Assembly: GCA_020850015.1 (NCBI GenBank)
Contig: JADZFF010000033.1
Coordinates: forward strand, 50 to 64,049
Reading direction: 5' to 3'
Source of the DNA: Bdellovibrionales bacterium
GTDB taxonomy: Bacteria; Bdellovibrionota; UBA1018; JADZFF01
DNA: 64,000 bases
Shown: positions 1 to 64,000 of the stretch, piece after piece
Position numbering within the stretch: the first letter of the stretch is position 1
Layout: every line of letters starts with the position of its first letter
Position numbers and translations under genes: made by a program
Notes under the pieces: model-generated
What the model was told of the DNA's origin: nothing
Databases searched by the model: none
Seen by the model: only the letters and a program-made list of their open reading frames with translations

Positions 1-1
1 G

Positions 2-775
2 GGTTGGATTTTAGGTTTCAGCATGTTGGGCAGCGCGGGCGCGCTCGGCGTGGCGTCGATTTTCCTCAAGCTCGACCCGCAGGGGCGCGAGCAGGCCGTG
101 CCCCCGCTCCTGAGTTTCGCCACGGGGACGCTGCTCGGCGCGGCCTTCCTGGGTCTTTTGCCCGAGGCGCTGGAGCTCGCACGGCCCGACGGCGTGTTCA
201 GCGCGCTCCTGGCGGGCTTCGTGGCTTTTTTCGTACTCGAGAAAGCCGTGCTCTGGCACCATTGCCAGCACGACGCAGGCTGCGTCGAGCACCTGGACCA
301 TCACCTGGATCCGCATCGTGGGCACGCGGCCGCGGGCCCTTTGATCCTCATCGGCGACGCGATCCACAAGTTCGTCGACGGCGTGGTGATCGCCACGAGC
401 TTCATGGTGTCGGTGCCGATGGGAGTGGCCACCTCGCTCGCGATCGTGGCCCACGAGATCCCGCATCAGGTGGGCGATTTCGCCATCCTTCTCAAGAGCG
501 GATTCACGGCAGGGCGCGCGCTCCGTTTGAGCCTGCTCTCCGCGCTTGTGGCGGTGGTCGGCGCCGTGGCGGCCTATTTCTTCCTTTCGTCCGTGCAGCC
601 GGCGGTGCCCTACCTAATGGCCTTCGCGGCCTCGGGATTCATCTACATCGCCGTGTCGGACCTCGTGCCCGGCCTGCACAAGTTCACGAACTTCTGGCAC
701 AGCGCCCTTCAGGTGGCTCTGATCGTGGCCGGCATGGTGACGATCGCGCTGCTCAAGGGCGGCCACGCCCACTGA
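2..775 (+). CDS. ZIP-family divalent metal (zinc) transporter; 5' end probably lies outside the window
   Basis: Polytopic hydrophobic protein with the ZIP signature HEIPHQVGDFAILL and a His-rich loop (HHCQHD...HLDHHLDPH). The frame stays open upstream of the listed Met back to base 2 (GWILGFS...). Confidence 0.85.
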   Translation, partial: GWILGFSMLGSAGALGVASIFLKLDPQGREQAVPPLLSFATGTLLGAAFLGLLPEALELARPDGVFSALLAGFVAFFVLEKAVLWHHCQHDAGCVEHLDHHLDPHRGHAAAGPLILIGDAIHKFVDGVVIATSFMVSVPMGVATSLAIVAHEIPHQVGDFAILLKSGFTAGRALRLSLLSALVAVVGAVAAYFFLSSVQPAVPYLMAFAASGFIYIAVSDLVPGLHKFTNFWHSALQVALIVAGMVTIALLKGGHAH

Positions 776-2006
776 GGGCCGGCGCCACGCGCCCGAACCA
801 CAGGAGCGACATCAGGCTGAAGGCGAGCAGCAGCCCAAGCGTCACGGGCGAAGCCGGCACCGCCGTGCCTGTCGCGATACGGCCGAGGGTGAGCGCGAGC
901 CCCGTCGCCGCGCCCGCGAGCCGCGCCCATTCGAGCCGGATCGCCCAGGCTTTCCTCTCGAGCAGGCCACCCCAGGAGGCCACGCTGAGCAGGATGCAGG
1001 CGCAGAGCCCCGCGCGCAGGGGGGCCGGGATGACGTCCGGGTTCCACATGAGCGTGGTGAGGCCCGTGGCGAGCGCGGCGAACTGGATGAGAAGGTAGGG
1101 CTGGAGGGCGCGGGCGTAGGGTGGGTCCCACTTCTTGGCGCGTTTGTCGGGCACGGGGATCTCGTGGTGCTTCAGGCCCGTTCCGCGCCACTCGGGCGGC
1201 ATCACCCAGAGCAGGAGCCCGTCCTTGAGGTTTCGCGCCTGGCGCGACTCGTTCCACAGGTGTGCGAAGGGCTCGATGTTGGCCCAGAGCGGGTTCCAGC
1301 TCTTGAAGGCGCGAACCGTGCCGTACACGGGCTCCTCGCGCTCTTCTTCGAAGGAGCGGAAGAGTCGGTCCCAAATGATGCTGATGCCGCCGTAGTTCTT
1401 GTCGATGTACTTCGGGTTCACGCCGTGGTGCACGCGGTGGTGCGAGGCCGTGTTGAACACCCATTCCAGGGGGCCGAGCTTGCCCACGAGCCGCGTGTGG
1501 ATCCAGAACTGGTACAGGGTGTTGAGCGCGATCGAGATGAGCGTGACCTGCGGGGGCACGCCCACGAGCGCGAGCATCCCGTAGAAGGGGAAGGAGGTGA
1601 AGTTCGAGAACATCGCCTGCCGAAGCGCCACGCTGAGGTTGTACTCCTGGCTCTGGTGGTGCACGACGTGCACCGCCCAGAGCGCGTTCACGCGGTGGCT
1701 GAGCCGGTGCCACCAGTAGTAGGCGAGATCCACGCCCACCATCGCGATCACCCAGGTGCTCCAGCGCGAGGGGTCGAGCTTCCAGATCGAGAAACGGTCG
1801 TAGACCAGGGTGTAAGCCGCCGCGATCCAGAGCGTGGTGAAGATCTGGAGGGTTTGCTGGCCGATGCCGCAGCCCAGGTCGGCGATGGAATCGTTGAGTC
1901 GGTACACATCCCGTCGTTTCCTCAGGGACATCACCCATTCGAAGGCGATCAGGGCGAAGAATCCGGGGATGGCCAGGGCGATGGCTTGGGAGGAGCTGGT
2001 AAGCAT
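753..2006 (-). CDS. Fatty-acid hydroxylase superfamily di-iron membrane enzyme, alkylglycerol monooxygenase (AGMO/TMEM195)-like (sterol desaturase family)
   Basis: Histidine boxes WWHRLSH, HVVHHQSQEYNLSVALRQ and HHRVHHGVNPKYIDKNYGG, plus extra C-terminal TM helices. The ATG at 2006 (MLTSSSQAIALAIPGFF) is preferred over the TTG at 2042. Confidence 0.85.
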   Translation of the reverse strand: MLTSSSQAIALAIPGFFALIAFEWVMSLRKRRDVYRLNDSIADLGCGIGQQTLQIFTTLWIAAAYTLVYDRFSIWKLDPSRWSTWVIAMVGVDLAYYWWHRLSHRVNALWAVHVVHHQSQEYNLSVALRQAMFSNFTSFPFYGMLALVGVPPQVTLISIALNTLYQFWIHTRLVGKLGPLEWVFNTASHHRVHHGVNPKYIDKNYGGISIIWDRLFRSFEEEREEPVYGTVRAFKSWNPLWANIEPFAHLWNESRQARNLKDGLLLWVMPPEWRGTGLKHHEIPVPDKRAKKWDPPYARALQPYLLIQFAALATGLTTLMWNPDVIPAPLRAGLCACILLSVASWGGLLERKAWAIRLEWARLAGAATGLALTLGRIATGTAVPASPVTLGLLLAFSLMSLLWFGRVAPALSGRGRP

Positions 2007-2216
2007 GATTTCACAGTAATCCCGCACTCCTAGGCGGGGCAATGAGTCGGAAAACTATTGCCTGACATGATATATCGGCTTTTGGTTTGACTGAATAAGT
2101 CGGGATTGGTAACCCCCGCCCATTGGACCGGGTCGTCTGCCGCCAGAACGACTCACAAATGGGAGAGCACCCTGGGATTCAGGACGATGAGTCCCATCGG
2201 GTTTGCCGGAGGTATC

Positions 2217-3071
2217 ATGTCGTTCTTTTCAAAGATTCTTACGGCTTTGGGTCTGGCGTTGGCCTTTGGGATCGCGGCGCAACCCGCGGCGGCCTTGCCC
2301 CCGGGCACGGGCTTCCAGATGCAGCCCGACGGCGTGCACGTGCCGATGATTGAAGTCTCCACCGGCGTGGAGGTGGCCTCCTCTGAAGAAGCGGCCGTTC
2401 AAGTGCTTCTGGGCTTCGAGTACCGCGGCGTGGAAGGCGTGAAAGAGGGCACCTACTGGGCCCGCGTTTACGTGGAAGGCGGGATGGATGTCATCGACGG
2501 CTCCGTGGGTAGCTTCCGCGTGGAGTTCACCCCCTACCGCGCGATCGGCGAATCGAATCCGGTGCCGATTTCCTGGGAGACGCGCCTTTTCAATACCGTG
2601 ATCGCGCACGACGAGCGAACCGGCCAGGATCTCGACGGCACGATCAAGCTCTTCGGCTTCCGCGGCGGGCTCTTTCTGCCCGCCTCCGATCCGGGCGACT
2701 TCGAAGCCATGATCGTCGTGGCGCTCGAGGCCTTGGGCGGCCACATCCGCCAGTTCGCCGAGCACGAGCTCGAAACTTTCTACGGCGCTTACGTGGCCGG
2801 GGCCTCGCTCGAAGCCACCTTCGGTTGGCAGCTCAACGAGGACTTCAAGATCACGGGCACCTTCGGCGTGGGCGGCGATCTCTCGATGGGCTCTTCGGGC
2901 GGCGACTTCACGGCGCTCGTCGACTCCGAGATGCACCTGAACTTCGTGCTCAGCTGGCGCAACATGATCGACTTCATCATCGGCGGATCGCTCGAGAACT
3001 ACGCCGACACGGGCAACGACCGCTCGGTGGGCGTGGCGAAGTTCCTCGCGAGCCTGCGGTTCCGGTTCTGA
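2217..3071 (+). CDS. Secreted protein, possible outer-membrane beta-barrel; first gene of the PLD1 operon
   Basis: GGAGG Shine-Dalgarno 5 nt upstream of the ATG at 2217. Classical signal peptide MSFFSKILTALGLALAFGIAAQPAAA and OMP-like C-terminus ...LASLRFRF. The stop lies 13 nt before the PLD1 start. Confidence 0.6.
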   Translation: MSFFSKILTALGLALAFGIAAQPAAALPPGTGFQMQPDGVHVPMIEVSTGVEVASSEEAAVQVLLGFEYRGVEGVKEGTYWARVYVEGGMDVIDGSVGSFRVEFTPYRAIGESNPVPISWETRLFNTVIAHDERTGQDLDGTIKLFGFRGGLFLPASDPGDFEAMIVVALEALGGHIRQFAEHELETFYGAYVAGASLEATFGWQLNEDFKITGTFGVGGDLSMGSSGGDFTALVDSEMHLNFVLSWRNMIDFIIGGSLENYADTGNDRSVGVAKFLASLRFRF

Positions 3072-3084
3072 GGGGGCGGCTCAG

Positions 3085-4920
3085 ATGATCCCCCTTCGCT
3101 CAGCGCTTCTGGTGTCAGTGGTCCTGGCCTCCGCTTTCGCCGGCCAGGCTCAGGCGGGCGGCCGCAGAGCGCCCCGGATCGATCTCAATGAGCTTGCCCG
3201 CTACTATGCGGAACAGTCCGGCGGCCTCGTGCCGCTGGCGCCCGGCGCCCATGGCCGCGGCGGGCACCTGCGTTTCACCTGGGACGAGCGCAAGCGGCCG
3301 AAGCGCATTCGCACGGTGCAGCCTTTGGACTACCACCTGAACCAGGGCCTGTTCGGCTTCGACGAGGAGCGGTTCCTCCGCGCCGAGGGCGCGGCCGATC
3401 TCGTGGATGCGCATTGGAGCTGGTACTCGCGCAAGGACTTCAACCTCTCCACCCAGCATCACGACCAGGACTACTACTACCTCGAAGGCTGGGAGCACCT
3501 CTTCCACCCTCCGGTGAAAGAGATGACGCTCCCGAAGGAGCGCTACTTCAAGGAGTTCACGCCCGAGGTTCCGCACCTGGCGAACTGGGCCGACGGTCAC
3601 GAGTACTTCAGCCCCGAGTTCCAGAAGAACATCGACCGGCTCACGGGCACGCAGCTCACCTACGGCAACCGTCTAACGATGCTCCCGAACAGCCAGGCTT
3701 ACGCGGCTAAGATGGATCTCGTGAAGCGTGCCCGGCGCTCGCTCTACGTCGGCGTGATGTTCTGGGCTTGCGACGCCACCTCGAGCGCGCTTCGCGACGA
3801 GCTCGTGAAGAAGATGCGCGAGGGCGTGGAGGTCCGCCTGGTCACCGAACGCTTCTATCGTGAGTTCCTGGGCCGCCGCTGCATCGACCGGATCGAGCAG
3901 CTGGGCATCCCCGTGCTCGTGATCGGCGACTCCTTCAACTCCGAAACCTCCACCTCCGCCTATCACCAGAAGTTCTGGATCCGCGACGGCGAGGAAGTGA
4001 TCCTGGGCGGCATGAACATCCTGGACTACGAGAACGAGGCCTCGGGCTTCAACGGGATGAACCGCGACACCGACGTGCGCGTGGTGGGCCCCTCCGCGAA
4101 GGACGCGCAGGCCTCTTTCATGCGCATGTGGAAGCGCTACTCCACGGCGCAGGCTCAGCGCGACTGGGCCGACGAGCGCCTGCGCGAGACCGAAGCCGAG
4201 CAGGCCGCGGAGGCCGCGCGCGGCGTACGCGGCCAAGCGAACTACGCCACCTGGTTGGGTTCGCCCGAGACGCGGATGAACGGCATCTGCCGCACGAACT
4301 TCCAGGGCACCATGGCCCGCGTGGAGCCGATCGCCCCGGTGGTGGAGGAGCACCTGCGCGCCGCGCGCAAGCTCACCGTGTTCTCCACTCCCGACATCAC
4401 CTTCAGCCTGGATGACCCCGCGAACGCCGAGCACCTCGATTCGCGCATCGCGCGCATCATGCGCCTCCTCACGGAGCGCAACTCGTCCACCGATCCGGTG
4501 CTCCGCATGCTCACGAACGGCGAGGCCGGGGGGGCGGGCGAGGTGTCGATCTGGATGCAGTACCGCACCATGGAGGCTCAGCAACACGGCAGCGCCTTCG
4601 CTGAGCAGTTCATGCGCCAGTGGAAGACCGTGGTGAGCCGCCGCGCCGCCGCCGGGAACCGGAAGCACTCCACCGAGGTGATGCACCAGAACCCGCAGTT
4701 CCGCGCCTACACGCACATGAACTACGTGCACGAGAAGGTGTTCCTCTTCGACCGGATCGCCTCGTTCATCAGTTCCTGGAACCTCGACCTGAACTCGGCC
4801 GACATCAACCACGAGGTCTCCGTGACCTGCCTGGACGAGAGCCTGCGCCAGCAGCTCGAGCATGAGCTGGCGCTCGATCTGGCGAACGCCGTGCCGATGG
4901 TGAGCAGGAACGGGAAATAG
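3085..4920 (+). CDS. Secreted phospholipase D superfamily protein with two HKD motifs (PLD1)
   Basis: Signal peptide MIPLRSALLVSVVLASAFAGQAQA. HKD motifs HQKFWIRDGEEVILGGMN and HEKVFLFDRIASFISSWN. Confidence 0.9.
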   Translation: MIPLRSALLVSVVLASAFAGQAQAGGRRAPRIDLNELARYYAEQSGGLVPLAPGAHGRGGHLRFTWDERKRPKRIRTVQPLDYHLNQGLFGFDEERFLRAEGAADLVDAHWSWYSRKDFNLSTQHHDQDYYYLEGWEHLFHPPVKEMTLPKERYFKEFTPEVPHLANWADGHEYFSPEFQKNIDRLTGTQLTYGNRLTMLPNSQAYAAKMDLVKRARRSLYVGVMFWACDATSSALRDELVKKMREGVEVRLVTERFYREFLGRRCIDRIEQLGIPVLVIGDSFNSETSTSAYHQKFWIRDGEEVILGGMNILDYENEASGFNGMNRDTDVRVVGPSAKDAQASFMRMWKRYSTAQAQRDWADERLRETEAEQAAEAARGVRGQANYATWLGSPETRMNGICRTNFQGTMARVEPIAPVVEEHLRAARKLTVFSTPDITFSLDDPANAEHLDSRIARIMRLLTERNSSTDPVLRMLTNGEAGGAGEVSIWMQYRTMEAQQHGSAFAEQFMRQWKTVVSRRAAAGNRKHSTEVMHQNPQFRAYTHMNYVHEKVFLFDRIASFISSWNLDLNSADINHEVSVTCLDESLRQQLEHELALDLANAVPMVSRNGK

Positions 4921-4958
4921 ATAGACCGGGCTCCCGGACCCTTGGCCCTGGGCTCGCG

Positions 4959-4981
4959 CACGAGAAAATCTCGTGTTTTTT
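4959..4981 (+). terminator. Rho-independent terminator candidate after PLD1
   Basis: Stem cacgag (loop aaaat) ctcgtg, followed by a run of six T, about 40 nt after the stop codon. Confidence 0.5.
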
Positions 4982-5058
4982 CCTTCGAGCGCGCTCTCGG
5001 CGGGATTTTCACCAGAAAACCTCGTGCGGCGCGCGGGTGGCGTTGATAGGGTCGGGGC

Positions 5059-5823
5059 GTGAGCAAGCAAGCCCCGAGTAAGGCCAGAGGCCGTTTAAGC
5101 GCGCGATCCTCCGCGCCCGCGCCGGCGTCTCGGCCCGCGCCCGCCGCTTCCGGCGCATTTCTGGCCGTCTCCGCCGGTCTGGGCTTCCTCGGCGCGGCGG
5201 TGAGCTCCTTTTACGCCGACCCGGCGGGGCATCTGCTGATCTGCAGGCTCGCGCTCGCCGCGCTCGCGGCCCGCGTGCTGCTCGCCGCGGCGATCCCGGG
5301 GCTCCGGCCCCGCCTCGCGAGCTCCGCCTGGCTGCTCGCGGGCGCGGGATTGGGCACGCTCGTGGCGCACCCCGCGATCTGGAACTGGGTGTTTCTGGCG
5401 CCCGCGGTGGTGCTGGCCGGAGTGGCCGCGCCTTTCGTGGCGCGCTCGCCCAGCGGCCCTGACGGGAACCAACTCCCCTTCGTACCGGAACGCGCGGCCG
5501 GGCGGGTGGGGGCCCTGTTCGTGGGCGCGGCGCTTTTGATCGGCAACGCCAACCATCTCCTCGACTTTAGCGAAGCACCGCTCGTGCGGGCGGAGTGGCT
5601 GGGCGTGGAGCCGGGCGGGTTCGGTGGGCACCTGATTCGGCTCACTCCGCGCGAACCCGTGGACCGGTTTTCCCCGGTGTGGCGCGCGCGCGGCCTGGGC
5701 GCGCTCGCGGAGCTCAGGCCCGGAGCGCCCGTGCTGGTGCGGCAGGGTGCCGGGCTCTTCGGCGCCGCCTGGCTTCGGGAGCTTCGGCCCGACGCCGGCC
5801 GCTCGGCGCCGTCAGGCTCCTGA
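5059..5823 (+). CDS. Hypothetical polytopic membrane protein between the two PLD paralogs
   Basis: GTG-initiated 254-aa ORF with several Ala/Leu-rich hydrophobic segments and no recognisable motif. Coding status rests on its position, strand and the absence of a better competing frame. Confidence 0.45.
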   Translation: MSKQAPSKARGRLSARSSAPAPASRPAPAASGAFLAVSAGLGFLGAAVSSFYADPAGHLLICRLALAALAARVLLAAAIPGLRPRLASSAWLLAGAGLGTLVAHPAIWNWVFLAPAVVLAGVAAPFVARSPSGPDGNQLPFVPERAAGRVGALFVGAALLIGNANHLLDFSEAPLVRAEWLGVEPGGFGGHLIRLTPREPVDRFSPVWRARGLGALAELRPGAPVLVRQGAGLFGAAWLRELRPDAGRSAPSGS

Positions 5824-5976
5824 CGATTGCGGGGCTCGCGCGCAAGACCTGTGAGCGGCGTGAGTTCTCTGTCAGAATTTGCCCCGCACGCCCTTGCCGG
5901 CTTGCATCGCTCATCTCTTCTCCCGCACACTTGAGGCAATACATCGGGGGGATGAATGGTTCCTTTTCACGGACGG

Positions 5977-7926
5977 ATGGGAACCGGTCGGGCACGGGTG
6001 TCCGCACTGGTTGGAAGAAAGTACGCCATGGCTCTGGCGGCCACGATGGCCGCGCTCCTGGCGAACGCCGGTTCGCCCGCGCTCGCGGCCGGGAAGAAGC
6101 GGCCCGAGCCCCCCGCGGGCTCAGGCCCGGTGACGATCATCCCCACGCCCCCGGGCGACACGCCGGCTCAGTCGGCCGCCCGCCCCGCGGTCACCGCCGC
6201 GATGGACGCGATGTGGATGAAGGCCGACCCGCCCAGCCCCATCGAGGGCCCGGGCGGCGAGGCCTGGACGGAGGAGACGGACCCTCCCATGGAGTGGCTG
6301 ATCCCCTACTACGACGCCGTGACCGGGGGCCTGATCTCGCCCGCGCCGGCCGCCGCCCCGGACACGCCCGCGCAGGATTACTTCCAGCTCGACGTGGAGG
6401 GCTTCCTGGGTCGCACCCGTCACGCCGACTTCGCCGAGGCCAAACGGGCCTTCTACGGCAACCTGGATTTCGATACCAAGCGCCAGAAGCACGAGGAGCC
6501 GTACTATTACATGGTGCCCTGGAAGCTCCTCTTCCACCCGCCCATCAAGCGGCTCTCACTCCCGCGCGCCCGCTACCATTCGGGCATGCAGGCCTGGGAT
6601 CCCGCGGCCCACGAGTCGCCCTACTTCGAGCCGCGCCTCCAGTGGGACATCGACTTCAAGACCGGCACTGAGATGACCTACGGGAACGAGCTGGAGCTCC
6701 GCCCCAACCAGAGCTCCTACCGCGAGCGCCTGCGCATGCTGCGCGAGGCGAAGAAGTACTTCTTCGGCACCGTGATGTTCTACACCTGCGACACCACGGG
6801 CAACGAGTTCCTCGAGGAGCTGATCCGCCGGAAGAAGGAAGGCATCGACGTGCGCATGATCGTGGAGGGGCTCTACGCCTACACGATCAATCGCAAGTGC
6901 ATCGACCGCATGATCAAGGGCGGCGTGGACGTGATCCGGGTGGACGACTTCTGGAAGCCCACCTCCTTCATCTCCGTGCTGCACAACAAGTTCTGGATCC
7001 GGGACGGCGAGGAGGCCGTGATCGGCGGGCAGAACTTCCACGATTTCGCCAACACCTCCGACGGCTTCCACCTCACGCGCGATACCGACGTGTGGGTCAA
7101 GCGCGGCCCCTCGGTGACGGATCTCGAGTACGAGTACCTGCGCCTCTGGAAGCGCTACGCCAAGAAGCGCAAGAACCAGCCCGCCGAGCCCTACCTTTCG
7201 GCCGTGGCCGCGAGGATCGAAAAGGAGCGCCAGACCCGCGTCCGCGGGCGCCTGAGCTACTCCTACTGGCTCTCTGACCCCGCGAAGCGCATGAACGGCA
7301 TCTGCCGCGTGATGGTGCAGGATCGCATGGCTTCCCGCCAGGCCATAGCGCCCCTCCTGATCGACTACATCAACGCGGCGAAGAGCCACGTGTTCATGAC
7401 CACGCCGAGCGTGAAGTTCAACAAGAAGGACAAGGTGAAGAAGCCCAAGCTCGAGGACGAGCTTTTCTTCGCCTACCAGCGCGCCGCGAACGAGCGGGGC
7501 GTGAAGCTCGATCTCGTCTCCAACGGACTGGCCGGCGGCATGGGCGACATGCAGAACTTCTTCGAGAAGTTCCTCGACTCGGACAGCCTCAAGAACAAGA
7601 AGCTCATCAAGAAGCTGATCCGGAGCCTGGGCGTGTCCATGAGCGAGAACGGCGCCGAGAAGGACCGCGACCACATGCTCAAGGTGCTGGAGAAGGTGCC
7701 GGGCTCGCGAGCCTGGGGCTACTTCCAGTTCCTGCACGCCAAGACCCAGCTCTTCGACCGCACGCTCGCCGGCGTGACGAGCTTCAACTGGGACGGGCAC
7801 TCCTCGCGCACGAACCACGAATCCGGGATTTTCTGTCTGGACCGCAAGCTCGTGAACCAGCTTGAGGAGCAGATGGTCATGGACCTCATCAACTCCGTGC
7901 CCATCGTGAGCCGCAACGGGTTTTAG
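5977..7926 (+). CDS. Secreted phospholipase D superfamily protein with two HKD motifs (PLD2, paralog of PLD1)
   Basis: HKD motifs HNKFWIRDGEEAVIGGQN and HAKTQLFDRTLAGVTSFN. It is collinear with PLD1 through the blocks YYY..LFHPP, TYGN, RMNGICR and VPIVSRNG. The start at MGTGRARVSALVGRKYAMALAATMAALLANAGSPALAA gives a charged n-region; an alternative ATG is at 6028. Confidence 0.9.
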   Translation: MGTGRARVSALVGRKYAMALAATMAALLANAGSPALAAGKKRPEPPAGSGPVTIIPTPPGDTPAQSAARPAVTAAMDAMWMKADPPSPIEGPGGEAWTEETDPPMEWLIPYYDAVTGGLISPAPAAAPDTPAQDYFQLDVEGFLGRTRHADFAEAKRAFYGNLDFDTKRQKHEEPYYYMVPWKLLFHPPIKRLSLPRARYHSGMQAWDPAAHESPYFEPRLQWDIDFKTGTEMTYGNELELRPNQSSYRERLRMLREAKKYFFGTVMFYTCDTTGNEFLEELIRRKKEGIDVRMIVEGLYAYTINRKCIDRMIKGGVDVIRVDDFWKPTSFISVLHNKFWIRDGEEAVIGGQNFHDFANTSDGFHLTRDTDVWVKRGPSVTDLEYEYLRLWKRYAKKRKNQPAEPYLSAVAARIEKERQTRVRGRLSYSYWLSDPAKRMNGICRVMVQDRMASRQAIAPLLIDYINAAKSHVFMTTPSVKFNKKDKVKKPKLEDELFFAYQRAANERGVKLDLVSNGLAGGMGDMQNFFEKFLDSDSLKNKKLIKKLIRSLGVSMSENGAEKDRDHMLKVLEKVPGSRAWGYFQFLHAKTQLFDRTLAGVTSFNWDGHSSRTNHESGIFCLDRKLVNQLEEQMVMDLINSVPIVSRNGF

Positions 7927-8022
7927 GGGGTTTCAGCAGGGGCGACGACACCAGCGGCCAGCTCGGCGACGGCAGGACATCCACTGCTCACCGTCGCCGG
8001 TCGGAGTGGACCTCACCGGGAT

Positions 8023-9072
8023 CTAGAGCAGGCTCGCCTGCACGCCCAGAGTCGCCGTGTTGAGCACGAGCGAGTTGCCTTGCAGCTCCGACTCGTAACG
8101 CGCGTCCGTGAGATCGAGCGTGATCGCCCAGCCCCACCTATTGGGTTTCGAGAGCAGCTGCACCCCGCCCCCGATCGCGAGCTCGCGATGGGAGAGCGAG
8201 ATGCCTTCGCGAATGTCGCCGATCGGGGCGTACTTGAGGTAACCGAACCAGCCCCGCCCCTCCTTGGGAAACTTCGCGGCCGAGAGAAAGAGCTGCGGCC
8301 CGGAAAGCAGGTCCACGCCGTACGCGCGGCCCTCGGTGCGCATCGTCCAGAGGTACCAGCCCGTGAGGAGTTTCCAGGTGGCCCCGGCCCACCTCGCGGG
8401 CAGGGTGAACCCGAAGCGGCCGTTGACACCCAGAAAGCGGACGCTGTTGATGGTGCTAGGCGAGTGTGTCAGGGACACGACGTTGAAAAAGATGTTGGCG
8501 CCGAGGTCGATCTTTCCGGGCAGGAGCGGATACGCGGCCACGAACTTCGGCGTGAGCGCCACCTCGGAGAGCCGGATGTTCCCGGGATCCTCGCGGTAGG
8601 CGAGGTAAGTCCACCCGAGGCCCGCGCTCAGGGTCAGGCGCCGCGCTCCGGGCTTCCGCTCCTTCTCGGGCGCGTTTTTCCGCCATGCGCCCTCGTGCGA
8701 GCGAACGAGCACGACCTCGGTCTGGATCTCGCCAAGGGGGCTCACGGCCACGAAGGTCACCTTCGTGATCTCGGAGCGCACGGGCACGACGATGTCGAAC
8801 TGCCCCGTGCTCATGAGCTCGATGCGCTGCCGAGGAGCCGATAGGAGCCAGTTTTTCCTCTCGAAACGGCCCTGAAGCCTGATCTTGAGCGGGGCTTCGC
8901 CCGGTTTCTCGCCGGGCTCACGGAGGTACGAAAGCCCCTTCGAAATCCAGGTCAGTCCCTGGATGCGGCTCCGGGTCTCGGGCGGCCGAATCAGCACGGC
9001 GTCGGTGGGCTCTTCGGCCGCGCGCGCATCGGCGCAGAAGAGAGCCAGAGCCGCGAGCAGGAGCGCGCTCAT
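8023..9072 (-). CDS. Secreted protein with a beta-barrel-like C-terminal half (putative outer-membrane protein)
   Basis: Signal peptide MSALLLAALALFCADARA and an alternating hydrophobic pattern in the C-terminal 200 aa. Its ATG overlaps the stop of the upstream gene (ATGA at 9069-9072). Confidence 0.6.
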   Translation of the reverse strand: MSALLLAALALFCADARAAEEPTDAVLIRPPETRSRIQGLTWISKGLSYLREPGEKPGEAPLKIRLQGRFERKNWLLSAPRQRIELMSTGQFDIVVPVRSEITKVTFVAVSPLGEIQTEVVLVRSHEGAWRKNAPEKERKPGARRLTLSAGLGWTYLAYREDPGNIRLSEVALTPKFVAAYPLLPGKIDLGANIFFNVVSLTHSPSTINSVRFLGVNGRFGFTLPARWAGATWKLLTGWYLWTMRTEGRAYGVDLLSGPQLFLSAAKFPKEGRGWFGYLKYAPIGDIREGISLSHRELAIGGGVQLLSKPNRWGWAITLDLTDARYESELQGNSLVLNTATLGVQASLL

Positions 9073-10169
9073 CGCAGGTTTCCCTGAGGCGCCGCCGCCT
9101 CGCGCAGCGCTGGGTGGTTCTTGAGCTGGGGGTGTTTCTCGAGGAAAGCCTTTCTGACGAGCTCGCGCTCCCGCTCGCGCCTGAGCTCGCGCAGGAGCTG
9201 CAGCTCCAGGAGCCAGGGCTGCACCTGAGTCGGATCGAGCTTGCGGCTCTGGCGGAAGTGCTCGAGCGCGTCGGGCTTCCGCCCGGCCCGAAGCGCCGCC
9301 TCGCCTTGCGCGAAGCGCCGCTCTGAGGGGTTCTGATCTCCGGGCTCGGCCGCTTCCATCGCCTCGAGATCCAGGAGCGCCTCGTAGTAGGGGCCCATCC
9401 CCCGATACAGGAGGCCGCGGTAATCGGCCGTGCCTTCGAGCTCCCGCACCAGGATCTCGTCGAAAGGAGTGGGAGTTTTGTGGCGAGGAGGCCTGAGCGC
9501 GGTTGCGTAACGGACCCAATGCACGCCGGGCGCGCTCCCTTGCCCTCTGGTTTTCACCCGCCGAAGCGACTCGAAGGCCGCATCCGCCGACCTCAGCACA
9601 TCGATGTGAAGCTCATCGGCGTCTTCCGAGCAGGCCAGCGCGGAGAAAAGAAACTTCGGGTCGCCCCGGACTGCCCGGTTCGCCGCGCCCACTCCGAACT
9701 CCTGGCAGCGCGGGCTTACCCAGAAGAAGGGGCGCGCGACCTGGGTCTTGAATCGGATGCGCACGTTCGCGGGCAGGGCCTTGCCCACGCGGACGGCGAA
9801 GGCCGGCGCGTCGAAGGGGCCGTTCGCGCTGACCACCACCGTGTCCTTGCTCTCCTGCCTGTGGGACACGAAAACAGCGGGCCGGGCCGCGGGAGGAACC
9901 GGCGCCACCACCTCTGTCACCTCCGGGGGCAGGGTGATCCGGATCGAGGCCATGGGGCTCTCGAGCGTGCCGCCCCGACCGGGCAGGGGAACGGCGCCCC
10001 AGCCCCAGGTCACCGAGCTCTTCCAGGGCCGAGGCAGCCACTGCTTCCCGGCCTGAACCTGGATCGAGACCTCGGTGGGAGGAGGAACCGGGGAGGTGAG
10101 CGCGGCCGGGTCTTCCTCAGCCAGCGCGCGCAGGGGCGCCGATGCTCCGAGCACTAGAGCGCAAACCAA
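9069..10169 (-). CDS. Secreted protein with a TPR-like C-terminal region; start codon uncertain
   Basis: Hydrophobic N-terminus ...LVCALVLGASAPLRALA and a TPR-like helix pair (ALRAGRKPDALEHFRQSRKLDP). It is translationally coupled to 8023-9072. The listed start is TTG, and the frame is open for 24 more codons upstream. Confidence 0.6.
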   Translation of the reverse strand: MVCALVLGASAPLRALAEEDPAALTSPVPPPTEVSIQVQAGKQWLPRPWKSSVTWGWGAVPLPGRGGTLESPMASIRITLPPEVTEVVAPVPPAARPAVFVSHRQESKDTVVVSANGPFDAPAFAVRVGKALPANVRIRFKTQVARPFFWVSPRCQEFGVGAANRAVRGDPKFLFSALACSEDADELHIDVLRSADAAFESLRRVKTRGQGSAPGVHWVRYATALRPPRHKTPTPFDEILVRELEGTADYRGLLYRGMGPYYEALLDLEAMEAAEPGDQNPSERRFAQGEAALRAGRKPDALEHFRQSRKLDPTQVQPWLLELQLLRELRRERERELVRKAFLEKHPQLKNHPALREAAAPQGNLR

Positions 10170-10312
10170 GGAGGCGGATAGTGAGCTGAGCTTCAGGCGC
10201 CGAATATTTCCCCCAGGTCCCAGGATCGCATGAAAAGGGCACTAACGCATCGGAACTTCAGGTGAATCTTGCCTATTGGTCACATGAGGAACGCGGGCTA
10301 GTGTGCCCCCAT

Positions 10313-10558
10313 ATGGGTGCTTACTTTCCGGCGGCGTTTTTCATCCTCCTGGGCTGGGCTTTTTGGTCGTTCCCGAAGATCGTGGCGGCTTTCGCCGCCG
10401 CGGGCTGTATCGGCTTCGGCCTGGCCTATGGGCTGATCGTCTGGCGGCTTCGGGGGGCGGCCCGCCGAACCCCATCCTTTCGAAACGTCACGTTGGTGAT
10501 GAGTCGGCGGGGCGACGTTTGGACCCACGGTGGCGGGGCCTCAGGCCCTCAGTCCTGA
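10313..10558 (+). CDS. Small hypothetical membrane protein
   Basis: The ATG at 10313 gives MGAYFPAAFFILLGWAFWSFPKIVAAFAAAGCIGFGLAYGLIVW, which is two TM helices. There is no other support. Confidence 0.3.
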   Translation: MGAYFPAAFFILLGWAFWSFPKIVAAFAAAGCIGFGLAYGLIVWRLRGAARRTPSFRNVTLVMSRRGDVWTHGGGASGPQS

Positions 10559-10596
10559 CTTGATGAGTCAAGCATCCCTGGGGTAAGACCCGGGGG

Positions 10597-11763
10597 ATGT
10601 CCGCGACCCTGTCCGAGAGTTACGCCCATATCCCCAAAGACGCCCTCGTCGTCGTCGGCATGTCAGGCGGCGTGGACTCCTCCGTGGCGGCACTCCTCCT
10701 CCATCGGGCCGGCCTTCGCGTGGCCGGGCTCTTCATGCGCAACTGGGACGAAGCTGACGAGAACGGCGTCTGCGCCGCGACCGAAGACTACGAGGACGTG
10801 GCGCGCGTCTGTGAGAAGATCGGCATCCCGTACTACGCCGTGGATTTCGTGGAGGAGTACCGCGACCGCGTGTTCGAGGAGTTCCTGAGCGCCTACCGCG
10901 CGGGTTACACGCCGAACCCCGACGTGCTCTGCAACCGCGAGATCAAGTTCGACGCCTTCTGGGCGCGGGCGCGCGCTTTGGGCGCGGAGTATCTGGCCAC
11001 GGGCCACTACTGCCAGTCCGAGTCGGGTAGCCTTCTCAAAGGCGCCGATCCGGCCAAGGACCAGAGCTACTTCCTGTACGCCGTGCGCCCGCGCGCGCTC
11101 GAGCGTGTGCTCTTCCCGATCGGCCACCTGCCGAAGCCCGAGGTGCGGCGGATCGCCGAAGCAGCCGGCCTTCCCACGCACGACAAAAAAGACAGCACCG
11201 GCATCTGCTTCATCGGCGAGCGCAAATTCCGCCCCTTCCTGAGCCAGTACCTGAAGCCTCGCTTGGGCGAGTTCCGCACGCTCGCGGGCGAGGTGCTGGG
11301 CACGCACCAGGGCGCGCATCTCTTCACGCTCGGTCAGCGCAAGGGCACCGGCATCGGCGGCCCAGGCGAATCGCCCTACGTGGTGGCGAAGGACGTGGAG
11401 AAGAACCTGGTCTACGTGGAGCGGGGCGACCGCCATCCGGCCCTCTACACGGACGATCTTCAGGCCGAGTCCCTGAGCTGGATTCGGGGTCAGTCCCCCG
11501 AGCTGCCCTTCCGCTGTACGGCCAAGGTGCGCTACCGCCAGAGCGATCAAGAGGCGACGGTGGAGCTTCTCGAGTGTGATCCCGTGACCGGCGCCCCGGG
11601 CCAGCTTCGGGTGGTGTTCGACTTGCCTCAGCGCGCCGTGACCCCCGGTCAGCACGTTGTTTTCTATAAAGAAAACGAATGCTTAGGGGGTGGGGTGATC
11701 CGCGCCACCGGGCCCTCCTACTGGCATCAGGGCAAGGCCCTTCCGACAAACCTCTCTCTCTAG
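10597..11763 (+). CDS. mnmA: tRNA 2-thiouridine(34) synthase MnmA
   Basis: PP-loop VVVGMSGGVDSSVAALLL, catalytic-Cys context PDVLCNREIKF, and STGICFIGE. Length is typical for the family. Confidence 0.95.
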   Translation: MSATLSESYAHIPKDALVVVGMSGGVDSSVAALLLHRAGLRVAGLFMRNWDEADENGVCAATEDYEDVARVCEKIGIPYYAVDFVEEYRDRVFEEFLSAYRAGYTPNPDVLCNREIKFDAFWARARALGAEYLATGHYCQSESGSLLKGADPAKDQSYFLYAVRPRALERVLFPIGHLPKPEVRRIAEAAGLPTHDKKDSTGICFIGERKFRPFLSQYLKPRLGEFRTLAGEVLGTHQGAHLFTLGQRKGTGIGGPGESPYVVAKDVEKNLVYVERGDRHPALYTDDLQAESLSWIRGQSPELPFRCTAKVRYRQSDQEATVELLECDPVTGAPGQLRVVFDLPQRAVTPGQHVVFYKENECLGGGVIRATGPSYWHQGKALPTNLSL

Positions 11764-11913
11764 ATCGTCGCAGCCCTCCTCAACTGAATCACTGGAGGTG
11801 GTTCCAAAATGGTGCTCTGCGGCGATTCTACTCTTGAGTACTTAGGTACGCCGCGTTAACTCCAGGGCCTCATTCCGTTCCGTTTTGTTTTTCTGGTTCG
11901 AGGGGAGTTTCGT

Positions 11914-13524
11914 GTGAAGCATCGTGGATTTCTGCGTCTTGGAGCCGCCGCGCTAGCGCTCGCTTTCTTCGCTCTTGCGCCCTTAGTGGCCGAGGCCGAA
12001 CTGCTCCAGATCATCCATACCAACGACCTGCATTCCTACTTCGAGCACTCGCAGAACGCCGACCGTGGAGGCTACCCGGCGGTGAAGGCCGAGATCGATC
12101 GGCTGAAGGCCGAAGCCCAGGCCCAGGGCATCGAGACTTTGGTGCTCGACGCCGGCGATTTCGGCGACGGCGCTCCCCTTTATTTCGCCGACCGCGGAGA
12201 GAGCAGTTGGAACCTCCTCAACGCCATCGGCTACGACGCCGTGGTCTTCGGAAACCACGACTACCTGCCAGGCCAGCCGGACCTCGACCGGATCGTGAGC
12301 AACATCCAGCCGAAGTTCTCGCTCCTGGCCGCGAACTTCGACGTCTCGGCGGAGCAGCCCAACCTGCGCCGCCATGTGAAACCCTACCTGGAGCTCCGGA
12401 AGGCGGGCCTCCGGATCGGCATCCTCGGCATCACGAACACCGAGTGGGCCTACAGCTGGCGCGTGGGCCCTACCGCGATTCGCCCGATGCGCGAAACCTG
12501 GATGCGCTTCGCGCCCGAGCTCAAACGCCGCAACGATCTCGTGATCGCGCTGACCCATCTGGGCATCGATACGGACAAGCGCATGGTGGCGAAGACGCAC
12601 GGAGCGGATCTGGTGGTGGGCGGCCATTCGCACGACTTCCTCGAGGACGCCGTGTGGGTGAACGACGCGCGCGGCAATCCCGTGCCGATCGTCCAGGCGG
12701 GCGAGCACGGCGAGGCCGTGGGCGACCTGCTCATCGATGTCACTCCGGGCAAACCGGTGCAGGTGCTGCGCTACCGCCTGGTGCCCGTGTACTCAGCCGG
12801 GCCGAAGAACCCGGTCGTCCAGCAGGCCGTGGAATCCGCGCGCGCGAGCTTCGAGACTCAGTACGGGCACCACTGGCTCCATGAGTCCGTGGGGCACACG
12901 GCGGTCCAGCTCCATGGGCCCAACACCGGGAACTGCCGGCCCGGGACTGATCTCGTGGTGCGCGCGTTCGCGAACGCGGCTGGCGTGGAGATCGGCCTCG
13001 ACAACGAGGAGTTCTACGGGATGGCGATCCCGCCCGGCGACATCACCCGCGAGCAGATTATCGGCCTCTATCCGCGGATCTACAGCTTCCGCAATACGAT
13101 GGGTTGGACCGTGTGGAAGGCGCGCGTGCATGGGGCGGTGCTGAAGTCGCTCATGGATCTCGTCTTGCAGGCCGGGTACGTCGCGAACGTATGGGGCGTG
13201 ACCTTCGACGTGGAGGCGGGCTCGGGCGGCAAGCCTCAGATCGTGAACCTCAAGGTGGGCGGCGAGCCCCTGAGGGCCGCGAAGCGCTACAGCGTGGCGC
13301 TACCCGAGGGCATGGCGCTCTGGATGCGCGACGCCACGACGCTCATGCAGTTTTTCGTCACCCAAGGGCTCACCGATACGCACATTCCCGTCTGGACGGC
13401 GGTGGAGCGTGAGCTCAAGCGCATGGGCGGCCGCGTGGCCCACCCGCGCGAGCAGCCGTCGCCGAACGTCGGCGTTCAGCTTCCGGGCATGAGCGACTGC
13501 CTGGGCGGCTCGTCGAACAGATAG
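11914..13524 (+). CDS. Secreted bifunctional metallophosphatase/5'-nucleotidase (UshA family)
   Basis: Signal peptide followed by IIHTNDLHSYF, DAGDFGDG, FGNHDY and VGGHSHD metallophosphoesterase motifs, with a C-terminal 5'-nucleotidase-like domain. Confidence 0.9.
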   Translation: MKHRGFLRLGAAALALAFFALAPLVAEAELLQIIHTNDLHSYFEHSQNADRGGYPAVKAEIDRLKAEAQAQGIETLVLDAGDFGDGAPLYFADRGESSWNLLNAIGYDAVVFGNHDYLPGQPDLDRIVSNIQPKFSLLAANFDVSAEQPNLRRHVKPYLELRKAGLRIGILGITNTEWAYSWRVGPTAIRPMRETWMRFAPELKRRNDLVIALTHLGIDTDKRMVAKTHGADLVVGGHSHDFLEDAVWVNDARGNPVPIVQAGEHGEAVGDLLIDVTPGKPVQVLRYRLVPVYSAGPKNPVVQQAVESARASFETQYGHHWLHESVGHTAVQLHGPNTGNCRPGTDLVVRAFANAAGVEIGLDNEEFYGMAIPPGDITREQIIGLYPRIYSFRNTMGWTVWKARVHGAVLKSLMDLVLQAGYVANVWGVTFDVEAGSGGKPQIVNLKVGGEPLRAAKRYSVALPEGMALWMRDATTLMQFFVTQGLTDTHIPVWTAVERELKRMGGRVAHPREQPSPNVGVQLPGMSDCLGGSSNR

Positions 13525-14351
13525 TGCCTCGGGCGGTCCACCTCCAGGAAGCCCAGGCGCAGGTAAAGCGCGATCGAGGCGGGGCTCGCCGCGTCGGCGT
13601 AGAGGAAACAGGACTTTCGGCCATGCGCGAGCTGCTGGGAGACCAGTGAGCCGACGCAGGCCGTGGAATAGCCCTTCCTCCGGTTCTCATGGGGCGTGTA
13701 CACGGCGTTGATGCGGATCCCGTTGCGCGTGGGCTCGGCCAGGCCAGCCATGGAAACCGGCGCGCCGCCCACCTCGAGCACGAAAAGCTCGTGGCTCCGG
13801 ATGCGCTTCTGCGCCGCTTCGCGGAGCTGTTCCGGCGAATGCACCTCATGGGGCAGCGCCTCCGCCGCGAATCGGCCCAGCCACTCCGCCGCGACCGGGA
13901 GCTCGTTGTCATGCATCATGCGGAAGGAGCCTTCCTTCGGGCGTTCGGCCCGGATGCGCGAGATCTCGAAAATGATCTGCTGCTGCGCCAGCGCGGCCCC
14001 GCTGCCCGTATGGCGTTTCCACTCCTGCGCGAAAAACTCCGCCTCGTCGCCGGGGCCCACCACGCCCGGGAGCTTCGCCTTCCGGGTGGCCAGCTCCTGC
14101 GCGATCAACCCGATCGACTCCTGATCCCCCGCCGTGATGATCAGGGGGTTCGGAGGCGTCTGGAGCGCCACGGTGTGCACCGTGCGCTCCTTCACCACGG
14201 TGCCGAAAAAGGCGCCGGCGCATTCAGCCCGGCCATCCGCGAGCGCGAGCGCCAGGCCGAGGGCCAGGTGGTTTTTCCCCTCCTGAGCCTCGAGATGCAC
14301 GAGCGCCTTGGAGAGGAAGTCCTCGGCGCGCTCGTCGGTCAGGATCATCAC
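13476..14351 (-). CDS. GNAT-family N-acetyltransferase
   Basis: Acetyl-CoA binding core NRRKGYSTACVGSLVSQQLAHGRKSCFLYADAASPASIALYLRLGF. Confidence 0.8.
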   Translation of the reverse strand: MMILTDERAEDFLSKALVHLEAQEGKNHLALGLALALADGRAECAGAFFGTVVKERTVHTVALQTPPNPLIITAGDQESIGLIAQELATRKAKLPGVVGPGDEAEFFAQEWKRHTGSGAALAQQQIIFEISRIRAERPKEGSFRMMHDNELPVAAEWLGRFAAEALPHEVHSPEQLREAAQKRIRSHELFVLEVGGAPVSMAGLAEPTRNGIRINAVYTPHENRRKGYSTACVGSLVSQQLAHGRKSCFLYADAASPASIALYLRLGFLEVDRPRHYLFDEPPRQSLMPGS

Positions 14352-14417
14352 CGAGCGATGATACCGGCGGAGGCCAGGGGGCGTCCAGCCTGGGTTGGTG
14401 GTAGTATCTCAGTCCTG

Positions 14418-15233
14418 ATGGTCTTCCCTGAGAGTCGTATCTCGGCCGGGGCGCTCGCGGGTGCCGCTTCAATCTACCTGGGGTTCTCCTTGCTTCTGGT
14501 GTTCTGGAAGGAGGGCTTCGAGGCCGCCGTCGACGAGGACGCATTCGCGGAGTGGGCCACCTGTCTGGCTCTTTTCGTCACCTCGGGGTTTCTCGCAGCC
14601 TCGGGATGGGCTTGCCGGAGCAAGGGCCAGGCGTGGCCGCTCTTTCTTGCCTCCATCGCCTTCTTCTGGGCGGCCGGCGAGGAGATCAGCTGGGGGCAGC
14701 GCATCTTCTCGATTCCGACGCCCGAGGCCTTGCTCGCGATCAACGATCAAGGCGAGCTGAATCTCCACAACGTGGACAAACAGTTCTTCGACCGCGTGCT
14801 CGAACGTGCGTGCGTGTTGCTCGCCGTAGGCCCCGCCCTTCTCCACCTGGCGGGCCGGGAGCGGCTTTTCGGGTATCGGCTACCCGATGCCTATCTGGTC
14901 TGTGCCTTTACCTTGGCTTCAATCTATTACCGGGCGGGCCATCTCAAGCTCCAGTTCTACTACCTGAGCTTCCTCGTCCTGGCTGTCTACGGGGTTGCGG
15001 CTTTCGTCGCGCGCCGCTGGCGGGTGGCATGGGCTTCGGTTGGCGTCTTCGTGCTGAGCTTCGGCTTGGTGGCCGTGAATCGCGCCTTTCGCGGCTCGTT
15101 TCCCGCGCACAACAACGGCGACAACGAGGTCCGCGAGCTGGTGTTCTGCCTGCTCTGCCTGGCCTACGCCGTGATCCTCTGGAGGGATGCGGTCTCGAGT
15201 CTCAACGTTTCGCGGCGTCCAGCGCCCGGTTGA
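14418..15233 (+). CDS. Hypothetical polytopic membrane protein
   Basis: The ATG at 14418 opens a run of at least 6 hydrophobic helices (IYLGFSLLLVFW, LALFVTSGFLAASGW, WPLFLASIAFFWAAGEEISWGQ ...). The upstream part of the 514-aa track ORF is antisense to the GNAT gene and was discarded. Confidence 0.55.
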   Translation: MVFPESRISAGALAGAASIYLGFSLLLVFWKEGFEAAVDEDAFAEWATCLALFVTSGFLAASGWACRSKGQAWPLFLASIAFFWAAGEEISWGQRIFSIPTPEALLAINDQGELNLHNVDKQFFDRVLERACVLLAVGPALLHLAGRERLFGYRLPDAYLVCAFTLASIYYRAGHLKLQFYYLSFLVLAVYGVAAFVARRWRVAWASVGVFVLSFGLVAVNRAFRGSFPAHNNGDNEVRELVFCLLCLAYAVILWRDAVSSLNVSRRPAPG

Positions 15234-15699
15234 TCTCCGTGGCGATTACGCGGGCCAGCTCGGAGGCGGCGTCCTCGGAGCGATTTTCGCACTTTTTTCC
15301 CGAGGATTCGCAGGTTCTGAGCGGTGAGAAATCCGCCATCCACGAGTAGTTGTTCGACCTGAGCCGGGCCTGAGGCGCGGTGTCGGAGAGCACGGGCGTA
15401 TCATTCCACCGAGAGTCCGGGATCGCCGTTTCTCCCAATTCCTTGCACCTGGCCCGAATCACCTTGGCTATCGCCCTGCAACCGGACTCGCCAAGAGGAC
15501 TGAACTCCTTTGCGCCGCCCACGGTGGAACGCGTGGCGGTACAGGACGGCGTCTTCGTATTGCTCTCTTTTGGTCCGAGCAGCCGGTATCTTTCGCCGAC
15601 CGTCCATTCGTTCAGCGCGGAGCACTCGGCGAAGGAGGCAGCTCGCGCCGACGGCACGATCAGAAGCAGAGCGAGAAGGCCGAGGATCCCCGCTCTCAT
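15202..15699 (-). CDS. Small secreted Cys-containing protein, partner of the HExxH protein
   Basis: Signal peptide MRAGILGLLALLLIVPSARA and 7 Cys. Its ATG overlaps the stop of 15696-17063 (ATGA). Confidence 0.55.
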   Translation of the reverse strand: MRAGILGLLALLLIVPSARAASFAECSALNEWTVGERYRLLGPKESNTKTPSCTATRSTVGGAKEFSPLGESGCRAIAKVIRARCKELGETAIPDSRWNDTPVLSDTAPQARLRSNNYSWMADFSPLRTCESSGKKCENRSEDAASELARVIATEINRALDAAKR

Positions 15700-17063
15700 G
15701 AGGTGGGCTCCCCGCCAGAGCCGCCTTCGCAGCCCGTGGCCTCGCGGATTCGGTCCTGGAACGAGGGCGACTCGAAGGCGCAGCGCATGACATCGGCGCC
15801 GAGCGGGTGGGAGAGGTCTTTCACGTACCGGCAGGCTCCCGGGATGACCTCAGGAACCCATCGTTCGGTGGGCGTGGTGCGGATGCGCATCAGCTCGGCG
15901 TAGCCTTCCTCCAGGAACTTTCGCGGACAACCTTTGGCGCAGGGGCCATCGACGAAGCGAAGCCGGTCAGCCCCGCGCGCCACCTCCGCCATGCAGCGCT
16001 CGGCGCGCGGCCCGATCCGGAGCGCGGAGTAGAGTTGCTGGTAAGCGTCGCTGGTTTCCTCCGAGATCCTGCACCTTGTCCCGGGGTAAAAGCTCTGGCG
16101 GAGAGATTCCATCACGCGCGCATTGCCGCGGCGGATTTCCACCTGCCTCCGGATGTAGCTGCAGGCGTGGGCGATCTCGTGCCGGAGCACGTCGTCTGCG
16201 AGGCTCGAATCCAGTTTGCGAGCGGGGCCGAACACGTAAGGCGGAAGGAGGATCGAGCCCGAGGCCATGGGCCAGCGGCGCGGCGAGCGGCGCTCTACCG
16301 CATGGTTGCGCCACTGGGTGGACGTGGGCTCGCCCAGGATGTACTTCGCGCCGTCGGTGCAGGGATCGGGAGCGTGGGGGTCGGTGGGCGGCTCGCACCA
16401 GGTTACGCTCACATTCATGATCATCCGGCGGCACATCCGGTCTCTCAGCCCCAAACCAGTATTGCAGCAGGAGCCCGACATCTGCTCGATGAGCCCGCGC
16501 ACCCGGCCCTCCACCTCGCCGCGTTCGGAGGTCGACGCGGGCTGGGCGCTGATCGATGCCGCGCTCGCCGGCACATACCCTTCGGCGCCGCGCGGCGCGG
16601 AATTCCCGGGCGCGCAAAGGTCGCGGCCGCGCTGATAAGTGACATAAGAGGAGAGGTTTCCCGGGGACCCCAGGGACTCACCCGAGCCGCCCGCGCGGCG
16701 GGCCTGGAGCGCGAGGGGGGTGCAGACGGGGAACCAGGGTTCGCCCGAGGGCCAGGGCCAAGTCGCCGGGGGGGCGCCGGCCACCAGGGTGGAACAGGAA
16801 ATGGGCTCGAAGGGGCGCGGCCCGCTCCCCATGGGGGCCATCGCGCGCTCATGCGTGTGCGGATCATCCACATCGCAGTAGGCGGTGGCGGGGCCGTCGA
16901 GCACCCCCAAGGGAACTCGCGCGGGGGAGGCGATGGCGACTCCCATATCCAGTCCCTCCAGCGAGTGATCGCCGTGCGGTCCGTGTGCCCAGACGGGCGC
17001 CGCGAAGGCGATGAGCCCCAGCCCGAAGAACGTCATTGAAAGTGAAGCGGCCCCCGAAACCAC
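15696..17063 (-). CDS. Secreted Cys-rich putative zinc metalloprotease (HExxH)
   Basis: N-terminal hydrophobic signal (FFGLGLIAFAAPVWA), HExxH in DVLRHEIAHACSY, and about 18 Cys spread through the protein. The start is GTG at 17063 or ATG at 17036. Confidence 0.6.
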   Translation of the reverse strand: MVSGAASLSMTFFGLGLIAFAAPVWAHGPHGDHSLEGLDMGVAIASPARVPLGVLDGPATAYCDVDDPHTHERAMAPMGSGPRPFEPISCSTLVAGAPPATWPWPSGEPWFPVCTPLALQARRAGGSGESLGSPGNLSSYVTYQRGRDLCAPGNSAPRGAEGYVPASAASISAQPASTSERGEVEGRVRGLIEQMSGSCCNTGLGLRDRMCRRMIMNVSVTWCEPPTDPHAPDPCTDGAKYILGEPTSTQWRNHAVERRSPRRWPMASGSILLPPYVFGPARKLDSSLADDVLRHEIAHACSYIRRQVEIRRGNARVMESLRQSFYPGTRCRISEETSDAYQQLYSALRIGPRAERCMAEVARGADRLRFVDGPCAKGCPRKFLEEGYAELMRIRTTPTERWVPEVIPGACRYVKDLSHPLGADVMRCAFESPSFQDRIREATGCEGGSGGEPTS

Positions 17064-17162
17064 GCACTTACAGTTTAGCGGGTCTCGGGGGCCGAGTCTT
17101 GTTGAATATTTTGGTCAATTAACGAGAAAACGACCGAAAAATCATATAGTTAGAAAACCATT
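17064..17162 (-). promoter_or_regulatory. AT-rich intergenic island upstream of the HExxH operon (candidate promoter region)
   Basis: A conspicuously AT-rich stretch (ttgaatattttggtcaattaacgagaaaacgaccgaaaaatcatatagttagaaaacc) in otherwise GC-rich DNA. No clean -35/-10 pair could be assigned. Confidence 0.3.
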
Positions 17163-17720
17163 CTAGCCAGAGAAGGCTTCGATCTTGATGCTCTGGATGG
17201 TCATCTCGCTCAGGGGCTTGTCGTTGCCGTCGGTCTTCGTGGTCGCGATCTTGTCGAGCACGTCGAGGCCTTCGAAGACCTGACCGAAGACGGTGTAGCC
17301 GTCGGCCGGGCCCCCGTTCGCCGGGTGGTCGAGGAAGTGAGCGCCCTTCTCCGGATGCACGACGTAAAACTGCGAGCCGATGCTCTTCGGCCGCGCCGTC
17401 TTGGCGTAGGAGAGCGCGCCGCGGAGGTGCTTCAGCTCCGGGTGGTACTCATCGCCGATCGTGGTGCCGGGGCCGCCCGCGGCGTGGCCGCCGGTGCCGT
17501 TGCGGGCCGTGAAGTCGCCGCCCTGGATCATGAAGTCCTTGATCACGCGGTGGAAGGGCACGTTCACGTACTTCCCCGCGTTCGCGAGGTCGACGAAGTT
17601 TTTCACCGCGCCGGGCACGAGCTCACCGAAGAGCCGCGCCTTCATGACGCCCTGGTTGGTGGTGATGACGGCGATGGGTTCGCCGGCCTTGGGTGCTTGG
17701 AGCTGCTGGGGTTTGTTCAT
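17163..17720 (-). CDS. ppiB: Peptidyl-prolyl cis-trans isomerase, cyclophilin type
   Basis: FHRVIKDFMIQGGDF, GTGG, and SYAKTARPKSIGSQFYV. No signal peptide, so it is probably cytoplasmic. Confidence 0.9.
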   Translation of the reverse strand: MNKPQQLQAPKAGEPIAVITTNQGVMKARLFGELVPGAVKNFVDLANAGKYVNVPFHRVIKDFMIQGGDFTARNGTGGHAAGGPGTTIGDEYHPELKHLRGALSYAKTARPKSIGSQFYVVHPEKGAHFLDHPANGGPADGYTVFGQVFEGLDVLDKIATTKTDGNDKPLSEMTIQSIKIEAFSG

Positions 17721-17814
17721 GCGCGCGAAAGTAGCGCGGGCCGGGAACGGGCGCAAGGGGGAGCGCGGAGGCCCCCTGTGCTAGGCTTTTTGGCATGGCC
17801 TAGGCCGCGATGAA

Positions 17815-20427
17815 TCACTCCACCGCCTGGTCTTCTTCGAGCTCGTAGGCGCCGTGGATCAGGCTTCGCGCGAACAGGAGGAACTCGGCCGGCGTCATGT
17901 CGCGCCTGAGCACCTTCGTGAACACCTGCTGCAGCTCCGGCGGAACCTGGAAGCGGAAGGCGTCGGCGTCTTTCGATCCGCCGCCGGCCTCCAGGTCGAG
18001 CTGGTTGTTCCAGCGCGCCCAGAAGATGCGGTCAGCCTCGGCCACCGCGCCACAACGCGCGGCGGGCCCGGTGCCCGCGCAGCCCCGCCCGTCCCAGATC
18101 TCGAGCTGGGTTTCGCGGAAGGCGCCGTGCATGGTCATGTGGTCCTTGTTCGCTGATCCGGAGATCAGGAGCGCCGGACCCGAGGCCACGCGCGCGCCCT
18201 GGGCGTTGAAGCCGTCCACAGTGATGGTTTTCATGTGGTACTCCATGTGGAACTCGTCGCTGTGCGGGACGTGTTTCCACTTGAAGCGGATATTCGGCCA
18301 GGCCACGCGGCGGGCGATCTGCCCGGCGTCGTTGACTTCGAGCTCCTTGTACATGAGCAGATCGGCGTAAAGCGTGTTCGGGAAGCCCCCGAGCGGCTCG
18401 GCCGTCACACCCGAGCTCTTCGAGATCGGCTCGAGCATGACGTAGATCATCACCTCGGGCGAGGTGCGGGCCTTGTCCAGAAGCTCCTCCACCACTCGGC
18501 GATCGTAAAGGAACTGGTCGTTCACCACGATCTGCTTCTTTGCCATCCGGATCGCGGCGATGTTCTGGTCGAGCGCGCTCGTCTCCGAGCCGTCGATGTT
18601 GTTCTGGCCGATCCTCACGCTCAGGTTCGGTTCAATGGCCGACACGAAGGCGAGCTCGGCGCGGGTGGGCACCACGCGGTTCTTCGAGGCGTCCCACTTG
18701 CGCGCTAGGGGATCGAACGCGGCCAGGGCCGTTTCGATCGCGGCGGGGTCCATGGGCTCACGTCCATGGCCGCCGGCCTTGAGCGCGTACCAGAAGTCCC
18801 AGTAGTAGCTGTCCTGCGTGGCCACGGCCGCCGGACCGGTGACTTTCGCCACCTCGTCGAAGGTCATGGCGCCCGAGCTGTCGGTCCAGTTCTTCGAGCC
18901 CACGAAGGCCACGGGCACGGAGTCCGTCCAGGCGCCCGCGCCGTCGATGACCATCACCTTGGAGTGGTCGCTCTTGGCCTTCGGGAACAGCGGAGGCAGG
19001 AAGCTGAACACCTGAGTGCCCCGGCGCATGAGGGACTCCACGACGTGGTCGGGGATCAGCGCGTCGAAGTAGGCCGGAAGGCCCGTGCGGTGCGCGAACA
19101 CGTACGAGCCCGCGGCCACCATCTTCGTGGGGTTTTGCCTGGAGTACGCCATCAACCAGTTGAACACGGGCCGGATCTCGGGGCCGTAGTTGAAGGGGTT
19201 GTAGGGGTCGTGCAGGAGGTACACCTTCACGCCGCGATCCGCGGCGGCGATGAGCTCCTGGCCAAGCACCACGCCCACGGTGCCGCCGATGAAGAACATG
19301 TCCATGAACACCGTGTGTTTTGCGGTGCGGATGGCCTGTACCATCTGCGGGAAGATGGCCTGGTGGGCGCCGATCGAGTCGTTCAAGGCGAAGGTGGGGT
19401 GGTTCTCAGCCCTCGGGAAGAGGGTGCCGGTGAAGGGCAGTCGTCCTGAGTTGATGAGGGCCACGATCTGGTCCACGGTCTGGGCACCCGGCACCTGGGC
19501 CACGGGGTCTTTGGTGCCGGCATAGAGCGATTCGAAGTGCTCGACGTAGTCGGAGTCCTGGCGGTTACGCGTGAGGTAAGTCACGTCGTTGCCGCCCAGG
19601 AATCCTATTCCGGCCGCGGCGTGAGCTGGGCCCGGCCAGCGGGCGGCCTCGGCGAGATCCTTCCAGCCGGAGGTGAAGGCGATCTGGCCCTTGAGGCAGG
19701 CCGCGAGGTTCGAGACCGAAGAGATGCCGGTGTAGGAGGCCGAGCAGTCCGCGAAACCCTTCAAGGCCGCGTTTTGCGCGTTCCAGGCCAGGCACTCACC
19801 CTTGGCGCCGAGCGCGCTCTGGGTCTGGCACTGCTTGTAGCGGGAGATGTCGCCGTCCAGGAGGGCGGCCGCGCGTTGCAGGGCCTGCGTCGCGGCGGCG
19901 GGGGCGCCCAGAGAGGGGTAACGCGGATCTTGCAGGATCTCGCGCGCCCAAAGCGCGAACTCCTGGGCGTAGATGCGCAAGAGCGAGCGGGCTTTGTCTT
20001 TCTGGCCCGTGCGGAGGAAGTACGCCAGGTAGATCTGGGCCTTTTCCGAGGGGATGGCCGCGTTCATGTGTTGAGCGAAGGCAAGGCGCAGGTTGTACTG
20101 GTCGTTGGCCGTGCGTTGCAGGTTCGAGCGCTGCGCGAAGGCGCGGTTTTCCGCGGCCTCGGGGATGTTTTCGTCGTCGTACTGACCGCGGACGGCGTCT
20201 TCGATGTAGAGCGGGTTCACCGCGAGCCACCACTTGCGGAGGTCGTCCTCGAAGTTCGAGTCGTTCAGCATTCGGCGCACGTCGGCGTCGATCCCGAAGA
20301 AGGCCATCTCACGCTGGTGCATCGCGAGGAGCGTGTAGTCTTCCCAGCTTCCCGCCTGCGAGGCGGGGGAGCCGAGAAGGGAGGCCGAGACGGCGAGGGT
20401 CAGAAACAGCGTGTGAATCGTTTTCAT
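17815..20427 (-). CDS. Large secreted phospholipase D superfamily protein with two HKD motifs and a long N-terminal extension (PLD3)
   Basis: GAGGTG Shine-Dalgarno before the ATG at 20427 and signal peptide MKTIHTLFLTLAVSASLLGSPASQA. HKD motifs HSKVMVIDG...VGSKNWTD and HMKTITVDG...SGSANKD. Confidence 0.85.
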   Translation of the reverse strand: MKTIHTLFLTLAVSASLLGSPASQAGSWEDYTLLAMHQREMAFFGIDADVRRMLNDSNFEDDLRKWWLAVNPLYIEDAVRGQYDDENIPEAAENRAFAQRSNLQRTANDQYNLRLAFAQHMNAAIPSEKAQIYLAYFLRTGQKDKARSLLRIYAQEFALWAREILQDPRYPSLGAPAAATQALQRAAALLDGDISRYKQCQTQSALGAKGECLAWNAQNAALKGFADCSASYTGISSVSNLAACLKGQIAFTSGWKDLAEAARWPGPAHAAAGIGFLGGNDVTYLTRNRQDSDYVEHFESLYAGTKDPVAQVPGAQTVDQIVALINSGRLPFTGTLFPRAENHPTFALNDSIGAHQAIFPQMVQAIRTAKHTVFMDMFFIGGTVGVVLGQELIAAADRGVKVYLLHDPYNPFNYGPEIRPVFNWLMAYSRQNPTKMVAAGSYVFAHRTGLPAYFDALIPDHVVESLMRRGTQVFSFLPPLFPKAKSDHSKVMVIDGAGAWTDSVPVAFVGSKNWTDSSGAMTFDEVAKVTGPAAVATQDSYYWDFWYALKAGGHGREPMDPAAIETALAAFDPLARKWDASKNRVVPTRAELAFVSAIEPNLSVRIGQNNIDGSETSALDQNIAAIRMAKKQIVVNDQFLYDRRVVEELLDKARTSPEVMIYVMLEPISKSSGVTAEPLGGFPNTLYADLLMYKELEVNDAGQIARRVAWPNIRFKWKHVPHSDEFHMEYHMKTITVDGFNAQGARVASGPALLISGSANKDHMTMHGAFRETQLEIWDGRGCAGTGPAARCGAVAEADRIFWARWNNQLDLEAGGGSKDADAFRFQVPPELQQVFTKVLRRDMTPAEFLLFARSLIHGAYELEEDQAVE

Positions 20428-20437
20428 CGTCGTCACC

Positions 20438-21940
20438 TCAGCGGTCAATGAAGAGCGCCGCGAGCGGGAACTTCTTCAGGGCTTGGTCCTTCGCACCGCG
20501 TTTGGCGTCCGCGAAGGCTTTGGCGATCATCTGGTTCGCCGTGTTTTGAACTTCCTGGGCGGCCTGCTGCGTGGGCTGGCCGTCCGTGAGCCCGATCTGC
20601 ACGTTCGTGGCGAAGGGCACGAGCGCGCCGGCCCGGCGGTCGAAGACCTCGATGGAGGTTTTCAGGTTCTCCATCTTCGCGGTCTGAGCCGTCAGGTTCG
20701 TCACGATATCGAAGCTCGTCATGTGCACGCGGATCGGAACCCGCAGGTGCGTCCAGTACGAGGCCGTGCTGCCCTTGATCGCGTCGCCGCCCAGGTAGGG
20801 CGTGAGGCGCCAGGCCGAGTTGGCGGTATTGAGCTTCATGCGGCGTCTGAAGGGGTGGTAGCCCTCCCAGGTGCCGAAGTTGAAGTTCAGGCGCATGTCC
20901 CGAAGCTCGTTCTTGAGCAGGTGCTCGAAGCTCACGAGCATCATCGGGTAGTTCGTCGACGTGTCGTTGGCCGTGAAGCCGCCGGGCTGGGGCACACCGG
21001 CGTGGGTGATCTCGGCCGTGGGCGAGGTCGTGGCGGGCTCCAGGCGCTGAAGCAGGGGCTGCATGCCCAGGAGCGCCTGCAGGCGGATCGTGCTCGCGCC
21101 CGGCTTCACCGTCAGGTTGATCAGGAAGGCCACGGGGTAAACGTAGGGCGGCACGAGGTGCGGCGTTTCGTCGTAAGCGTTTTGGAGGACGATGGCCGTA
21201 TTGTGCTGAGCCACGTCGTTCACGCGGTTTCCGAGGTTCCCCTTGAGGCCGGTGACGATGGGGTAACCCTCTTCGTCGTAGAGCCAGTGCTTCACGCCCC
21301 AGTCGCGCACGGGCGTGCGGCGTTTGGTGCTGAAGCCCATGCGGCGCGGGGAGTAGCGCGAGCCACGTTCCCAGGCGGCCTTCGCGGCCGCGTCGGTGGC
21401 GGGCGCCTTGTCCCAGGGCGCGATCAGGAAGGTCAGGTGACGGGGGCCGGCGTTCGTGGCGAGCGCGGCCTCGATCTTCGGCAGCGCTTCCTTCAGGTGG
21501 CCCGCGGCGGTGCGGAGCACGCGCTCGAGCAGGTTCACCGGGGCCGAGGCGCCGTCGAGGTCCATGCGCATCAGTTCCGAGAAGGCCGGGATGAACTGCT
21601 GCGAGAGGATCTCGTCGATCGTCTGCCCGTACACCGCGGCGAGCTGGCCGCTCTGGGGTTTCACCTGATCGCGCAGCAGGTAGAGGCGCGGATCGGTGGG
21701 CGCGGACGCGCCCACGGCCGGCTTCTGCGAAGGCAGAGCGCGGGAGCGGTCGAGCGCCTCCCAGGCATTGTCATCGACGAACAGGTGAGGTCTGACCGGC
21801 GACTGCGTCATCCGGTACCGGAGGACTTCCGCCCGAGCTGAGTGAAGCCCGGCGAATACCCCCGACAAGACCGCAAAACACCCCAATGCCGCAAGCGGCC
21901 GAACGCGGTTGAATAAGGACATAATGCGGCGAGCTATCAT
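20438..21940 (-). CDS. Secreted protein of unknown function, co-operonic with PLD3
   Basis: Signal peptide ...LAALGCFAVLSGVFAGLHSARA. The stop is 10 nt upstream of the PLD3 start. No recognisable motif. Confidence 0.65.
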   Translation of the reverse strand: MIARRIMSLFNRVRPLAALGCFAVLSGVFAGLHSARAEVLRYRMTQSPVRPHLFVDDNAWEALDRSRALPSQKPAVGASAPTDPRLYLLRDQVKPQSGQLAAVYGQTIDEILSQQFIPAFSELMRMDLDGASAPVNLLERVLRTAAGHLKEALPKIEAALATNAGPRHLTFLIAPWDKAPATDAAAKAAWERGSRYSPRRMGFSTKRRTPVRDWGVKHWLYDEEGYPIVTGLKGNLGNRVNDVAQHNTAIVLQNAYDETPHLVPPYVYPVAFLINLTVKPGASTIRLQALLGMQPLLQRLEPATTSPTAEITHAGVPQPGGFTANDTSTNYPMMLVSFEHLLKNELRDMRLNFNFGTWEGYHPFRRRMKLNTANSAWRLTPYLGGDAIKGSTASYWTHLRVPIRVHMTSFDIVTNLTAQTAKMENLKTSIEVFDRRAGALVPFATNVQIGLTDGQPTQQAAQEVQNTANQMIAKAFADAKRGAKDQALKKFPLAALFIDR

Positions 21941-22019
21941 GGCGCGTCATGACCTGCAACCGACGCTCTGACCTGATTTAGTCGTTGAAAGCTCCTCAGG
22001 ACGCGGCATCGTGTAACAC

Positions 22020-23417
22020 ATGGAAATAAGAGATGAACGGGGCATGCGAGCAGGTCGCGCGGGGGCGATCGCGTGCGCGGGTCTGAGTCTGTTCCTGAGT
22101 TTGAGCCTGGCTCCGGCCCAGGCTTTGATGATGGAGCTCCCCCCGAGCCTGGCCCCCGTGATGCTTTCGGAGACCGTTCCCTTCACGTTCACGCCGAATG
22201 CCTACTCCGCCGCCGATTACCGCCTGGAGTGGGTGGGCGAGGCGTTGCCCGGCGTGACGGTCCGCCTGGGCGAGAAGAGCCTGGAATGGGTGCGCGTGCG
22301 CGAGGTCCTGGATCTGCCGCGGGCCACCGCCGTGGTGGAGGTGCGCGACGCCGAGGGCGCCCAGGTGCTCCACGCGGGATATGTGCAGCCTCTCGCACGC
22401 GTATCGGGCGGGACTTGGAGCGCCCATGTCCCCGTGGCCCTGCTCAGTGGTTCTGACAATCCCATCGAGTTGCGCGTGCGGCGCGGAGGGCGCGAGCTCA
22501 AGGGCACGCTCGTTTCGAAGCTCGTGCCGCGGCCGGGAAACGAGACGCAGCTCCTGTTCGACGCCACCTGCTCCCACCCGCGCGTGCGCGCCGAGACCGT
22601 GAGCGGCCTCAGGCCCGACACCTTCGTCTACGTGGGCTGCCGTTTCGTGCACACGAAGGGCGATTCGCACCCGCACCCCTCGTTCGAGCTCTACGTCTAC
22701 TGGGACGGGGCGGGGCGTTCGATCCGGGTGGACGGAGTGCCCACGCCTTCCTCTTCAGTGGGCGTCTGGGCGCTCAAGCTCGGCCCGAAGCCCGGCTACG
22801 TGGATCTCCAATCGGGCGAGCAGAAGATCCGCGTCGCTTATTCGGTTCCGGAGCGCCTGCGGCGGCTCACCCTGGGGCTGGGCGTCGGGCCCTACGGATA
22901 CGCGTTCCAGGACAAGGGCGAGTCGCTCGAGACCTTCGCCCCGCTCGCCACCTTGTACGGCTCCTATTTCCTCTCGGAGTCCATGCGGGTGACGATGTTC
23001 AATGCCACCGCGCTTCACCGGCTCTGGTACACGAACCAGGGCTTCTACCTTTGGAGCGAGCAGATGCGCGTGTTCGACTCGCGCTTCTCCATGGTGCTGC
23101 TCTTCGGTCTGGATGTGCTCGTATTCCGCACCCGAGGCGCGGGAGGCGACGTGCACTGGCGCATCGGAGGCCCACAGGGTATCGAGTTCGCGTTCCGCGA
23201 CTTCCCGATCCGGCGGCACGACGTGAGCTTCGGCGCCTTCATCGCGCCCAAGCTCGTGAGCGAACACTTCTACTACAACGCCTGGGTGCGCTGGGGCCCG
23301 CCTGAGTGGTTCGTGGAGTTCAATTACCTCTCGTGGCAGGAAGAGCTCCCGGACCAGCTCGTCTACTCGCGGTCGATCGGCCTGAGCGTCGGGATGCCGC
23401 TCATTCGGCTGCTCTGA
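22020..23417 (+). CDS. Secreted protein with a beta-barrel-like C-terminal half (putative outer-membrane protein)
   Basis: Signal peptide ...AIACAGLSLFLSLSLAPAQA. The C-terminal half alternates hydrophobic and aromatic residues. By eye it resembles 8023-9072 (RRLTLxxGxG, GPQ, ...LL end). Confidence 0.6.
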   Translation: MEIRDERGMRAGRAGAIACAGLSLFLSLSLAPAQALMMELPPSLAPVMLSETVPFTFTPNAYSAADYRLEWVGEALPGVTVRLGEKSLEWVRVREVLDLPRATAVVEVRDAEGAQVLHAGYVQPLARVSGGTWSAHVPVALLSGSDNPIELRVRRGGRELKGTLVSKLVPRPGNETQLLFDATCSHPRVRAETVSGLRPDTFVYVGCRFVHTKGDSHPHPSFELYVYWDGAGRSIRVDGVPTPSSSVGVWALKLGPKPGYVDLQSGEQKIRVAYSVPERLRRLTLGLGVGPYGYAFQDKGESLETFAPLATLYGSYFLSESMRVTMFNATALHRLWYTNQGFYLWSEQMRVFDSRFSMVLLFGLDVLVFRTRGAGGDVHWRIGGPQGIEFAFRDFPIRRHDVSFGAFIAPKLVSEHFYYNAWVRWGPPEWFVEFNYLSWQEELPDQLVYSRSIGLSVGMPLIRLL

Positions 23418-23423
23418 CGGGGT

Positions 23424-23873
23424 TCAGTCCGCCGAATAGCCGGTGAAGCCCGAGCCGTCCTCGGTGACGCCGGTGTAACCGCCGCTTTCGCCTTGGTCTT
23501 GGCCCTCGGCGGCCTGGGCGTGGTCCACGCAAACGGGCTGCAGGTCGCGCTCGTAGCCGCAGTAGCCGTCGCCGGAAGGGGTTACGCCGCAGTAGCCGTA
23601 GCTCAGGTCGTCTGATTCAGTATTCACGGCCGCTGGTTCGGGCCGGCGGCTGCGGTCGCGCCTCGAGGAGCCGCCCAAACGCGAAACGCCGTCGGCCAGA
23701 AGGAGCAGACTGAGCAGGAAACCATCGCCCTCGCTGGCGCGGCCGGCGCGCAGGCGAACGGCCGTCTCGTCGCTCGACTGCTGGGCTTCCGCCGTGGAGG
23801 GCAGGGAAAGCGTCAGCATTGAAAGGGCGAGGGGCGCCACTAGAGCCCAGCGGAGGCGGAGGATTTGATTCAT
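23424..23873 (-). CDS. Small secreted protein with GY(C)G repeats
   Basis: The ATG at 23873 gives signal peptide MNQILRLRWALVAPLALSMLTLSLPSTAEA. The C-terminus reads SYGYCGVTPSGDGYCGYERD...GGYTGVTEDGSGFTGYSAD. Confidence 0.5.
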   Translation of the reverse strand: MNQILRLRWALVAPLALSMLTLSLPSTAEAQQSSDETAVRLRAGRASEGDGFLLSLLLLADGVSRLGGSSRRDRSRRPEPAAVNTESDDLSYGYCGVTPSGDGYCGYERDLQPVCVDHAQAAEGQDQGESGGYTGVTEDGSGFTGYSAD

Positions 23874-24033
23874 CCCGTTAACGATTGCAAAGGCGTGGCC
23901 AATCTCGTTCGTCCCTGGGGCGGACGAGGCTGACGTGGCCCGGGCAGAGCTGTCTATCGGGTGGGCACCTGCTGGAGCGGGCTCGAGTGTCGTGGGTGAC
24001 ACGGCGCCGCCGGGGTATCTGCGCTCCTCCGCG

Positions 24034-24270
24034 CCGACGTAGTCAAATGTCGCCTTTGAAAGCGACATTCGGGTCTCCATTTCGAACGTCGGAGGGCGTG
24101 CCCCGCACGAGATTGAAGTCGGCCTGACGCAATCGTATCGCCGTGAGTTTTAAAGGCGGAGTCGAGCCTGGCGTTATTGCGCTAAAAGCGTCGCAAAAAG
24201 CATGGTAACCGTAGACGTCCTGACCTCGGACCCGAATGTGGCTTTCAAAGGCGACATTTGACTACGTCGG
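24034..24270. repeat. 40-bp terminal inverted repeats (1 mismatch) flanking a 157-bp AT-richer spacer
   Basis: Left arm 24034-24073 is ccgacgtagtcaaatgtcgcctttgaaagcgacattcggg. Right arm 24231-24270 is its reverse complement except for one base. The outer 30 bp are perfect. Confidence 0.85.
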
Positions 24271-24345
24271 GAGTTGCGGACGTCGAGGCGACCCTGCCTG
24301 GGGCGATGGCCTGGAGTGCCCCAGGGGGCCGGCAATCAGCCGGGA

Positions 24346-24762
24346 TCAGTGAACGGTTTCGGTTCCGCCGAGCGTATCGGCCATCAGGGCGCGGAGCATC
24401 TCCTGGATGTGGGGCGTGGTCTTTCCGGCGCCGCCCGCCAGCATGCGGAAGAGCTCGGCGTCCAGACTCAGGAGTTGGCAGAATTCGTCCCGGGTGTAGG
24501 GCAGAGACTTGAGCAGGAACTGAACTTCCTTCGCGCTGAGCTCGTCCGTCTTCCGGGAGAGGTGGGTCATGATCAGGCGGTTCCATTGCTCCACGAGGAG
24601 TCCCGGAAGGAAGATCTCGTTGCAGCTTGGGCATTCCTCGATCGGCGTCTCGCCCTCGATCGTGACGAGGCCCATGGGGGTAGGGTAGGCGAAGTCCTTC
24701 ACGGTCTTCGAAACCACGCCCGGCTTTCCACAGGCTTCGCAGGTGTTCGGCTGCACCGACAT
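24346..24762 (-). CDS. MqsA/YgiT-type zinc-ribbon plus HTH (XRE-like) protein, solitary
   Basis: N-terminal CEAC...CPSC zinc ribbon followed by a helix-turn-helix-like region (LSAKEVQFLLKSLPYTRDEFCQLLSLDAELFRML), the same architecture as MqsA antitoxin. No adjacent toxin ORF. Confidence 0.7.
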   Translation of the reverse strand: MSVQPNTCEACGKPGVVSKTVKDFAYPTPMGLVTIEGETPIEECPSCNEIFLPGLLVEQWNRLIMTHLSRKTDELSAKEVQFLLKSLPYTRDEFCQLLSLDAELFRMLAGGAGKTTPHIQEMLRALMADTLGGTETVH

Positions 24763-24903
24763 GAGTCCGAGCCTAGCACAGCCTCGCGGGATGCTTGGAC
24801 TTTCCCCAGGGATGGGATGATTTGACTCATTTGGTTGCCTGGTGGTAGACGCATAGCGTCATCTCAAGGGGTGAGGCGACCGAAAGCAAAAAGGGGTTAG
24901 TCC

Positions 24904-26895
24904 GTGAAGCACCGTCGGGCATTTTTTTGGACCGCGTTCGCCGCAGCTTTCATCGGCTCCGTTCATTCGCAAGAGGCGTTGGCACGCGCCGGCGCCCGGC
25001 TTCGGCCCCATGCCTCCGCGCCCGCAGTGGAGCGCTGGATCTCGGGCCCCTTTCTGCTGCGCCTTCCCGCGCAACTTCGCCGGGCCGTCCAGAACGTGAA
25101 GGTCCAGGTGGGCGACTTCCGCGAGAGCGGAAACCCGCGCTGCGCGCGATGGGAGGAAGGCGGTCGGACCCTCCAGGTGAACGCGGCCTGCGCGGGTGCC
25201 GAGGACTTGAGTTGGTTCGCCAGTGCGGCCGGCGCGGAAGGGCAGCCCGCGCCCACGCGGCTCCAGGGCAGACTGGTGCAGGCCGCCGTGGAGGCCTGGG
25301 GGCGCACCGCCCCCCGATTCCGCGATCGGGCGGCGCGTCGGGAGGTCTCCGATCAGGATTTCTTCCAGTCCCCCATCACCTTGGGCGTGAACATCGATCA
25401 GCATCCGGACGCTGTGTTTCTCGATTTCTGGTACCGCGCCACCTGGGCGGTGCTCACCGACCCGCAGGTCCATCTGAAGCATCCGGGCCTGACGCGATAT
25501 CTGATGAACGGTTTCCTGGAGTGGGGCGAGCTTCGCCAGGCCGAGCGCGTGGATCTCGATGCCCTCGCGGCGCAGGAGGCGGCTGAGTCCGGCACCCGGG
25601 GCCGCGTGCGCCACCTTGTCGATCCGGCCGAGGCCCTTTACGCCCGTATGGACCTCATCCGCCAGGCCCGCAAGACGATCCACACCGGGTACTTCACCGT
25701 CTGGAACAACGACGTCTTCGGCCGCCAGTTCCTGGGGCTCCTTCTCCAGAAAGCCCGCGCGGGCGTGAAGGTGAAGCTCATCGTCGACGGGCGCGGGTTC
25801 CTTCATACCCGCAACGACTGGCTCCAGGAGCTCGTGGAAGCCGGCGCCGAGGTGAAGGTGTGGAACCCGGTGCTCAACTCGCGCCTCTCCATCCTGGGCT
25901 CGCTCGTGGCCTATCACGACAAGATCCTGCTCGTGGACGGCAAGTCCTTCATCACCGGCGGCCGCAACATCGGCGATCGCTACTTCCTCCGCCAAGGCGA
26001 GAAGGACGGGCGCGTGTTCTGGGACACGGACGTGGCCGTGGAATTCGATCGTATGCCGATCGCGCTTCTCCAAGCCTTCAACTCGGAGTTCTACGCCGGG
26101 GTGGCGAAATCCGTTCCGAAGGAGATGTTCGGCAACTGGCGCTCGCGCGAGCCCGAGATGATGCGTGCCATCCGCGCGCTCGACGACCGCGTGGCGAACG
26201 AGACGCTTTCGCCCGAGACCCTGCGCTGGCACCCCGAGGTGGACCGCATGAAGAGCCTGGTGGGCAAGCCCGCCTATACGCTCTGGACCTCGGATGAGCA
26301 GGTGCCCGTGCGCGTGCTCGATAACTTCACCCGATTCGGCGCTCAGAAGCAGCTCTCGAACGAGCTCTTCCGGATGATGGACGAGGCCGAGAGCGAGATC
26401 CTGATCCAGAACCCCTACCTGGTGCTCACGCCCGAATGCGGCGACCGCCTGGAGGCCGCGGCCCGCCGGGGCGTGAAGGTGCGCTTCAGCGTGACCTCGC
26501 CCACAAGCACGGACAGCTTTCTCACCCAGAGCGTGCTGACCTTCGAGTGGCAGAAGATCGCGGCGAAGGTGCCGGGTTCGGAGATCCACGCCGCGCTGGG
26601 GCCCGAGCAGCTCCACGCGAAGATCTTCGTGTTCGACCGCAAGGTGGCGGTGGTGGGCAGCTACAACATGGACGCCATGTCGCAGGACCGCAACTCGGAG
26701 ATCGCGCTCGAGGTGAATTCGCCCGCCTACGCAGGCGAGGTGGCCGCCGAGATCGACCGCTTCATCCGCGAGCAGAGCGTGCATTTTGATCCCGTCACGG
26801 GCAAGGGGCCCGAGCAGATCCCGAACAGCGACGAGGAGATCGAGCGCCTGGAGTTCTACTACTCCATCGCGCGTTGGGTGCGTCCGCTGCTATGA
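24904..26895 (+). CDS. Secreted phospholipase D superfamily protein with two HKD motifs (PLD4)
   Basis: GTG start and signal peptide MKHRRAFFWTAFAAAFIGSVHSQEA. HKD motifs HDKILLVDGKSFITGGRN and HAKIFVFDRKVAVVGSYN. Confidence 0.9.
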   Translation: MKHRRAFFWTAFAAAFIGSVHSQEALARAGARLRPHASAPAVERWISGPFLLRLPAQLRRAVQNVKVQVGDFRESGNPRCARWEEGGRTLQVNAACAGAEDLSWFASAAGAEGQPAPTRLQGRLVQAAVEAWGRTAPRFRDRAARREVSDQDFFQSPITLGVNIDQHPDAVFLDFWYRATWAVLTDPQVHLKHPGLTRYLMNGFLEWGELRQAERVDLDALAAQEAAESGTRGRVRHLVDPAEALYARMDLIRQARKTIHTGYFTVWNNDVFGRQFLGLLLQKARAGVKVKLIVDGRGFLHTRNDWLQELVEAGAEVKVWNPVLNSRLSILGSLVAYHDKILLVDGKSFITGGRNIGDRYFLRQGEKDGRVFWDTDVAVEFDRMPIALLQAFNSEFYAGVAKSVPKEMFGNWRSREPEMMRAIRALDDRVANETLSPETLRWHPEVDRMKSLVGKPAYTLWTSDEQVPVRVLDNFTRFGAQKQLSNELFRMMDEAESEILIQNPYLVLTPECGDRLEAAARRGVKVRFSVTSPTSTDSFLTQSVLTFEWQKIAAKVPGSEIHAALGPEQLHAKIFVFDRKVAVVGSYNMDAMSQDRNSEIALEVNSPAYAGEVAAEIDRFIREQSVHFDPVTGKGPEQIPNSDEEIERLEFYYSIARWVRPLL

Positions 26896-26902
26896 TGGCG
26901 AG

Positions 26903-27724
26903 GTGAACCCCGCCTCCGCTCCCATCGGCGTTTTCGACTCCGGCCTCGGCGGCCTGACAGTGCTCAAGGCGCTCCTCGACCGTCTTCCGGACGAGCGCTT
27001 CGTCTACGTGGGCGACACCGCGCGTCTGCCCTACGGCACGAAGTCGCGCTCCACGATCCGGCGCTACCTCCAGCAGAACGTGGAGTTCCTGCTCAAGAGA
27101 GGGGTGAAGGCGATCGTGGTCGCCTGCAATTCAGCGTCCTCCGCCCTGGAGCCGGGCGACTCCTGGAGCGTGCCCCTCTACGAGGTCATCGGCCCAGGCT
27201 CGCGATCCGCGCTCGCGGTCACGAAGAACCGGAGGGTAGCGGTGCTCGCCACGCGCGCGACGGTGGCGGGTGGAGCGTACCCAAGCAAGCTGCAGGAGCT
27301 GTCTCCGGGCCTGACGGTATTCCAGGAGGCCTGCCCGCTGCTCGTGCCCATCGTGGAAGAGGGCATGGAGGCTGATCCTCTTGCGCGCGAGCTCGTGAGG
27401 CGCCACTCCAGCGTGGTCGTGGACCAGGCCGCCGACACGGTGATCCTGGGCTGCACGCATTACCCAGTGCTCGGGGAGGTTTTCCGCCGCATGCTCGGCG
27501 ACGCCGTGACGATCGTGGATTCCTCTCGGACGCTCGCGGATGAGCTACAGGGCGATTTGCGCTCGGGTCGGGTCGCAGCGGCCGCGGACGGCCGGGTTGG
27601 GGCGGGCGCGAGCCCCCGGGTGGAGCTGCTGGTCACGGACCTCGGCCCCAGGGCGGACGAACTTGCCGCTCGTTTTTTGGCGCCCCACGGCGCCGAGCCT
27701 GCCCGCCTCGTGGACTTGGGCTAG
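26903..27724 (+). CDS. murI: Glutamate racemase
   Basis: IGVFDSGLGGLTV, VVACNSAS and LGCTHYP motifs. The GTG at 26903, 8 nt after the PLD4 stop, gives a typical 273-aa length. Confidence 0.93.
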   Translation: MNPASAPIGVFDSGLGGLTVLKALLDRLPDERFVYVGDTARLPYGTKSRSTIRRYLQQNVEFLLKRGVKAIVVACNSASSALEPGDSWSVPLYEVIGPGSRSALAVTKNRRVAVLATRATVAGGAYPSKLQELSPGLTVFQEACPLLVPIVEEGMEADPLARELVRRHSSVVVDQAADTVILGCTHYPVLGEVFRRMLGDAVTIVDSSRTLADELQGDLRSGRVAAAADGRVGAGASPRVELLVTDLGPRADELAARFLAPHGAEPARLVDLG

Positions 27725-27746
27725 ACCCGGCCCTATTCTAAAAGGG

Positions 27747-28310
27747 ATGCTGCAAGGCTGTGTTTTCTTACGCCTGCTCGCGGCCCTGGCGGTGGCGTTC
27801 GCTTGCGTGGCGCCCGCGGGTCCGGCCCTCGCCGCCGCGGGCAAGGGTTTCCTGGGGGTGCAGGGCGGGATCGCCATGCCCACCAATGCCAGCGCGGTCT
27901 TCGCCTTCGGTTTGAACGGCCTTTGGCAGAGATCGCCACGCTACGGCATCGGGGCCTTCCTGCTCATGTACGGCGCGCGCCTGGAAAGCAGCACCGAGGC
28001 GGGGCAGGTGATCTCGGATTACTCGGTGTCCCTCTGGGGCGTCGAGGCGAACTACTTTTTCGGGGGTGGGCTGCGCGGCGGCGCGAGGCTCGGAATCATG
28101 AACTCTTCTGGCGACTACAGCGCGAGCGACGCTTCCTCGGAGATCAACATCGCGGAGAACCAGGATCCGCTGTTCCTCATGCCGCTCGTGGCCTACGACT
28201 ACCGCTTCGGGAAGGTCTCGATCGGCGGCGAGATGGGCTACTTCCTGGGCATGGGCTCGGGCGCGCCGTCCGGGTTCCTCTTCATGATCGCGCCGAAGTT
28301 CTGGTTCTGA
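27747..28310 (+). CDS. Small outer-membrane beta-barrel protein (OmpA-like/OMP_b-brl type)
   Basis: Signal peptide MLQGCVFLRLLAALAVAFACVAPAGPALA, alternating beta-strand pattern, Gly/aromatic girdle residues, and a terminal ...APKFWF. Confidence 0.65.
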   Translation: MLQGCVFLRLLAALAVAFACVAPAGPALAAAGKGFLGVQGGIAMPTNASAVFAFGLNGLWQRSPRYGIGAFLLMYGARLESSTEAGQVISDYSVSLWGVEANYFFGGGLRGGARLGIMNSSGDYSASDASSEINIAENQDPLFLMPLVAYDYRFGKVSIGGEMGYFLGMGSGAPSGFLFMIAPKFWF

Positions 28311-28315
28311 GGGCG

Positions 28316-28516
28316 GGAGTCCTGGCGCTCTTGCTACCGGCTTCATCTCCCTAATCTCGCTTGGGGTCAGGCGGAACAGGCCTCCTGCCTTCGACGCGTC
28401 CCCTCGCCTGGGGGCTCGGGGCTCGCCGCGCCTTCGCGCGGCGGCCTTCCTGGCCGCAGTGTCCGCTGACCCCAAGCGAGATCAGGGAGCGCCGGCAGCA
28501 AGAGCGCCAGGACTCC
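28316..28516. repeat. Long imperfect inverted repeat (arms about 56-62 nt) in a convergent intergenic region
   Basis: The left arm starts ggagtcctggcgctcttgctaccggc...atctcgcttggggtcag at 28316. The right arm (28461-28516) is its reverse complement, with about 52 matched positions, two a/g substitutions and small indels. Confidence 0.8.
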
Positions 28517-28614
28517 AGCCGGCACCGAGAATTTCTCCCGGCTCTCGAGACCTCAGTGCGACGACCGTCCCACCTTACCCTTCATCCCTCCGGGAGACAG
28601 ATCCCGAGTCGCGC

Positions 28615-31470
28615 TCAGAGCCCGGTCACGGGCGCGAGCCATACGCCGCCCTGGCCGGCGCCGGCGTGGGTGAAGCTCAGGGCGCCGTCGTCCCAGTGGT
28701 CGTCGGCGGCGAGCCACTCGGCGGCGTGCGCGCGGAGGCTTCCCACGGGCCGAGGATCGAAGGCGAAAGGCGTGCGCGACCGGTAGAGCACGGTGAGATC
28801 CCAGCTCTCGGGGTAGCTCGTCACGCTGAGATAGTAGAATCCGTTGCGGCGGAACACGAAGGGCGACTCCGTGTGCCCGGAGTTGAACATCTGGGGGTGG
28901 TCGTTCAGCGTGAGCGCCATGCGGGGCTCGGACCAGCTCAGGCCGTCGCGCGACACACGCACGGCCACTCCGCTTCGGCGTCCGCTCACGGAGTCGCAGC
29001 GCGTGTAGTACATGGCCAGAACGTCGCCGAGTGGCAAGATCATCGGGTCGCGGGCCACGCAGAGGTCTTCGAAGAGAGGTGCCTCGGGCGCGCGCTCCCA
29101 GACCACCCCCCAGCCGGGGCCCTCGACGGGGCGGGAGACGGCGCGCTGCATGCGCGCGCGGTCGTTTCCGGCCGGGTGCCCACCGTGGAAGAACATCTCC
29201 ATCAGGCCGCCGCGCAGGATCACGTGCGGCGCCCAGAGATTCGTTTCGCCGTTCGCGGCGTCAGCGGAGAGCGCGATGCCGTTGGCATGAGTGGAGAGCC
29301 GGAAGGCGCCCGCGTTCCAGTTCGTCGGGTCGGCCGGGAGCTCGTCGGCCGCTGCGTGCACGAACTCCTTTTCGTCATAGGGCGTGAAGGGTTCCGCGCG
29401 GAAGATGCCGTAGAGGTGCCAGCGGCCGTCGGGGTCGCGCACCAGGCTGTGGTCGTTCACGTAGGTGCGGTAGGGGCGCGCGCCATCGGTGGGGAAGATC
29501 AACCGTCGCGCACCCGCGACCGGCTCGGGCAGCCCGGTGCTCGTTGAGTAGTAGGCGGCCTCGTAGCGGCCTTCGGAGAAGGGCGCGGGGCTCGCCGTGG
29601 CGTCCACCTGAAGGCGGAGGGTTCCGCCCTGGCAGTCGTCGGCTCTGAGCGTAAGCCACACGGCGTCTTCGGCACGCCTGCGGTGCGGGTTGGCGTAGGC
29701 CTCATGAAATCGGCCGAGCTCACGCCCGTGCACGCCAACGCGGATCACCGCTTCCTGGCCGCCTTCGCGGGCGTCGTACTCGCGGGTGAGCAGGAGCCCG
29801 TCGGCCGAGCCGCGCCCATCGGCGGCCTGCGGGCAGCGAAACGCGATCTCGCGCGAGTCGCGGCGCATGCGCGCGCGGAAAGGGGCGGGCTGTAGCCCCG
29901 CCTCGGCGTCCCAGGCCGACACTCGCTCCAGCGTGTCGGCGGGCGCGAAGGTGGCGCGCTCCAGGAGTTTCACGCGGTCTTCAAAGGTGTAGCCGAGCGC
30001 GAGCGTGCGCAGCCTGAGCGGCGAGTACGCGCCGTCCGGGCCGGGTTCGAAGCCGAAACGCAGGCCCCGGCGGCTCACGATCGGGTCCATGACGTGGTGG
30101 CGATAGAGCGAGTGCTCGTAGCGCGCGCGCGCCCAGCCGTCTTCTGGATCGTTCACCACGAAGCGCGGTTGGCCCGCGAGCGGGTTGCCGTGGGCGCCTA
30201 GGAAGTACCAGCCGCCGTTGTAGTAGTCCTCCGTGCCGGTGCCGAGCTGTACGGGGTAGCGCATGCCGTCCGTGCGGATCATCTCGTCGCCTTCGAGGTA
30301 GAGGCGGTCGCCGGGTTTTCCGTCGATGAGCTCCTGCACGAAGGAGAGCAGCTGTACGGGCTTTTCGGTCTCGGCGACCGGCAGGGTAGTGGCTTCGCCC
30401 GCGCCCTGCTGGTCGCGGTACTGCAGGAAGAGGCGCGCGCCCGTGTCGGGGAGCCGCTCCTCGCTGACCTGCGCTTCGAAGCGAAGCGCCGTCGGGAGGC
30501 CCTCGGTCGGCGTCGTGCGCGGAAGGTGCAGGAACACGAGCGCCTCGTCTCGCTGCAGGGGCAGAGGCGTGCGCGAATGCAAACGCGCCTCGGCCTCGTC
30601 GGCCGCGGTGAGGGCGCTCCGGTAGGTGGCCCAGCCGCGGTCGGCGCCGTGCCCTCCGCGGGTGCCGAGGCCGAAGAAGAACGAGGCCGGCACGGCTTTC
30701 GCCGCAAGGGTTTCGGCCGAGTCGCCCGAGCGCTCCACGGCCACCCAAAGTTCGGGCAGGCGCGAACCGCTTTCGAGATCCACCGAGAGGCGAGAGATCA
30801 GCGTCGGGCCCTGGGCCACGACGCGCGCCTCCTGAGCCGCGAGCGCGAGCGGGTAGCTCTGCGTTTCGGCGGTGGGCGTGGCTGCCACCCAGTCTTCCGC
30901 GAGGAAGCGCGTGAGCTCCTCGGCGGTGGGGCCGTGCGCGGCTCCGTCGCCTTCTCTGTAGGTGATCTGGAAGTAGTGGGGCGCGCCCTTGAAGAGCACC
31001 TTCGCCTCGCCCAAGTAGGGCACCGGGAGCTGGCTCAAGAACGCGCCCGAGCTCTCCTGCTGTCCCATCACGAGCGGCGAGCGCCAGCCCGCACGGCCTT
31101 CAAACAAGTCGAGCGGCTTGCCGCGGAACACGGTGATCCCGTCGGCGATGATCCAAAGCTCCTGATAGTCGGTGGGCACCTGCGTCTCGGCGTTCGCCGT
31201 CATCCAGAGGCGAAGGATCCGGCCCTCGCCCTTGCCGTGGAACAGCACGCGGTAGCCGTCTTCCATCGCAAAGCCGCCGCTCTGGTTGTCGCCGTTGCCG
31301 CCGCGCGGATCGTGCGAGGTGATCGAGCGCGTGATCCAGCCGGGTTGAAACTCCAGCGTCGTGCGGAGGATCGGGTCGAGCGCCTGGGCCTCCGAGGCGC
31401 CCAGAGTAGAAAGAAGGATGACGCAAAGCGCAACAAGCGGACGCCACACCAGGGAAATGCATGATGACAT
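28615..31470 (-). CDS. Secreted fusion protein: N-terminal DUF2961/GH172-like domain plus C-terminal GH43-like five-bladed beta-propeller
   Basis: The ATG at 31470 gives signal peptide MSSCISLVWRPLVALCVILLSTLGASEAQA. DUF2961 hallmarks are SHDPRGGNGDN and LEGDEMIR...GTGTEDYYNGGWYF. GH43-like blocks are VRDPDGRWHLYG, NLWAPHV, VARDPMIL and ESPFVFRRNGFYYL. Confidence 0.8.
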   Translation of the reverse strand: MSSCISLVWRPLVALCVILLSTLGASEAQALDPILRTTLEFQPGWITRSITSHDPRGGNGDNQSGGFAMEDGYRVLFHGKGEGRILRLWMTANAETQVPTDYQELWIIADGITVFRGKPLDLFEGRAGWRSPLVMGQQESSGAFLSQLPVPYLGEAKVLFKGAPHYFQITYREGDGAAHGPTAEELTRFLAEDWVAATPTAETQSYPLALAAQEARVVAQGPTLISRLSVDLESGSRLPELWVAVERSGDSAETLAAKAVPASFFFGLGTRGGHGADRGWATYRSALTAADEAEARLHSRTPLPLQRDEALVFLHLPRTTPTEGLPTALRFEAQVSEERLPDTGARLFLQYRDQQGAGEATTLPVAETEKPVQLLSFVQELIDGKPGDRLYLEGDEMIRTDGMRYPVQLGTGTEDYYNGGWYFLGAHGNPLAGQPRFVVNDPEDGWARARYEHSLYRHHVMDPIVSRRGLRFGFEPGPDGAYSPLRLRTLALGYTFEDRVKLLERATFAPADTLERVSAWDAEAGLQPAPFRARMRRDSREIAFRCPQAADGRGSADGLLLTREYDAREGGQEAVIRVGVHGRELGRFHEAYANPHRRRAEDAVWLTLRADDCQGGTLRLQVDATASPAPFSEGRYEAAYYSTSTGLPEPVAGARRLIFPTDGARPYRTYVNDHSLVRDPDGRWHLYGIFRAEPFTPYDEKEFVHAAADELPADPTNWNAGAFRLSTHANGIALSADAANGETNLWAPHVILRGGLMEMFFHGGHPAGNDRARMQRAVSRPVEGPGWGVVWERAPEAPLFEDLCVARDPMILPLGDVLAMYYTRCDSVSGRRSGVAVRVSRDGLSWSEPRMALTLNDHPQMFNSGHTESPFVFRRNGFYYLSVTSYPESWDLTVLYRSRTPFAFDPRPVGSLRAHAAEWLAADDHWDDGALSFTHAGAGQGGVWLAPVTGL

Positions 31471-31525
31471 GCCTCGGCTGTTAACCCAGGGACTCGAAGC
31501 TGAAAAGGCGCGCCGCCGGCGGGGC

Positions 31526-31591
31526 GTTACAATCTGTTTCAAATTGGCCTCAGATCCCCCCGTTTGACCTCGTTTTGAAACAATCTGTAAC
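31526..31591. promoter_or_regulatory. Pair of 18-bp inverted sites in the divergent promoter region (candidate operator)
   Basis: gttacaatctgtttcaaa (31526-31543) and tttgaaacaatctgtaac (31574-31591) match 15/18 as an inverted repeat. They are 30 bp apart, and the spacer contains tttgacc. Confidence 0.4.
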
Positions 31592-31622
31592 TCCCCTGGC
31601 GGTGATGTGATAGCCGCGGGCC

Positions 31623-32258
31623 ATGGGGATCCGGTGGCGAGCCTGGGTGGGAATCGTAGTGGCGGCGCTACTGGCCGCGGTGTCGACGCTGGGGGCGGAA
31701 GCGGCCCTCCCGCGCCTGCCGCTACCGCTCGTGAGGCAGGCCAATACCTGGAGCTGCGGTGCCGCAGCACTCATGAGCGTACTGATGTACTTCGTGAAGT
31801 TCGACGGCCCCGAGACCCGCCTTTATCCGGCGCTCGGCACGAACCCGGATGAGGGCACGCATCCGCTGAAGATCGTGGAGGGCGCTCGCCGCTACGGCTT
31901 GAGCGCCCAGCTTCGCCAAGGGCTGACGCTTGAAGACCTCGAGGCCGCCCTTCGCCGGGGCTCGGCCGTGATCCTCGACATCCAGGCCTGGACGGAAACT
32001 CCCGAGGTAGCCTGGGAAGAGCTCTGGGACGACGGCCATTACGTGGTGCTCGCGGGCATGGACGCCGGGAACGTGCACGTGATGGACCCCTCCGTGGCTG
32101 GGGGCTATGCCTACATCCCCCGCGATGAGCTGCCCCGGCGCTGGCACGACTACGAGGTCGTGAATGGCGAGAAGGTGGTCTACCGGAACATGGGGATCGA
32201 GATCCGGGGCCAAAGTCCGGCGCCCGCCTATCCCTTCCCCCCGATCCGGGTCAGGTAA
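31623..32258 (+). CDS. Secreted C39-like (papain-fold) cysteine peptidase domain protein
   Basis: Signal peptide, catalytic-Cys context QANTWSCGAAALMSVLMYF, and downstream DGHYVVLAGMD (His). Confidence 0.7.
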   Translation: MGIRWRAWVGIVVAALLAAVSTLGAEAALPRLPLPLVRQANTWSCGAAALMSVLMYFVKFDGPETRLYPALGTNPDEGTHPLKIVEGARRYGLSAQLRQGLTLEDLEAALRRGSAVILDIQAWTETPEVAWEELWDDGHYVVLAGMDAGNVHVMDPSVAGGYAYIPRDELPRRWHDYEVVNGEKVVYRNMGIEIRGQSPAPAYPFPPIRVR

Positions 32259-32275
32259 CACCGACCCGTCCTTAT

Positions 32276-32298
32276 TTGTTGACTTGTTGACTCAACAA
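32276..32298 (+). promoter_or_regulatory. Direct-plus-inverted TTGTTGAC repeat (candidate -35/operator) upstream of the DUF4157 lipoprotein gene
   Basis: ttgttgac ttgttgac tcaacaa. The last 15 nt form a perfect palindrome, ttgttga-c-tcaacaa. An AAGGAG Shine-Dalgarno and the ATG follow about 35 nt downstream. Confidence 0.4.
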
Positions 32299-32332
32299 TG
32301 AGAGAAGGGCCCTTCCAAAAGGAGCCCTCGCC

Positions 32333-33250
32333 ATGTCCGATTCCAGAAGTTTCTCCGTTCTTTCCTTCGGTTCCCTGCTGAGTCTTGTCACCCTCGGAGC
32401 GGCCTGCGTGGGCCCCGTGGGAGAGACCCCCTGGGAAATCACCGTCTCGGAGATCCAGAGTTTCGCGGAGGAAGTGGATGCCGAGGGCGACGTGGACGCG
32501 CTCGAGAACACCCAGGGCTTCCTGGACTCGGTCGCGGTAGAGCTCGACGATGCCGGGGGCCTCACGCCCGAGCGCTGCGCCACCCTCAGGGCACAATACA
32601 ATCCCACTGAGCTGTCGGTGAAGAAGAACGCCCATGTCGACGAGCGCAAGCGTCTCAATCGGGCGCGGCTCATGGTCCTGCTGGCTTCCCTTCCGAGCCT
32701 GCGCGATTTCGCCGCGGCCGTGCGCTCCCATGGATTCGGGAACTTCCAGGGCATCGCGGGGCTGAGCGCCGAGGAGCTGGAGCCCATGATCGTCTCCCTG
32801 GATGCGCAGATCGACGGTCTCGTGACCCGCGTTTCAGACTTCGGGATTTCGCGCGCCCCGGGCGCGGAGGAGGAGTTCGCCGCGGGTGGTGCCGGCACGC
32901 TCGCGCAGGCGCTGCTCGCCCACGAGGCTGCCCACGTGCTTCAGCAGCGCGGAGGCGGAGCCAGCCCCCAGGCCATTCAGCTTCCGCTCGACCAGGTGAT
33001 GGAGCTCGTTCGGCACGAGGAGGAGGTCGCCGCCGCCCTGAAGGCCTATTCCGGCAGCGTATCGAGCATCTTCACGCAGCTCGAGACCCTGTTCGCGACC
33101 GAGGAATCCTGCGCCTCGGCCCCCTCGGATCAGATCTCCACCCTGCGCGGGGCGCTCGACATGGCGAACCGCCGCTTCCAGACCTTGAGCAACGCCTCGA
33201 AGGCTCGCCACGACATCGCTCTGAACTCGATCCGCAACATGAAAGCCTGA
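32333..33250 (+). CDS. Lipoprotein with a DUF4157-type HExxH-QQ motif
   Basis: Lipobox LVTLGAAC after a hydrophobic leader. LLAHEAAHVLQQRGG matches the DUF4157 signature (HExxHVxQQ). Confidence 0.65.
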   Translation: MSDSRSFSVLSFGSLLSLVTLGAACVGPVGETPWEITVSEIQSFAEEVDAEGDVDALENTQGFLDSVAVELDDAGGLTPERCATLRAQYNPTELSVKKNAHVDERKRLNRARLMVLLASLPSLRDFAAAVRSHGFGNFQGIAGLSAEELEPMIVSLDAQIDGLVTRVSDFGISRAPGAEEEFAAGGAGTLAQALLAHEAAHVLQQRGGGASPQAIQLPLDQVMELVRHEEEVAAALKAYSGSVSSIFTQLETLFATEESCASAPSDQISTLRGALDMANRRFQTLSNASKARHDIALNSIRNMKA

Positions 33251-33256
33251 TCCCGC

Positions 33257-34429
33257 TCAGCGGCTCGCCAGGGGCGGGGCGGCGGGCTTCTCGAGCCTCA
33301 AGGCGTCGATTTCTTCGCCCTCTGCGGTGAAGGTGCGGGCCGCGAGACCTTCCGGCGCGGCGTCCACGTGGGTCACGGTGCGTTCCCGGAGCGAGACGGT
33401 GATGACGTCGCTCTTCGCGAGCTTCACGCCCATCACGCCGCCCGCGGGGCCGCCGTTGATGTAGTGCACGCCGTCCTTGTACCCGCGCTCGTAGAGGTGA
33501 ACGTGTCCGGAGAGCACCAGGTCCACGCCGTAGGCGCGGAAGTGGGGCTCGTAGTGGTCCCGGATGTCGATGTGCTCTTTCTTGGAGGCGAAGAGCGGAT
33601 GGTGCCCGATCGATCTGCTGTAGGGCGTGTGGTGGAAGCTCACGATCTTCCAGGGGGCCGTGGAGTCGGCCAGCGCGCGCGCGAGCCACTCGGCCTGGGT
33701 GTGCTTGAAGGAATCGTCGTCCTCGAAACAGGAGTTGATCACGAACACGTCCACCGGGCCCGTGCGCCACACGTAGTGCGCGCCCACCGCGGGAATGCCC
33801 ATGAAGCGTGAAAATAGCTTGTCGCCCCCCTGGCGGTATTCGTGGTTACCGATCGCGGCCACCGTCACGCGCGAGGCGCCGACGACGTCCATCGCGTCGA
33901 AGTACTTGAACCACTCGCTGAGCTTGCCGCCCGTCTGCACGATGTCTCCTCCGTGCAAGAGCGCCGCTCCCGGAAAGCGCGCGATCTCCGCCGCGAGCGC
34001 CTTCACGTGGTCGGGCCCCTGCTGCGTGTCGGTGATGAAAGAGAAGCGCACCGAGCCCTCGGGGTCGGGGCAGGGGAGAGGGTCGAGCGGGAGGTCCCAA
34101 CTCATGCCTGTGACTTTGTAGCTCACGCCGGAGCCCCAGCCGCAGGGGAAGGGAAGCACGGCCGCGCGGTAACCGGCGGTTTTCGTGGTGGGCAGGGTAG
34201 CGAACACGGCGCCGTCGCGCAGCAGCTCAAGAGTAGCCGCCCGGCCCGCTCCGTACTTCTTCTCCACGCTCTCCTGGTATTGCCAGCCGATGGCCACGCC
34301 GCGCCCACCGATCGAAACCGGGTAGGGGCGAATGGCGAAGACCGAGTCGTCGGCGGCCTCGCATCCCGTGAGCGCGGTGGCCACGCTGAGGGCGATCAGA
34401 GTGAGGGGGAAAAAGTGAGTATGGCGCAT
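33257..34429 (-). CDS. Lipoprotein metallophosphoesterase (purple-acid-phosphatase-like)
   Basis: Lipobox ALTGC. Motifs GGDIVQTGG, IGNHEY, SFHHTPYS and LSGHVHLYER. Confidence 0.85.
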   Translation of the reverse strand: MRHTHFFPLTLIALSVATALTGCEAADDSVFAIRPYPVSIGGRGVAIGWQYQESVEKKYGAGRAATLELLRDGAVFATLPTTKTAGYRAAVLPFPCGWGSGVSYKVTGMSWDLPLDPLPCPDPEGSVRFSFITDTQQGPDHVKALAAEIARFPGAALLHGGDIVQTGGKLSEWFKYFDAMDVVGASRVTVAAIGNHEYRQGGDKLFSRFMGIPAVGAHYVWRTGPVDVFVINSCFEDDDSFKHTQAEWLARALADSTAPWKIVSFHHTPYSRSIGHHPLFASKKEHIDIRDHYEPHFRAYGVDLVLSGHVHLYERGYKDGVHYINGGPAGGVMGVKLAKSDVITVSLRERTVTHVDAAPEGLAARTFTAEGEEIDALRLEKPAAPPLASR

Positions 34430-34650
34430 GGTCCTCTCCTTGGACTTCGGGTTTCGAAGGGCCTTTCGTCGGGAGCGGCGCGGCACCCCGAGAGGCAACA
34501 TTGGCCTCAGGGGAAGAATCTGCAGCCTGGGTCAGGGAGCGGTTTAGAGAGGGCGAGACGTTCGTAAGCGTTGGAAATATAACGTCAATATTCGGTCGAC
34601 GCCTAAGTGCAGCGCGCTGCGCTATAATTGAAGAGCAGGGGACGGGGCAA

Positions 34651-37383
34651 GTGAATCCACGGGTTCTTTTCAGAATCTTATCGATCGTGTCGTGGGCTGC
34701 GGTGGCAGTCGGGGCCACCGGCTGTGGAGAGACCGGCGGGGTGGGCGGCGGTCGGCGTCTCACGGCCGAAGACATCCTGCGCGTGGCTCAGAGTGTTCCC
34801 GTGTCGCTTTCGATCTCGGCGGAGGCCGAGGCCGGCGCGGGAATCTGCGTCCCCCTGAGCATCACGAGCCTGAACGCGGCGGGCGCGCCCCTGGCGATCC
34901 CAGCAGACCGAAACCTGACCCTGACCACCTCGGGCGATGGGGTGTTTTTCTCCGACGACGATTGCGGAACGGCCGTGACCGCGATCCCCATGAGCGAGGG
35001 CCAGAGCGCGGCCCAGGCCTACTTCAAGGACTCCACCGTCGGCGCGGAAACCCTGACCGCCTCGCTTCCCGGGCTCGACGACGCCGTGTTCGCGATCGAC
35101 ATCCACCACAACCCGCCGGTGCTGCTCGCCTGGAGCGGAGTCTCCGAGGGCTCCGTCTACTCCTGCCTGCCCTTCCAGCTCACGCTGCGGGACGCGCTCG
35201 CTCAGGCCACCGTGTTCGGAGTCGAGACTTTGATCGTGCTGAGCTCCAGCGAGGGCGGGTACTTCGAGGACGAGAGCTGCTCGAGCCCTGTTTCGAGCCT
35301 TGCCCTGGGCCAGGACCAGTCCGTGGCCCAGGTGTACTTCCGAACGACGCAGCCTGGCCCGGAGCAGCTCCTGGCCCAGGCGGGCAGCGTTCCGCAGGCG
35401 GCTCATCCGGTGGCCTTCAATGCCGCGCCCGCCGTGAAGCTGAGGCTTCAGGGCCCGATGGCCGTGAACACCACCCAGTGCTCGGTCGTGACCCTCGCGG
35501 CGCTCGACGTGGAGAACGCGCCGGCGAACGTGGATGCCGATACGCCGGTGGCGCTCGCGCCCGGCGAGGGCGGCGGCTCGTTTTTCGCGGTGTCGGGCTG
35601 CAGCTCGCCCGTGGCGGGCATCACGCTCGCGGCGGGCACGAGCATGCGCACGCTCTACTTCAAGCAGACGGCGGTCTCCGCGCCGGTGACGCTGACGGCG
35701 ACGGCGGCCGACCTGGATCCCGGGAACCTCGAGATCAGCGTGACGAACGGCACGGCCACGATCCTGGAGCTGGTTTCCTCGGGCGGAAACACCTTTGACT
35801 CACGTGCCTGCATCCCCCTCACGGTGCGCACGCGCGACGCGAGCGGCAACGTCGTTTCCGTGAGCACGGCCACCGGCGTGAGCCTGAGCTCGAGCGGGGG
35901 AGGGGCCTTCTACTCCAACTCCGCCTGCACCTCCGCGGTGAGCTCGGCCTCGATCTCCGCGGGCACCTTCTCGCGAGACTTCTGGTTCAAGATGACCAAG
36001 GTGGGCGTGACGAGCCTGAAGGTCAGCGCGCCGGTGAAGCTGCCGGCCACCCAGGCCATCACGATCCTGCCCGGCCCGGCTGCGAAGCTCTTCTTCGCCT
36101 CGGGCCCCACGCCCTTCGCCGCGGGAACCTGCGCGCCCTTCACGGTCGGCGTGCGCGACGCGAACAACAACGCCGCTCCGGCCCCCGCCGGGCTCCTGGC
36201 GGCGCTCAGCGACTCGGCCGCCGGCGGGGCCTTCTACTCCGACGCCGGCTGCGCTTCGGCGATCTCGTCGATTCCAGTCGTGGAGGCGCAGATTCTTTCA
36301 AACGTCTTCTACTACCGCAAGGACGCTGCGGGTTCTGTGGTGCTCCGGGCCTCCTATCCCGGCCTGAGCGCGGTGGCGAAGAACGTGGCCGTGTCCACGG
36401 GCCTGCCCACGAAGATCGCGCTCGTCTCGCCCAAGGCCGCCGGGATCGTGAACGGCTGCATCGGCTACAACCTGCGCATCCAGGACGAGCTCTCTGTCTC
36501 CGTCAACACGCCAGCCGCGGTGTCCGTGACCCTCTCCGGCGCCGAGGACGGGGCCTTTTATTCGAATTCGAAGTGCACCGCCCCCATCACCGCCCGGAAC
36601 GTGCCGGCGGGGCAGGGCGCGGCCAACCTGGTTTTCTACTACCGCAAGCCTTCTACAGGCGCGGTAACGCTCACGCTCGCCGACGCGGCCGGCGCGCTCG
36701 CGGGCACCACGCGCCCCGTGACGGTGTCCTCGGGCATCGCCTCGCAGATCGTTTACTCGGCCGGGCCGACGAGCGTGAACGTCGGGAGCTGCAACAAGCT
36801 CACGATCCAGCTCCGCGACGAGGGCGCGCAAAACGTCACCACTCCCGTCGCGCTCCCCGTGGTCCTCTCGAGCACCGGTCTTGCGCCCTCCTTCCACACC
36901 GCCAGCAACTGCTCGGAGGCTTCCGCGGTCACCCAGGCCACGATCCCGCAGAACAAGGGCGCCGTGGCCGTGTACCTGCGCGAGGGCACGCCGGGGCCGG
37001 TGATCCTGGGGGCGGCGGCGGGCGAGCTCGCCCCCGCTTCTCGGCCCGTGACGATCGTGAATCTCGCCACGCGGCTCGCCTTCGCCTCGGGCGCGGCCAG
37101 CCTGCCCGTGCTCAGCTGCGGGGCCTACGTGATCCAGGCCACGGACGGGAACGCCACGGCGGTGGACGCCCCTGAAGAGAGGGTTCTCTCGCTATCGGGG
37201 CTCTCGGGTTCCGCGTCCTTCTTCCTGGACCCGGACTGCTCGCTCAGCCTCGACTCCGTTCCCATGCTCAAGGGCACGAGCGCGGTCACCGTGTACGTGT
37301 CTGGGATGGACGCCGCGGATTTCACGCTCGGCGCGGCGGCCGCGGGCCTCTCGCCGGCCGCCTTCCCCATCCAGCTGAGATAG
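34651..37383 (+). CDS. Large lipoprotein built from 8 tandem Ig-like repeats of about 100 aa
   Basis: The GTG at 34651 gives NPRVLFRILSIVSWAAVAVGATGC (lipobox-like). There are eight repeats, each with an early Cys (CxPLxxxxxD) and a late block G(G)AFYS(N/D)xxC(T/A)SxxSSxxxxxGxSxxxxYF(K/R)xxxxGxxTL. Confidence 0.75.
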   Translation: MNPRVLFRILSIVSWAAVAVGATGCGETGGVGGGRRLTAEDILRVAQSVPVSLSISAEAEAGAGICVPLSITSLNAAGAPLAIPADRNLTLTTSGDGVFFSDDDCGTAVTAIPMSEGQSAAQAYFKDSTVGAETLTASLPGLDDAVFAIDIHHNPPVLLAWSGVSEGSVYSCLPFQLTLRDALAQATVFGVETLIVLSSSEGGYFEDESCSSPVSSLALGQDQSVAQVYFRTTQPGPEQLLAQAGSVPQAAHPVAFNAAPAVKLRLQGPMAVNTTQCSVVTLAALDVENAPANVDADTPVALAPGEGGGSFFAVSGCSSPVAGITLAAGTSMRTLYFKQTAVSAPVTLTATAADLDPGNLEISVTNGTATILELVSSGGNTFDSRACIPLTVRTRDASGNVVSVSTATGVSLSSSGGGAFYSNSACTSAVSSASISAGTFSRDFWFKMTKVGVTSLKVSAPVKLPATQAITILPGPAAKLFFASGPTPFAAGTCAPFTVGVRDANNNAAPAPAGLLAALSDSAAGGAFYSDAGCASAISSIPVVEAQILSNVFYYRKDAAGSVVLRASYPGLSAVAKNVAVSTGLPTKIALVSPKAAGIVNGCIGYNLRIQDELSVSVNTPAAVSVTLSGAEDGAFYSNSKCTAPITARNVPAGQGAANLVFYYRKPSTGAVTLTLADAAGALAGTTRPVTVSSGIASQIVYSAGPTSVNVGSCNKLTIQLRDEGAQNVTTPVALPVVLSSTGLAPSFHTASNCSEASAVTQATIPQNKGAVAVYLREGTPGPVILGAAAGELAPASRPVTIVNLATRLAFASGAASLPVLSCGAYVIQATDGNATAVDAPEERVLSLSGLSGSASFFLDPDCSLSLDSVPMLKGTSAVTVYVSGMDAADFTLGAAAAGLSPAAFPIQLR

Positions 37384-37397
37384 GCGTTTCGCCGCCG

Positions 37398-38312
37398 TCA
37401 GGGCAGCGCGCAGATCGTCGCGAGCCTCGCCTCCTCGTGGCGGATCAGGCCCACGTTCGCGTAGCGGGCCCGGAGCTCGGCGTCCCGCTCGGGGTCGATG
37501 TCATAGAGCTCGGGGTCGGCGCGGTAGCCCGAGCAAAGACCGCGCAGGCGGCCGATCACGTGGCGGCGCATGGCCGTACGGTAATGGTTCGAGTTGAGGC
37601 TCTCGTCCCAGTATTCGTTGGCGTGGTCGAGGATGTCGAAGGGCCGCTGGATCACGGGGCGGTCGCCCTCCCAGCGGATGATGGCGGGTTTGCTGTCCAC
37701 GAGGCCCTCTTCGGTGAGGCTGCGGTAGAAGCGCATGCCCTCGGCGTTGGCCACGAGATCCCCGTTGGAGTAGACGCCGTTGAAGGCGTAGCCCAGGGGG
37801 CCGTGCTCGGTCTCCATGCCGTAACGGAGTGCCGCGGCTTCGCCGCGCCTTCGGAAGATATTGAACTCGTTCCAGCCCACCGAGAACATGTGAGTGAGCT
37901 TGTCGCTCCCCACGCGGGCCGTGCCGATGCCCAGCGTGTGGGCCAGGTGCGGGAAGAGCTGCACGAAGGAGGTCCAGGGGGGGATGCCACGGTAGATGAC
38001 CGAGTCCCAGGTGGTGTCGACCGTCGTGGCTCCCTCGATCCTGTCAGCCCAGAAAGAGATGCGGCCGAAGGCCAGCGTTCCATCCACCTTCCAGCGTACG
38101 GAGCGGGCGAACTTGTAGTCGTTGCGCTCCCCGCGCCAGCGCTCCACTGCCCGCTCGATCGCGCCGTTCACGCGCGCGTTGATCTGGGGGGAGACGTCGC
38201 TTACCTGCTCGTGGCGCCGCGTGTACTGGTCGGTTTCGGAGGCCCGCGCGGACTGCGCGAAACAGGCGCCCGCCAGGAGCGGCAACAGGACGAAGGACCA
38301 TTGGCTGTTCAT
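37398..38312 (-). CDS. Secreted protein of unknown function
   Basis: ATG start and signal peptide MNSQWSFVLLPLLAGACFAQSARA. Codon usage is consistent with coding, and there is no recognisable motif. Confidence 0.6.
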   Translation of the reverse strand: MNSQWSFVLLPLLAGACFAQSARASETDQYTRRHEQVSDVSPQINARVNGAIERAVERWRGERNDYKFARSVRWKVDGTLAFGRISFWADRIEGATTVDTTWDSVIYRGIPPWTSFVQLFPHLAHTLGIGTARVGSDKLTHMFSVGWNEFNIFRRRGEAAALRYGMETEHGPLGYAFNGVYSNGDLVANAEGMRFYRSLTEEGLVDSKPAIIRWEGDRPVIQRPFDILDHANEYWDESLNSNHYRTAMRRHVIGRLRGLCSGYRADPELYDIDPERDAELRARYANVGLIRHEEARLATICALP

Positions 38313-38488
38313 GTAAATACCCCTAACTCACCCGGCGAGGAGGCAGTGATAACTTGAAATGACGCTTTGCGCAATTTTGATGAAGTGGGACGGTGAGTTC
38401 GCGAAATAACAGACTAAAATAACTAAGAAAATTGGTCCACTTTGGTCCTTGCCAAGGGCCTTGCCCGGCGGGTACATCCCGATGCGCC

Positions 38489-40510
38489 ATGAAACCAGCC
38501 GCAAGCCAGATCCGCGTCGACAACGCCTCCGTCTATCGTGAGGCCTGTCGCCGTTTTCTGCCCACCACGCGGCAGGAGATGGAGTGGCGGGGCTGGGATG
38601 AGCTCGACGTCTTGCTGGTGAATGGCGACGCCTACGTCGACCATCCCACCTTCGGCATCCCGATGCTGGGCCGCTTCCTCGAGTCCCTCGGCCTCAAGGT
38701 GGGCATCGTCTCGCAGCCCCGTTGGGACACGCTCGAGGACGTGAAGGCCATGGGCCGGCCTCGCCTGTTCATCGGCGTGTCGGCCGGCACCGTGGACAGC
38801 CTCATCAACAACTACACGGCGAACAAGAAGGTACGCTCGGACGATCAGTACGCCCCCGGCGGCACGGGCGGCAAACGCCCGGACTACGCCTCTGTGGTCT
38901 ACTCGAAGCTCGCGCGCGAGGCCTTTCCGGACGTGCCCGTTGTGGTGGGCGGCGTGGAGGTTTCCCTCCGGCGCCTGGCGCACTACGACTACTGGCAGAA
39001 TCGTATCCGCCCCTCGACGCTGCTGGATCTCAAGGGCTTCGCCGACCTGCTCGTGTTTGGGATGGGCGAGCGGCAGACCCGGGTGCTCGTGGAGGTGCTC
39101 ACGGCCGCCGCGGCCGAGAGTCCGGACGGACGGGTGACGCTCGGCTCGGAGCCCGCCGCGCGCGCGCTTGCGCGCATGCGGGAGCAGCGGGGTATCGCGT
39201 ACCTGCTTCCCCGCGAGCAGGCGCGCGACATCCAGCCCCGCCTCACGCTGCCCTCCTTCGAGGAGGTGCGCGACGACAAGAAGAAATTCGCTAGGGCGGC
39301 CTACTTCATCGAATACGAGGCCTCGCCCTACAACGGCAGGCGGCTCATGCAGCACCACGGCGCCCACTCCGTGGTGGTGAATTCCCCCGCGCTCCCGCTC
39401 TCCACCGAAGAGCTCGACGCCATCTACGAGCTACCCTTCACGAAGGAGCAGCACCCGCAGTACTCGGCCCGCATCCCGGCGGCCGACATGATCCGTTTCT
39501 CGGTGAACGCACTTCGCGGCTGTTTTGGCGGCTGTTCCTTCTGCGCGATCACCCTGCACCAGGGCCGCGTCGTGCAGTCGCGCTCGGAGGGTTCGATCCT
39601 GAAGGAGCTGGGCGGGATGAAGGACGTGCCGGGCTTCAAGGGCTCGGTGAGCGACGTCGGCGGCCCCACGGCCAACATGTGGAACCTGCGCTGCAGGAGC
39701 ACCGAGGTGCAGAGCAAGTGCCGAAAGCTCTCCTGCGTGCACCCGAAGGTCTGCCCCCATCTGCACAAGGATCAGAAACCGTTGACCGAGCTGATGCGCA
39801 AGGCGCGCAAGGTGCCGGGCGTGAAGAACATCCGGATCTCGTCGGGCCTGCGCTACGACATCGCGCTCGCCGCCGGAGAGAGCGGGCAGGAGTACCTGCG
39901 CGATCTCATCACGCACCACGTGGGCGGGCAGCTCAAGGTCGCGCCCGAGCACCTCGACGACGAGGTGCTGCACCTGATGAAGAAGCCGGGCCTCAAGAAC
40001 TTCGATCAGTTCGTGTCGTTCTTCGAGAAGGTGTCGGCGGAGGTGGGCAAGGAGCAGTACGTGGTGCCGTACTTCATCTCGGGTTTTCCGGGCACGACGC
40101 ACGAGAAGATGGAGAAGATCCACGACTACCTCAAGGAGAAGGGCTGGAATCTCCAGCAGGTGCAGGCCTTCATCCCGACGCCCATGACGCTCGCAACGGC
40201 CATGTACTGGTCGGGCATCGACCCCATGTCCAAGCAGGCGCTCTATGTGGCCAAGGAATGGAAGGACCGCAAGCTCCAGCAGGCCCTGCTCCAGCCCAAC
40301 AAGCCCCAGCATCGCGAGATCCTGCTCGGTTACCGGCGCGGCAAGCGCCGCGGCGCGGCCTTTCAGGGCGGGAGCGTCGCTTCGCCGCATGCCGGCCGGC
40401 CTTCTTCTAAGCGCCCCTCAGGCGCATCGTCCGCCGGCCCGGGCAAGCGCTCGATTGTGGAGCCGCCGCGCTCTTGGTTGGGCCCGAAGCTCCTGCTCGA
40501 CGAACGCTAG
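38489..40510 (+). CDS. ygiQ: YgiQ-family radical SAM protein (UPF0313)
   Basis: N-terminal FLPTTRQEMEWRGWDELDVLLVNGDAYVDHPTFG and the radical-SAM cluster site LRGCFGGCSFCAITLHQGR. Basic C-terminal tail. Confidence 0.92.
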   Translation: MKPAASQIRVDNASVYREACRRFLPTTRQEMEWRGWDELDVLLVNGDAYVDHPTFGIPMLGRFLESLGLKVGIVSQPRWDTLEDVKAMGRPRLFIGVSAGTVDSLINNYTANKKVRSDDQYAPGGTGGKRPDYASVVYSKLAREAFPDVPVVVGGVEVSLRRLAHYDYWQNRIRPSTLLDLKGFADLLVFGMGERQTRVLVEVLTAAAAESPDGRVTLGSEPAARALARMREQRGIAYLLPREQARDIQPRLTLPSFEEVRDDKKKFARAAYFIEYEASPYNGRRLMQHHGAHSVVVNSPALPLSTEELDAIYELPFTKEQHPQYSARIPAADMIRFSVNALRGCFGGCSFCAITLHQGRVVQSRSEGSILKELGGMKDVPGFKGSVSDVGGPTANMWNLRCRSTEVQSKCRKLSCVHPKVCPHLHKDQKPLTELMRKARKVPGVKNIRISSGLRYDIALAAGESGQEYLRDLITHHVGGQLKVAPEHLDDEVLHLMKKPGLKNFDQFVSFFEKVSAEVGKEQYVVPYFISGFPGTTHEKMEKIHDYLKEKGWNLQQVQAFIPTPMTLATAMYWSGIDPMSKQALYVAKEWKDRKLQQALLQPNKPQHREILLGYRRGKRRGAAFQGGSVASPHAGRPSSKRPSGASSAGPGKRSIVEPPRSWLGPKLLLDER

Positions 40511-40528
40511 GCGCCCCGAGCCGCCGCC

Positions 40529-41215
40529 TCAGTGCGCTGCGCCCGACGAACCCGCGCCGGAGCTGGCGCCGCCGCCGGGCCGGGCCTCGCGCCTGTTGGC
40601 CGGGGCCGAGTCCGCGTCGGAAGAGCGCGCACTGGAATCCGCGCGCGAAGGCCCGGTGACGAAACGGGTGTCGTTCAAGCCGAACTCGCTGTCGCGGAAG
40701 GTCGCCACGGTCTGAGGCCAGGCGCGCAGGGCCGCGGGATTCGTGTCCTCGAGCCCAGCGCGGATCTCGTAGGGGGGGCGAAGCTCCACGATCGTCATCG
40801 AGGCGATGCGCTCTCCCACGAACTCGACCGTCGTGCGAGAGGGCCCCTGGTTGCCGCTTTCCCCTTCCTCGGTCAGGCAGCGGATGTGCTCGCCCTCCAC
40901 GCGGGAGCAGCGGAAGGGACCCCCGTGGGTCTGGGAGCGCACGAGTCCGGGCCACTGGATAATGAGGTCGAGGTTGAAGGTGCCGTCGGGCCGGGGATCC
41001 CGGCTGTAGCGGTCGCCCACGGTGATGCGGGTGAAGTAGCTCGTGCGTCTCGGGTTGTGGCTCGCGTCGCTCGTGCCGCCGGTGTGGCTGGAGAAAAACC
41101 GGGGCTCGCGGATGTCCATATGGCCCTCGCCCTTGGGCCGGCAGCCGGCTCCAGCGAGGGCAAGCACTCCTCCGGCGGCAAGAGCGGAAAGCCTGTTGAG
41201 CGCGCGGCGACGCAT
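40529..41215 (-). CDS. Lipoprotein of unknown function
   Basis: Signal peptide plus lipobox MRRRALNRLSALAAGGVLALAGAGC. Confidence 0.6.
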   Translation of the reverse strand: MRRRALNRLSALAAGGVLALAGAGCRPKGEGHMDIREPRFFSSHTGGTSDASHNPRRTSYFTRITVGDRYSRDPRPDGTFNLDLIIQWPGLVRSQTHGGPFRCSRVEGEHIRCLTEEGESGNQGPSRTTVEFVGERIASMTIVELRPPYEIRAGLEDTNPAALRAWPQTVATFRDSEFGLNDTRFVTGPSRADSSARSSDADSAPANRREARPGGGASSGAGSSGAAH

Positions 41216-41321
41216 GTATTCCCCCTACGAGGAGTGTACCGCGTTCGGGGGGCGCCTGCCGAGCGCCCCGAAAACCAGCGGAATAGCAGGGATTCTTCTG
41301 TGGGGCCCGGCCGCGCGCCGC

Positions 41322-42266
41322 CTACCGGTCAGCGTAGCGATCCGTGGCGCTCACGAGCTCGTGGGTGATGCCGGCCTCGAAAGCGGAGTGGCCGGCGTCG
41401 CCCACGACCCTGAGCTCCGAGTCCGGCCAGGCCTGGTGAAGCTCCCAGGCGCTCTGGGGGGGGCACACCACATCATAGCGGCCCTGCACGATCACGCCGG
41501 GGATCTTCGCCAGTCGCGCCGCCTGCGAGAGCAGGGGCTTCTCGCGCAGCCAGCCGCCGTTCACGAAGTAGTGGCACTCGATCCGAGCGAAGGCCAGGGC
41601 GAAGCGGTCGGCGGCGAAGTGCTCGATGAACTTGGGATCTGGGCGGAGCTGGCTCGTGCTCCCCTCCCAGATGCTCCAGGCTTTCGCTGCTTCCAGTCGC
41701 TCCTCCTCGTCGAGCGAGACGAGCCTGCGGTGGTAGGCGGCCACGAGGTCCCCGCGCTCGCCCTTCGGGATAGGCTTCAAGTACTCGCGCCAGGCTTCGG
41801 GGAACATGCGGCTCGCGCCCTCCTGGTAGAACCACTGGATCTCCCAGTCGCGCAGCAGGAAAATCCCGCGCAGCACGAGCTCGCTCACGCGCTCCGGGTG
41901 TGTGACCGCGTAGGCGAGCGCGAGCGTGCTTCCCCAGGAGCCTCCGAAAACCTGCCAACTCTCGATGCGGAGATGCTCCCGGAGGCTCTCCATGTCGGAG
42001 ACGAGATCCCAGGTGGTGTTGTCGCGCAGCTCGGCGAAGGGAGTGCTCTTTCCGCAGCCCCGCTGATCGAAAAGGATGATTCGATACTTCTCCGGACTGA
42101 AGAAGCGCCGGTGCTTGGCCTCGATCCCGCCGCCCGGCCCGCCGTGGAGGAACACCACGGGTTTGCCGCGGGGGTTCCCGCACTCCTCGTAATAGAGAGT
42201 GTGAAGCTCGCTGACCGGAAGAGTGCCCGTGAGGCGGGGCTCGATCTCGGGATAGAGGATTTTCAT
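41322..42266 (-). CDS. pip: Prolyl aminopeptidase (proline iminopeptidase)
   Basis: The ATG at 42266 gives MKILYPEIEP...LYYEECGNPRGKPVVFLHGGPGGG. Nucleophile elbow GGSWGSTLALAYA. The 314-aa length is typical. Confidence 0.92.
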   Translation of the reverse strand: MKILYPEIEPRLTGTLPVSELHTLYYEECGNPRGKPVVFLHGGPGGGIEAKHRRFFSPEKYRIILFDQRGCGKSTPFAELRDNTTWDLVSDMESLREHLRIESWQVFGGSWGSTLALAYAVTHPERVSELVLRGIFLLRDWEIQWFYQEGASRMFPEAWREYLKPIPKGERGDLVAAYHRRLVSLDEEERLEAAKAWSIWEGSTSQLRPDPKFIEHFAADRFALAFARIECHYFVNGGWLREKPLLSQAARLAKIPGVIVQGRYDVVCPPQSAWELHQAWPDSELRVVGDAGHSAFEAGITHELVSATDRYADR

Positions 42267-42303
42267 GGCGAGGTTGTAGCATGCTTCAGCTAGACTGGGG
42301 CGC

Positions 42304-42900
42304 ATGCCGACATCTCGCCGGGCGTCATTCGTCGCGTGCTTTCTGATTCTCTCCACGGCCTGCTTCGCTGCGGCCGAGGCTTGGGCCAATCCCTGGCTGA
42401 AACCGCTCGTCGGGATGCATTTCGGGCCCACCTGGACCTATGGGGCCTTGGCGTCGAATCCGGGAAAGCTCGGAATTCCTGTGGCGGGGCTCCATCTGCT
42501 GATTTCGCAGAGCCGCCGCCTCAAGTTCCGAACATACTGGGAGCTTCAGAATTTCCGGTTCAGGAATGAGCGCACCCTCTTCGACGCGGAGAACGGCAAT
42601 CGCGCGTTCACTTTTCTCTTCATGCCCGCCTACCAGCTTTACGGCACGCCGCTTGGGAACACCTACATCGCGGCCGGGGCGGGCATGGGATTTCACAGCT
42701 CCTTCGGACAGAGCGTTCCCTGGCTCGCCGCCGCATGGGGAAGCCACTTCAAGCGCATGGCCTTCTTCGAGATCCGCGGCCAGTTCAACCTGAAGCGCGA
42801 CACCTTACAGGACATGTATTTCGCGGCGATGCTGGGCATCCACTTCAACCCCCACGAGGCAACCTGGAAGGAGTCCCTGGCCGAGGAGGGCGTGCGGTGA
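42304..42900 (+). CDS. Small outer-membrane beta-barrel-like protein
   Basis: Signal peptide MPTSRRASFVACFLILSTACFAAAEA and alternating aromatic/hydrophobic strands. Its stop overlaps the GTG start of the ceramidase gene (GTGA). Confidence 0.6.
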   Translation: MPTSRRASFVACFLILSTACFAAAEAWANPWLKPLVGMHFGPTWTYGALASNPGKLGIPVAGLHLLISQSRRLKFRTYWELQNFRFRNERTLFDAENGNRAFTFLFMPAYQLYGTPLGNTYIAAGAGMGFHSSFGQSVPWLAAAWGSHFKRMAFFEIRGQFNLKRDTLQDMYFAAMLGIHFNPHEATWKESLAEEGVR

Positions 42901-43616
42901 GCGCTTTCAACGCGCCCCGGCTCCCGGAGGGATGCCCCTGGGCGGAGTGGTCGCCGCCGAATATCCACTGGTGCGAGGAGAACCTCTGCTCCTGGATCAC
43001 GACACCCGCGAACACCTGGTCCAACCTGGCGTATCTCGCCGTCGGCGCGTTGCTTTGGAAGTGGTGGCGCGCGGACCGCGCGGCGGGCAAGGGGGCCCAG
43101 GCGGCTGCGCTGGGGATCTTCCCCCCGGCCGCGGTCGCGATCGGCCTGACCTCGTTCGCGTTCCATGCCTCCTACACCTTCTTCTTCCAGTTCTTCGACT
43201 ACGTGGGCATGTACACGCTCTTCTGCCTGCTCATCGTGCTGAATCTCAGGCGCTCGGGGCGAGTGCAGCCCTCGTTCCTCGTGCCCGCCTACCTCATCGG
43301 GATCTGCGGCATGTCCGCGCTCGTGCCCGTGATGCACGCGGCGGGAATCCCCGTGCAGCTCACGATCGCGGGGCTCCTCGCCCTGATTCTCGCTCAGGAA
43401 CTCTGGCTTCGATTCGACGGTCGGCGCAAGCCCGAGTACCGCGAGCTGTGGCGCGCGCTCGGCGCGTTCGGCTTGGGCTTCGTGTTCACCCTGCTCGACG
43501 GCACGCGCACCTGGTGTGATCCCTCGAACCACTGGCTCCAGGGGCACGCGCTCTGGCACGTCTTCACGGCGCTCGCGCTCCCCTTTCTCTACCGGTTTTA
43601 CCGCCCTCTTCTCTGA
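42897..43616 (+). CDS. Alkaline ceramidase family (ACER/YPC1-like) 7-TM hydrolase
   Basis: HWCEENLCSWITTPANTWSNLAYL resembles the animal ACER N-terminus (WCEENY...WNTxSNL). Other blocks are FHASYTFFFQFFDYVGMY and C-terminal GHALWHVFTAL. Confidence 0.85.
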   Translation: MSAFNAPRLPEGCPWAEWSPPNIHWCEENLCSWITTPANTWSNLAYLAVGALLWKWWRADRAAGKGAQAAALGIFPPAAVAIGLTSFAFHASYTFFFQFFDYVGMYTLFCLLIVLNLRRSGRVQPSFLVPAYLIGICGMSALVPVMHAAGIPVQLTIAGLLALILAQELWLRFDGRRKPEYRELWRALGAFGLGFVFTLLDGTRTWCDPSNHWLQGHALWHVFTALALPFLYRFYRPLL

Positions 43617-43660
43617 GCCCGATTTCTGATCCGGATTGTGAAGTCGCTTCATCTCTGTGC

Positions 43661-46612
43661 GTGCCTGACCGATGGTGGAGGCAGGATACCTGTCTTTTTT
43701 GTTTCGATAAAAGGGGGCTCCACCTGCCCGTCTTGAAGAATCCTCAACGATTCCGCTTCGCTCTCGGGGCGGCGCTCCTGCTTGCTGTGGGCCTGAACCC
43801 CGGTGTCTCCGCGCGTCTCCCGGGGCTGGACGAGGTCGTGGTGGAGATCCAGCGCGTGCGGCAGGAGGTGCGGATCATCGACCAGAAGCTCGAGGGCGTG
43901 GACGAGGACGACGATACCCGCCAGCGGATCGCGCTTCGCGAGAAGCGCGAGGAGCTTCTGCGCGAGCTGGTGCCACTGCTCTACGAGGCCCACGTGCGCA
44001 AGGCGCCGGGTTATACGGTGGACGGCGTTTTCAATAAGGTCCGCGAAGTGAGCGACGACGCGCCCGACGGAGGTGAGGGCTTCGGCACTCTGCTGGTGGG
44101 TTTTGCCGAGGCGCTGATCGAGCGGCGCAAGAACGAGTCGCTCATGCAGTGGAAGTTCCGCGTGCTCGAGAGCGCGCGGAAGGTGCGCGCCGCGCTCGAC
44201 GTGGCGATGCTCTCCCTTCATCACGAGGTGGCTGCTGGGATGCACGCCCAGGCCCTGAAAACTCAGCGCGCGATCCTGGGGCTCTACGAGGAGGTCGGGG
44301 ACCTCTATCCCTTCGACGAGGCCGGCGAGGAGCTCGCCGCGCTTCTGTTGCGCCTGCACCAGGGTACGCTCTCGCCGGCGAAACGTTCGCCCGAGGCGGA
44401 AAAGAAGGACTGGCTCCTCATGGCGGATCTTGGGCGCACGGTGACGCGCATCCTGCACCCCGAGGATCCGCGTCAGATCCCGGCGCGCCTGGTGATGATC
44501 CGCGCGCAGAAGGCGCTCGGCCGCGCCGCGCGGGCGATGGATCAGGCGCATTGGGTGACGGAGCGGTTGCCCGCGGCGGCTCCGGCGGCCCTTGCCCGGG
44601 GCCTGGATCTGCGCGATGCCGTGGCCCTGAGCCTCGAAACCGATCTTGCGCTGGCCCGTTCCGAAGGGAAACCCGTGGCCGCGCTCAAGCCCCTGGATCT
44701 TGGCCGCGCGGACGACGCGGGCGGGAGAGAGCGGCTCGAGCCGGAGCTGGAAAGATGGGTCGGCTTCCTGGAGCGCGTTCGGGATTCCGAGCTGCCCTGG
44801 GCGCGTTCGGTCCGAGCCGAGGCCTCCTTCGCCGATCGGCTGGCGCGGCACGCGCTCGAGGCGGCCCGTCTGCTCGTGTCGCGCGGCCATGCGGTGCGGG
44901 CCACTGGCCTCCTGAGCGGACTGGCCGCCGCGGCGGGCCCGCCCGGCGATGAGGCCCGCGGCTTTCTCGAGGGCTCCGCCAAGAGAACCCGCGATCCGGC
45001 GCTGTCGTATCTGGCCTACCAAGCGCTGCTCGACGGCTGGGCCTCTGCGGGTCCGGCCTTCGCGGCCCGCGCGGAGGGGCTGAGGGAAGCGGCCGCCAAG
45101 AGATTCCTGGCGGCCCATCGCGGGCTTTTCAAGAAGGAGCGTTGGGACGAGGTGCTGAAAGGCGACGAGATCTTCCAGCGGCGTTTCTCCAAGAGCTCCA
45201 TCCGCGCCACCTGGACGGCCATGCTGCGCATCGTGGCTCTCCGGCTCGAGGGAACTCCGGGCGCGGAGCCTTACTACACCGAGATCCTGAATTCGGCGCG
45301 CAAGGACGGAGAGCTCGAGGCCGCGCTTAAGTATCGGGCGCTGGCGCGGGAGCGGCTCTTCGACTTCGACGGCGCCGCGAGAGACTACCGCAGTCTCCTG
45401 ATCGACGCTGAGCAGGGGCGGGCGCCCAACCCCGAGGTGCTCGAGCGCGCGCTGCTCATGGCCTGGCTGGCGGGTAACCCGGCGGCCTTGCCCACACTCT
45501 TCGCCGATCTGAGGGTGTGCGGCGGGGCCCGCGCGCAGGCCTGCGAGTACTACGACGCTCTCAAGGAGGCGGGAGAGGCCCCGGGAAGCGTCGGCGCGGG
45601 CAAAGGCAAAGACGCTCTGGCCAAGGGATTCAGTTCCCGGACGGGGAGCGCCGCCGCGCCCGTGTGGCTGCTGCTCGCGCTCGAGCGCGGCGGCCTGCCC
45701 CCCGGCGACCGAGTGAAGGCGTTGTCGAAGCTCGCGACGAATTTCGGAGCCCTGTCCTCGCCGGTCCGCATGGGTTTCGCGGGGCGCGTGGCGTCGGCGG
45801 TGGATCAGAGCCTGGGCGGTTTTCGCGAGCACCTGAGAAACTCCATGCCGGTCACGGGCACCGTCAGCGGCTTGGAGGAGCGCTCCCTTGCGCTCGACTC
45901 CGTGGACACCGCGCTGGAGACCCTGCTGGAGCTTCCCTGGATGGGTATGCGCAAACGCGTGCTTGCCGAGGTGGCGGCCATGCACGGGGATTTCGCCGAC
46001 GAGATCGATGCCACCGCGGGAACCGACGCTTTCGAGGCGACAGCCCAGCTCTTGCGAGAACATCATTTCAAGCGCGCTGCCCTCTTGGGGCGCGAGTCCC
46101 GGGCTGTGGCCGCCGAAGTCTCGCGCCACTCAGACCTGGAAGAGGCGATGAGCGGCGTGCTGAGCAAGGTTCGCCGGCCCGCCGCCGCAGGGAAGGGGCA
46201 GCAGGCGGCGTCCATCCGCCGCATGCGGGTGCCGATCAACGCCGAGGTTCTTCATCGCGTTTTCCCGGACGCGGGCTGGCGGAGCCTGGGGCGCGCCCCG
46301 CACGAACCCGGCCGGCATGCCCGATACCGATGGCAGGAGGAGGTGGCGAAGTCGCGCCTTCATCGGGCCGAGTACATCCTGTCCGCGGCCCGGGAGCGCA
46401 AGCTCCTGCCCGAGTCAGAGCTGCTGGCAATGTCCGCGGTCCAGCTTTCGGTCCTGGGCGCCGAGGAGGACTCACTCCTGCTCCTGGCCGAGCTTCGCAG
46501 GGGCTCTGAGGGCCGCTCCAAGGACTACCTGACCACGCTCATCTTCAACCAGTTCCTCGCGGGCCTCAGCGACGAGGAGTTGGTCAGCCTCTTTGCCCGG
46601 TCTGGCAACTAA
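43661..46612 (+). CDS. Very large (about 960-983 aa) mostly alpha-helical protein of unknown function, probably exported
   Basis: A continuous ORF with coding-like composition. The segment LKNPQRFRFALGAALLLAVGLNPGVSA looks like a signal peptide if initiation is at the TTG near 43733. Helical-repeat (TPR-like) character and no catalytic motif. Confidence 0.65.
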   Translation: MPDRWWRQDTCLFCFDKRGLHLPVLKNPQRFRFALGAALLLAVGLNPGVSARLPGLDEVVVEIQRVRQEVRIIDQKLEGVDEDDDTRQRIALREKREELLRELVPLLYEAHVRKAPGYTVDGVFNKVREVSDDAPDGGEGFGTLLVGFAEALIERRKNESLMQWKFRVLESARKVRAALDVAMLSLHHEVAAGMHAQALKTQRAILGLYEEVGDLYPFDEAGEELAALLLRLHQGTLSPAKRSPEAEKKDWLLMADLGRTVTRILHPEDPRQIPARLVMIRAQKALGRAARAMDQAHWVTERLPAAAPAALARGLDLRDAVALSLETDLALARSEGKPVAALKPLDLGRADDAGGRERLEPELERWVGFLERVRDSELPWARSVRAEASFADRLARHALEAARLLVSRGHAVRATGLLSGLAAAAGPPGDEARGFLEGSAKRTRDPALSYLAYQALLDGWASAGPAFAARAEGLREAAAKRFLAAHRGLFKKERWDEVLKGDEIFQRRFSKSSIRATWTAMLRIVALRLEGTPGAEPYYTEILNSARKDGELEAALKYRALARERLFDFDGAARDYRSLLIDAEQGRAPNPEVLERALLMAWLAGNPAALPTLFADLRVCGGARAQACEYYDALKEAGEAPGSVGAGKGKDALAKGFSSRTGSAAAPVWLLLALERGGLPPGDRVKALSKLATNFGALSSPVRMGFAGRVASAVDQSLGGFREHLRNSMPVTGTVSGLEERSLALDSVDTALETLLELPWMGMRKRVLAEVAAMHGDFADEIDATAGTDAFEATAQLLREHHFKRAALLGRESRAVAAEVSRHSDLEEAMSGVLSKVRRPAAAGKGQQAASIRRMRVPINAEVLHRVFPDAGWRSLGRAPHEPGRHARYRWQEEVAKSRLHRAEYILSAARERKLLPESELLAMSAVQLSVLGAEEDSLLLLAELRRGSEGRSKDYLTTLIFNQFLAGLSDEELVSLFARSGN

Positions 46613-46647
46613 AACAGTTTATACTGTAACGCTCCACGTCGATATTC

Positions 46648-48633
46648 TTGACCGACTCCCTCATCTATGAAAAAAGTGGCCTTCGCAAAGGGAGTCACCG
46701 ACCCGTGCATGCACCTCACCGCCGTTTTTCTCAGCCCGGGCTCCTGGCCCTGTCGGGCCATGCGCTGCTGACCGCGGCCCTGCTCTGGGCGCCGCTCGCC
46801 GCCCGGTCCGCGCGCGCCGAAGATCCGCTCGTCAGCCCCTGGGACACCTTCTGGGACAGCATCACCTGGCTCACTGAAACCTACGACCCCAACATCCTCT
46901 CTGATTCGCCGTTTTACGACCTCTCGCCCACGCTGCACGTGCGCGCGGGCATCGGCACGGACCGCGTGAACCTCACGCCCGCGCCCGCAAGCGGCGAGCT
47001 GTCGGTGGGGCAGGAGGAGGGCGGCTTCCGCATGCGCCGATTCCGCCGCTTCGAGGCCGGCATCGGCGGCGCACTGGACCTCAATTTCCTCGAGACGGCG
47101 GGCACGAGCCTTCCGGTTCCCTTCGTGGGCCTGATCCCCATCGCGGGCGTGGCCGCGGAGGACACGATGTGGATGCCGAATCGCGAGGCGGAAAACCACC
47201 TCGGGCCGGTTCGCGCCTATCCGACCCGTGAGTTCATCCTCGGGCTCCGGCCGGGCGATCGGCTGATCCGTCAGATGTCGGGCGGGGTGCTCTTCTCCGT
47301 CGGCATCGGCTTCTATATGGTCGGCGTCTCAGGCCGCTACCTGGCCAGGGGCGAGTGGGAAGTGTCGGTGGAGCGTTTGCGAGGAACCGAGGCGCTCGTG
47401 AAGGTGTCGCGTTCCAAGCTTCACTCGTTGAGCCTCAATGCCGGCGCGGTGGTGATCGGGGTGGCGGCCGAGAACTTCAGGAACGCCGACCGGTACTTCT
47501 CCTTCAAGATCGACCTCGAGAGCCAGTACTCGGGCCTCGTTCTCCACGACATAGTGCGCGGCAACCTCACCAAGGCGCAGGAGCTGGCGGCCCAGCCCGA
47601 CTCGCCGGTCCGCCTGGAGGTCGCCGCATCGACCGTCGAGAAAGGCGGATTCCAGCGATTCTGGTACGGGATCCCCGCCATCCTCGGAGGCGAGATCTCG
47701 CGCGGGAAGATCACGTCCTATTCGAACGAGTGGCGCTTCTCTGCGAACGGCGCGCGCGCCATGGTCGATCACGGCGTTTTCCTGCGGGAGCAGGAGATTC
47801 GGCTCCTGGCGCGCAAGCAAAGACATTCGCGCATGTTCTACACGACCTACGCCACTGTCGGCACGCCGGATCCCTCCACAGAGGGCGGCGTCGAGGCCTG
47901 GCTCGATCAGGACAAGAGCGAGCGGGACCGGCCGAAACCCGAGGACGGCGTGCCCGAGCTGCTCGGGAACTTCGTCTGGCACTACGAGGACAATCGCTCG
48001 AAAGGCGGGCGCCTGGCTTCGATCGTGCGGAGGTTGATCGCCGACACGGGCCTGGAGCGGGAGCTCGCGGTGCGTGCGCCCCCGGAGGACGAGAAGCTGA
48101 AGTACGCCTCCGTGAAGTTCGGGTTCACCTTTTCCACGCCGGCCACGCACCGCCTGATGATGGCGGCCCAGCATCCGCAGTTCCAGGTCAAGACCTTGGA
48201 TTTCCTCGACCGCAGGCTGGAGGACTATTTCACGTTGGGCGACCGCTTCGACCTCTGCGACGGGGGGAGCCTGCAGCGCTGCCAGATCGAGTTTCGGCGG
48301 GAGACGCTGGAGGCGCTGGGCAAGATGCGCGAGGCGCTCCTGACCATGGCCCGGACCCGAATGTCCTCTAAGGGAGGATTCGTGAAGGCCTACGCCGAAT
48401 TCGGCAAGGCGATGATGGAGAACCAGTTCACCTTCGGGGTGGCGCGCGACATCGTGGGCTCGGCGCCGCTGCGCATGCGTTACGAGGTGGAGGGCGAACG
48501 CATCACCCGCCTCATCCGCAATTTCGGCGAATACCTGCCCCAGCCGCCAGGAACTCTGAGCAAGATCGGGCACAAGGATCGAGTCCCCTATCGCCTCCTC
48601 AAGGACCAGGAAATCGCGTACGCTCAGGACTGA
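46648..48633 (+). CDS. Large secreted protein of unknown function
   Basis: N-terminal ...HRRFSQPGLLALSGHALLTAALLWAPLAARSARA (signal peptide, weakly Tat-like RRF). The start could be the TTG at 46648 or the GTG at 46705. It lies 35 nt after the preceding gene. Confidence 0.65.
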   Translation: MTDSLIYEKSGLRKGSHRPVHAPHRRFSQPGLLALSGHALLTAALLWAPLAARSARAEDPLVSPWDTFWDSITWLTETYDPNILSDSPFYDLSPTLHVRAGIGTDRVNLTPAPASGELSVGQEEGGFRMRRFRRFEAGIGGALDLNFLETAGTSLPVPFVGLIPIAGVAAEDTMWMPNREAENHLGPVRAYPTREFILGLRPGDRLIRQMSGGVLFSVGIGFYMVGVSGRYLARGEWEVSVERLRGTEALVKVSRSKLHSLSLNAGAVVIGVAAENFRNADRYFSFKIDLESQYSGLVLHDIVRGNLTKAQELAAQPDSPVRLEVAASTVEKGGFQRFWYGIPAILGGEISRGKITSYSNEWRFSANGARAMVDHGVFLREQEIRLLARKQRHSRMFYTTYATVGTPDPSTEGGVEAWLDQDKSERDRPKPEDGVPELLGNFVWHYEDNRSKGGRLASIVRRLIADTGLERELAVRAPPEDEKLKYASVKFGFTFSTPATHRLMMAAQHPQFQVKTLDFLDRRLEDYFTLGDRFDLCDGGSLQRCQIEFRRETLEALGKMREALLTMARTRMSSKGGFVKAYAEFGKAMMENQFTFGVARDIVGSAPLRMRYEVEGERITRLIRNFGEYLPQPPGTLSKIGHKDRVPYRLLKDQEIAYAQD

Positions 48634-48634
48634 C

Positions 48635-49201
48635 GTGAGCAAGGCTTTCACCAAGGAAGACGACGGCGGCGTCGATTCATCCGCCCCGGAAGAGGAGCGC
48701 GAGGAGGGGGAACCCCTTCCGGTCGGCACGCGCAACTACATGACGCCGAAGGGCGCGCGCGCGCTTCAGCAGGAGCTTCAGCAGCTTCTGAATGTGGAGC
48801 GTCCGAAGCTTGTGGAAACCATCAGTTGGGCCGCCTCCAACGGCGATCGCTCCGAGAACGGCGATTACATCTACGGCAAGCGGCGGCTCCGCGAGATTGA
48901 TCGGCGGATCCGCTTTCTCTCGCGCAGGCTGGACGCGCTCGAGATCGTCGATCCCGCCATCCTGAGTGGCGACCGGGTCCGTTTCGGAGCGACGGTCACC
49001 GTGGCCGACGAAGAGGGCAAGGAGCGTGTCTACCGGATCGTCGGGATCGACGAGACCGACCCCCGCGCGGGCCGGATCAGCTGGATTTCCCCGATCGGGA
49101 GAGCCCTTCTTCAGAAGAGGGCCGGCGACGCCGTCAACGTGCTGACCCCCAAGGGCGAGGTGGAGCTCGAAATTCTGCGCGTCGAGTACCTCCCGCTCTA
49201 A
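48635..49201 (+). CDS. greB: Transcription elongation factor GreB
   Basis: NYMTPKGARALQQELQQL..., GDRSENGDYIYGKRRLREIDRRIRFL, and a C-terminal Gre domain. Confidence 0.92.
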   Translation: MSKAFTKEDDGGVDSSAPEEEREEGEPLPVGTRNYMTPKGARALQQELQQLLNVERPKLVETISWAASNGDRSENGDYIYGKRRLREIDRRIRFLSRRLDALEIVDPAILSGDRVRFGATVTVADEEGKERVYRIVGIDETDPRAGRISWISPIGRALLQKRAGDAVNVLTPKGEVELEILRVEYLPL

Positions 49202-49207
49202 AAGTCT

Positions 49208-49295
49208 AAAAGGGGTCGGAGCCTTTTCTGCGTAACAGCGCGTCAAGCTTCGTTGCGCGCCGTTACGCAGAAAAGGCTCCGACCCCTTTTTGCTT
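49208..49295 (+). terminator. Very long perfect hairpin terminator after greB
   Basis: aaaaggggtcggagccttttctgcgtaac (49208-49236) and its exact reverse complement (49262-49290), with 5-6 further pairs inside the loop. A T-run follows and an A-run precedes, so the architecture is bidirectional. Confidence 0.8.
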
Positions 49296-49386
49296 TTCCT
49301 CTCAAGTCCGGTGAGTCCCGCGCCGAAAGGCTCTTGGGACCGACCAAAGTCTGACTAACTGACTTGTTACCGAGAGGGTGGACAGC

Positions 49387-50652
49387 ATGAGCAATCCTGG
49401 CAGCCGTTTTAGCCTGGACGACGAAGATACGACCCCAGAGCCCGAGGCTCAGGCCTCGTCGGGCGGCGGAGGGACCCCCGCCGGGGGCGGCGATGGCGAC
49501 GATTACGCCAGCGAGGAGCGCTTCCGGCAGGATGAGGAGCGCCTCATCGACTTCCTGAAATATCCCAAAGAGAAACGGAAGCTGACCGACTTCCTCGAGG
49601 ACACCTACAAGGCTTACGAGCAGGAGTCGGTGGAGCGATCCATCAACCGCGTCGTGCACGAGCACGACAGCGAGCTTCAGGGTGGCACGCCTTGGCATCG
49701 CCCGGGCCACATCGGCCCCCTGATGTTCGAGTTCCTGAACATGGTGGGCGTGGAGAACGCCTACGTCAGCGGACTTCAGCACACGAAAAGCTCGCTCACG
49801 AAAACCGTCCAACAGCGCGTCGACGAGATCAATACGCTCCTGCGCATGGTGGGCGGCTTCAACCGCCAGATCAAGGCATCCTTCTCTCGTTCCGCGGTGG
49901 TCTACCTCGAGCAGGAAGATCCCGAGAACGTGCATCGCGAGCGCGTGATCTTCACGGTGAACCTGAGCGACGTCGAGCTTCGATACCCTCTGGACGAGAC
50001 GGCCGACGAGCAGATGACCGAGGACGGCCGGAGCCTCCGGCGCTTTGTCTGGGACGAGGCAGTGAACGTGCTGGCCGAGATCGTCTCCAACACGGGGATG
50101 AAGCCCAAATACGTGAAGAACGACAAGAACGCGGGCGTGATCATCATGCGCCAGGCCCTGCTGTCGCGCGCGAAGGATCAACCGGACGAGTTCTTCGATT
50201 TCGACCTGCGCTACATCAGTCAGGAGAACCGCGAGACCAAGGCCAACGAGTACGTGGCGGAGATCAAGAAGTTCGAGGACGAGGTGGCGCGACTGACGAA
50301 GGCTTCCAAGGCCTTCTGGCTCAGCGCCCGCGCCCGCGAGGAGATCGTCGCGAAGGTCCGCAAGTGCAAGCGCGACCGCGATTTCTACATCGCGACCGTG
50401 CCGGATCCGCGCGAGATGGATAACGGCCTCGTGTTCTCGATCAAGGTGAACACGATGAAGGACTACACGATCACCAAGGATCGCATGCAGTTCATCATGA
50501 CCCGCTACATCCTGGCCCTGTCGAGGATCGCTTACGACAAGAGCTCGGACCAGCAGGTCAATACGGTCTACCAACAGAAACAGGGCAAGGTTCAGAGCTT
50601 CCAGAACATGGATCTTACGCTGAACCGCGTCCCGAAGAAGAAGGGCGCCTGA
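49387..50652 (+). CDS. Cytoplasmic protein of unknown function with an acidic N-terminus
   Basis: 421-aa ORF with no signal peptide, an acidic/Gly-rich N-terminus (DDEDTTPEPEAQASSGGGGTPAGGGDGDDY) and GC-rich third codon positions. No recognisable motif. Confidence 0.65.
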   Translation: MSNPGSRFSLDDEDTTPEPEAQASSGGGGTPAGGGDGDDYASEERFRQDEERLIDFLKYPKEKRKLTDFLEDTYKAYEQESVERSINRVVHEHDSELQGGTPWHRPGHIGPLMFEFLNMVGVENAYVSGLQHTKSSLTKTVQQRVDEINTLLRMVGGFNRQIKASFSRSAVVYLEQEDPENVHRERVIFTVNLSDVELRYPLDETADEQMTEDGRSLRRFVWDEAVNVLAEIVSNTGMKPKYVKNDKNAGVIIMRQALLSRAKDQPDEFFDFDLRYISQENRETKANEYVAEIKKFEDEVARLTKASKAFWLSARAREEIVAKVRKCKRDRDFYIATVPDPREMDNGLVFSIKVNTMKDYTITKDRMQFIMTRYILALSRIAYDKSSDQQVNTVYQQKQGKVQSFQNMDLTLNRVPKKKGA

Positions 50653-50737
50653 GAGGGCGTCCGTTCTGAAGTGCTTCGCGGGTGCGCCCGCCGGGAGATG
50701 ATCCCGGGGGATGCACGGGGCCCGCGAGTCTGAAAGA

Positions 50738-50793
50738 CGCCCGCCGCCGGCGCTCCTCGTAAAGAAGGGGAGAGCCGGCGGCGGTCGCGTTTT
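50738..50793. terminator. GC-rich hairpin between convergent genes (candidate terminator)
   Basis: ccgccgccggc (50741-50751) pairs perfectly with gccggcggcgg (50774-50784) and is followed by gcgtttt. Confidence 0.4.
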
Positions 50794-50808
50794 CGGTGGT
50801 CTGCCGCG

Positions 50809-52215
50809 CTACTCTTTCTCGACTTCAACCTTGCGGTCCTGATCGCGCCATACCAGGCGGTTGCCCGCGAAGGTGCGCACGGCTTCGATGCTGAGCTTCA
50901 GGTTCCGACCGGGGCGGAGGTGGCGCTTGGCGTTCTCCACGAGCTGGCCGAGGCGCAGGGTGAAGGTGTTTCCATCACGCACCACGAGGCTCTCGGGCAC
51001 CGCGCCCTCGAAGCGGGTGTGGAACCAGAAGAGGGTCTGGTTGCCGAGCTTCACCCGGAATTCCGTGGCGACGAGGTCGGAGACGCCCGCGAGATCCGTC
51101 ACTACGACGGAAAACTCGTCGCGCGTCCCTTGAGCCTTCGTGAAGGCCAGGCGCTGCGCCTCGGCCTCGGTCACGACGTTCGTCACCACCAGGGTGGGCA
51201 CGCCGCTCGCCGCGATCTCCGAGGTCTGGAGCCAGAGGTTCTCGGGAAGCGTGGGCCGCACGCGGAAGTCGGGCCCGAGCTCCAGGCGGACCGAGCGGTC
51301 AGCGAACTCCTCGATGGGACGCGGTGCGCGCCACTCGATCGCATATTGCGCCTGCACCTGGCGGTCGAACTCCTGGTACTCGTCTCGGATGTCCGAGCCC
51401 GGCGCGAACAGCGCGAGGGCCCCGGAGCGCGGCACCCAGCGGTTGCGTGTGAGGGTGAAGGGCCCCTCCGCGATCCGCGCGAGCGGGATGCTCAGCACCG
51501 GGCGTTCCTGGGGGATCGGTTCCTGGCCGCGCGCGAGCGAGATCCGGCCGTAGCTGCCGCTGCCGCCCGGGCTGCCCGGGTAACCATACCGCCCGTCGCG
51601 CCCGTCTTCGCAGTAGTAGGTGTGGGTGTTGCACACCTGATGGCCGTGCGAGTCGGTGTGGCAGTGGGTCTTGTTCCAGACGCGCACGGCGCAGCGGCAG
51701 CCTTGCCCGCCATGGGCCGCCTGGCCCGGGTATCCACCGCGCCCCGGGCGCGAGAAGATCTGCACCTGGCGGAGCTGCGAGGGATCGTCGTACCGAACGA
51801 ACACCGATCCGCCGTCTCCGCCGCGACCGCCGTTCCCGCCGTCGCCACCCACGCCGCCGTCGGCGCCGTGCAGGTTGTAGCTGGGGTTCCAGGGCTGCGA
51901 GCAGCCGTATGCGTGGCTACCGATCGATCCGTGTCCACCGGGTCCGCCATCTCCTCCCGAAAGCTGAAGCGACTTCCAGGATCCATCGGCGAGGATCTCC
52001 GCGTCGGCTCCGTCGGCCCCGGGTGCGCCGCTGGGCCCATCCCAGCCGCTCGAGCCCGTCGACCCGAACTGGTAGCCGTAGGGGGGCGGCACCGAGCCGT
52101 GGTCCTTGGCGGCCTCGGGGGTCAGATCGTCGGCACGACTTTCGGCGGATCCGCCGAGGCAGGTGAGGACGGCGAGCGCCGTCAGGGTGCGAAAGGCCGT
52201 AAGGGTTCGGATCAT
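50809..52215 (-). CDS. Secreted protein with a Gly/Asp-rich low-complexity region and a Cys/His-rich segment
   Basis: The ATG at 52215 gives signal peptide MIRTLTAFRTLTALAVLTCLGGSAESRA. Other features are GGDGGPGGHG...GADGGVGGDGGNGGRGGDGG and CRCAVRVWNKTHCHTDSHGHQVCNTHTYYCEDG. Confidence 0.65.
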   Translation of the reverse strand: MIRTLTAFRTLTALAVLTCLGGSAESRADDLTPEAAKDHGSVPPPYGYQFGSTGSSGWDGPSGAPGADGADAEILADGSWKSLQLSGGDGGPGGHGSIGSHAYGCSQPWNPSYNLHGADGGVGGDGGNGGRGGDGGSVFVRYDDPSQLRQVQIFSRPGRGGYPGQAAHGGQGCRCAVRVWNKTHCHTDSHGHQVCNTHTYYCEDGRDGRYGYPGSPGGSGSYGRISLARGQEPIPQERPVLSIPLARIAEGPFTLTRNRWVPRSGALALFAPGSDIRDEYQEFDRQVQAQYAIEWRAPRPIEEFADRSVRLELGPDFRVRPTLPENLWLQTSEIAASGVPTLVVTNVVTEAEAQRLAFTKAQGTRDEFSVVVTDLAGVSDLVATEFRVKLGNQTLFWFHTRFEGAVPESLVVRDGNTFTLRLGQLVENAKRHLRPGRNLKLSIEAVRTFAGNRLVWRDQDRKVEVEKE

Positions 52216-52427
52216 GTCTTTCTCCTTCAAACAGAGGTTGCGCGTGAGTTTCCGCGCGATCGTGCAAAGCCTGCGCCCGCTGTACTGCCCCGAAACCCGC
52301 AGCTCGCGGCCGAGTCCCTCGGCCTCGGAGTCAGCATGACTCCAATCCCCGAGATGCCCTGACACCACCGGCTCTTATAACCGATTGAAAAGATTAACAA
52401 TCTTTGACGCGACGAGTCGCATTATCG

Positions 52428-52436
52428 TGATATAAT
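52428..52436 (+). promoter_or_regulatory. Extended -10 element (TGATATAAT) upstream of the lytic transglycosylase gene
   Basis: tgatataat lies 43 nt before the ATG at 52479. The nearest TTGACG (52404) is 21 nt away, which is non-canonical spacing. A gcgac-ga-gtcgc palindrome sits between them. Confidence 0.35.
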
Positions 52437-52478
52437 TGACAAGCAAACTCGGTTATTGCTGGGGGCGTCTTTTAGACT

Positions 52479-53255
52479 ATGGCTGTCGTCCGCAAACGCT
52501 TGAGGGAGGGGGTGCGGTTACGGCGGGACCGGGTTCAGGTCCTGCGTTCGTTCGCCCGCCAGTTCCTCTGGGGTGTGGCGCTGCTGGGTCTGGTGTTCAC
52601 CCACGAAGTCTCCGATGAGAGCTTCGCCGCCGGCCCGGGCAACATGACCGTGGCCGAGGTAGAGGCGGTGTTCGTGAAGCGACTTCCCGCGAAATGGAAG
52701 CCTCGAGCGCGCGCCTTGGCGGAGCATCTGCACCACCTCTGCGAGCGCCACGGTTTCGATCCCGCATTCGTGCTTTCGCTCATTCACAAGGAGAGCAGCT
52801 TCAAGCCCAACGCGCGTTCCAAGGTGGGCGCCGTGGGGTTGATGCAGTTCCTCCCCACGACCGCGAAGTACGTGGCGAAGCGGAACAAGCTTCCCTACCG
52901 GAGCCGGCAGGACCTCAAGGACCCCTTCGTGAACCTCACGCTCGGCGTGCACTACCTGGCCTACCTGAGGCGCAAGTTCGAGACGACGGACCAGGCGCTC
53001 GCGGCCTACAACCTCGGGCCGACGCGCGTGCGGGTGATGATCCTCAATGGCTACTTCGACCCGGGCCCGGTGCGAAAGTACGTCGACGACATCAAGGCGG
53101 GACGCAGCTCGATGAAACGCGAGGGCCGCGAGCTCGCCACCGTGGCGAGCTACGCCGCCGCGCTGAGCGGGCCCGAGCATCTCTGGGAGCGGCTCACTCT
53201 TCTGCCCGAGGCCGAAGCCGCGCCGGCCGCCGCGCCCGCCGTTTACCGCAAGTAG
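52479..53255 (+). CDS. Lytic transglycosylase (SLT domain) protein
   Basis: LIHKESSFKPNARSKVGAVGLMQFLPTTA and AYNLGP motifs, with an N-terminal membrane anchor/signal. Confidence 0.88.
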   Translation: MAVVRKRLREGVRLRRDRVQVLRSFARQFLWGVALLGLVFTHEVSDESFAAGPGNMTVAEVEAVFVKRLPAKWKPRARALAEHLHHLCERHGFDPAFVLSLIHKESSFKPNARSKVGAVGLMQFLPTTAKYVAKRNKLPYRSRQDLKDPFVNLTLGVHYLAYLRRKFETTDQALAAYNLGPTRVRVMILNGYFDPGPVRKYVDDIKAGRSSMKREGRELATVASYAAALSGPEHLWERLTLLPEAEAAPAAAPAVYRK

Positions 53256-53987
53256 GCACCTCGCGGTGGCCCTGGCGCCCCGGCCGAATCTGCAGCATCC
53301 TTCACAGCATGAAAAATTCAGTTGAACTGGGGCGCAGGCGCGCGGTCGTGGTGGGCGCCACCGGGCTCGTGGGCAGGGAACTCCTCCGGGTACTCGAGGC
53401 CGAGCCGGCCTACGGGGAGGTGCTTGCCCTGGCGAGGCGGGCACGCGGGACGATAAACGCGGGCGGGACGAAGGTCCGGGAGGTCATGGTGGACTTCGAG
53501 CAGCTTCCCCCGCCGCTGTTCCGGGGCGACGACCTGTACTGCGCCCTGGGCACGACGATCCGCAAGGCCGGCTCGCGGGAGGCCTTTCGCCACGTGGACC
53601 ACGACTATGTCCTGCAATGCGCGCGGCTGGGCGCGGCCGGCGGGATGAAGCGACTGTTGCTCGTCACGGCGCTCGGCGCGGATCCTGACTCCGCGTTCTT
53701 CTACAACCGCGTGAAGGGCGAAGTGGAGCGGGCAGTGGAGGGGGCGGGGTTCGGCGAGGTGCATGTCTTCCGGCCCTCGCTGCTCCTCGGCGAGCGCGCG
53801 GAGCGCCGCCCCGGAGAGAAGCTCGGCGCGCTTGCCGCGAAAGCGGCGGCTCCGTTGTTCCTGGTGCCGGGCCTGCGCAGGCTGGCGCCCGTGACCGGCG
53901 CGGACGTCGCGGAGGCCATGGTGAGAACGGCCCTGGGGCCGGCGGCTCCGGGCCTCCGCACGCACGAGTCCGACGAGATCCGGGAGA

Positions 53988-55508
<1,521 letters not shown>

Positions 55509-55547
55509 GGCCCTGGGAATAGCACGGGCCCGCGGGCCCGCCCAGCG

Positions 55548-57320
55548 CTAGCCTCCCAGGGCCTGATGGAGCCTTGCGTATGCGCCCGCCCGCGCCAGCA
55601 GCTCGGCGTGGCCGCCGGACTCCGTCACTCGGCCCTGTTCCAGAACCAGGATCCGGTCGCAGCGCTCGACCGTGGAGAGCCGGTGGGCGATCACGATCAC
55701 GGTGCGGCCCTTGAGGATGCGCGCGATCGCTTTCTGGATCAGCGCCTCGCTCTCCGGATCCACGGAGCTCGTGGCCTCATCGAGGATCACGAGCGAGGGA
55801 TCCTTGGCCAGGGCGCGCGCGAAGGCGATGAGCTGGCGTTGCCCGTGTGAGAGGTTCTCGCCGCGTTCCCTTACCTGGAAGTCGAGGCCTCCCGGGAGCT
55901 GGCTCAGAAAGCGTTGTGCGCCCGCCGCCTCCGCCGCGCGCTCGATCGCCTCCCGGCTCACCGCGGGATCCCCGAGCCCGATGTTGAAGGCCGCCGTGCC
56001 CTCGAAGAGCACGATGTCCTGAGGAACGATGCCCAGTTGCCTTCGGAGCCCGCGCGGCTCCAGCTCCGCGAGATCCTGTCCGTCCAGGGTGATGCGCCCC
56101 TCGTAACCGTCGTACTGCTTGGTGAGGAGCTTGATGAGGGTGGACTTGCCGCTGCCCGTGGGCCCGACGATCGCTAGGCTTCGCCCGGGCTCCAGCTCGA
56201 AGCTCAGTTCGTGCAGGATCCGGTGGGCCGCGGGGGCGCCCGGCTGCCGGGTGTACCCGAAGCTCAGCCGCTCCACGCGGACCGAGCCGCGCAGGCGCGC
56301 GACGGGCGACTCGCCTCCCACGTGATCCCGCTCCTCGAGTATGCCGAAGATCCGGTCCATCGAGGTGAACGCGCCCTGCATGAGCGCCATCTTCGTCCCG
56401 AGCTGCTTCAAGGGTTCGAAGAGCTGTTGGAGATACTGCACGAGCGCAATCAGCACTCCCGCCGTGATCCCGGCTCCGAGATCGCCCACCGCGAGCCAGA
56501 GCATGAGACCGAGCGCGATGGAGGAGATCCCCTCGATCACGGAGAACATCGCGGCGTCGAGCACGACGGAATTCATCTGGGCGCGCCGGAACTCCTCATT
56601 GAGGGTGTCGAACCTGTGCCGGGCGTCGGTCTGGGCGACGAGGAGCTTCACGGTCTGCTGCCCGTACAGGCATTCCTGCATGAAGGCGTTGAGTGCCGCG
56701 ATCTTCACGCGCGCGGACTGCATGGCCCGGCGCAAACCGGCCGAGAATGCCGCCACTGCCGCGCCTGTGAAAGGGAGCAGGGCGAGCACGCCCAGGGTGA
56801 GCCTCCAATCCAGGAGTGCCATGCCCGTGATCACCGCGCCCAGCGCGGCCACGTCCACGACCGCGGAGAGGATGCCCTGGTTCAAGGCCTCGCCCAGACT
56901 GTCGAAGTCGCCGGTGGCGCGGGTCACGAGCGCCCCGCTCATGTTTCGGTCGTGGAAGCGCGCCGAGAGCCGCATCACCTTTTCCATCAGGCGCGTCCGG
57001 AGCCGGCGCACCATGCGGTGCACGGCCAGCGCCGAAATCTGTCTCTGCGCGGCGCGCGCGACGTACTCCGCGGTCACGGCGCACAGGAAGAGCAGCGCGA
57101 GCGAGCGGAGGAGATCCATCCTCGCGGGGACGATGCCCCGGTCGATCGCCTCCCTGAGCAGCAGCGGCACGCTCATCTGAAGGGCGGCCACGAGCGGGAT
57201 CAGGGCCGCCGCGGCGAACACGAGCCGACGGTCGGGCCTGAGATCGGGCCAGAGGCGCTTGAGCCCGGCGAAATCGCGCGCGAGCTGCGTGAGCCCGCCC
57301 TTCCTCGGGGGCGCGCTCAT
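55548..57320 (-). CDS. ABC exporter, fused permease/ATPase subunit
   Basis: Six-TM N-terminal domain, Walker A GPTGSGKST, signature LSHGQRQLIAFARAL, and Walker B LVILDEATS. Confidence 0.92.
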   Translation of the reverse strand: MSAPPRKGGLTQLARDFAGLKRLWPDLRPDRRLVFAAAALIPLVAALQMSVPLLLREAIDRGIVPARMDLLRSLALLFLCAVTAEYVARAAQRQISALAVHRMVRRLRTRLMEKVMRLSARFHDRNMSGALVTRATGDFDSLGEALNQGILSAVVDVAALGAVITGMALLDWRLTLGVLALLPFTGAAVAAFSAGLRRAMQSARVKIAALNAFMQECLYGQQTVKLLVAQTDARHRFDTLNEEFRRAQMNSVVLDAAMFSVIEGISSIALGLMLWLAVGDLGAGITAGVLIALVQYLQQLFEPLKQLGTKMALMQGAFTSMDRIFGILEERDHVGGESPVARLRGSVRVERLSFGYTRQPGAPAAHRILHELSFELEPGRSLAIVGPTGSGKSTLIKLLTKQYDGYEGRITLDGQDLAELEPRGLRRQLGIVPQDIVLFEGTAAFNIGLGDPAVSREAIERAAEAAGAQRFLSQLPGGLDFQVRERGENLSHGQRQLIAFARALAKDPSLVILDEATSSVDPESEALIQKAIARILKGRTVIVIAHRLSTVERCDRILVLEQGRVTESGGHAELLARAGAYARLHQALGG

Positions 57321-59071
57321 GGGTTCCTCCGGACGATCCTGCCGCGGTCGAGCTCGATGATCTGGTCGCAGAAAGCGAGGCTCCCGGGCCGGTGGGAGCA
57401 GAGGATCAGGGTGCGGGAGCGCCTGCGGATCGCGTCCGCGAGCCTGCGCTCGGTGGACTGGTCCACCGCGGAGAGCACGTCATCGAGTAGTAGCAAGGGC
57501 GGGCGCCTCAGGAACGCGCGCGCGAGCGCGAGCCGCTGCTTCTGTCCGCCCGAGAGGCGAACTCCGCGCTCGCCGATCTGGGTCTGCCAGCCCTGCTCCA
57601 GGCGGAGGATCTCGTCGAGGACCTCGGCGTCGCGCGCGGCAGCCTCGAGCTCCGAGAGGGGAACCTGGGGGTCGATGCCCATCCTGAGGTTGCCCTCGAC
57701 CGTGTCGGAGAACAGGTGGGCCGACTGGAGCGCGTATCCCACTTCCCGCCGAAGCTCGGAGGGATCCCAGCCCAGCACGTCCCGCCCCCGAAGCAGGATC
57801 GTGCCGGGGGGCGGTTCCACGATTCGGGTGATCAGCTGGAAGAGCGTGCTCTTGCCTGAGCCCACCGGCCCGCAGAGGCCGAGCTTGCCGCCTTCGTTCA
57901 ACGTGAAGCTAAGGTCCTGAATCGCGGGAAACGGCGCCTCCGGGTAGCTGAAGCTCAGGGAGCGCAGCTCGAGTAGCGGTGCGCGCGCGTCCGCGACGGC
58001 GGATCCTCCCGGGCGTGCGGCCTCCACGGGCGAGGATTCGATGTCGTTCAGCCGCTTCAGGGCTGTGACCGTGCGCTGATGGACGGCGATCACGATGCCA
58101 AGCGCCGTGAGCGGGAAGGTCAGCGAAGCGATGTAGACGTTGAACACCAGGATGTCGCCGATCGTGAGCCGCCCGGCCACGATCTCGGCGCCGCCGTAGA
58201 AGAGCACGGAGAGCTGGGAGAGGCCCGCGAGCAGAGTCATGAGGGGGAATACGACGGTCTGGATCACGCTCAGGCGAAGCGCCGTGGAATACACTTGATC
58301 GTTCGTCCGCCCGGTCCGCTCCAGGAAGGCCGCCTCGGCTGAGTTGACCTGGATCACGTGCACGTTCACGAAGGCTTCGGTGGCGCGTTGGGTGAGCGCG
58401 CCCAGGGCCTCCTGGTTCAGCCTGGAAAGCCGGTGCATCGCGGGCATGGCCCAGCGGGTGATGAGAAGCATCAGGGCCAGCGGGGCCAGGGCCATCACCG
58501 TGAGCGTGAGGTGCGTGCGAGTCATCTGCACCACCACGAGCACGCTCAGGAACACGAGGTTGGCCGCCATGAGGGCACCGAAGGCGTAGTAGACCCGCAC
58601 CTGCCCCATGTCGTTGGCCATGCGGGAGATCAGGTCGCCCATGGCGAAGCGGTCGTAGAAGCTCTGGGGAACCGCCATCATGCGGGCGAAGAGGTCGCTC
58701 TTGGCGCGGGCCTCGAGCGTGCGTCCCGGCCAGAACATCAGGATGCGCGAGAGGCTCCGGATCAGGATCTGCGCCAGCCCAAGAGCCACCACCGCGGTCG
58801 CGAGCCCGCCGAGCGTCTCGCGGGCCGCGCCCGCGCCCAGCCCGTTCACCACGTCGCGCGCGAGCTGGGGGATCCGCAAAGTGAGCCAGTTCGTGAGCCC
58901 GAGCGCCGCGAGCCCGCCCGCGTACCAGACCCAGAGAGGCCGGGCGTAGACCGAGGTGAACCGCCGCACGGAAGCGAATGCGGCTGCGGCGGGTGGGGGG
59001 GAGGCTGCAGGCATGAGCCGAAGATCTATCGCAGCGGCGGAGGGGGGTAAAGCTCGGCGGCTCGCCAACAA
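57317..59071 (-). CDS. ABC exporter, fused permease/ATPase subunit (heterodimer partner)
   Basis: Walker A GPVGSGKST, signature LSGGQKQRLALARAFL, and Walker B LLLLDDVLS. There is an ATGA overlap with the downstream subunit. An alternative ATG start is at 59014. Confidence 0.9.
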   Translation of the reverse strand: MLASRRALPPSAAAIDLRLMPAASPPPAAAAFASVRRFTSVYARPLWVWYAGGLAALGLTNWLTLRIPQLARDVVNGLGAGAARETLGGLATAVVALGLAQILIRSLSRILMFWPGRTLEARAKSDLFARMMAVPQSFYDRFAMGDLISRMANDMGQVRVYYAFGALMAANLVFLSVLVVVQMTRTHLTLTVMALAPLALMLLITRWAMPAMHRLSRLNQEALGALTQRATEAFVNVHVIQVNSAEAAFLERTGRTNDQVYSTALRLSVIQTVVFPLMTLLAGLSQLSVLFYGGAEIVAGRLTIGDILVFNVYIASLTFPLTALGIVIAVHQRTVTALKRLNDIESSPVEAARPGGSAVADARAPLLELRSLSFSYPEAPFPAIQDLSFTLNEGGKLGLCGPVGSGKSTLFQLITRIVEPPPGTILLRGRDVLGWDPSELRREVGYALQSAHLFSDTVEGNLRMGIDPQVPLSELEAAARDAEVLDEILRLEQGWQTQIGERGVRLSGGQKQRLALARAFLRRPPLLLLDDVLSAVDQSTERRLADAIRRRSRTLILCSHRPGSLAFCDQIIELDRGRIVRRNP

Positions 59072-59100
59072 GGCCCGGGCCGCGCATACTGACGCATAGG

Positions 59101-59940
59101 ATGGACGAGCGCTCCCTCAACGACCTCTTTCGTGAAGCCTGCGCCCTGCGTGGAGATCCCGAGTCGGGCCGCGACTGGCTCATCGCGCTCACGGAGCGGT
59201 ACTTGAACGAGTTCGGGCGCGCGGCGCCCGGCGCGGCTGAGTCCGTGCTGCGACGCTGGATCAGGGAGGAGGGAGCGCCTGCCGTTCTGGACGGCTCCGG
59301 CCCGGTTCTGGACGAGGAAACGAGCGCGCGGCTGCTTGGTCGCCTCTCCGGCGCCGGTCGCGGGCTGAGGCTCGCCGAAGAGCTCGAGCTTCACGTCACC
59401 GCGCCCCGGCTGGGCCGGAACGGGCCCTGGTATCTCAGGATCGGTACGCCGCTCCTGCGGGGAGGGGTGGCCGCCGCGATCACGATCCTGGCGGTGTTCT
59501 GGTCGACGCGACGCGCTGACCCCGAGCTGGCCGTCGACGCGGTGATGGCGGAGCTCGCTCGGCATCATCGTTCGGCCCCTCGGCCGGAGCTGAAGGCGAG
59601 AAGCTGGACGGAAGTGGAAGGCGCGGCGCGCGCCTTGGATCCGGAGTCCGCTCCGCCCGCGCCGAGCGAGGTCATGCGCATGGTTCAGAGCGCGCGTTGG
59701 AGCTACCGGGGAGTGGGGAGGACGCAGATCGCCCAGCGGCCCGCCTGGTTCATCGTGCTCGAGGACCGGGAGCTCGGCTCCGAGCAGGTGCTCTACCAGC
59801 TCCGTCGGCCGAAAAGCCTCCAGCTTCAGGCGCTCGAGGGCGCGCCCGAGGGGCAAGGGCTCGAAGCCGAGATCGATGGGGACATCGTGCGGCTCTGGCT
59901 TGAAAAGGATCTCGTGCTGGGATTAGTAGGGCCGAAGTGA
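59101..59940 (+). CDS. Hypothetical protein with one predicted TM segment
   Basis: ATG-initiated 279-aa ORF located 7 nt upstream of hemF, with the hydrophobic segment LLRGGVAAAITILAVFW. No motif recognised. Confidence 0.5.
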   Translation: MDERSLNDLFREACALRGDPESGRDWLIALTERYLNEFGRAAPGAAESVLRRWIREEGAPAVLDGSGPVLDEETSARLLGRLSGAGRGLRLAEELELHVTAPRLGRNGPWYLRIGTPLLRGGVAAAITILAVFWSTRRADPELAVDAVMAELARHHRSAPRPELKARSWTEVEGAARALDPESAPPAPSEVMRMVQSARWSYRGVGRTQIAQRPAWFIVLEDRELGSEQVLYQLRRPKSLQLQALEGAPEGQGLEAEIDGDIVRLWLEKDLVLGLVGPK

Positions 59941-59947
59941 GGTCCCG

Positions 59948-60769
59948 ATGAAAACCCGCGAAGAGATCGTCAGCTACCTGAAGGGCTTGCGTTCGCGCAT
60001 CTGCGAAGCCTTCGAGAAGGTGGAGCGGGAGGGCGGCGGGACGGGCCGGTTCGAACGCAAGGACTGGAGCTACTCGAAGGGGGCCGGGGGCGGCGAGATG
60101 TCGGTGATCCGCGGGCAGGTTTTCGAGAAGGCCGCCGTGAACTGGTCGGGAGTCGAGGGCGCGAAGTTCCCGGGAGACGACGCCTCAGGCCCGTTCTTCG
60201 CCACTGGCCTGAGCCTCATCACCCACATGTCGAACCCGAAGGCGCCTACCGCTCACTTCAACATCCGCTACATCGAGGCCGCCCCGGCCGGAGGGGGAGC
60301 GGGGAGACGCTGGCTGGGCGGCGGATTCGATCTCACGCCGATGGGATTCCCCTACGACGAGGATACGCGCCAGTTCCATGACGCCGCCCGTGCCGCGCTG
60401 GATCCGTTCGGGAAGGAACTTTATCCACGCTTCTCCCAGGCGGCCCGCGAGTACTTCACCATCCCGCACTACCAGCGCGAGCGAGGGGTGGGGGGGGTCT
60501 TCTTCGATCACTTCTCCACCGGCGACCTGGAGCGGGACCTGGCGATGTGGCGCGGCGTGGGCGAGGGATTCCTCCCCGCGCTGCTTCCCGTGCTCGAGCG
60601 GCGGATCGCCGCGCCCTACTCGGAAGCCGATCGGCAGACGCAGCTCAAGCGGCGCGCCCAGTACGTGGAGTTCAATCTGCTCTACGACCGGGGCACGCAG
60701 TTCGGCTTCCGCTCGGGCGGGAACGCCGAGGCGATTCTCTGTTCGATGCCGCCGCTCGCGGCGTGGTAG
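59948..60769 (+). CDS. hemF: Oxygen-dependent coproporphyrinogen III oxidase
   Basis: GGGEMSVIRG..FEKAAVNWS, THMSNPKAPTAHFNIRY, GGGFDLTP, and YVEFNLLYDRGTQFG. Confidence 0.93.
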   Translation: MKTREEIVSYLKGLRSRICEAFEKVEREGGGTGRFERKDWSYSKGAGGGEMSVIRGQVFEKAAVNWSGVEGAKFPGDDASGPFFATGLSLITHMSNPKAPTAHFNIRYIEAAPAGGGAGRRWLGGGFDLTPMGFPYDEDTRQFHDAARAALDPFGKELYPRFSQAAREYFTIPHYQRERGVGGVFFDHFSTGDLERDLAMWRGVGEGFLPALLPVLERRIAAPYSEADRQTQLKRRAQYVEFNLLYDRGTQFGFRSGGNAEAILCSMPPLAAW

Positions 60770-60781
60770 ATTCTCTTTCAT

Positions 60782-61888
60782 ATGTCTAGCTGGAAAACCT
60801 TGGCGGCCTTCGCCGCCGCGATGTTGGCTTTGGCCGGCGGTGCGCTGGTTCTCGTGCGCCAGATCGGCGGGAACGGCGCCGAGGCGCCCCCGGCCGCTCC
60901 GGGCGAGAGCGACGCCGCCGACCGGCGGAACCGGGAGATCCGCGAACGCGATCTCGCGATCCTGGCGAAAGCCGACTCATCCTCAGAAGCGCGTATTTCC
61001 GCTCTTTATCGCCAGGGCCGGCAAAAAGTCCCGCAGGCCCGTGATGCGGCGCTATCGGCGCTGAAAGCGAAGTCGGCGGATCCCGCGCTCCGCGCGGCCT
61101 GCGCCGCCGCGCTCGGCGCCTTCGGAGATCCCGAGGCCACGGAGGCCCTGATGAAGCTCAGCTCCGACGCCGACGGCGGCGTGAGGCTATCGGCCGTGCG
61201 CGCCTTGGGCATGGCGCCGACTCCCGAACGCGAGAAGGTGCTGCGCGGGCTCCTTGCTCGGAAGGGCTTGAGCGAGGGAGAGCGCGTGGCCGCGCAGGAG
61301 GGGCTCCTGCGAATCTCCTCCGGGCCGGGAGAACGCGCGGAGGCGCTCGGCGAGCTCCTGAGCGCGGGCGCGGCCGGCGAAACGGATGAGAATACGAGCG
61401 CCGTGCTCGCGGCGCTGAGCCTGGCCCCGCGCGATCCCCAGCTCCTCGCCCTGCTCCGGAAGAAGCTCGCCGAGGCCAGGAACGAGCATCTGATGCCCGT
61501 GAGCATCCGGCACCTCGCGGCCGTGGGCGATCCCTTTATCGACGACAAACTCCAAGGCCTGCACCTGAGCAAGGACGTGAAAATCAGGCTGGCCGTGGTT
61601 CAGGTGCTCAACCGGGTGTGTCCGAAGTCGAGGGGCCAGCTTCTCTTCAGCGCGCTCCGCGAGGAGCAGACCGAGATGGTGTTCCGGGCCGGGCTCGTGG
61701 AGCTGTCGCGGTTTCCGGAGCCCCTCTATGCCGAAACGCTGGCCAAGCTCAAGGGCGAGAAGCTGCCCGACCGCCACCGGGAGCTCATCGACGAGGAGCT
61801 CCCCGGGATGCGCGACTCACTTCCCCCGGGCATCCAGCGCATCGACCCCTGCGATTCGCGGGTGCAGCTCCCGGCCTCCGGGCGCTGA
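60782..61888 (+). CDS. HEAT-repeat protein with an N-terminal membrane anchor/signal
   Basis: Repeated units of the DPALRAACAAALGAFGDPEATEALMKLSSDADGGVRLSAVRALG type. Confidence 0.7.
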   Translation: MSSWKTLAAFAAAMLALAGGALVLVRQIGGNGAEAPPAAPGESDAADRRNREIRERDLAILAKADSSSEARISALYRQGRQKVPQARDAALSALKAKSADPALRAACAAALGAFGDPEATEALMKLSSDADGGVRLSAVRALGMAPTPEREKVLRGLLARKGLSEGERVAAQEGLLRISSGPGERAEALGELLSAGAAGETDENTSAVLAALSLAPRDPQLLALLRKKLAEARNEHLMPVSIRHLAAVGDPFIDDKLQGLHLSKDVKIRLAVVQVLNRVCPKSRGQLLFSALREEQTEMVFRAGLVELSRFPEPLYAETLAKLKGEKLPDRHRELIDEELPGMRDSLPPGIQRIDPCDSRVQLPASGR

Positions 61889-63085
61889 GGCCTTGGGCTT
61901 CTCGCGGATGGCGGGCTGAGGCCAGCAGAACACGCGCTTCGTCGCCGTGATCACGCAGCCGTGCTTGAGCTGCACGCTGAGCCCTGCCACCGAGCCGACG
62001 ATGCCCTGGACCGGCGCAGGGATGTTGCGGTTCTTGTGCGTGCCGTCGCCCAGCTCCCCATAGGCGTTGCCACCCCAGCATCGCACCTCGCCCGAGTCGA
62101 GCAGGACGCAGGCGTGCGCTTCCCCCGCGGAGATCCGGGCGCCCCGGCCGCCGAGGTCCATGACTTTCACGGGCGCCGACGAGCAAGGGATGCTCTGCTT
62201 CCCGCTCTTGGGGTCCTTGCAGAGAATGGACGTGGCGTTTCCGAGCTGTCCGTAGGCGTTCATTCCCCAGCACCACACGGCGCCATCGGCAAGCAGGGCG
62301 CAGGTGAAGTGGGTGCCCGTGGAAACCTGAACCGCCGGGCCGGGAAGGCCCTTCACCCGCAGAGGTCGGGCCGAGCACCTCAAGGAAAGCGTATCCTCGG
62401 GAGGGCAATCCACGCCGCCCTCGGCCCCGAGCTGTCCCAGGGTGTTCTCGCCCCAGCAATGAACCTCCCCTTCCGTGCCGAGCGCGCAGGCATGAGCGCT
62501 GCCGAGTGAAACCTCGGTGGCTTCGGGCAGATCGGGAACGGCGTGCGGCTCTGCCACGCACCACATCTTCTTGCAGGGGCCTGACTTAGGCTGCCGGTCC
62601 ATGCCGACCTGAAACCGGTTGTTTTTCCCCCAGCAGGAGGTTCTTCCCTTCGTGTCCACCGCGCAGGTGGCGAAATTCCCGATCGTGACTGACTGGACCT
62701 TGAAGGAATGCTGGTGCCTCACCGTCTGGAGCTGCGAGGTGCCGAGCTGCCCCCAGTCGGTCACGCCCCAGCAGGCCAGCCCGCCCTTTTCCGGCTGACC
62801 GCAGCTGTGGCGGTTCCCGGCCTCGATGTGGCTCCAGGGCCCGGGAAAGAAGTTGAGCTGAGTGAACTCCACGCTCGCGGGCGTGAGCGCCTGGAAGCAC
62901 TCCAGGTTCCCGTCCTCCAGGATCACGCAGGGGGGGTATCCGGCCGAGATCGCTTTCGGCGCGAGCGAAAACCCCCGCACCTCGAAGGCGCGGGTCTGGG
63001 AGGGGGAGGGCAGGCCGGAGTCGATCGGGTTGAACGCAAGGGCGGGACCGGCGAAACACAGGCTCAGGAAAAGGATCGCACGCAT
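61817..63085 (-). CDS. Secreted RCC1-repeat (seven-bladed propeller-type) protein
   Basis: Signal peptide MRAILFLSLCFAGPALA. Repeated units HxCAL...G.V.CWG.N..GQLG (CWGVTDWGQLG, CWGENTLGQLG, CWGMNAYGQLG, CWGGNAYGELG). Confidence 0.85.
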   Translation of the reverse strand: MRAILFLSLCFAGPALAFNPIDSGLPSPSQTRAFEVRGFSLAPKAISAGYPPCVILEDGNLECFQALTPASVEFTQLNFFPGPWSHIEAGNRHSCGQPEKGGLACWGVTDWGQLGTSQLQTVRHQHSFKVQSVTIGNFATCAVDTKGRTSCWGKNNRFQVGMDRQPKSGPCKKMWCVAEPHAVPDLPEATEVSLGSAHACALGTEGEVHCWGENTLGQLGAEGGVDCPPEDTLSLRCSARPLRVKGLPGPAVQVSTGTHFTCALLADGAVWCWGMNAYGQLGNATSILCKDPKSGKQSIPCSSAPVKVMDLGGRGARISAGEAHACVLLDSGEVRCWGGNAYGELGDGTHKNRNIPAPVQGIVGSVAGLSVQLKHGCVITATKRVFCWPQPAIREKPKASAPGGRELHPRIAGVDALDARGK

Positions 63086-63099
63086 GGGGGAAGTGTACC

Positions 63100-63432
63100 T
63101 CAGGTCGGGGGGGGCGGCGCGGTCTGAGCGGCCACCCAGTCGAGGTAAGGAGCGAACCCAGCCGACCAGTTCCAGGCCACGAGGCAGGGGCAGTCATGGG
63201 GGTGAAGCTCCTTCAGCCGTCCGACGAGCGCGGCCGCGCGCGCCTGATCGGTCTTGAACAGCGCGACGGTCTCCGCGTCGCGATGCAGCTCGCCCTTCCA
63301 GCGGTAGATCGAGGTGGCCGGGCCCAGGAGGTTCGCGCAGGCGGCCAGGCCCTCCTTCACGACGATTTCCGCCGCGGCTTCGGCGCCTTCGCGGCCCGGC
63401 CAGGTGGAGTAGACGGTGGCGCCCCCGCTCAT
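63100..63432 (-). CDS. cutA: Divalent-cation tolerance protein CutA
   Basis: The ATG at 63432 gives a 110-aa protein containing EGLAACANLLGPATSIYRWKGELHRDAETVALFKT. Confidence 0.88.
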   Translation of the reverse strand: MSGGATVYSTWPGREGAEAAAEIVVKEGLAACANLLGPATSIYRWKGELHRDAETVALFKTDQARAAALVGRLKELHPHDCPCLVAWNWSAGFAPYLDWVAAQTAPPPPT

Positions 63433-64000
63433 GCCGGCGCTCCCGAGGGCCGCTTCGCGACGACGGAGAACACATGCCAATGGTGGGGCGCCCCCTGAGC
63501 GGTGGCGCCCTTCTCGTCCTTCTCGGTGAAGCTCTCGATCTCCAGGCCCCGCAGGAGCTCGCGCGCCTCCTCCCGGTTGAAAAAGGTCAGATCACTCGCG
63601 TCCGGCGTGGCCCACTCGTCGCGGTCTCCGAGAAAATGCCCGGCGAAGCGCCCGCCCGGGAGGAGCGCGGCCCGAATCCTTTTCCAGGTCGCGTGAACCG
63701 CGTCCTTGGGTGCGAAGGGAAGCGAGAAGCTCGCGTTGATCAGGTCGCACTGAGGGAATCCGATCTCGTGGAAGGAAATCTCGCGGGTCTCGAGCCGGGG
63801 GCGCAGCGGCTCAGGGCACCTGAGCCTGAGCTCCTCGAGGCCTTCCGGAGACAGATCGACGGCGAGCACGCGCCAGCCCCGGCGAAGAATCTCGACGCTG
63901 TCGCGCCCCGAGCCCGCGCCCAGATCCAGGGCCTGCCTGGGCTTCGAGGACTTCGGCTCCGCATCAAAGCGATCCAGCGCTTCGAGCAGGGTTCGGTGCG
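63429..64000 (-). CDS. Class I SAM-dependent methyltransferase; 5' end outside the window
   Basis: The frame stays open to the window edge. Upstream of the listed start it reads ALDLGAGSGRDSVEILRRGWRVLAVDLSPE (motif I). The stop overlaps the cutA start (ATGA). Confidence 0.8.
   Translation of the reverse strand, partial: HRTLLEALDRFDAEPKSSKPRQALDLGAGSGRDSVEILRRGWRVLAVDLSPEGLEELRLRCPEPLRPRLETREISFHEIGFPQCDLINASFSLPFAPKDAVHATWKRIRAALLPGGRFAGHFLGDRDEWATPDASDLTFFNREEARELLRGLEIESFTEKDEKGATAQGAPHHWHVFSVVAKRPSGAPA

Follow-up and report, generated by a model that had tools for sequence, protein, structure and literature searches.

The main outcome of this analysis is a two-gene cassette, apparently previously undescribed and conserved across phyla, in which the gene for a predicted 12-stranded outer-membrane beta-barrel directly precedes that for an exported PLD-superfamily enzyme, PLD1. 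The cassette lies in a 64-kb contig of a Bdellovibrionota MAG (the window, meaning the whole stretch of DNA analyzed). An earlier sequence-only reading had recognized four secreted two-HKD PLDs here within about 25 kb, and the Pfam scan bears this out, with PLDc_2 (PF13091) proteins encoded at 3085–4920 (+), 5956–7926 (+), 17815–20448 (−) and 24904–26895 (+). All four carry the HxKxxxxD motif twice and have a hydrophobic, signal-peptide-like stretch at the N terminus, and four such genes within 25 kb far exceed chance expectation. The neighboring ORFs named in that reading are present and have a coding-type GC3 bias except for 8023–9072, whose longest ORF fails the GC3 filter; this gene has its support in a 100% identical NCBI-annotated protein (P0079). 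The features are as follows.

2217–3071, plus strand: predicted 12-stranded outer-membrane beta-barrel, partner of PLD1, family A4 (AlphaFold2, Foldseek, HMM)
3085–4920, plus strand: PLD1, exported two-HKD PLD-superfamily enzyme with a type-I signal peptide (AQA/GG) (Pfam, motifs)
4958–4976, plus strand: terminator-like hairpin and then a T-run, after PLD1 (consensus scan, pattern match alone)
5956–7926, plus strand: PLD2, paralogue of PLD1 in a barrel-less clade (Pfam, HKD motifs, tree)
8023–9072, minus strand: exported protein with a predicted C-terminal 10-strand barrel, family A3 (AlphaFold2, Foldseek)
9069–10169, minus strand: exported protein with weak TPR matches (Pfam, below cut-off)
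17815–20427, minus strand: PLD3, 870-residue exported two-HKD PLD with an N-terminal extension of about 350 residues (PF13091, motifs)
20438–21940, minus strand: exported protein of no recognized fold, directly upstream of PLD3 in the same operon (synteny)
22020–23417, plus strand: exported protein of no assigned family, divergent from the PLD3 operon (sequence comparison)
24904–26895, plus strand: PLD4, exported two-HKD PLD (PF13091 at 5e-35)
26903–27724, plus strand: likely glutamate racemase (MurI type), housekeeping (PF01177, GTG start at 26903)
27747–28310, plus strand: small exported protein of 187 residues ending in PKFWF (sequence inspection)

The AlphaFold2 model of the 2217–3071 product has 12 long strands (pLDDT 87, pTM 0.80), and its best Foldseek match is FapF, followed by OmpG, CymA and KdgM, with TM-scores of about 0.45. 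Hydrophobic and polar residues alternate along the strands, the side predicted to line the lumen is polar or charged, and the C terminus reads LRFRF. Profile scans matched the protein to no Pfam or NCBIfam family. Taken together, the model, the structural matches and the strand pattern confirm, at the level of predicted structure, that this is an outer-membrane barrel as had been proposed. Judged by profile comparison, family A4 is homologous to the A2 barrels of the Bacteroidota/Ignavibacteriota/Calditrichia group (hhalign probability 96.5%, E 8.7e-10), and the A4 HMM matches all A2 genes with E values of 1e-7 to 1e-17.

PLD1 begins 13 nt after the barrel gene, and the hairpin at 4958–4976, a prediction from pattern, would end a bicistronic barrel-PLD1 unit. 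The enzyme carries PF13091 in two stretches together with PF00614, has its HKD motifs at residues 294 and 549, and aligns with Escherichia coli ClsC over 358 columns (hhalign probability 98.3%), while scoring under every NCBIfam cardiolipin-synthase cut-off. We found 78 homologues, and one NCBI Bdellovibrionota MAG protein is 100% identical. A PLD-seeded genome scan yielded 18 loci from at least five phyla. Of 20 PLD1/2-family genes that could be assessed, 15 have an A2/A4 barrel gene immediately before them in the same orientation, a descriptive count and not an unbiased statistic because the synteny sample was seeded with PLDs and is made of MAGs. These barrel-upstream loci belong to Ignavibacteriota, Bacteroidota, Calditrichia and Bdellovibrionota, and the junctions are tight, with a 4-bp overlap in L004 and gaps of 3–14 nt in L007, L008 and the window. 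Starting from the barrel gave the same arrangement: downstream of the homologues P0089 and P0092, and overlapping each of them by 4 bp, comes an ORF that opens with the PLD1/2 N-terminal motif. Two remoter relatives of the barrel, P0097 and P0100, do not adjoin a PLD, and therefore the barrel superfamily is not exclusive to PLDs. An N-terminal lipobox cysteine, scored partly by eye, is present in about 62 of 68 full-length PLD homologues, so that most enzymes of the family are predicted lipoproteins; PLD1 of the window, unlike these, has no lipid anchor. The sequence-only reading knew of no described system organized in this way, and for the barrel-PLD1 cassette this holds, as literature searches returned no description of it and the barrel is without a Pfam or NCBIfam family.

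That reading had gone further, giving every PLD a barrel-like or exported partner and suggesting one system built of four such pairs. Only one of the four PLDs, PLD1, proved to be in a conserved barrel pairing. A large share of the genes in the region encode exported proteins without a Pfam match, and for this reason an exported neighbor carries little weight alone; only conservation in other genomes is informative about a PLD-neighbor link. It is likely that the neighbors of PLD2, PLD4 and the ceramidase, as well as gene 22020–23417, are simply other envelope genes with no functional coupling to these enzymes.

PLD2, whose true start is likely near 6028 (MALAATMAALL...), is a tandem paralogue of PLD1 (35% identity, E 4e-111). 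In a neighbor-joining tree it groups with the second PLD of L001 and with L014, L016 and L018, and no upstream barrel was detected in these members. That an entire PLD clade (PLD2, L014, L016, L018) lacks the barrel counts against the proposed barrel-PLD complex. The barrel proposed for the 8023–9072 product stands at moderate model confidence for residues 147–348 (10 strands, pLDDT ~75–80; Foldseek matches to OpcA, OmpT and a Legionella porin) but not for the N-terminal part, where pLDDT is below 50. This gene is convergent to PLD2, has no counterpart next to PLD2 in L001, the nearest relative, and has just four homologues among 5.8 billion proteins. Of the five other members of this A3 family, four (L021, L022/L023, the P0081 contig) have no PLD nearby. 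Against a lack of coupling, in L002 an A3-family member occupies the exact upstream partner position of a PLD1/2-family gene, and A3-type barrels may therefore have a link to PLDs. Gene 9069–10169 overlaps 8023–9072 by 4 bp in the same operon, and residues 133–201 of its product resemble the N-terminal domain of longer A3-family proteins (hhalign probability 87%, E 4e-6; A3 HMM E 1.8e-7). PLD2 appears to be a stand-alone exported PLD, its barrel-like neighbor probably being coincidental.

PLD4 is the closest of the four to E. coli ClsC (25% identity over 424 residues, E 4.5e-19) and also scores below the NCBIfam Cls cut-offs. Between it and 27747–28310 sits murI, which we take to be such from the motif IGVFDSGLGGLTV. 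The 27747–28310 product has no Pfam match and, from its sequence, is probably a small outer-membrane barrel; PLD4 likewise appears to stand alone, with this neighbor probably there by coincidence. The ceramidase, counted earlier as a fifth hydrolase-barrel pair, drops out, as 42735–43616 (PF05875) encodes a polytopic membrane enzyme and no secreted hydrolase.

For PLD3 the proposed partnership survives as a conserved operon, although the partner has no barrel features. The 877-residue ORF spans 17815–20448 with a likely start at the ATG at 20427, and its product has HKD motifs at residues 495 and 738, the signal peptide MKTIHTLFLTLAVSASLLGSPASQA and homologues in L024–L027. The 20438–21940 product shows no barrel features, aromatic C terminus, or Pfam or PDB match, and has two database homologues besides itself. 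In L027 just 7 nt separate its homologue (54% identity) from a downstream PLD3 homologue (44% identity), and the P0085 contig has the same layout with an incomplete downstream gene. On the basis of three closely related sequences, the pair is a tight, rare, lineage-restricted operon, kept in one relative and probably in a second, and the upstream protein may act as a chaperone, activator or inhibitor of PLD3. The divergent gene 22020–23417, whose C-terminal ~190 residues look strand-rich and barrel-like by eye, has no homologue at the L027 locus, where a T2SSF gene takes its position. Its supposed paralogy with 8023–9072 found no backing in BLASTP (E 0.43), in a comparison with the A3 profile (hhalign probability 1.7%) or with a C-terminal HMM, whose 3.1 bits were matched by 3 of 300 shuffles. 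The RRLTL and GPQ motifs do lie in the same order in the two proteins, at spacings of 114 and 103 residues, a resemblance that is no more than suggestive.

The closest known counterpart of the cassette enzyme is ClsO, a surface-exposed outer-membrane lipoprotein cardiolipin synthase of Acinetobacter baumannii and other Proteobacteria, and a precedent for a PLD-family lipoprotein working at the outer membrane (Herrera et al., PNAS 2026, PMC12846801). Both are exported, ClsC-related two-HKD PLD-superfamily proteins of about 60 kDa, and ClsO is a lipoprotein, as most PLD1/2-family homologues are predicted to be, whereas the copies in the window have no lipobox. Set against the description of ClsO and the sequence of ClsC, the PLD1/2 family differs in its ~23% identity to ClsC over the catalytic core, under all NCBIfam Cls cut-offs, in an additional conserved N-terminal region of about 190 residues, and in its occurrence in Bacteroidota, Ignavibacteriota, Calditrichia and Bdellovibrionota. 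It also has a dedicated barrel gene attached, and none is reported for ClsO, which functions in E. coli without one (PMC12846801); PLD-family enzymes therefore need none in principle.

From the gene families, barrel fold and synteny we infer that the core unit at 2217–4920, a 12-stranded barrel and then an exported two-HKD enzyme of the ClsC/ClsO branch, encodes proteins that are made together and would assemble with each other at the outer membrane. In this arrangement the barrel would hold the PLD in place, perhaps also letting the enzyme or its substrate through, and the PLD would cut or exchange the head groups of outer-membrane phospholipids, hydrolase and transferase activity being indistinguishable by sequence. 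Docking or translocation is our best reading of the cassette and several independent envelope-lipid units, rather than a single system, our best explanation of the region; we give the two jointly about an even chance.

A barrel serving as a dedicated export pore, a single-component translocon that moves the PLD or flips its lipoprotein form outward, seems unlikely. It would resemble an autotransporter with passenger and barrel on separate genes, or FapF/Slam-type systems; lipolytic enzymes fused to translocator barrels exist in EstA and PlpD, the barrel and PLD genes are tightly coupled, the literature gives the path of ClsO across the outer membrane as unknown, and a predator would profit from releasing a lipase. 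The top Foldseek match, FapF, is itself a 12-strand protein-secretion barrel, but at such low TM-scores the generic porins match equally well, and the Pfam scan places the barrel in none of the autotransporter, ShlB/TpsB and DUF560 families. A 12-strand lumen is, moreover, too tight for a folded 65-kDa enzyme. Surface export of Bacteroidota-type lipoproteins follows an acidic signal after the cysteine, and the Bacteroidota-type PLD lipoproteins have no obvious signal of this kind.

We consider it somewhat less probable still that the barrel is a substrate or product channel, taking up head groups, phosphatidic acid or phosphate released by the PLD, or feeding it lipid, for nutrient scavenging. 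The predicted polar or charged lumen resembles a water-filled pore, and the Foldseek matches KdgM, CymA and OmpG are substrate-specific channels. At the Myxococcota locus L014 the PLD adjoins a PF04185 phosphoesterase, a catabolic setting, but this locus belongs to the barrel-less clade and so its context does not involve the barrel. Nor does the barrel have a FadL/Toluene_X Pfam match or a hatch domain, and the surroundings of the cassette loci show no recurring catabolic genes and no recurring cognate inner-membrane transporter. Toxin-immunity pairs, in which neighbors would guard the cell against lipases that it makes itself, the role of Tli proteins with the type VI effectors Tle5/PldA, are improbable: the exported 20438–21940 protein, tightly coupled to PLD3 and without barrel features, is as compatible with a periplasmic inhibitor or chaperone as with any other role, but the PLDs carry Sec signal peptides and not type VI features, no type VI genes occur among the Pfam-scanned genes, the PLD1 partner is a predicted transmembrane barrel with no immunity-protein fold, and the cassette is present in non-predatory phyla too.

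The cassette has partial parallels in other systems. Lipolytic autotransporters (type Va EstA, type Vd PlpD) and FapF-type proteins share the small ~12-strand outer-membrane barrel, and the former also the genetic tie between barrel and lipid-active enzyme; in the cassette, however, the two are separate polypeptides with the barrel gene first, there is no POTRA, autotransporter or FapF sequence-family match, and the structural likeness (TM ~0.45) is generic. MlaA-OmpC/F are barrel-lipoprotein complexes of lipid homeostasis and, as proposed for the cassette, handle outer-membrane phospholipids with a lipoprotein and a barrel, whereas PldA/OMPLA and PagP are membrane-intrinsic barrel enzymes. 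None has a sequence or demonstrated structural relationship to the cassette, and in none of them is the barrel a dedicated partner transcribed together with the enzyme; it is a general porin, or else it is the enzyme. In E. coli, ClsC also lies beside an upstream partner gene, ymdB, and depends on it functionally, but YmdB is a macrodomain protein of the cytoplasm and ClsC is no exported enzyme, whereas the cassette partner is a predicted outer-membrane barrel.

By analogy with ClsO, the targets of the cassette enzyme in non-predators would be the cell's own lipids, and in this predatory lineage prey lipids might be targets too. ClsO shows that outer-membrane lipids can be the substrate of enzymes of its kind, although these have long carried the annotation of secreted phospholipase.

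The window has a G+C content of ~67%, and its genes were chosen by third-position GC bias because a plain ORF list was crowded with overlapping spurious frames. A sequence-only reading had reported four exported PLD genes with two HKD motifs each, and all four are borne out by domain matches:

3085-4920, plus strand: PLD1, PLDc_2 (PF13091) above the cut-off
5956-7926, plus strand: PLD2, PLDc_2 (PF13091) above the cut-off
17815-20448, minus strand: PLD3, PLDc_2 (PF13091) above the cut-off
24904-26895, plus strand: PLD4, PLDc_2 (PF13091) above the cut-off

Each of the four proteins carries two HxKxxxxD motifs, which place it in the PLD superfamily, and an N-terminal hydrophobic segment resembling a signal peptide; the HxKxxxxD motifs are invariant across an alignment of 26 sequences from the family that contains PLD1 and PLD2 (the PLD1/2 family). 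Because all four carry signal peptides, an anti-phage or BREX-type role was rejected. Against the NCBIfam equivalogs for cardiolipin synthases (ClsA, ClsB and bacterial Cls) the best scores were 60-105 bits, with cut-offs of 281-787 bits, and on these sequence scores the window proteins are relatives, not members, of those equivalogs. PLD1 and PLD2 are paralogues (35% identity), and PLD3 and PLD4 belong to subfamilies separate from them. PLD4 is the closest of the four to Escherichia coli ClsC (25% identity over 424 aa, E 4.5e-19), and the PLD1/2 profile aligns with ClsC across both HKD halves at an hhalign probability of 98.3%, a remote similarity. Searches of PDB sequences returned only remote PLD-fold matches for the PLD1/2 profile and PLD4, and nothing useful for PLD1 and PLD3.

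The gene directly upstream of PLD1 (2217-3071, plus strand) gave a confident AlphaFold2 model (pLDDT 87, pTM 0.80) with 12 long strands, in which a hydrophobic face alternates with a polar or charged face, and its product ends in F. Foldseek against the PDB aligned this model with FapF, OmpG, CymA and KdgM at a TM of ~0.45; among the matches listed almost all were outer-membrane barrels, the best ones at a probability of 1.00. As modelled, the product thus combines the features expected of an outer-membrane beta-barrel, namely a signal peptide, a closed antiparallel barrel, alternating strand faces and an aromatic C-terminus. The features of FadL/TodX lipid channels are not seen in it: there was no match to Toluene_X or any other Pfam family, and the model shows 12 strands as opposed to 14 and no hatch domain. 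None of the neighbours named in the sequence-only reading has a Pfam or NCBIfam family, and Pfam at permissive thresholds was empty for every partner as well; the partner proteins gave no DUF560, Autotransporter or ShlB/POTRA match indicative of Slam/type 11 secretion, an autotransporter or two-partner secretion, even at E up to 5.

We found 78 homologues of PLD1, nearly all from MAGs and metagenomes. A scan with the PLD1/2-family alignment, taking one genome per species, yielded 18 loci in Ignavibacteriota, Bacteroidota, Calditrichia, Myxococcota, Oligoflexia and Bdellovibrionia. At the Ignavibacteriota, Bacteroidota and Calditrichia loci, the same-strand gene directly upstream of the PLD encodes a protein of ~350 aa that has a C-terminal RYYLGxNxYxRR sequence and no Pfam match (aligned as A2). 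Of the 1.84 billion cluster representatives searched, no more than 18 are homologues of the 2217-3071 product, and these form the basis of a second alignment (A4). The A4 and A2 profiles match at an hhalign probability of 96.5% (E 8.7e-10, 139 columns), and an HMM built from A4 alone retrieves every A2 gene at E values of 1e-7 to 1e-17; the two sets therefore constitute one barrel superfamily. Such a barrel gene lies directly upstream in 15 of the 20 assessable PLD1/2-family genes, a tally that leaves out two loci ending at a contig edge. Viewed from the barrel side, the genes for the database proteins P0089 and P0092 each overlap by 4 bp a downstream truncated ORF, which encodes an N-terminal signal peptide followed by the ELxxYY...SGG motif of the PLD1/2 family. 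Two more distant relatives (P0097 and P0100) have no adjoining PLD, and so the barrel superfamily is wider than the barrel-PLD cassette. In the window, 13 nt separate 2217-3071 from PLD1, and a terminator-like hairpin lies 3' of PLD1 (4958-4976). Literature searches on Bdellovibrio, PLD and the outer membrane and on HKD/barrel neighbourhoods, with most subscription journals outside our coverage, led to the work on ClsO (see below) and gave no description of the cassette.

The best-conserved motif common to the A2 and A4 barrels, GGxx(L/M)P(A/L)S..G, falls between strands 6 and 7 in the 2217-3071 model. If the N-terminus is periplasmic, as we assume for the topology, this would be a periplasmic turn, a weak pointer that fits a docking site. 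The A2 barrels (e.g. residues 42-61 of the protein at locus L004) also carry a near-invariant YDPFGPENAPDHTGQGSGGV motif straight after the signal peptide, which could be a plug or docking peptide; the A4 barrels of Bdellovibrionota are without it. Divergent from the barrel gene is 753-2042 (minus strand), whose 429-aa product is a membrane protein of family FA_hydroxylase (PF04116). The nearest relative, locus L001 (1-1066), shares this arrangement, which is absent from the cassette loci of other phyla. As the gene adjoins the barrel in the window and L001 only, we rejected it as a cassette member; its product could be a companion that modifies lipids in this lineage alone. L001 additionally has a PEMT/ICMT-family methyltransferase gene between its two PLD paralogues (5615-6190, minus strand); the corresponding interval of the window, 5823 to 5956, has no such gene.

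A neighbour-joining tree groups PLD2 with the second PLD of L001 and with loci from Myxococcota, Oligoflexia and Bdellovibrionia, and no upstream barrel was detected in the loci of this clade. A gene for a histidine-kinase-like protein follows the PLD2 counterpart in L001, and at L014, in a Myxococcota MAG, a GH6 glycoside hydrolase and a PF04185 phosphoesterase flank the PLD (6548-7771, 7917-9698 and 9705-11171); PF04185 is the phospholipase C/acid phosphatase family. The L014 context is catabolic and suggests a degradative role for the barrel-less PLD clade. In the window, 8023-9072 converges on PLD2 and shares an operon with 9069-10169, which it overlaps by 4 bp. The AlphaFold2 model of the 8023-9072 product, built on a shallow alignment of 5 sequences, has an overall pLDDT of 58, with 10 strands in residues 147-348 at a pLDDT of ~75-80. 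Foldseek matched it to outer-membrane barrels of 10 to 12 strands (OpcA, OmpT, Pla and NalP), and FadL aligned at a TM of only 0.2-0.25. The C-terminal 200 residues are therefore predicted, with moderate confidence in the model, to form an outer-membrane barrel. Residues 133-201 of the 9069-10169 product resemble the N-terminal domain (PECxK...LYVGLSC) of longer 8023-family proteins at an hhalign probability of 87%, and the pair may, by this sequence likeness, represent one protein of 460-480 aa that has been split or partly duplicated. The 8023-9072 family is very rare (four homologues), and three of its contexts contain no PLD. At locus L002 a family member (2693-3988) lies directly upstream of a PLD (4156-5970) whose sister group is the PLD1 clade. 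The profile of the 8023-9072 family shows no relationship to the A2 and A4 barrels, and hence the L002 barrel belongs to another family that occupies the equivalent position, and is no divergent orthologue; it looks like a non-orthologous replacement.

For the gene upstream of PLD3, 20438-21940, a search of 5.8 billion proteins gave just two homologues. At locus L027 one of them (54% identity) lies 7 nt upstream of a PLD3 homologue, which is 44% identical over the 317 residues present, and the contig of the other (P0085) has the same layout. A metagenome scan with PLD3 returned three short contigs on which the upstream side is missing, and the pairing was assessed from its partner. By gene order, one sequenced relative thus shares the operon, as another probably does, all three being closely related. 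The 20438-21940 sequence has neither an aromatic C-terminus nor an alternating-strand appearance, it has no Pfam or PDB match, and a PDB sequence search with its family gave nothing useful. The gene 22020-23417 is divergent from this operon, and a T2SSF gene holds that position in L027. It had been suggested to be a paralogue of 8023-9072, a relationship that the comparisons do not support: BLASTP gave an E value of 0.43, the 8023-family profile an hhalign probability of 1.7%, and the HMM a score of 3.1 bits that 3 of 300 shuffles attained. The two motifs common to both products are collinear and similarly spaced, so the proteins may still be remotely related. The minus-strand gene 15696-17063 encodes an exported protein of 455 aa that is rich in cysteine and matches no Pfam family; it carries an HEIAH (HExxH) motif and may be a novel secreted metalloprotease.

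Between PLD4 and 27747-28310 lies a gene with a PF01177 domain and an IGVFDSGLGGL motif (GTG start at 26903), which we take from this motif to be a likely glutamate racemase gene. The ceramidase, described earlier as a fifth lipid hydrolase (42735-43616, plus strand), proves to be a PF05875/PAQR-type polytopic membrane protein and not a secreted hydrolase; its domain begins at residue 76 of a long ORF, and translation probably starts close to the stop codon of 42304-42900 (plus strand). An alpha/beta hydrolase gene (41322-42431, minus strand) adjoins it. Just upstream of PLD4 and divergent from it, 24346-24762 (minus strand) encodes a possible small regulator of 138 aa, which has two CxxC pairs and weak zinc-ribbon matches. 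Just beyond the PLD region, the product of 28615-31770 (minus strand) is 1051 aa long and has a DUF2961 domain and a weak GH43-like match, but no clear family. Plain coincidence is the rival explanation for three of the proposed pairs, PLD2 with 8023-9072, PLD4 with 27747-28310 and the ceramidase with its small neighbour.

The sequence-only reading was therefore largely right in its observation and partly right in its interpretation. A barrel partner for every PLD holds for 2217-3071 and PLD1, by model and by synteny, but not for PLD2, given its clade, and probably not for PLD4, where the murI-like gene intervenes. The barrel predictions stand with confidence for 2217-3071 and moderately for the C-terminal part of 8023-9072, and 20438-21940 shows no barrel features in its sequence. 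Recurring hydrolase-partner pairs are real for the cassette and for the PLD3 operon in close relatives, but not as a four-part system, with L002 an intriguing exception.

To our knowledge, enzymes remodelling outer-membrane lipids in Gram-negatives, beyond PldA and PagP, have been recognised only recently. The nearest described system to the cassette is ClsO, an outer-membrane cardiolipin synthase and PLD-family lipoprotein described in 2026 and able to act on outer-membrane phospholipids (PMC12846801). That paper does not mention a dedicated barrel (PMC12846801), and a commentary on the work states the route of ClsO across the outer membrane as unknown. Set against ClsO by description, the sequence comparison being with E. 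coli ClsC, the cassette differs in enzyme subfamily, in an extra conserved N-terminal region of the PLD1/2 family, in phyletic range and in the attached barrel gene. A lipobox cysteine ends the signal sequence in about 62 of 68 full-length PLD1/2-family homologues, scored partly by eye, and those that have it are predicted lipoproteins. Only four proteins, of the Bdellovibrionota type, are without one (again partly by eye). PLD1-4 of the window have type-I-like signal peptides and no lipobox cysteine, and so are not predicted lipoproteins of the ClsO type. Enzyme-barrel couplings are already known, as are PLD-family enzymes exported to work at the outer membrane; this two-gene arrangement and barrel family are, as far as our searches reach, not.

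Genes that stay tightly linked and co-oriented from phylum to phylum generally code for proteins that interact or work together. Beyond the established protein families, barrel fold and cross-phylum synteny with tight gene junctions, we propose that the barrel would dock the PLD at the outer membrane and might help the enzyme, or its substrate, across that membrane. The barrel could instead be an export pore for the PLD or a solute or lipid channel. A further alternative casts the PLD partners as immunity-type proteins; the confidently modelled partner is an outer-membrane barrel. Under the docking proposal, the anchorless, duplicated PLDs of this predatory lineage may have turned towards prey lipids. 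In its fullest form, which we consider improbable, the A2/A4 barrel would be a dedicated partner that brings the PLD enzyme, which in most phyla is a lipoprotein, to the cell surface or switches it on there, a new minimal two-gene module for surface display or secretion that the Bdellovibrionota adapted, through anchor loss and PLD duplication, to attack prey membranes.

In place of a four-part lipid-attack system, the locus is now seen to hold a single well-supported conserved cassette and a rare operon, with neighbours unrelated to them, and the uncharacterised A2/A4 barrel family would gain its first functional hypothesis. A PLD genetically tied to its own barrel, in phyla with little-studied envelope biology, provides a concrete two-gene system for testing, and could reveal how such enzymes are placed at, or moved across, the outer membrane. 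If the proposal is true in its fullest form, the A2/A4 barrel could offer a candidate answer to how lipid enzymes of the ClsO type cross that membrane.
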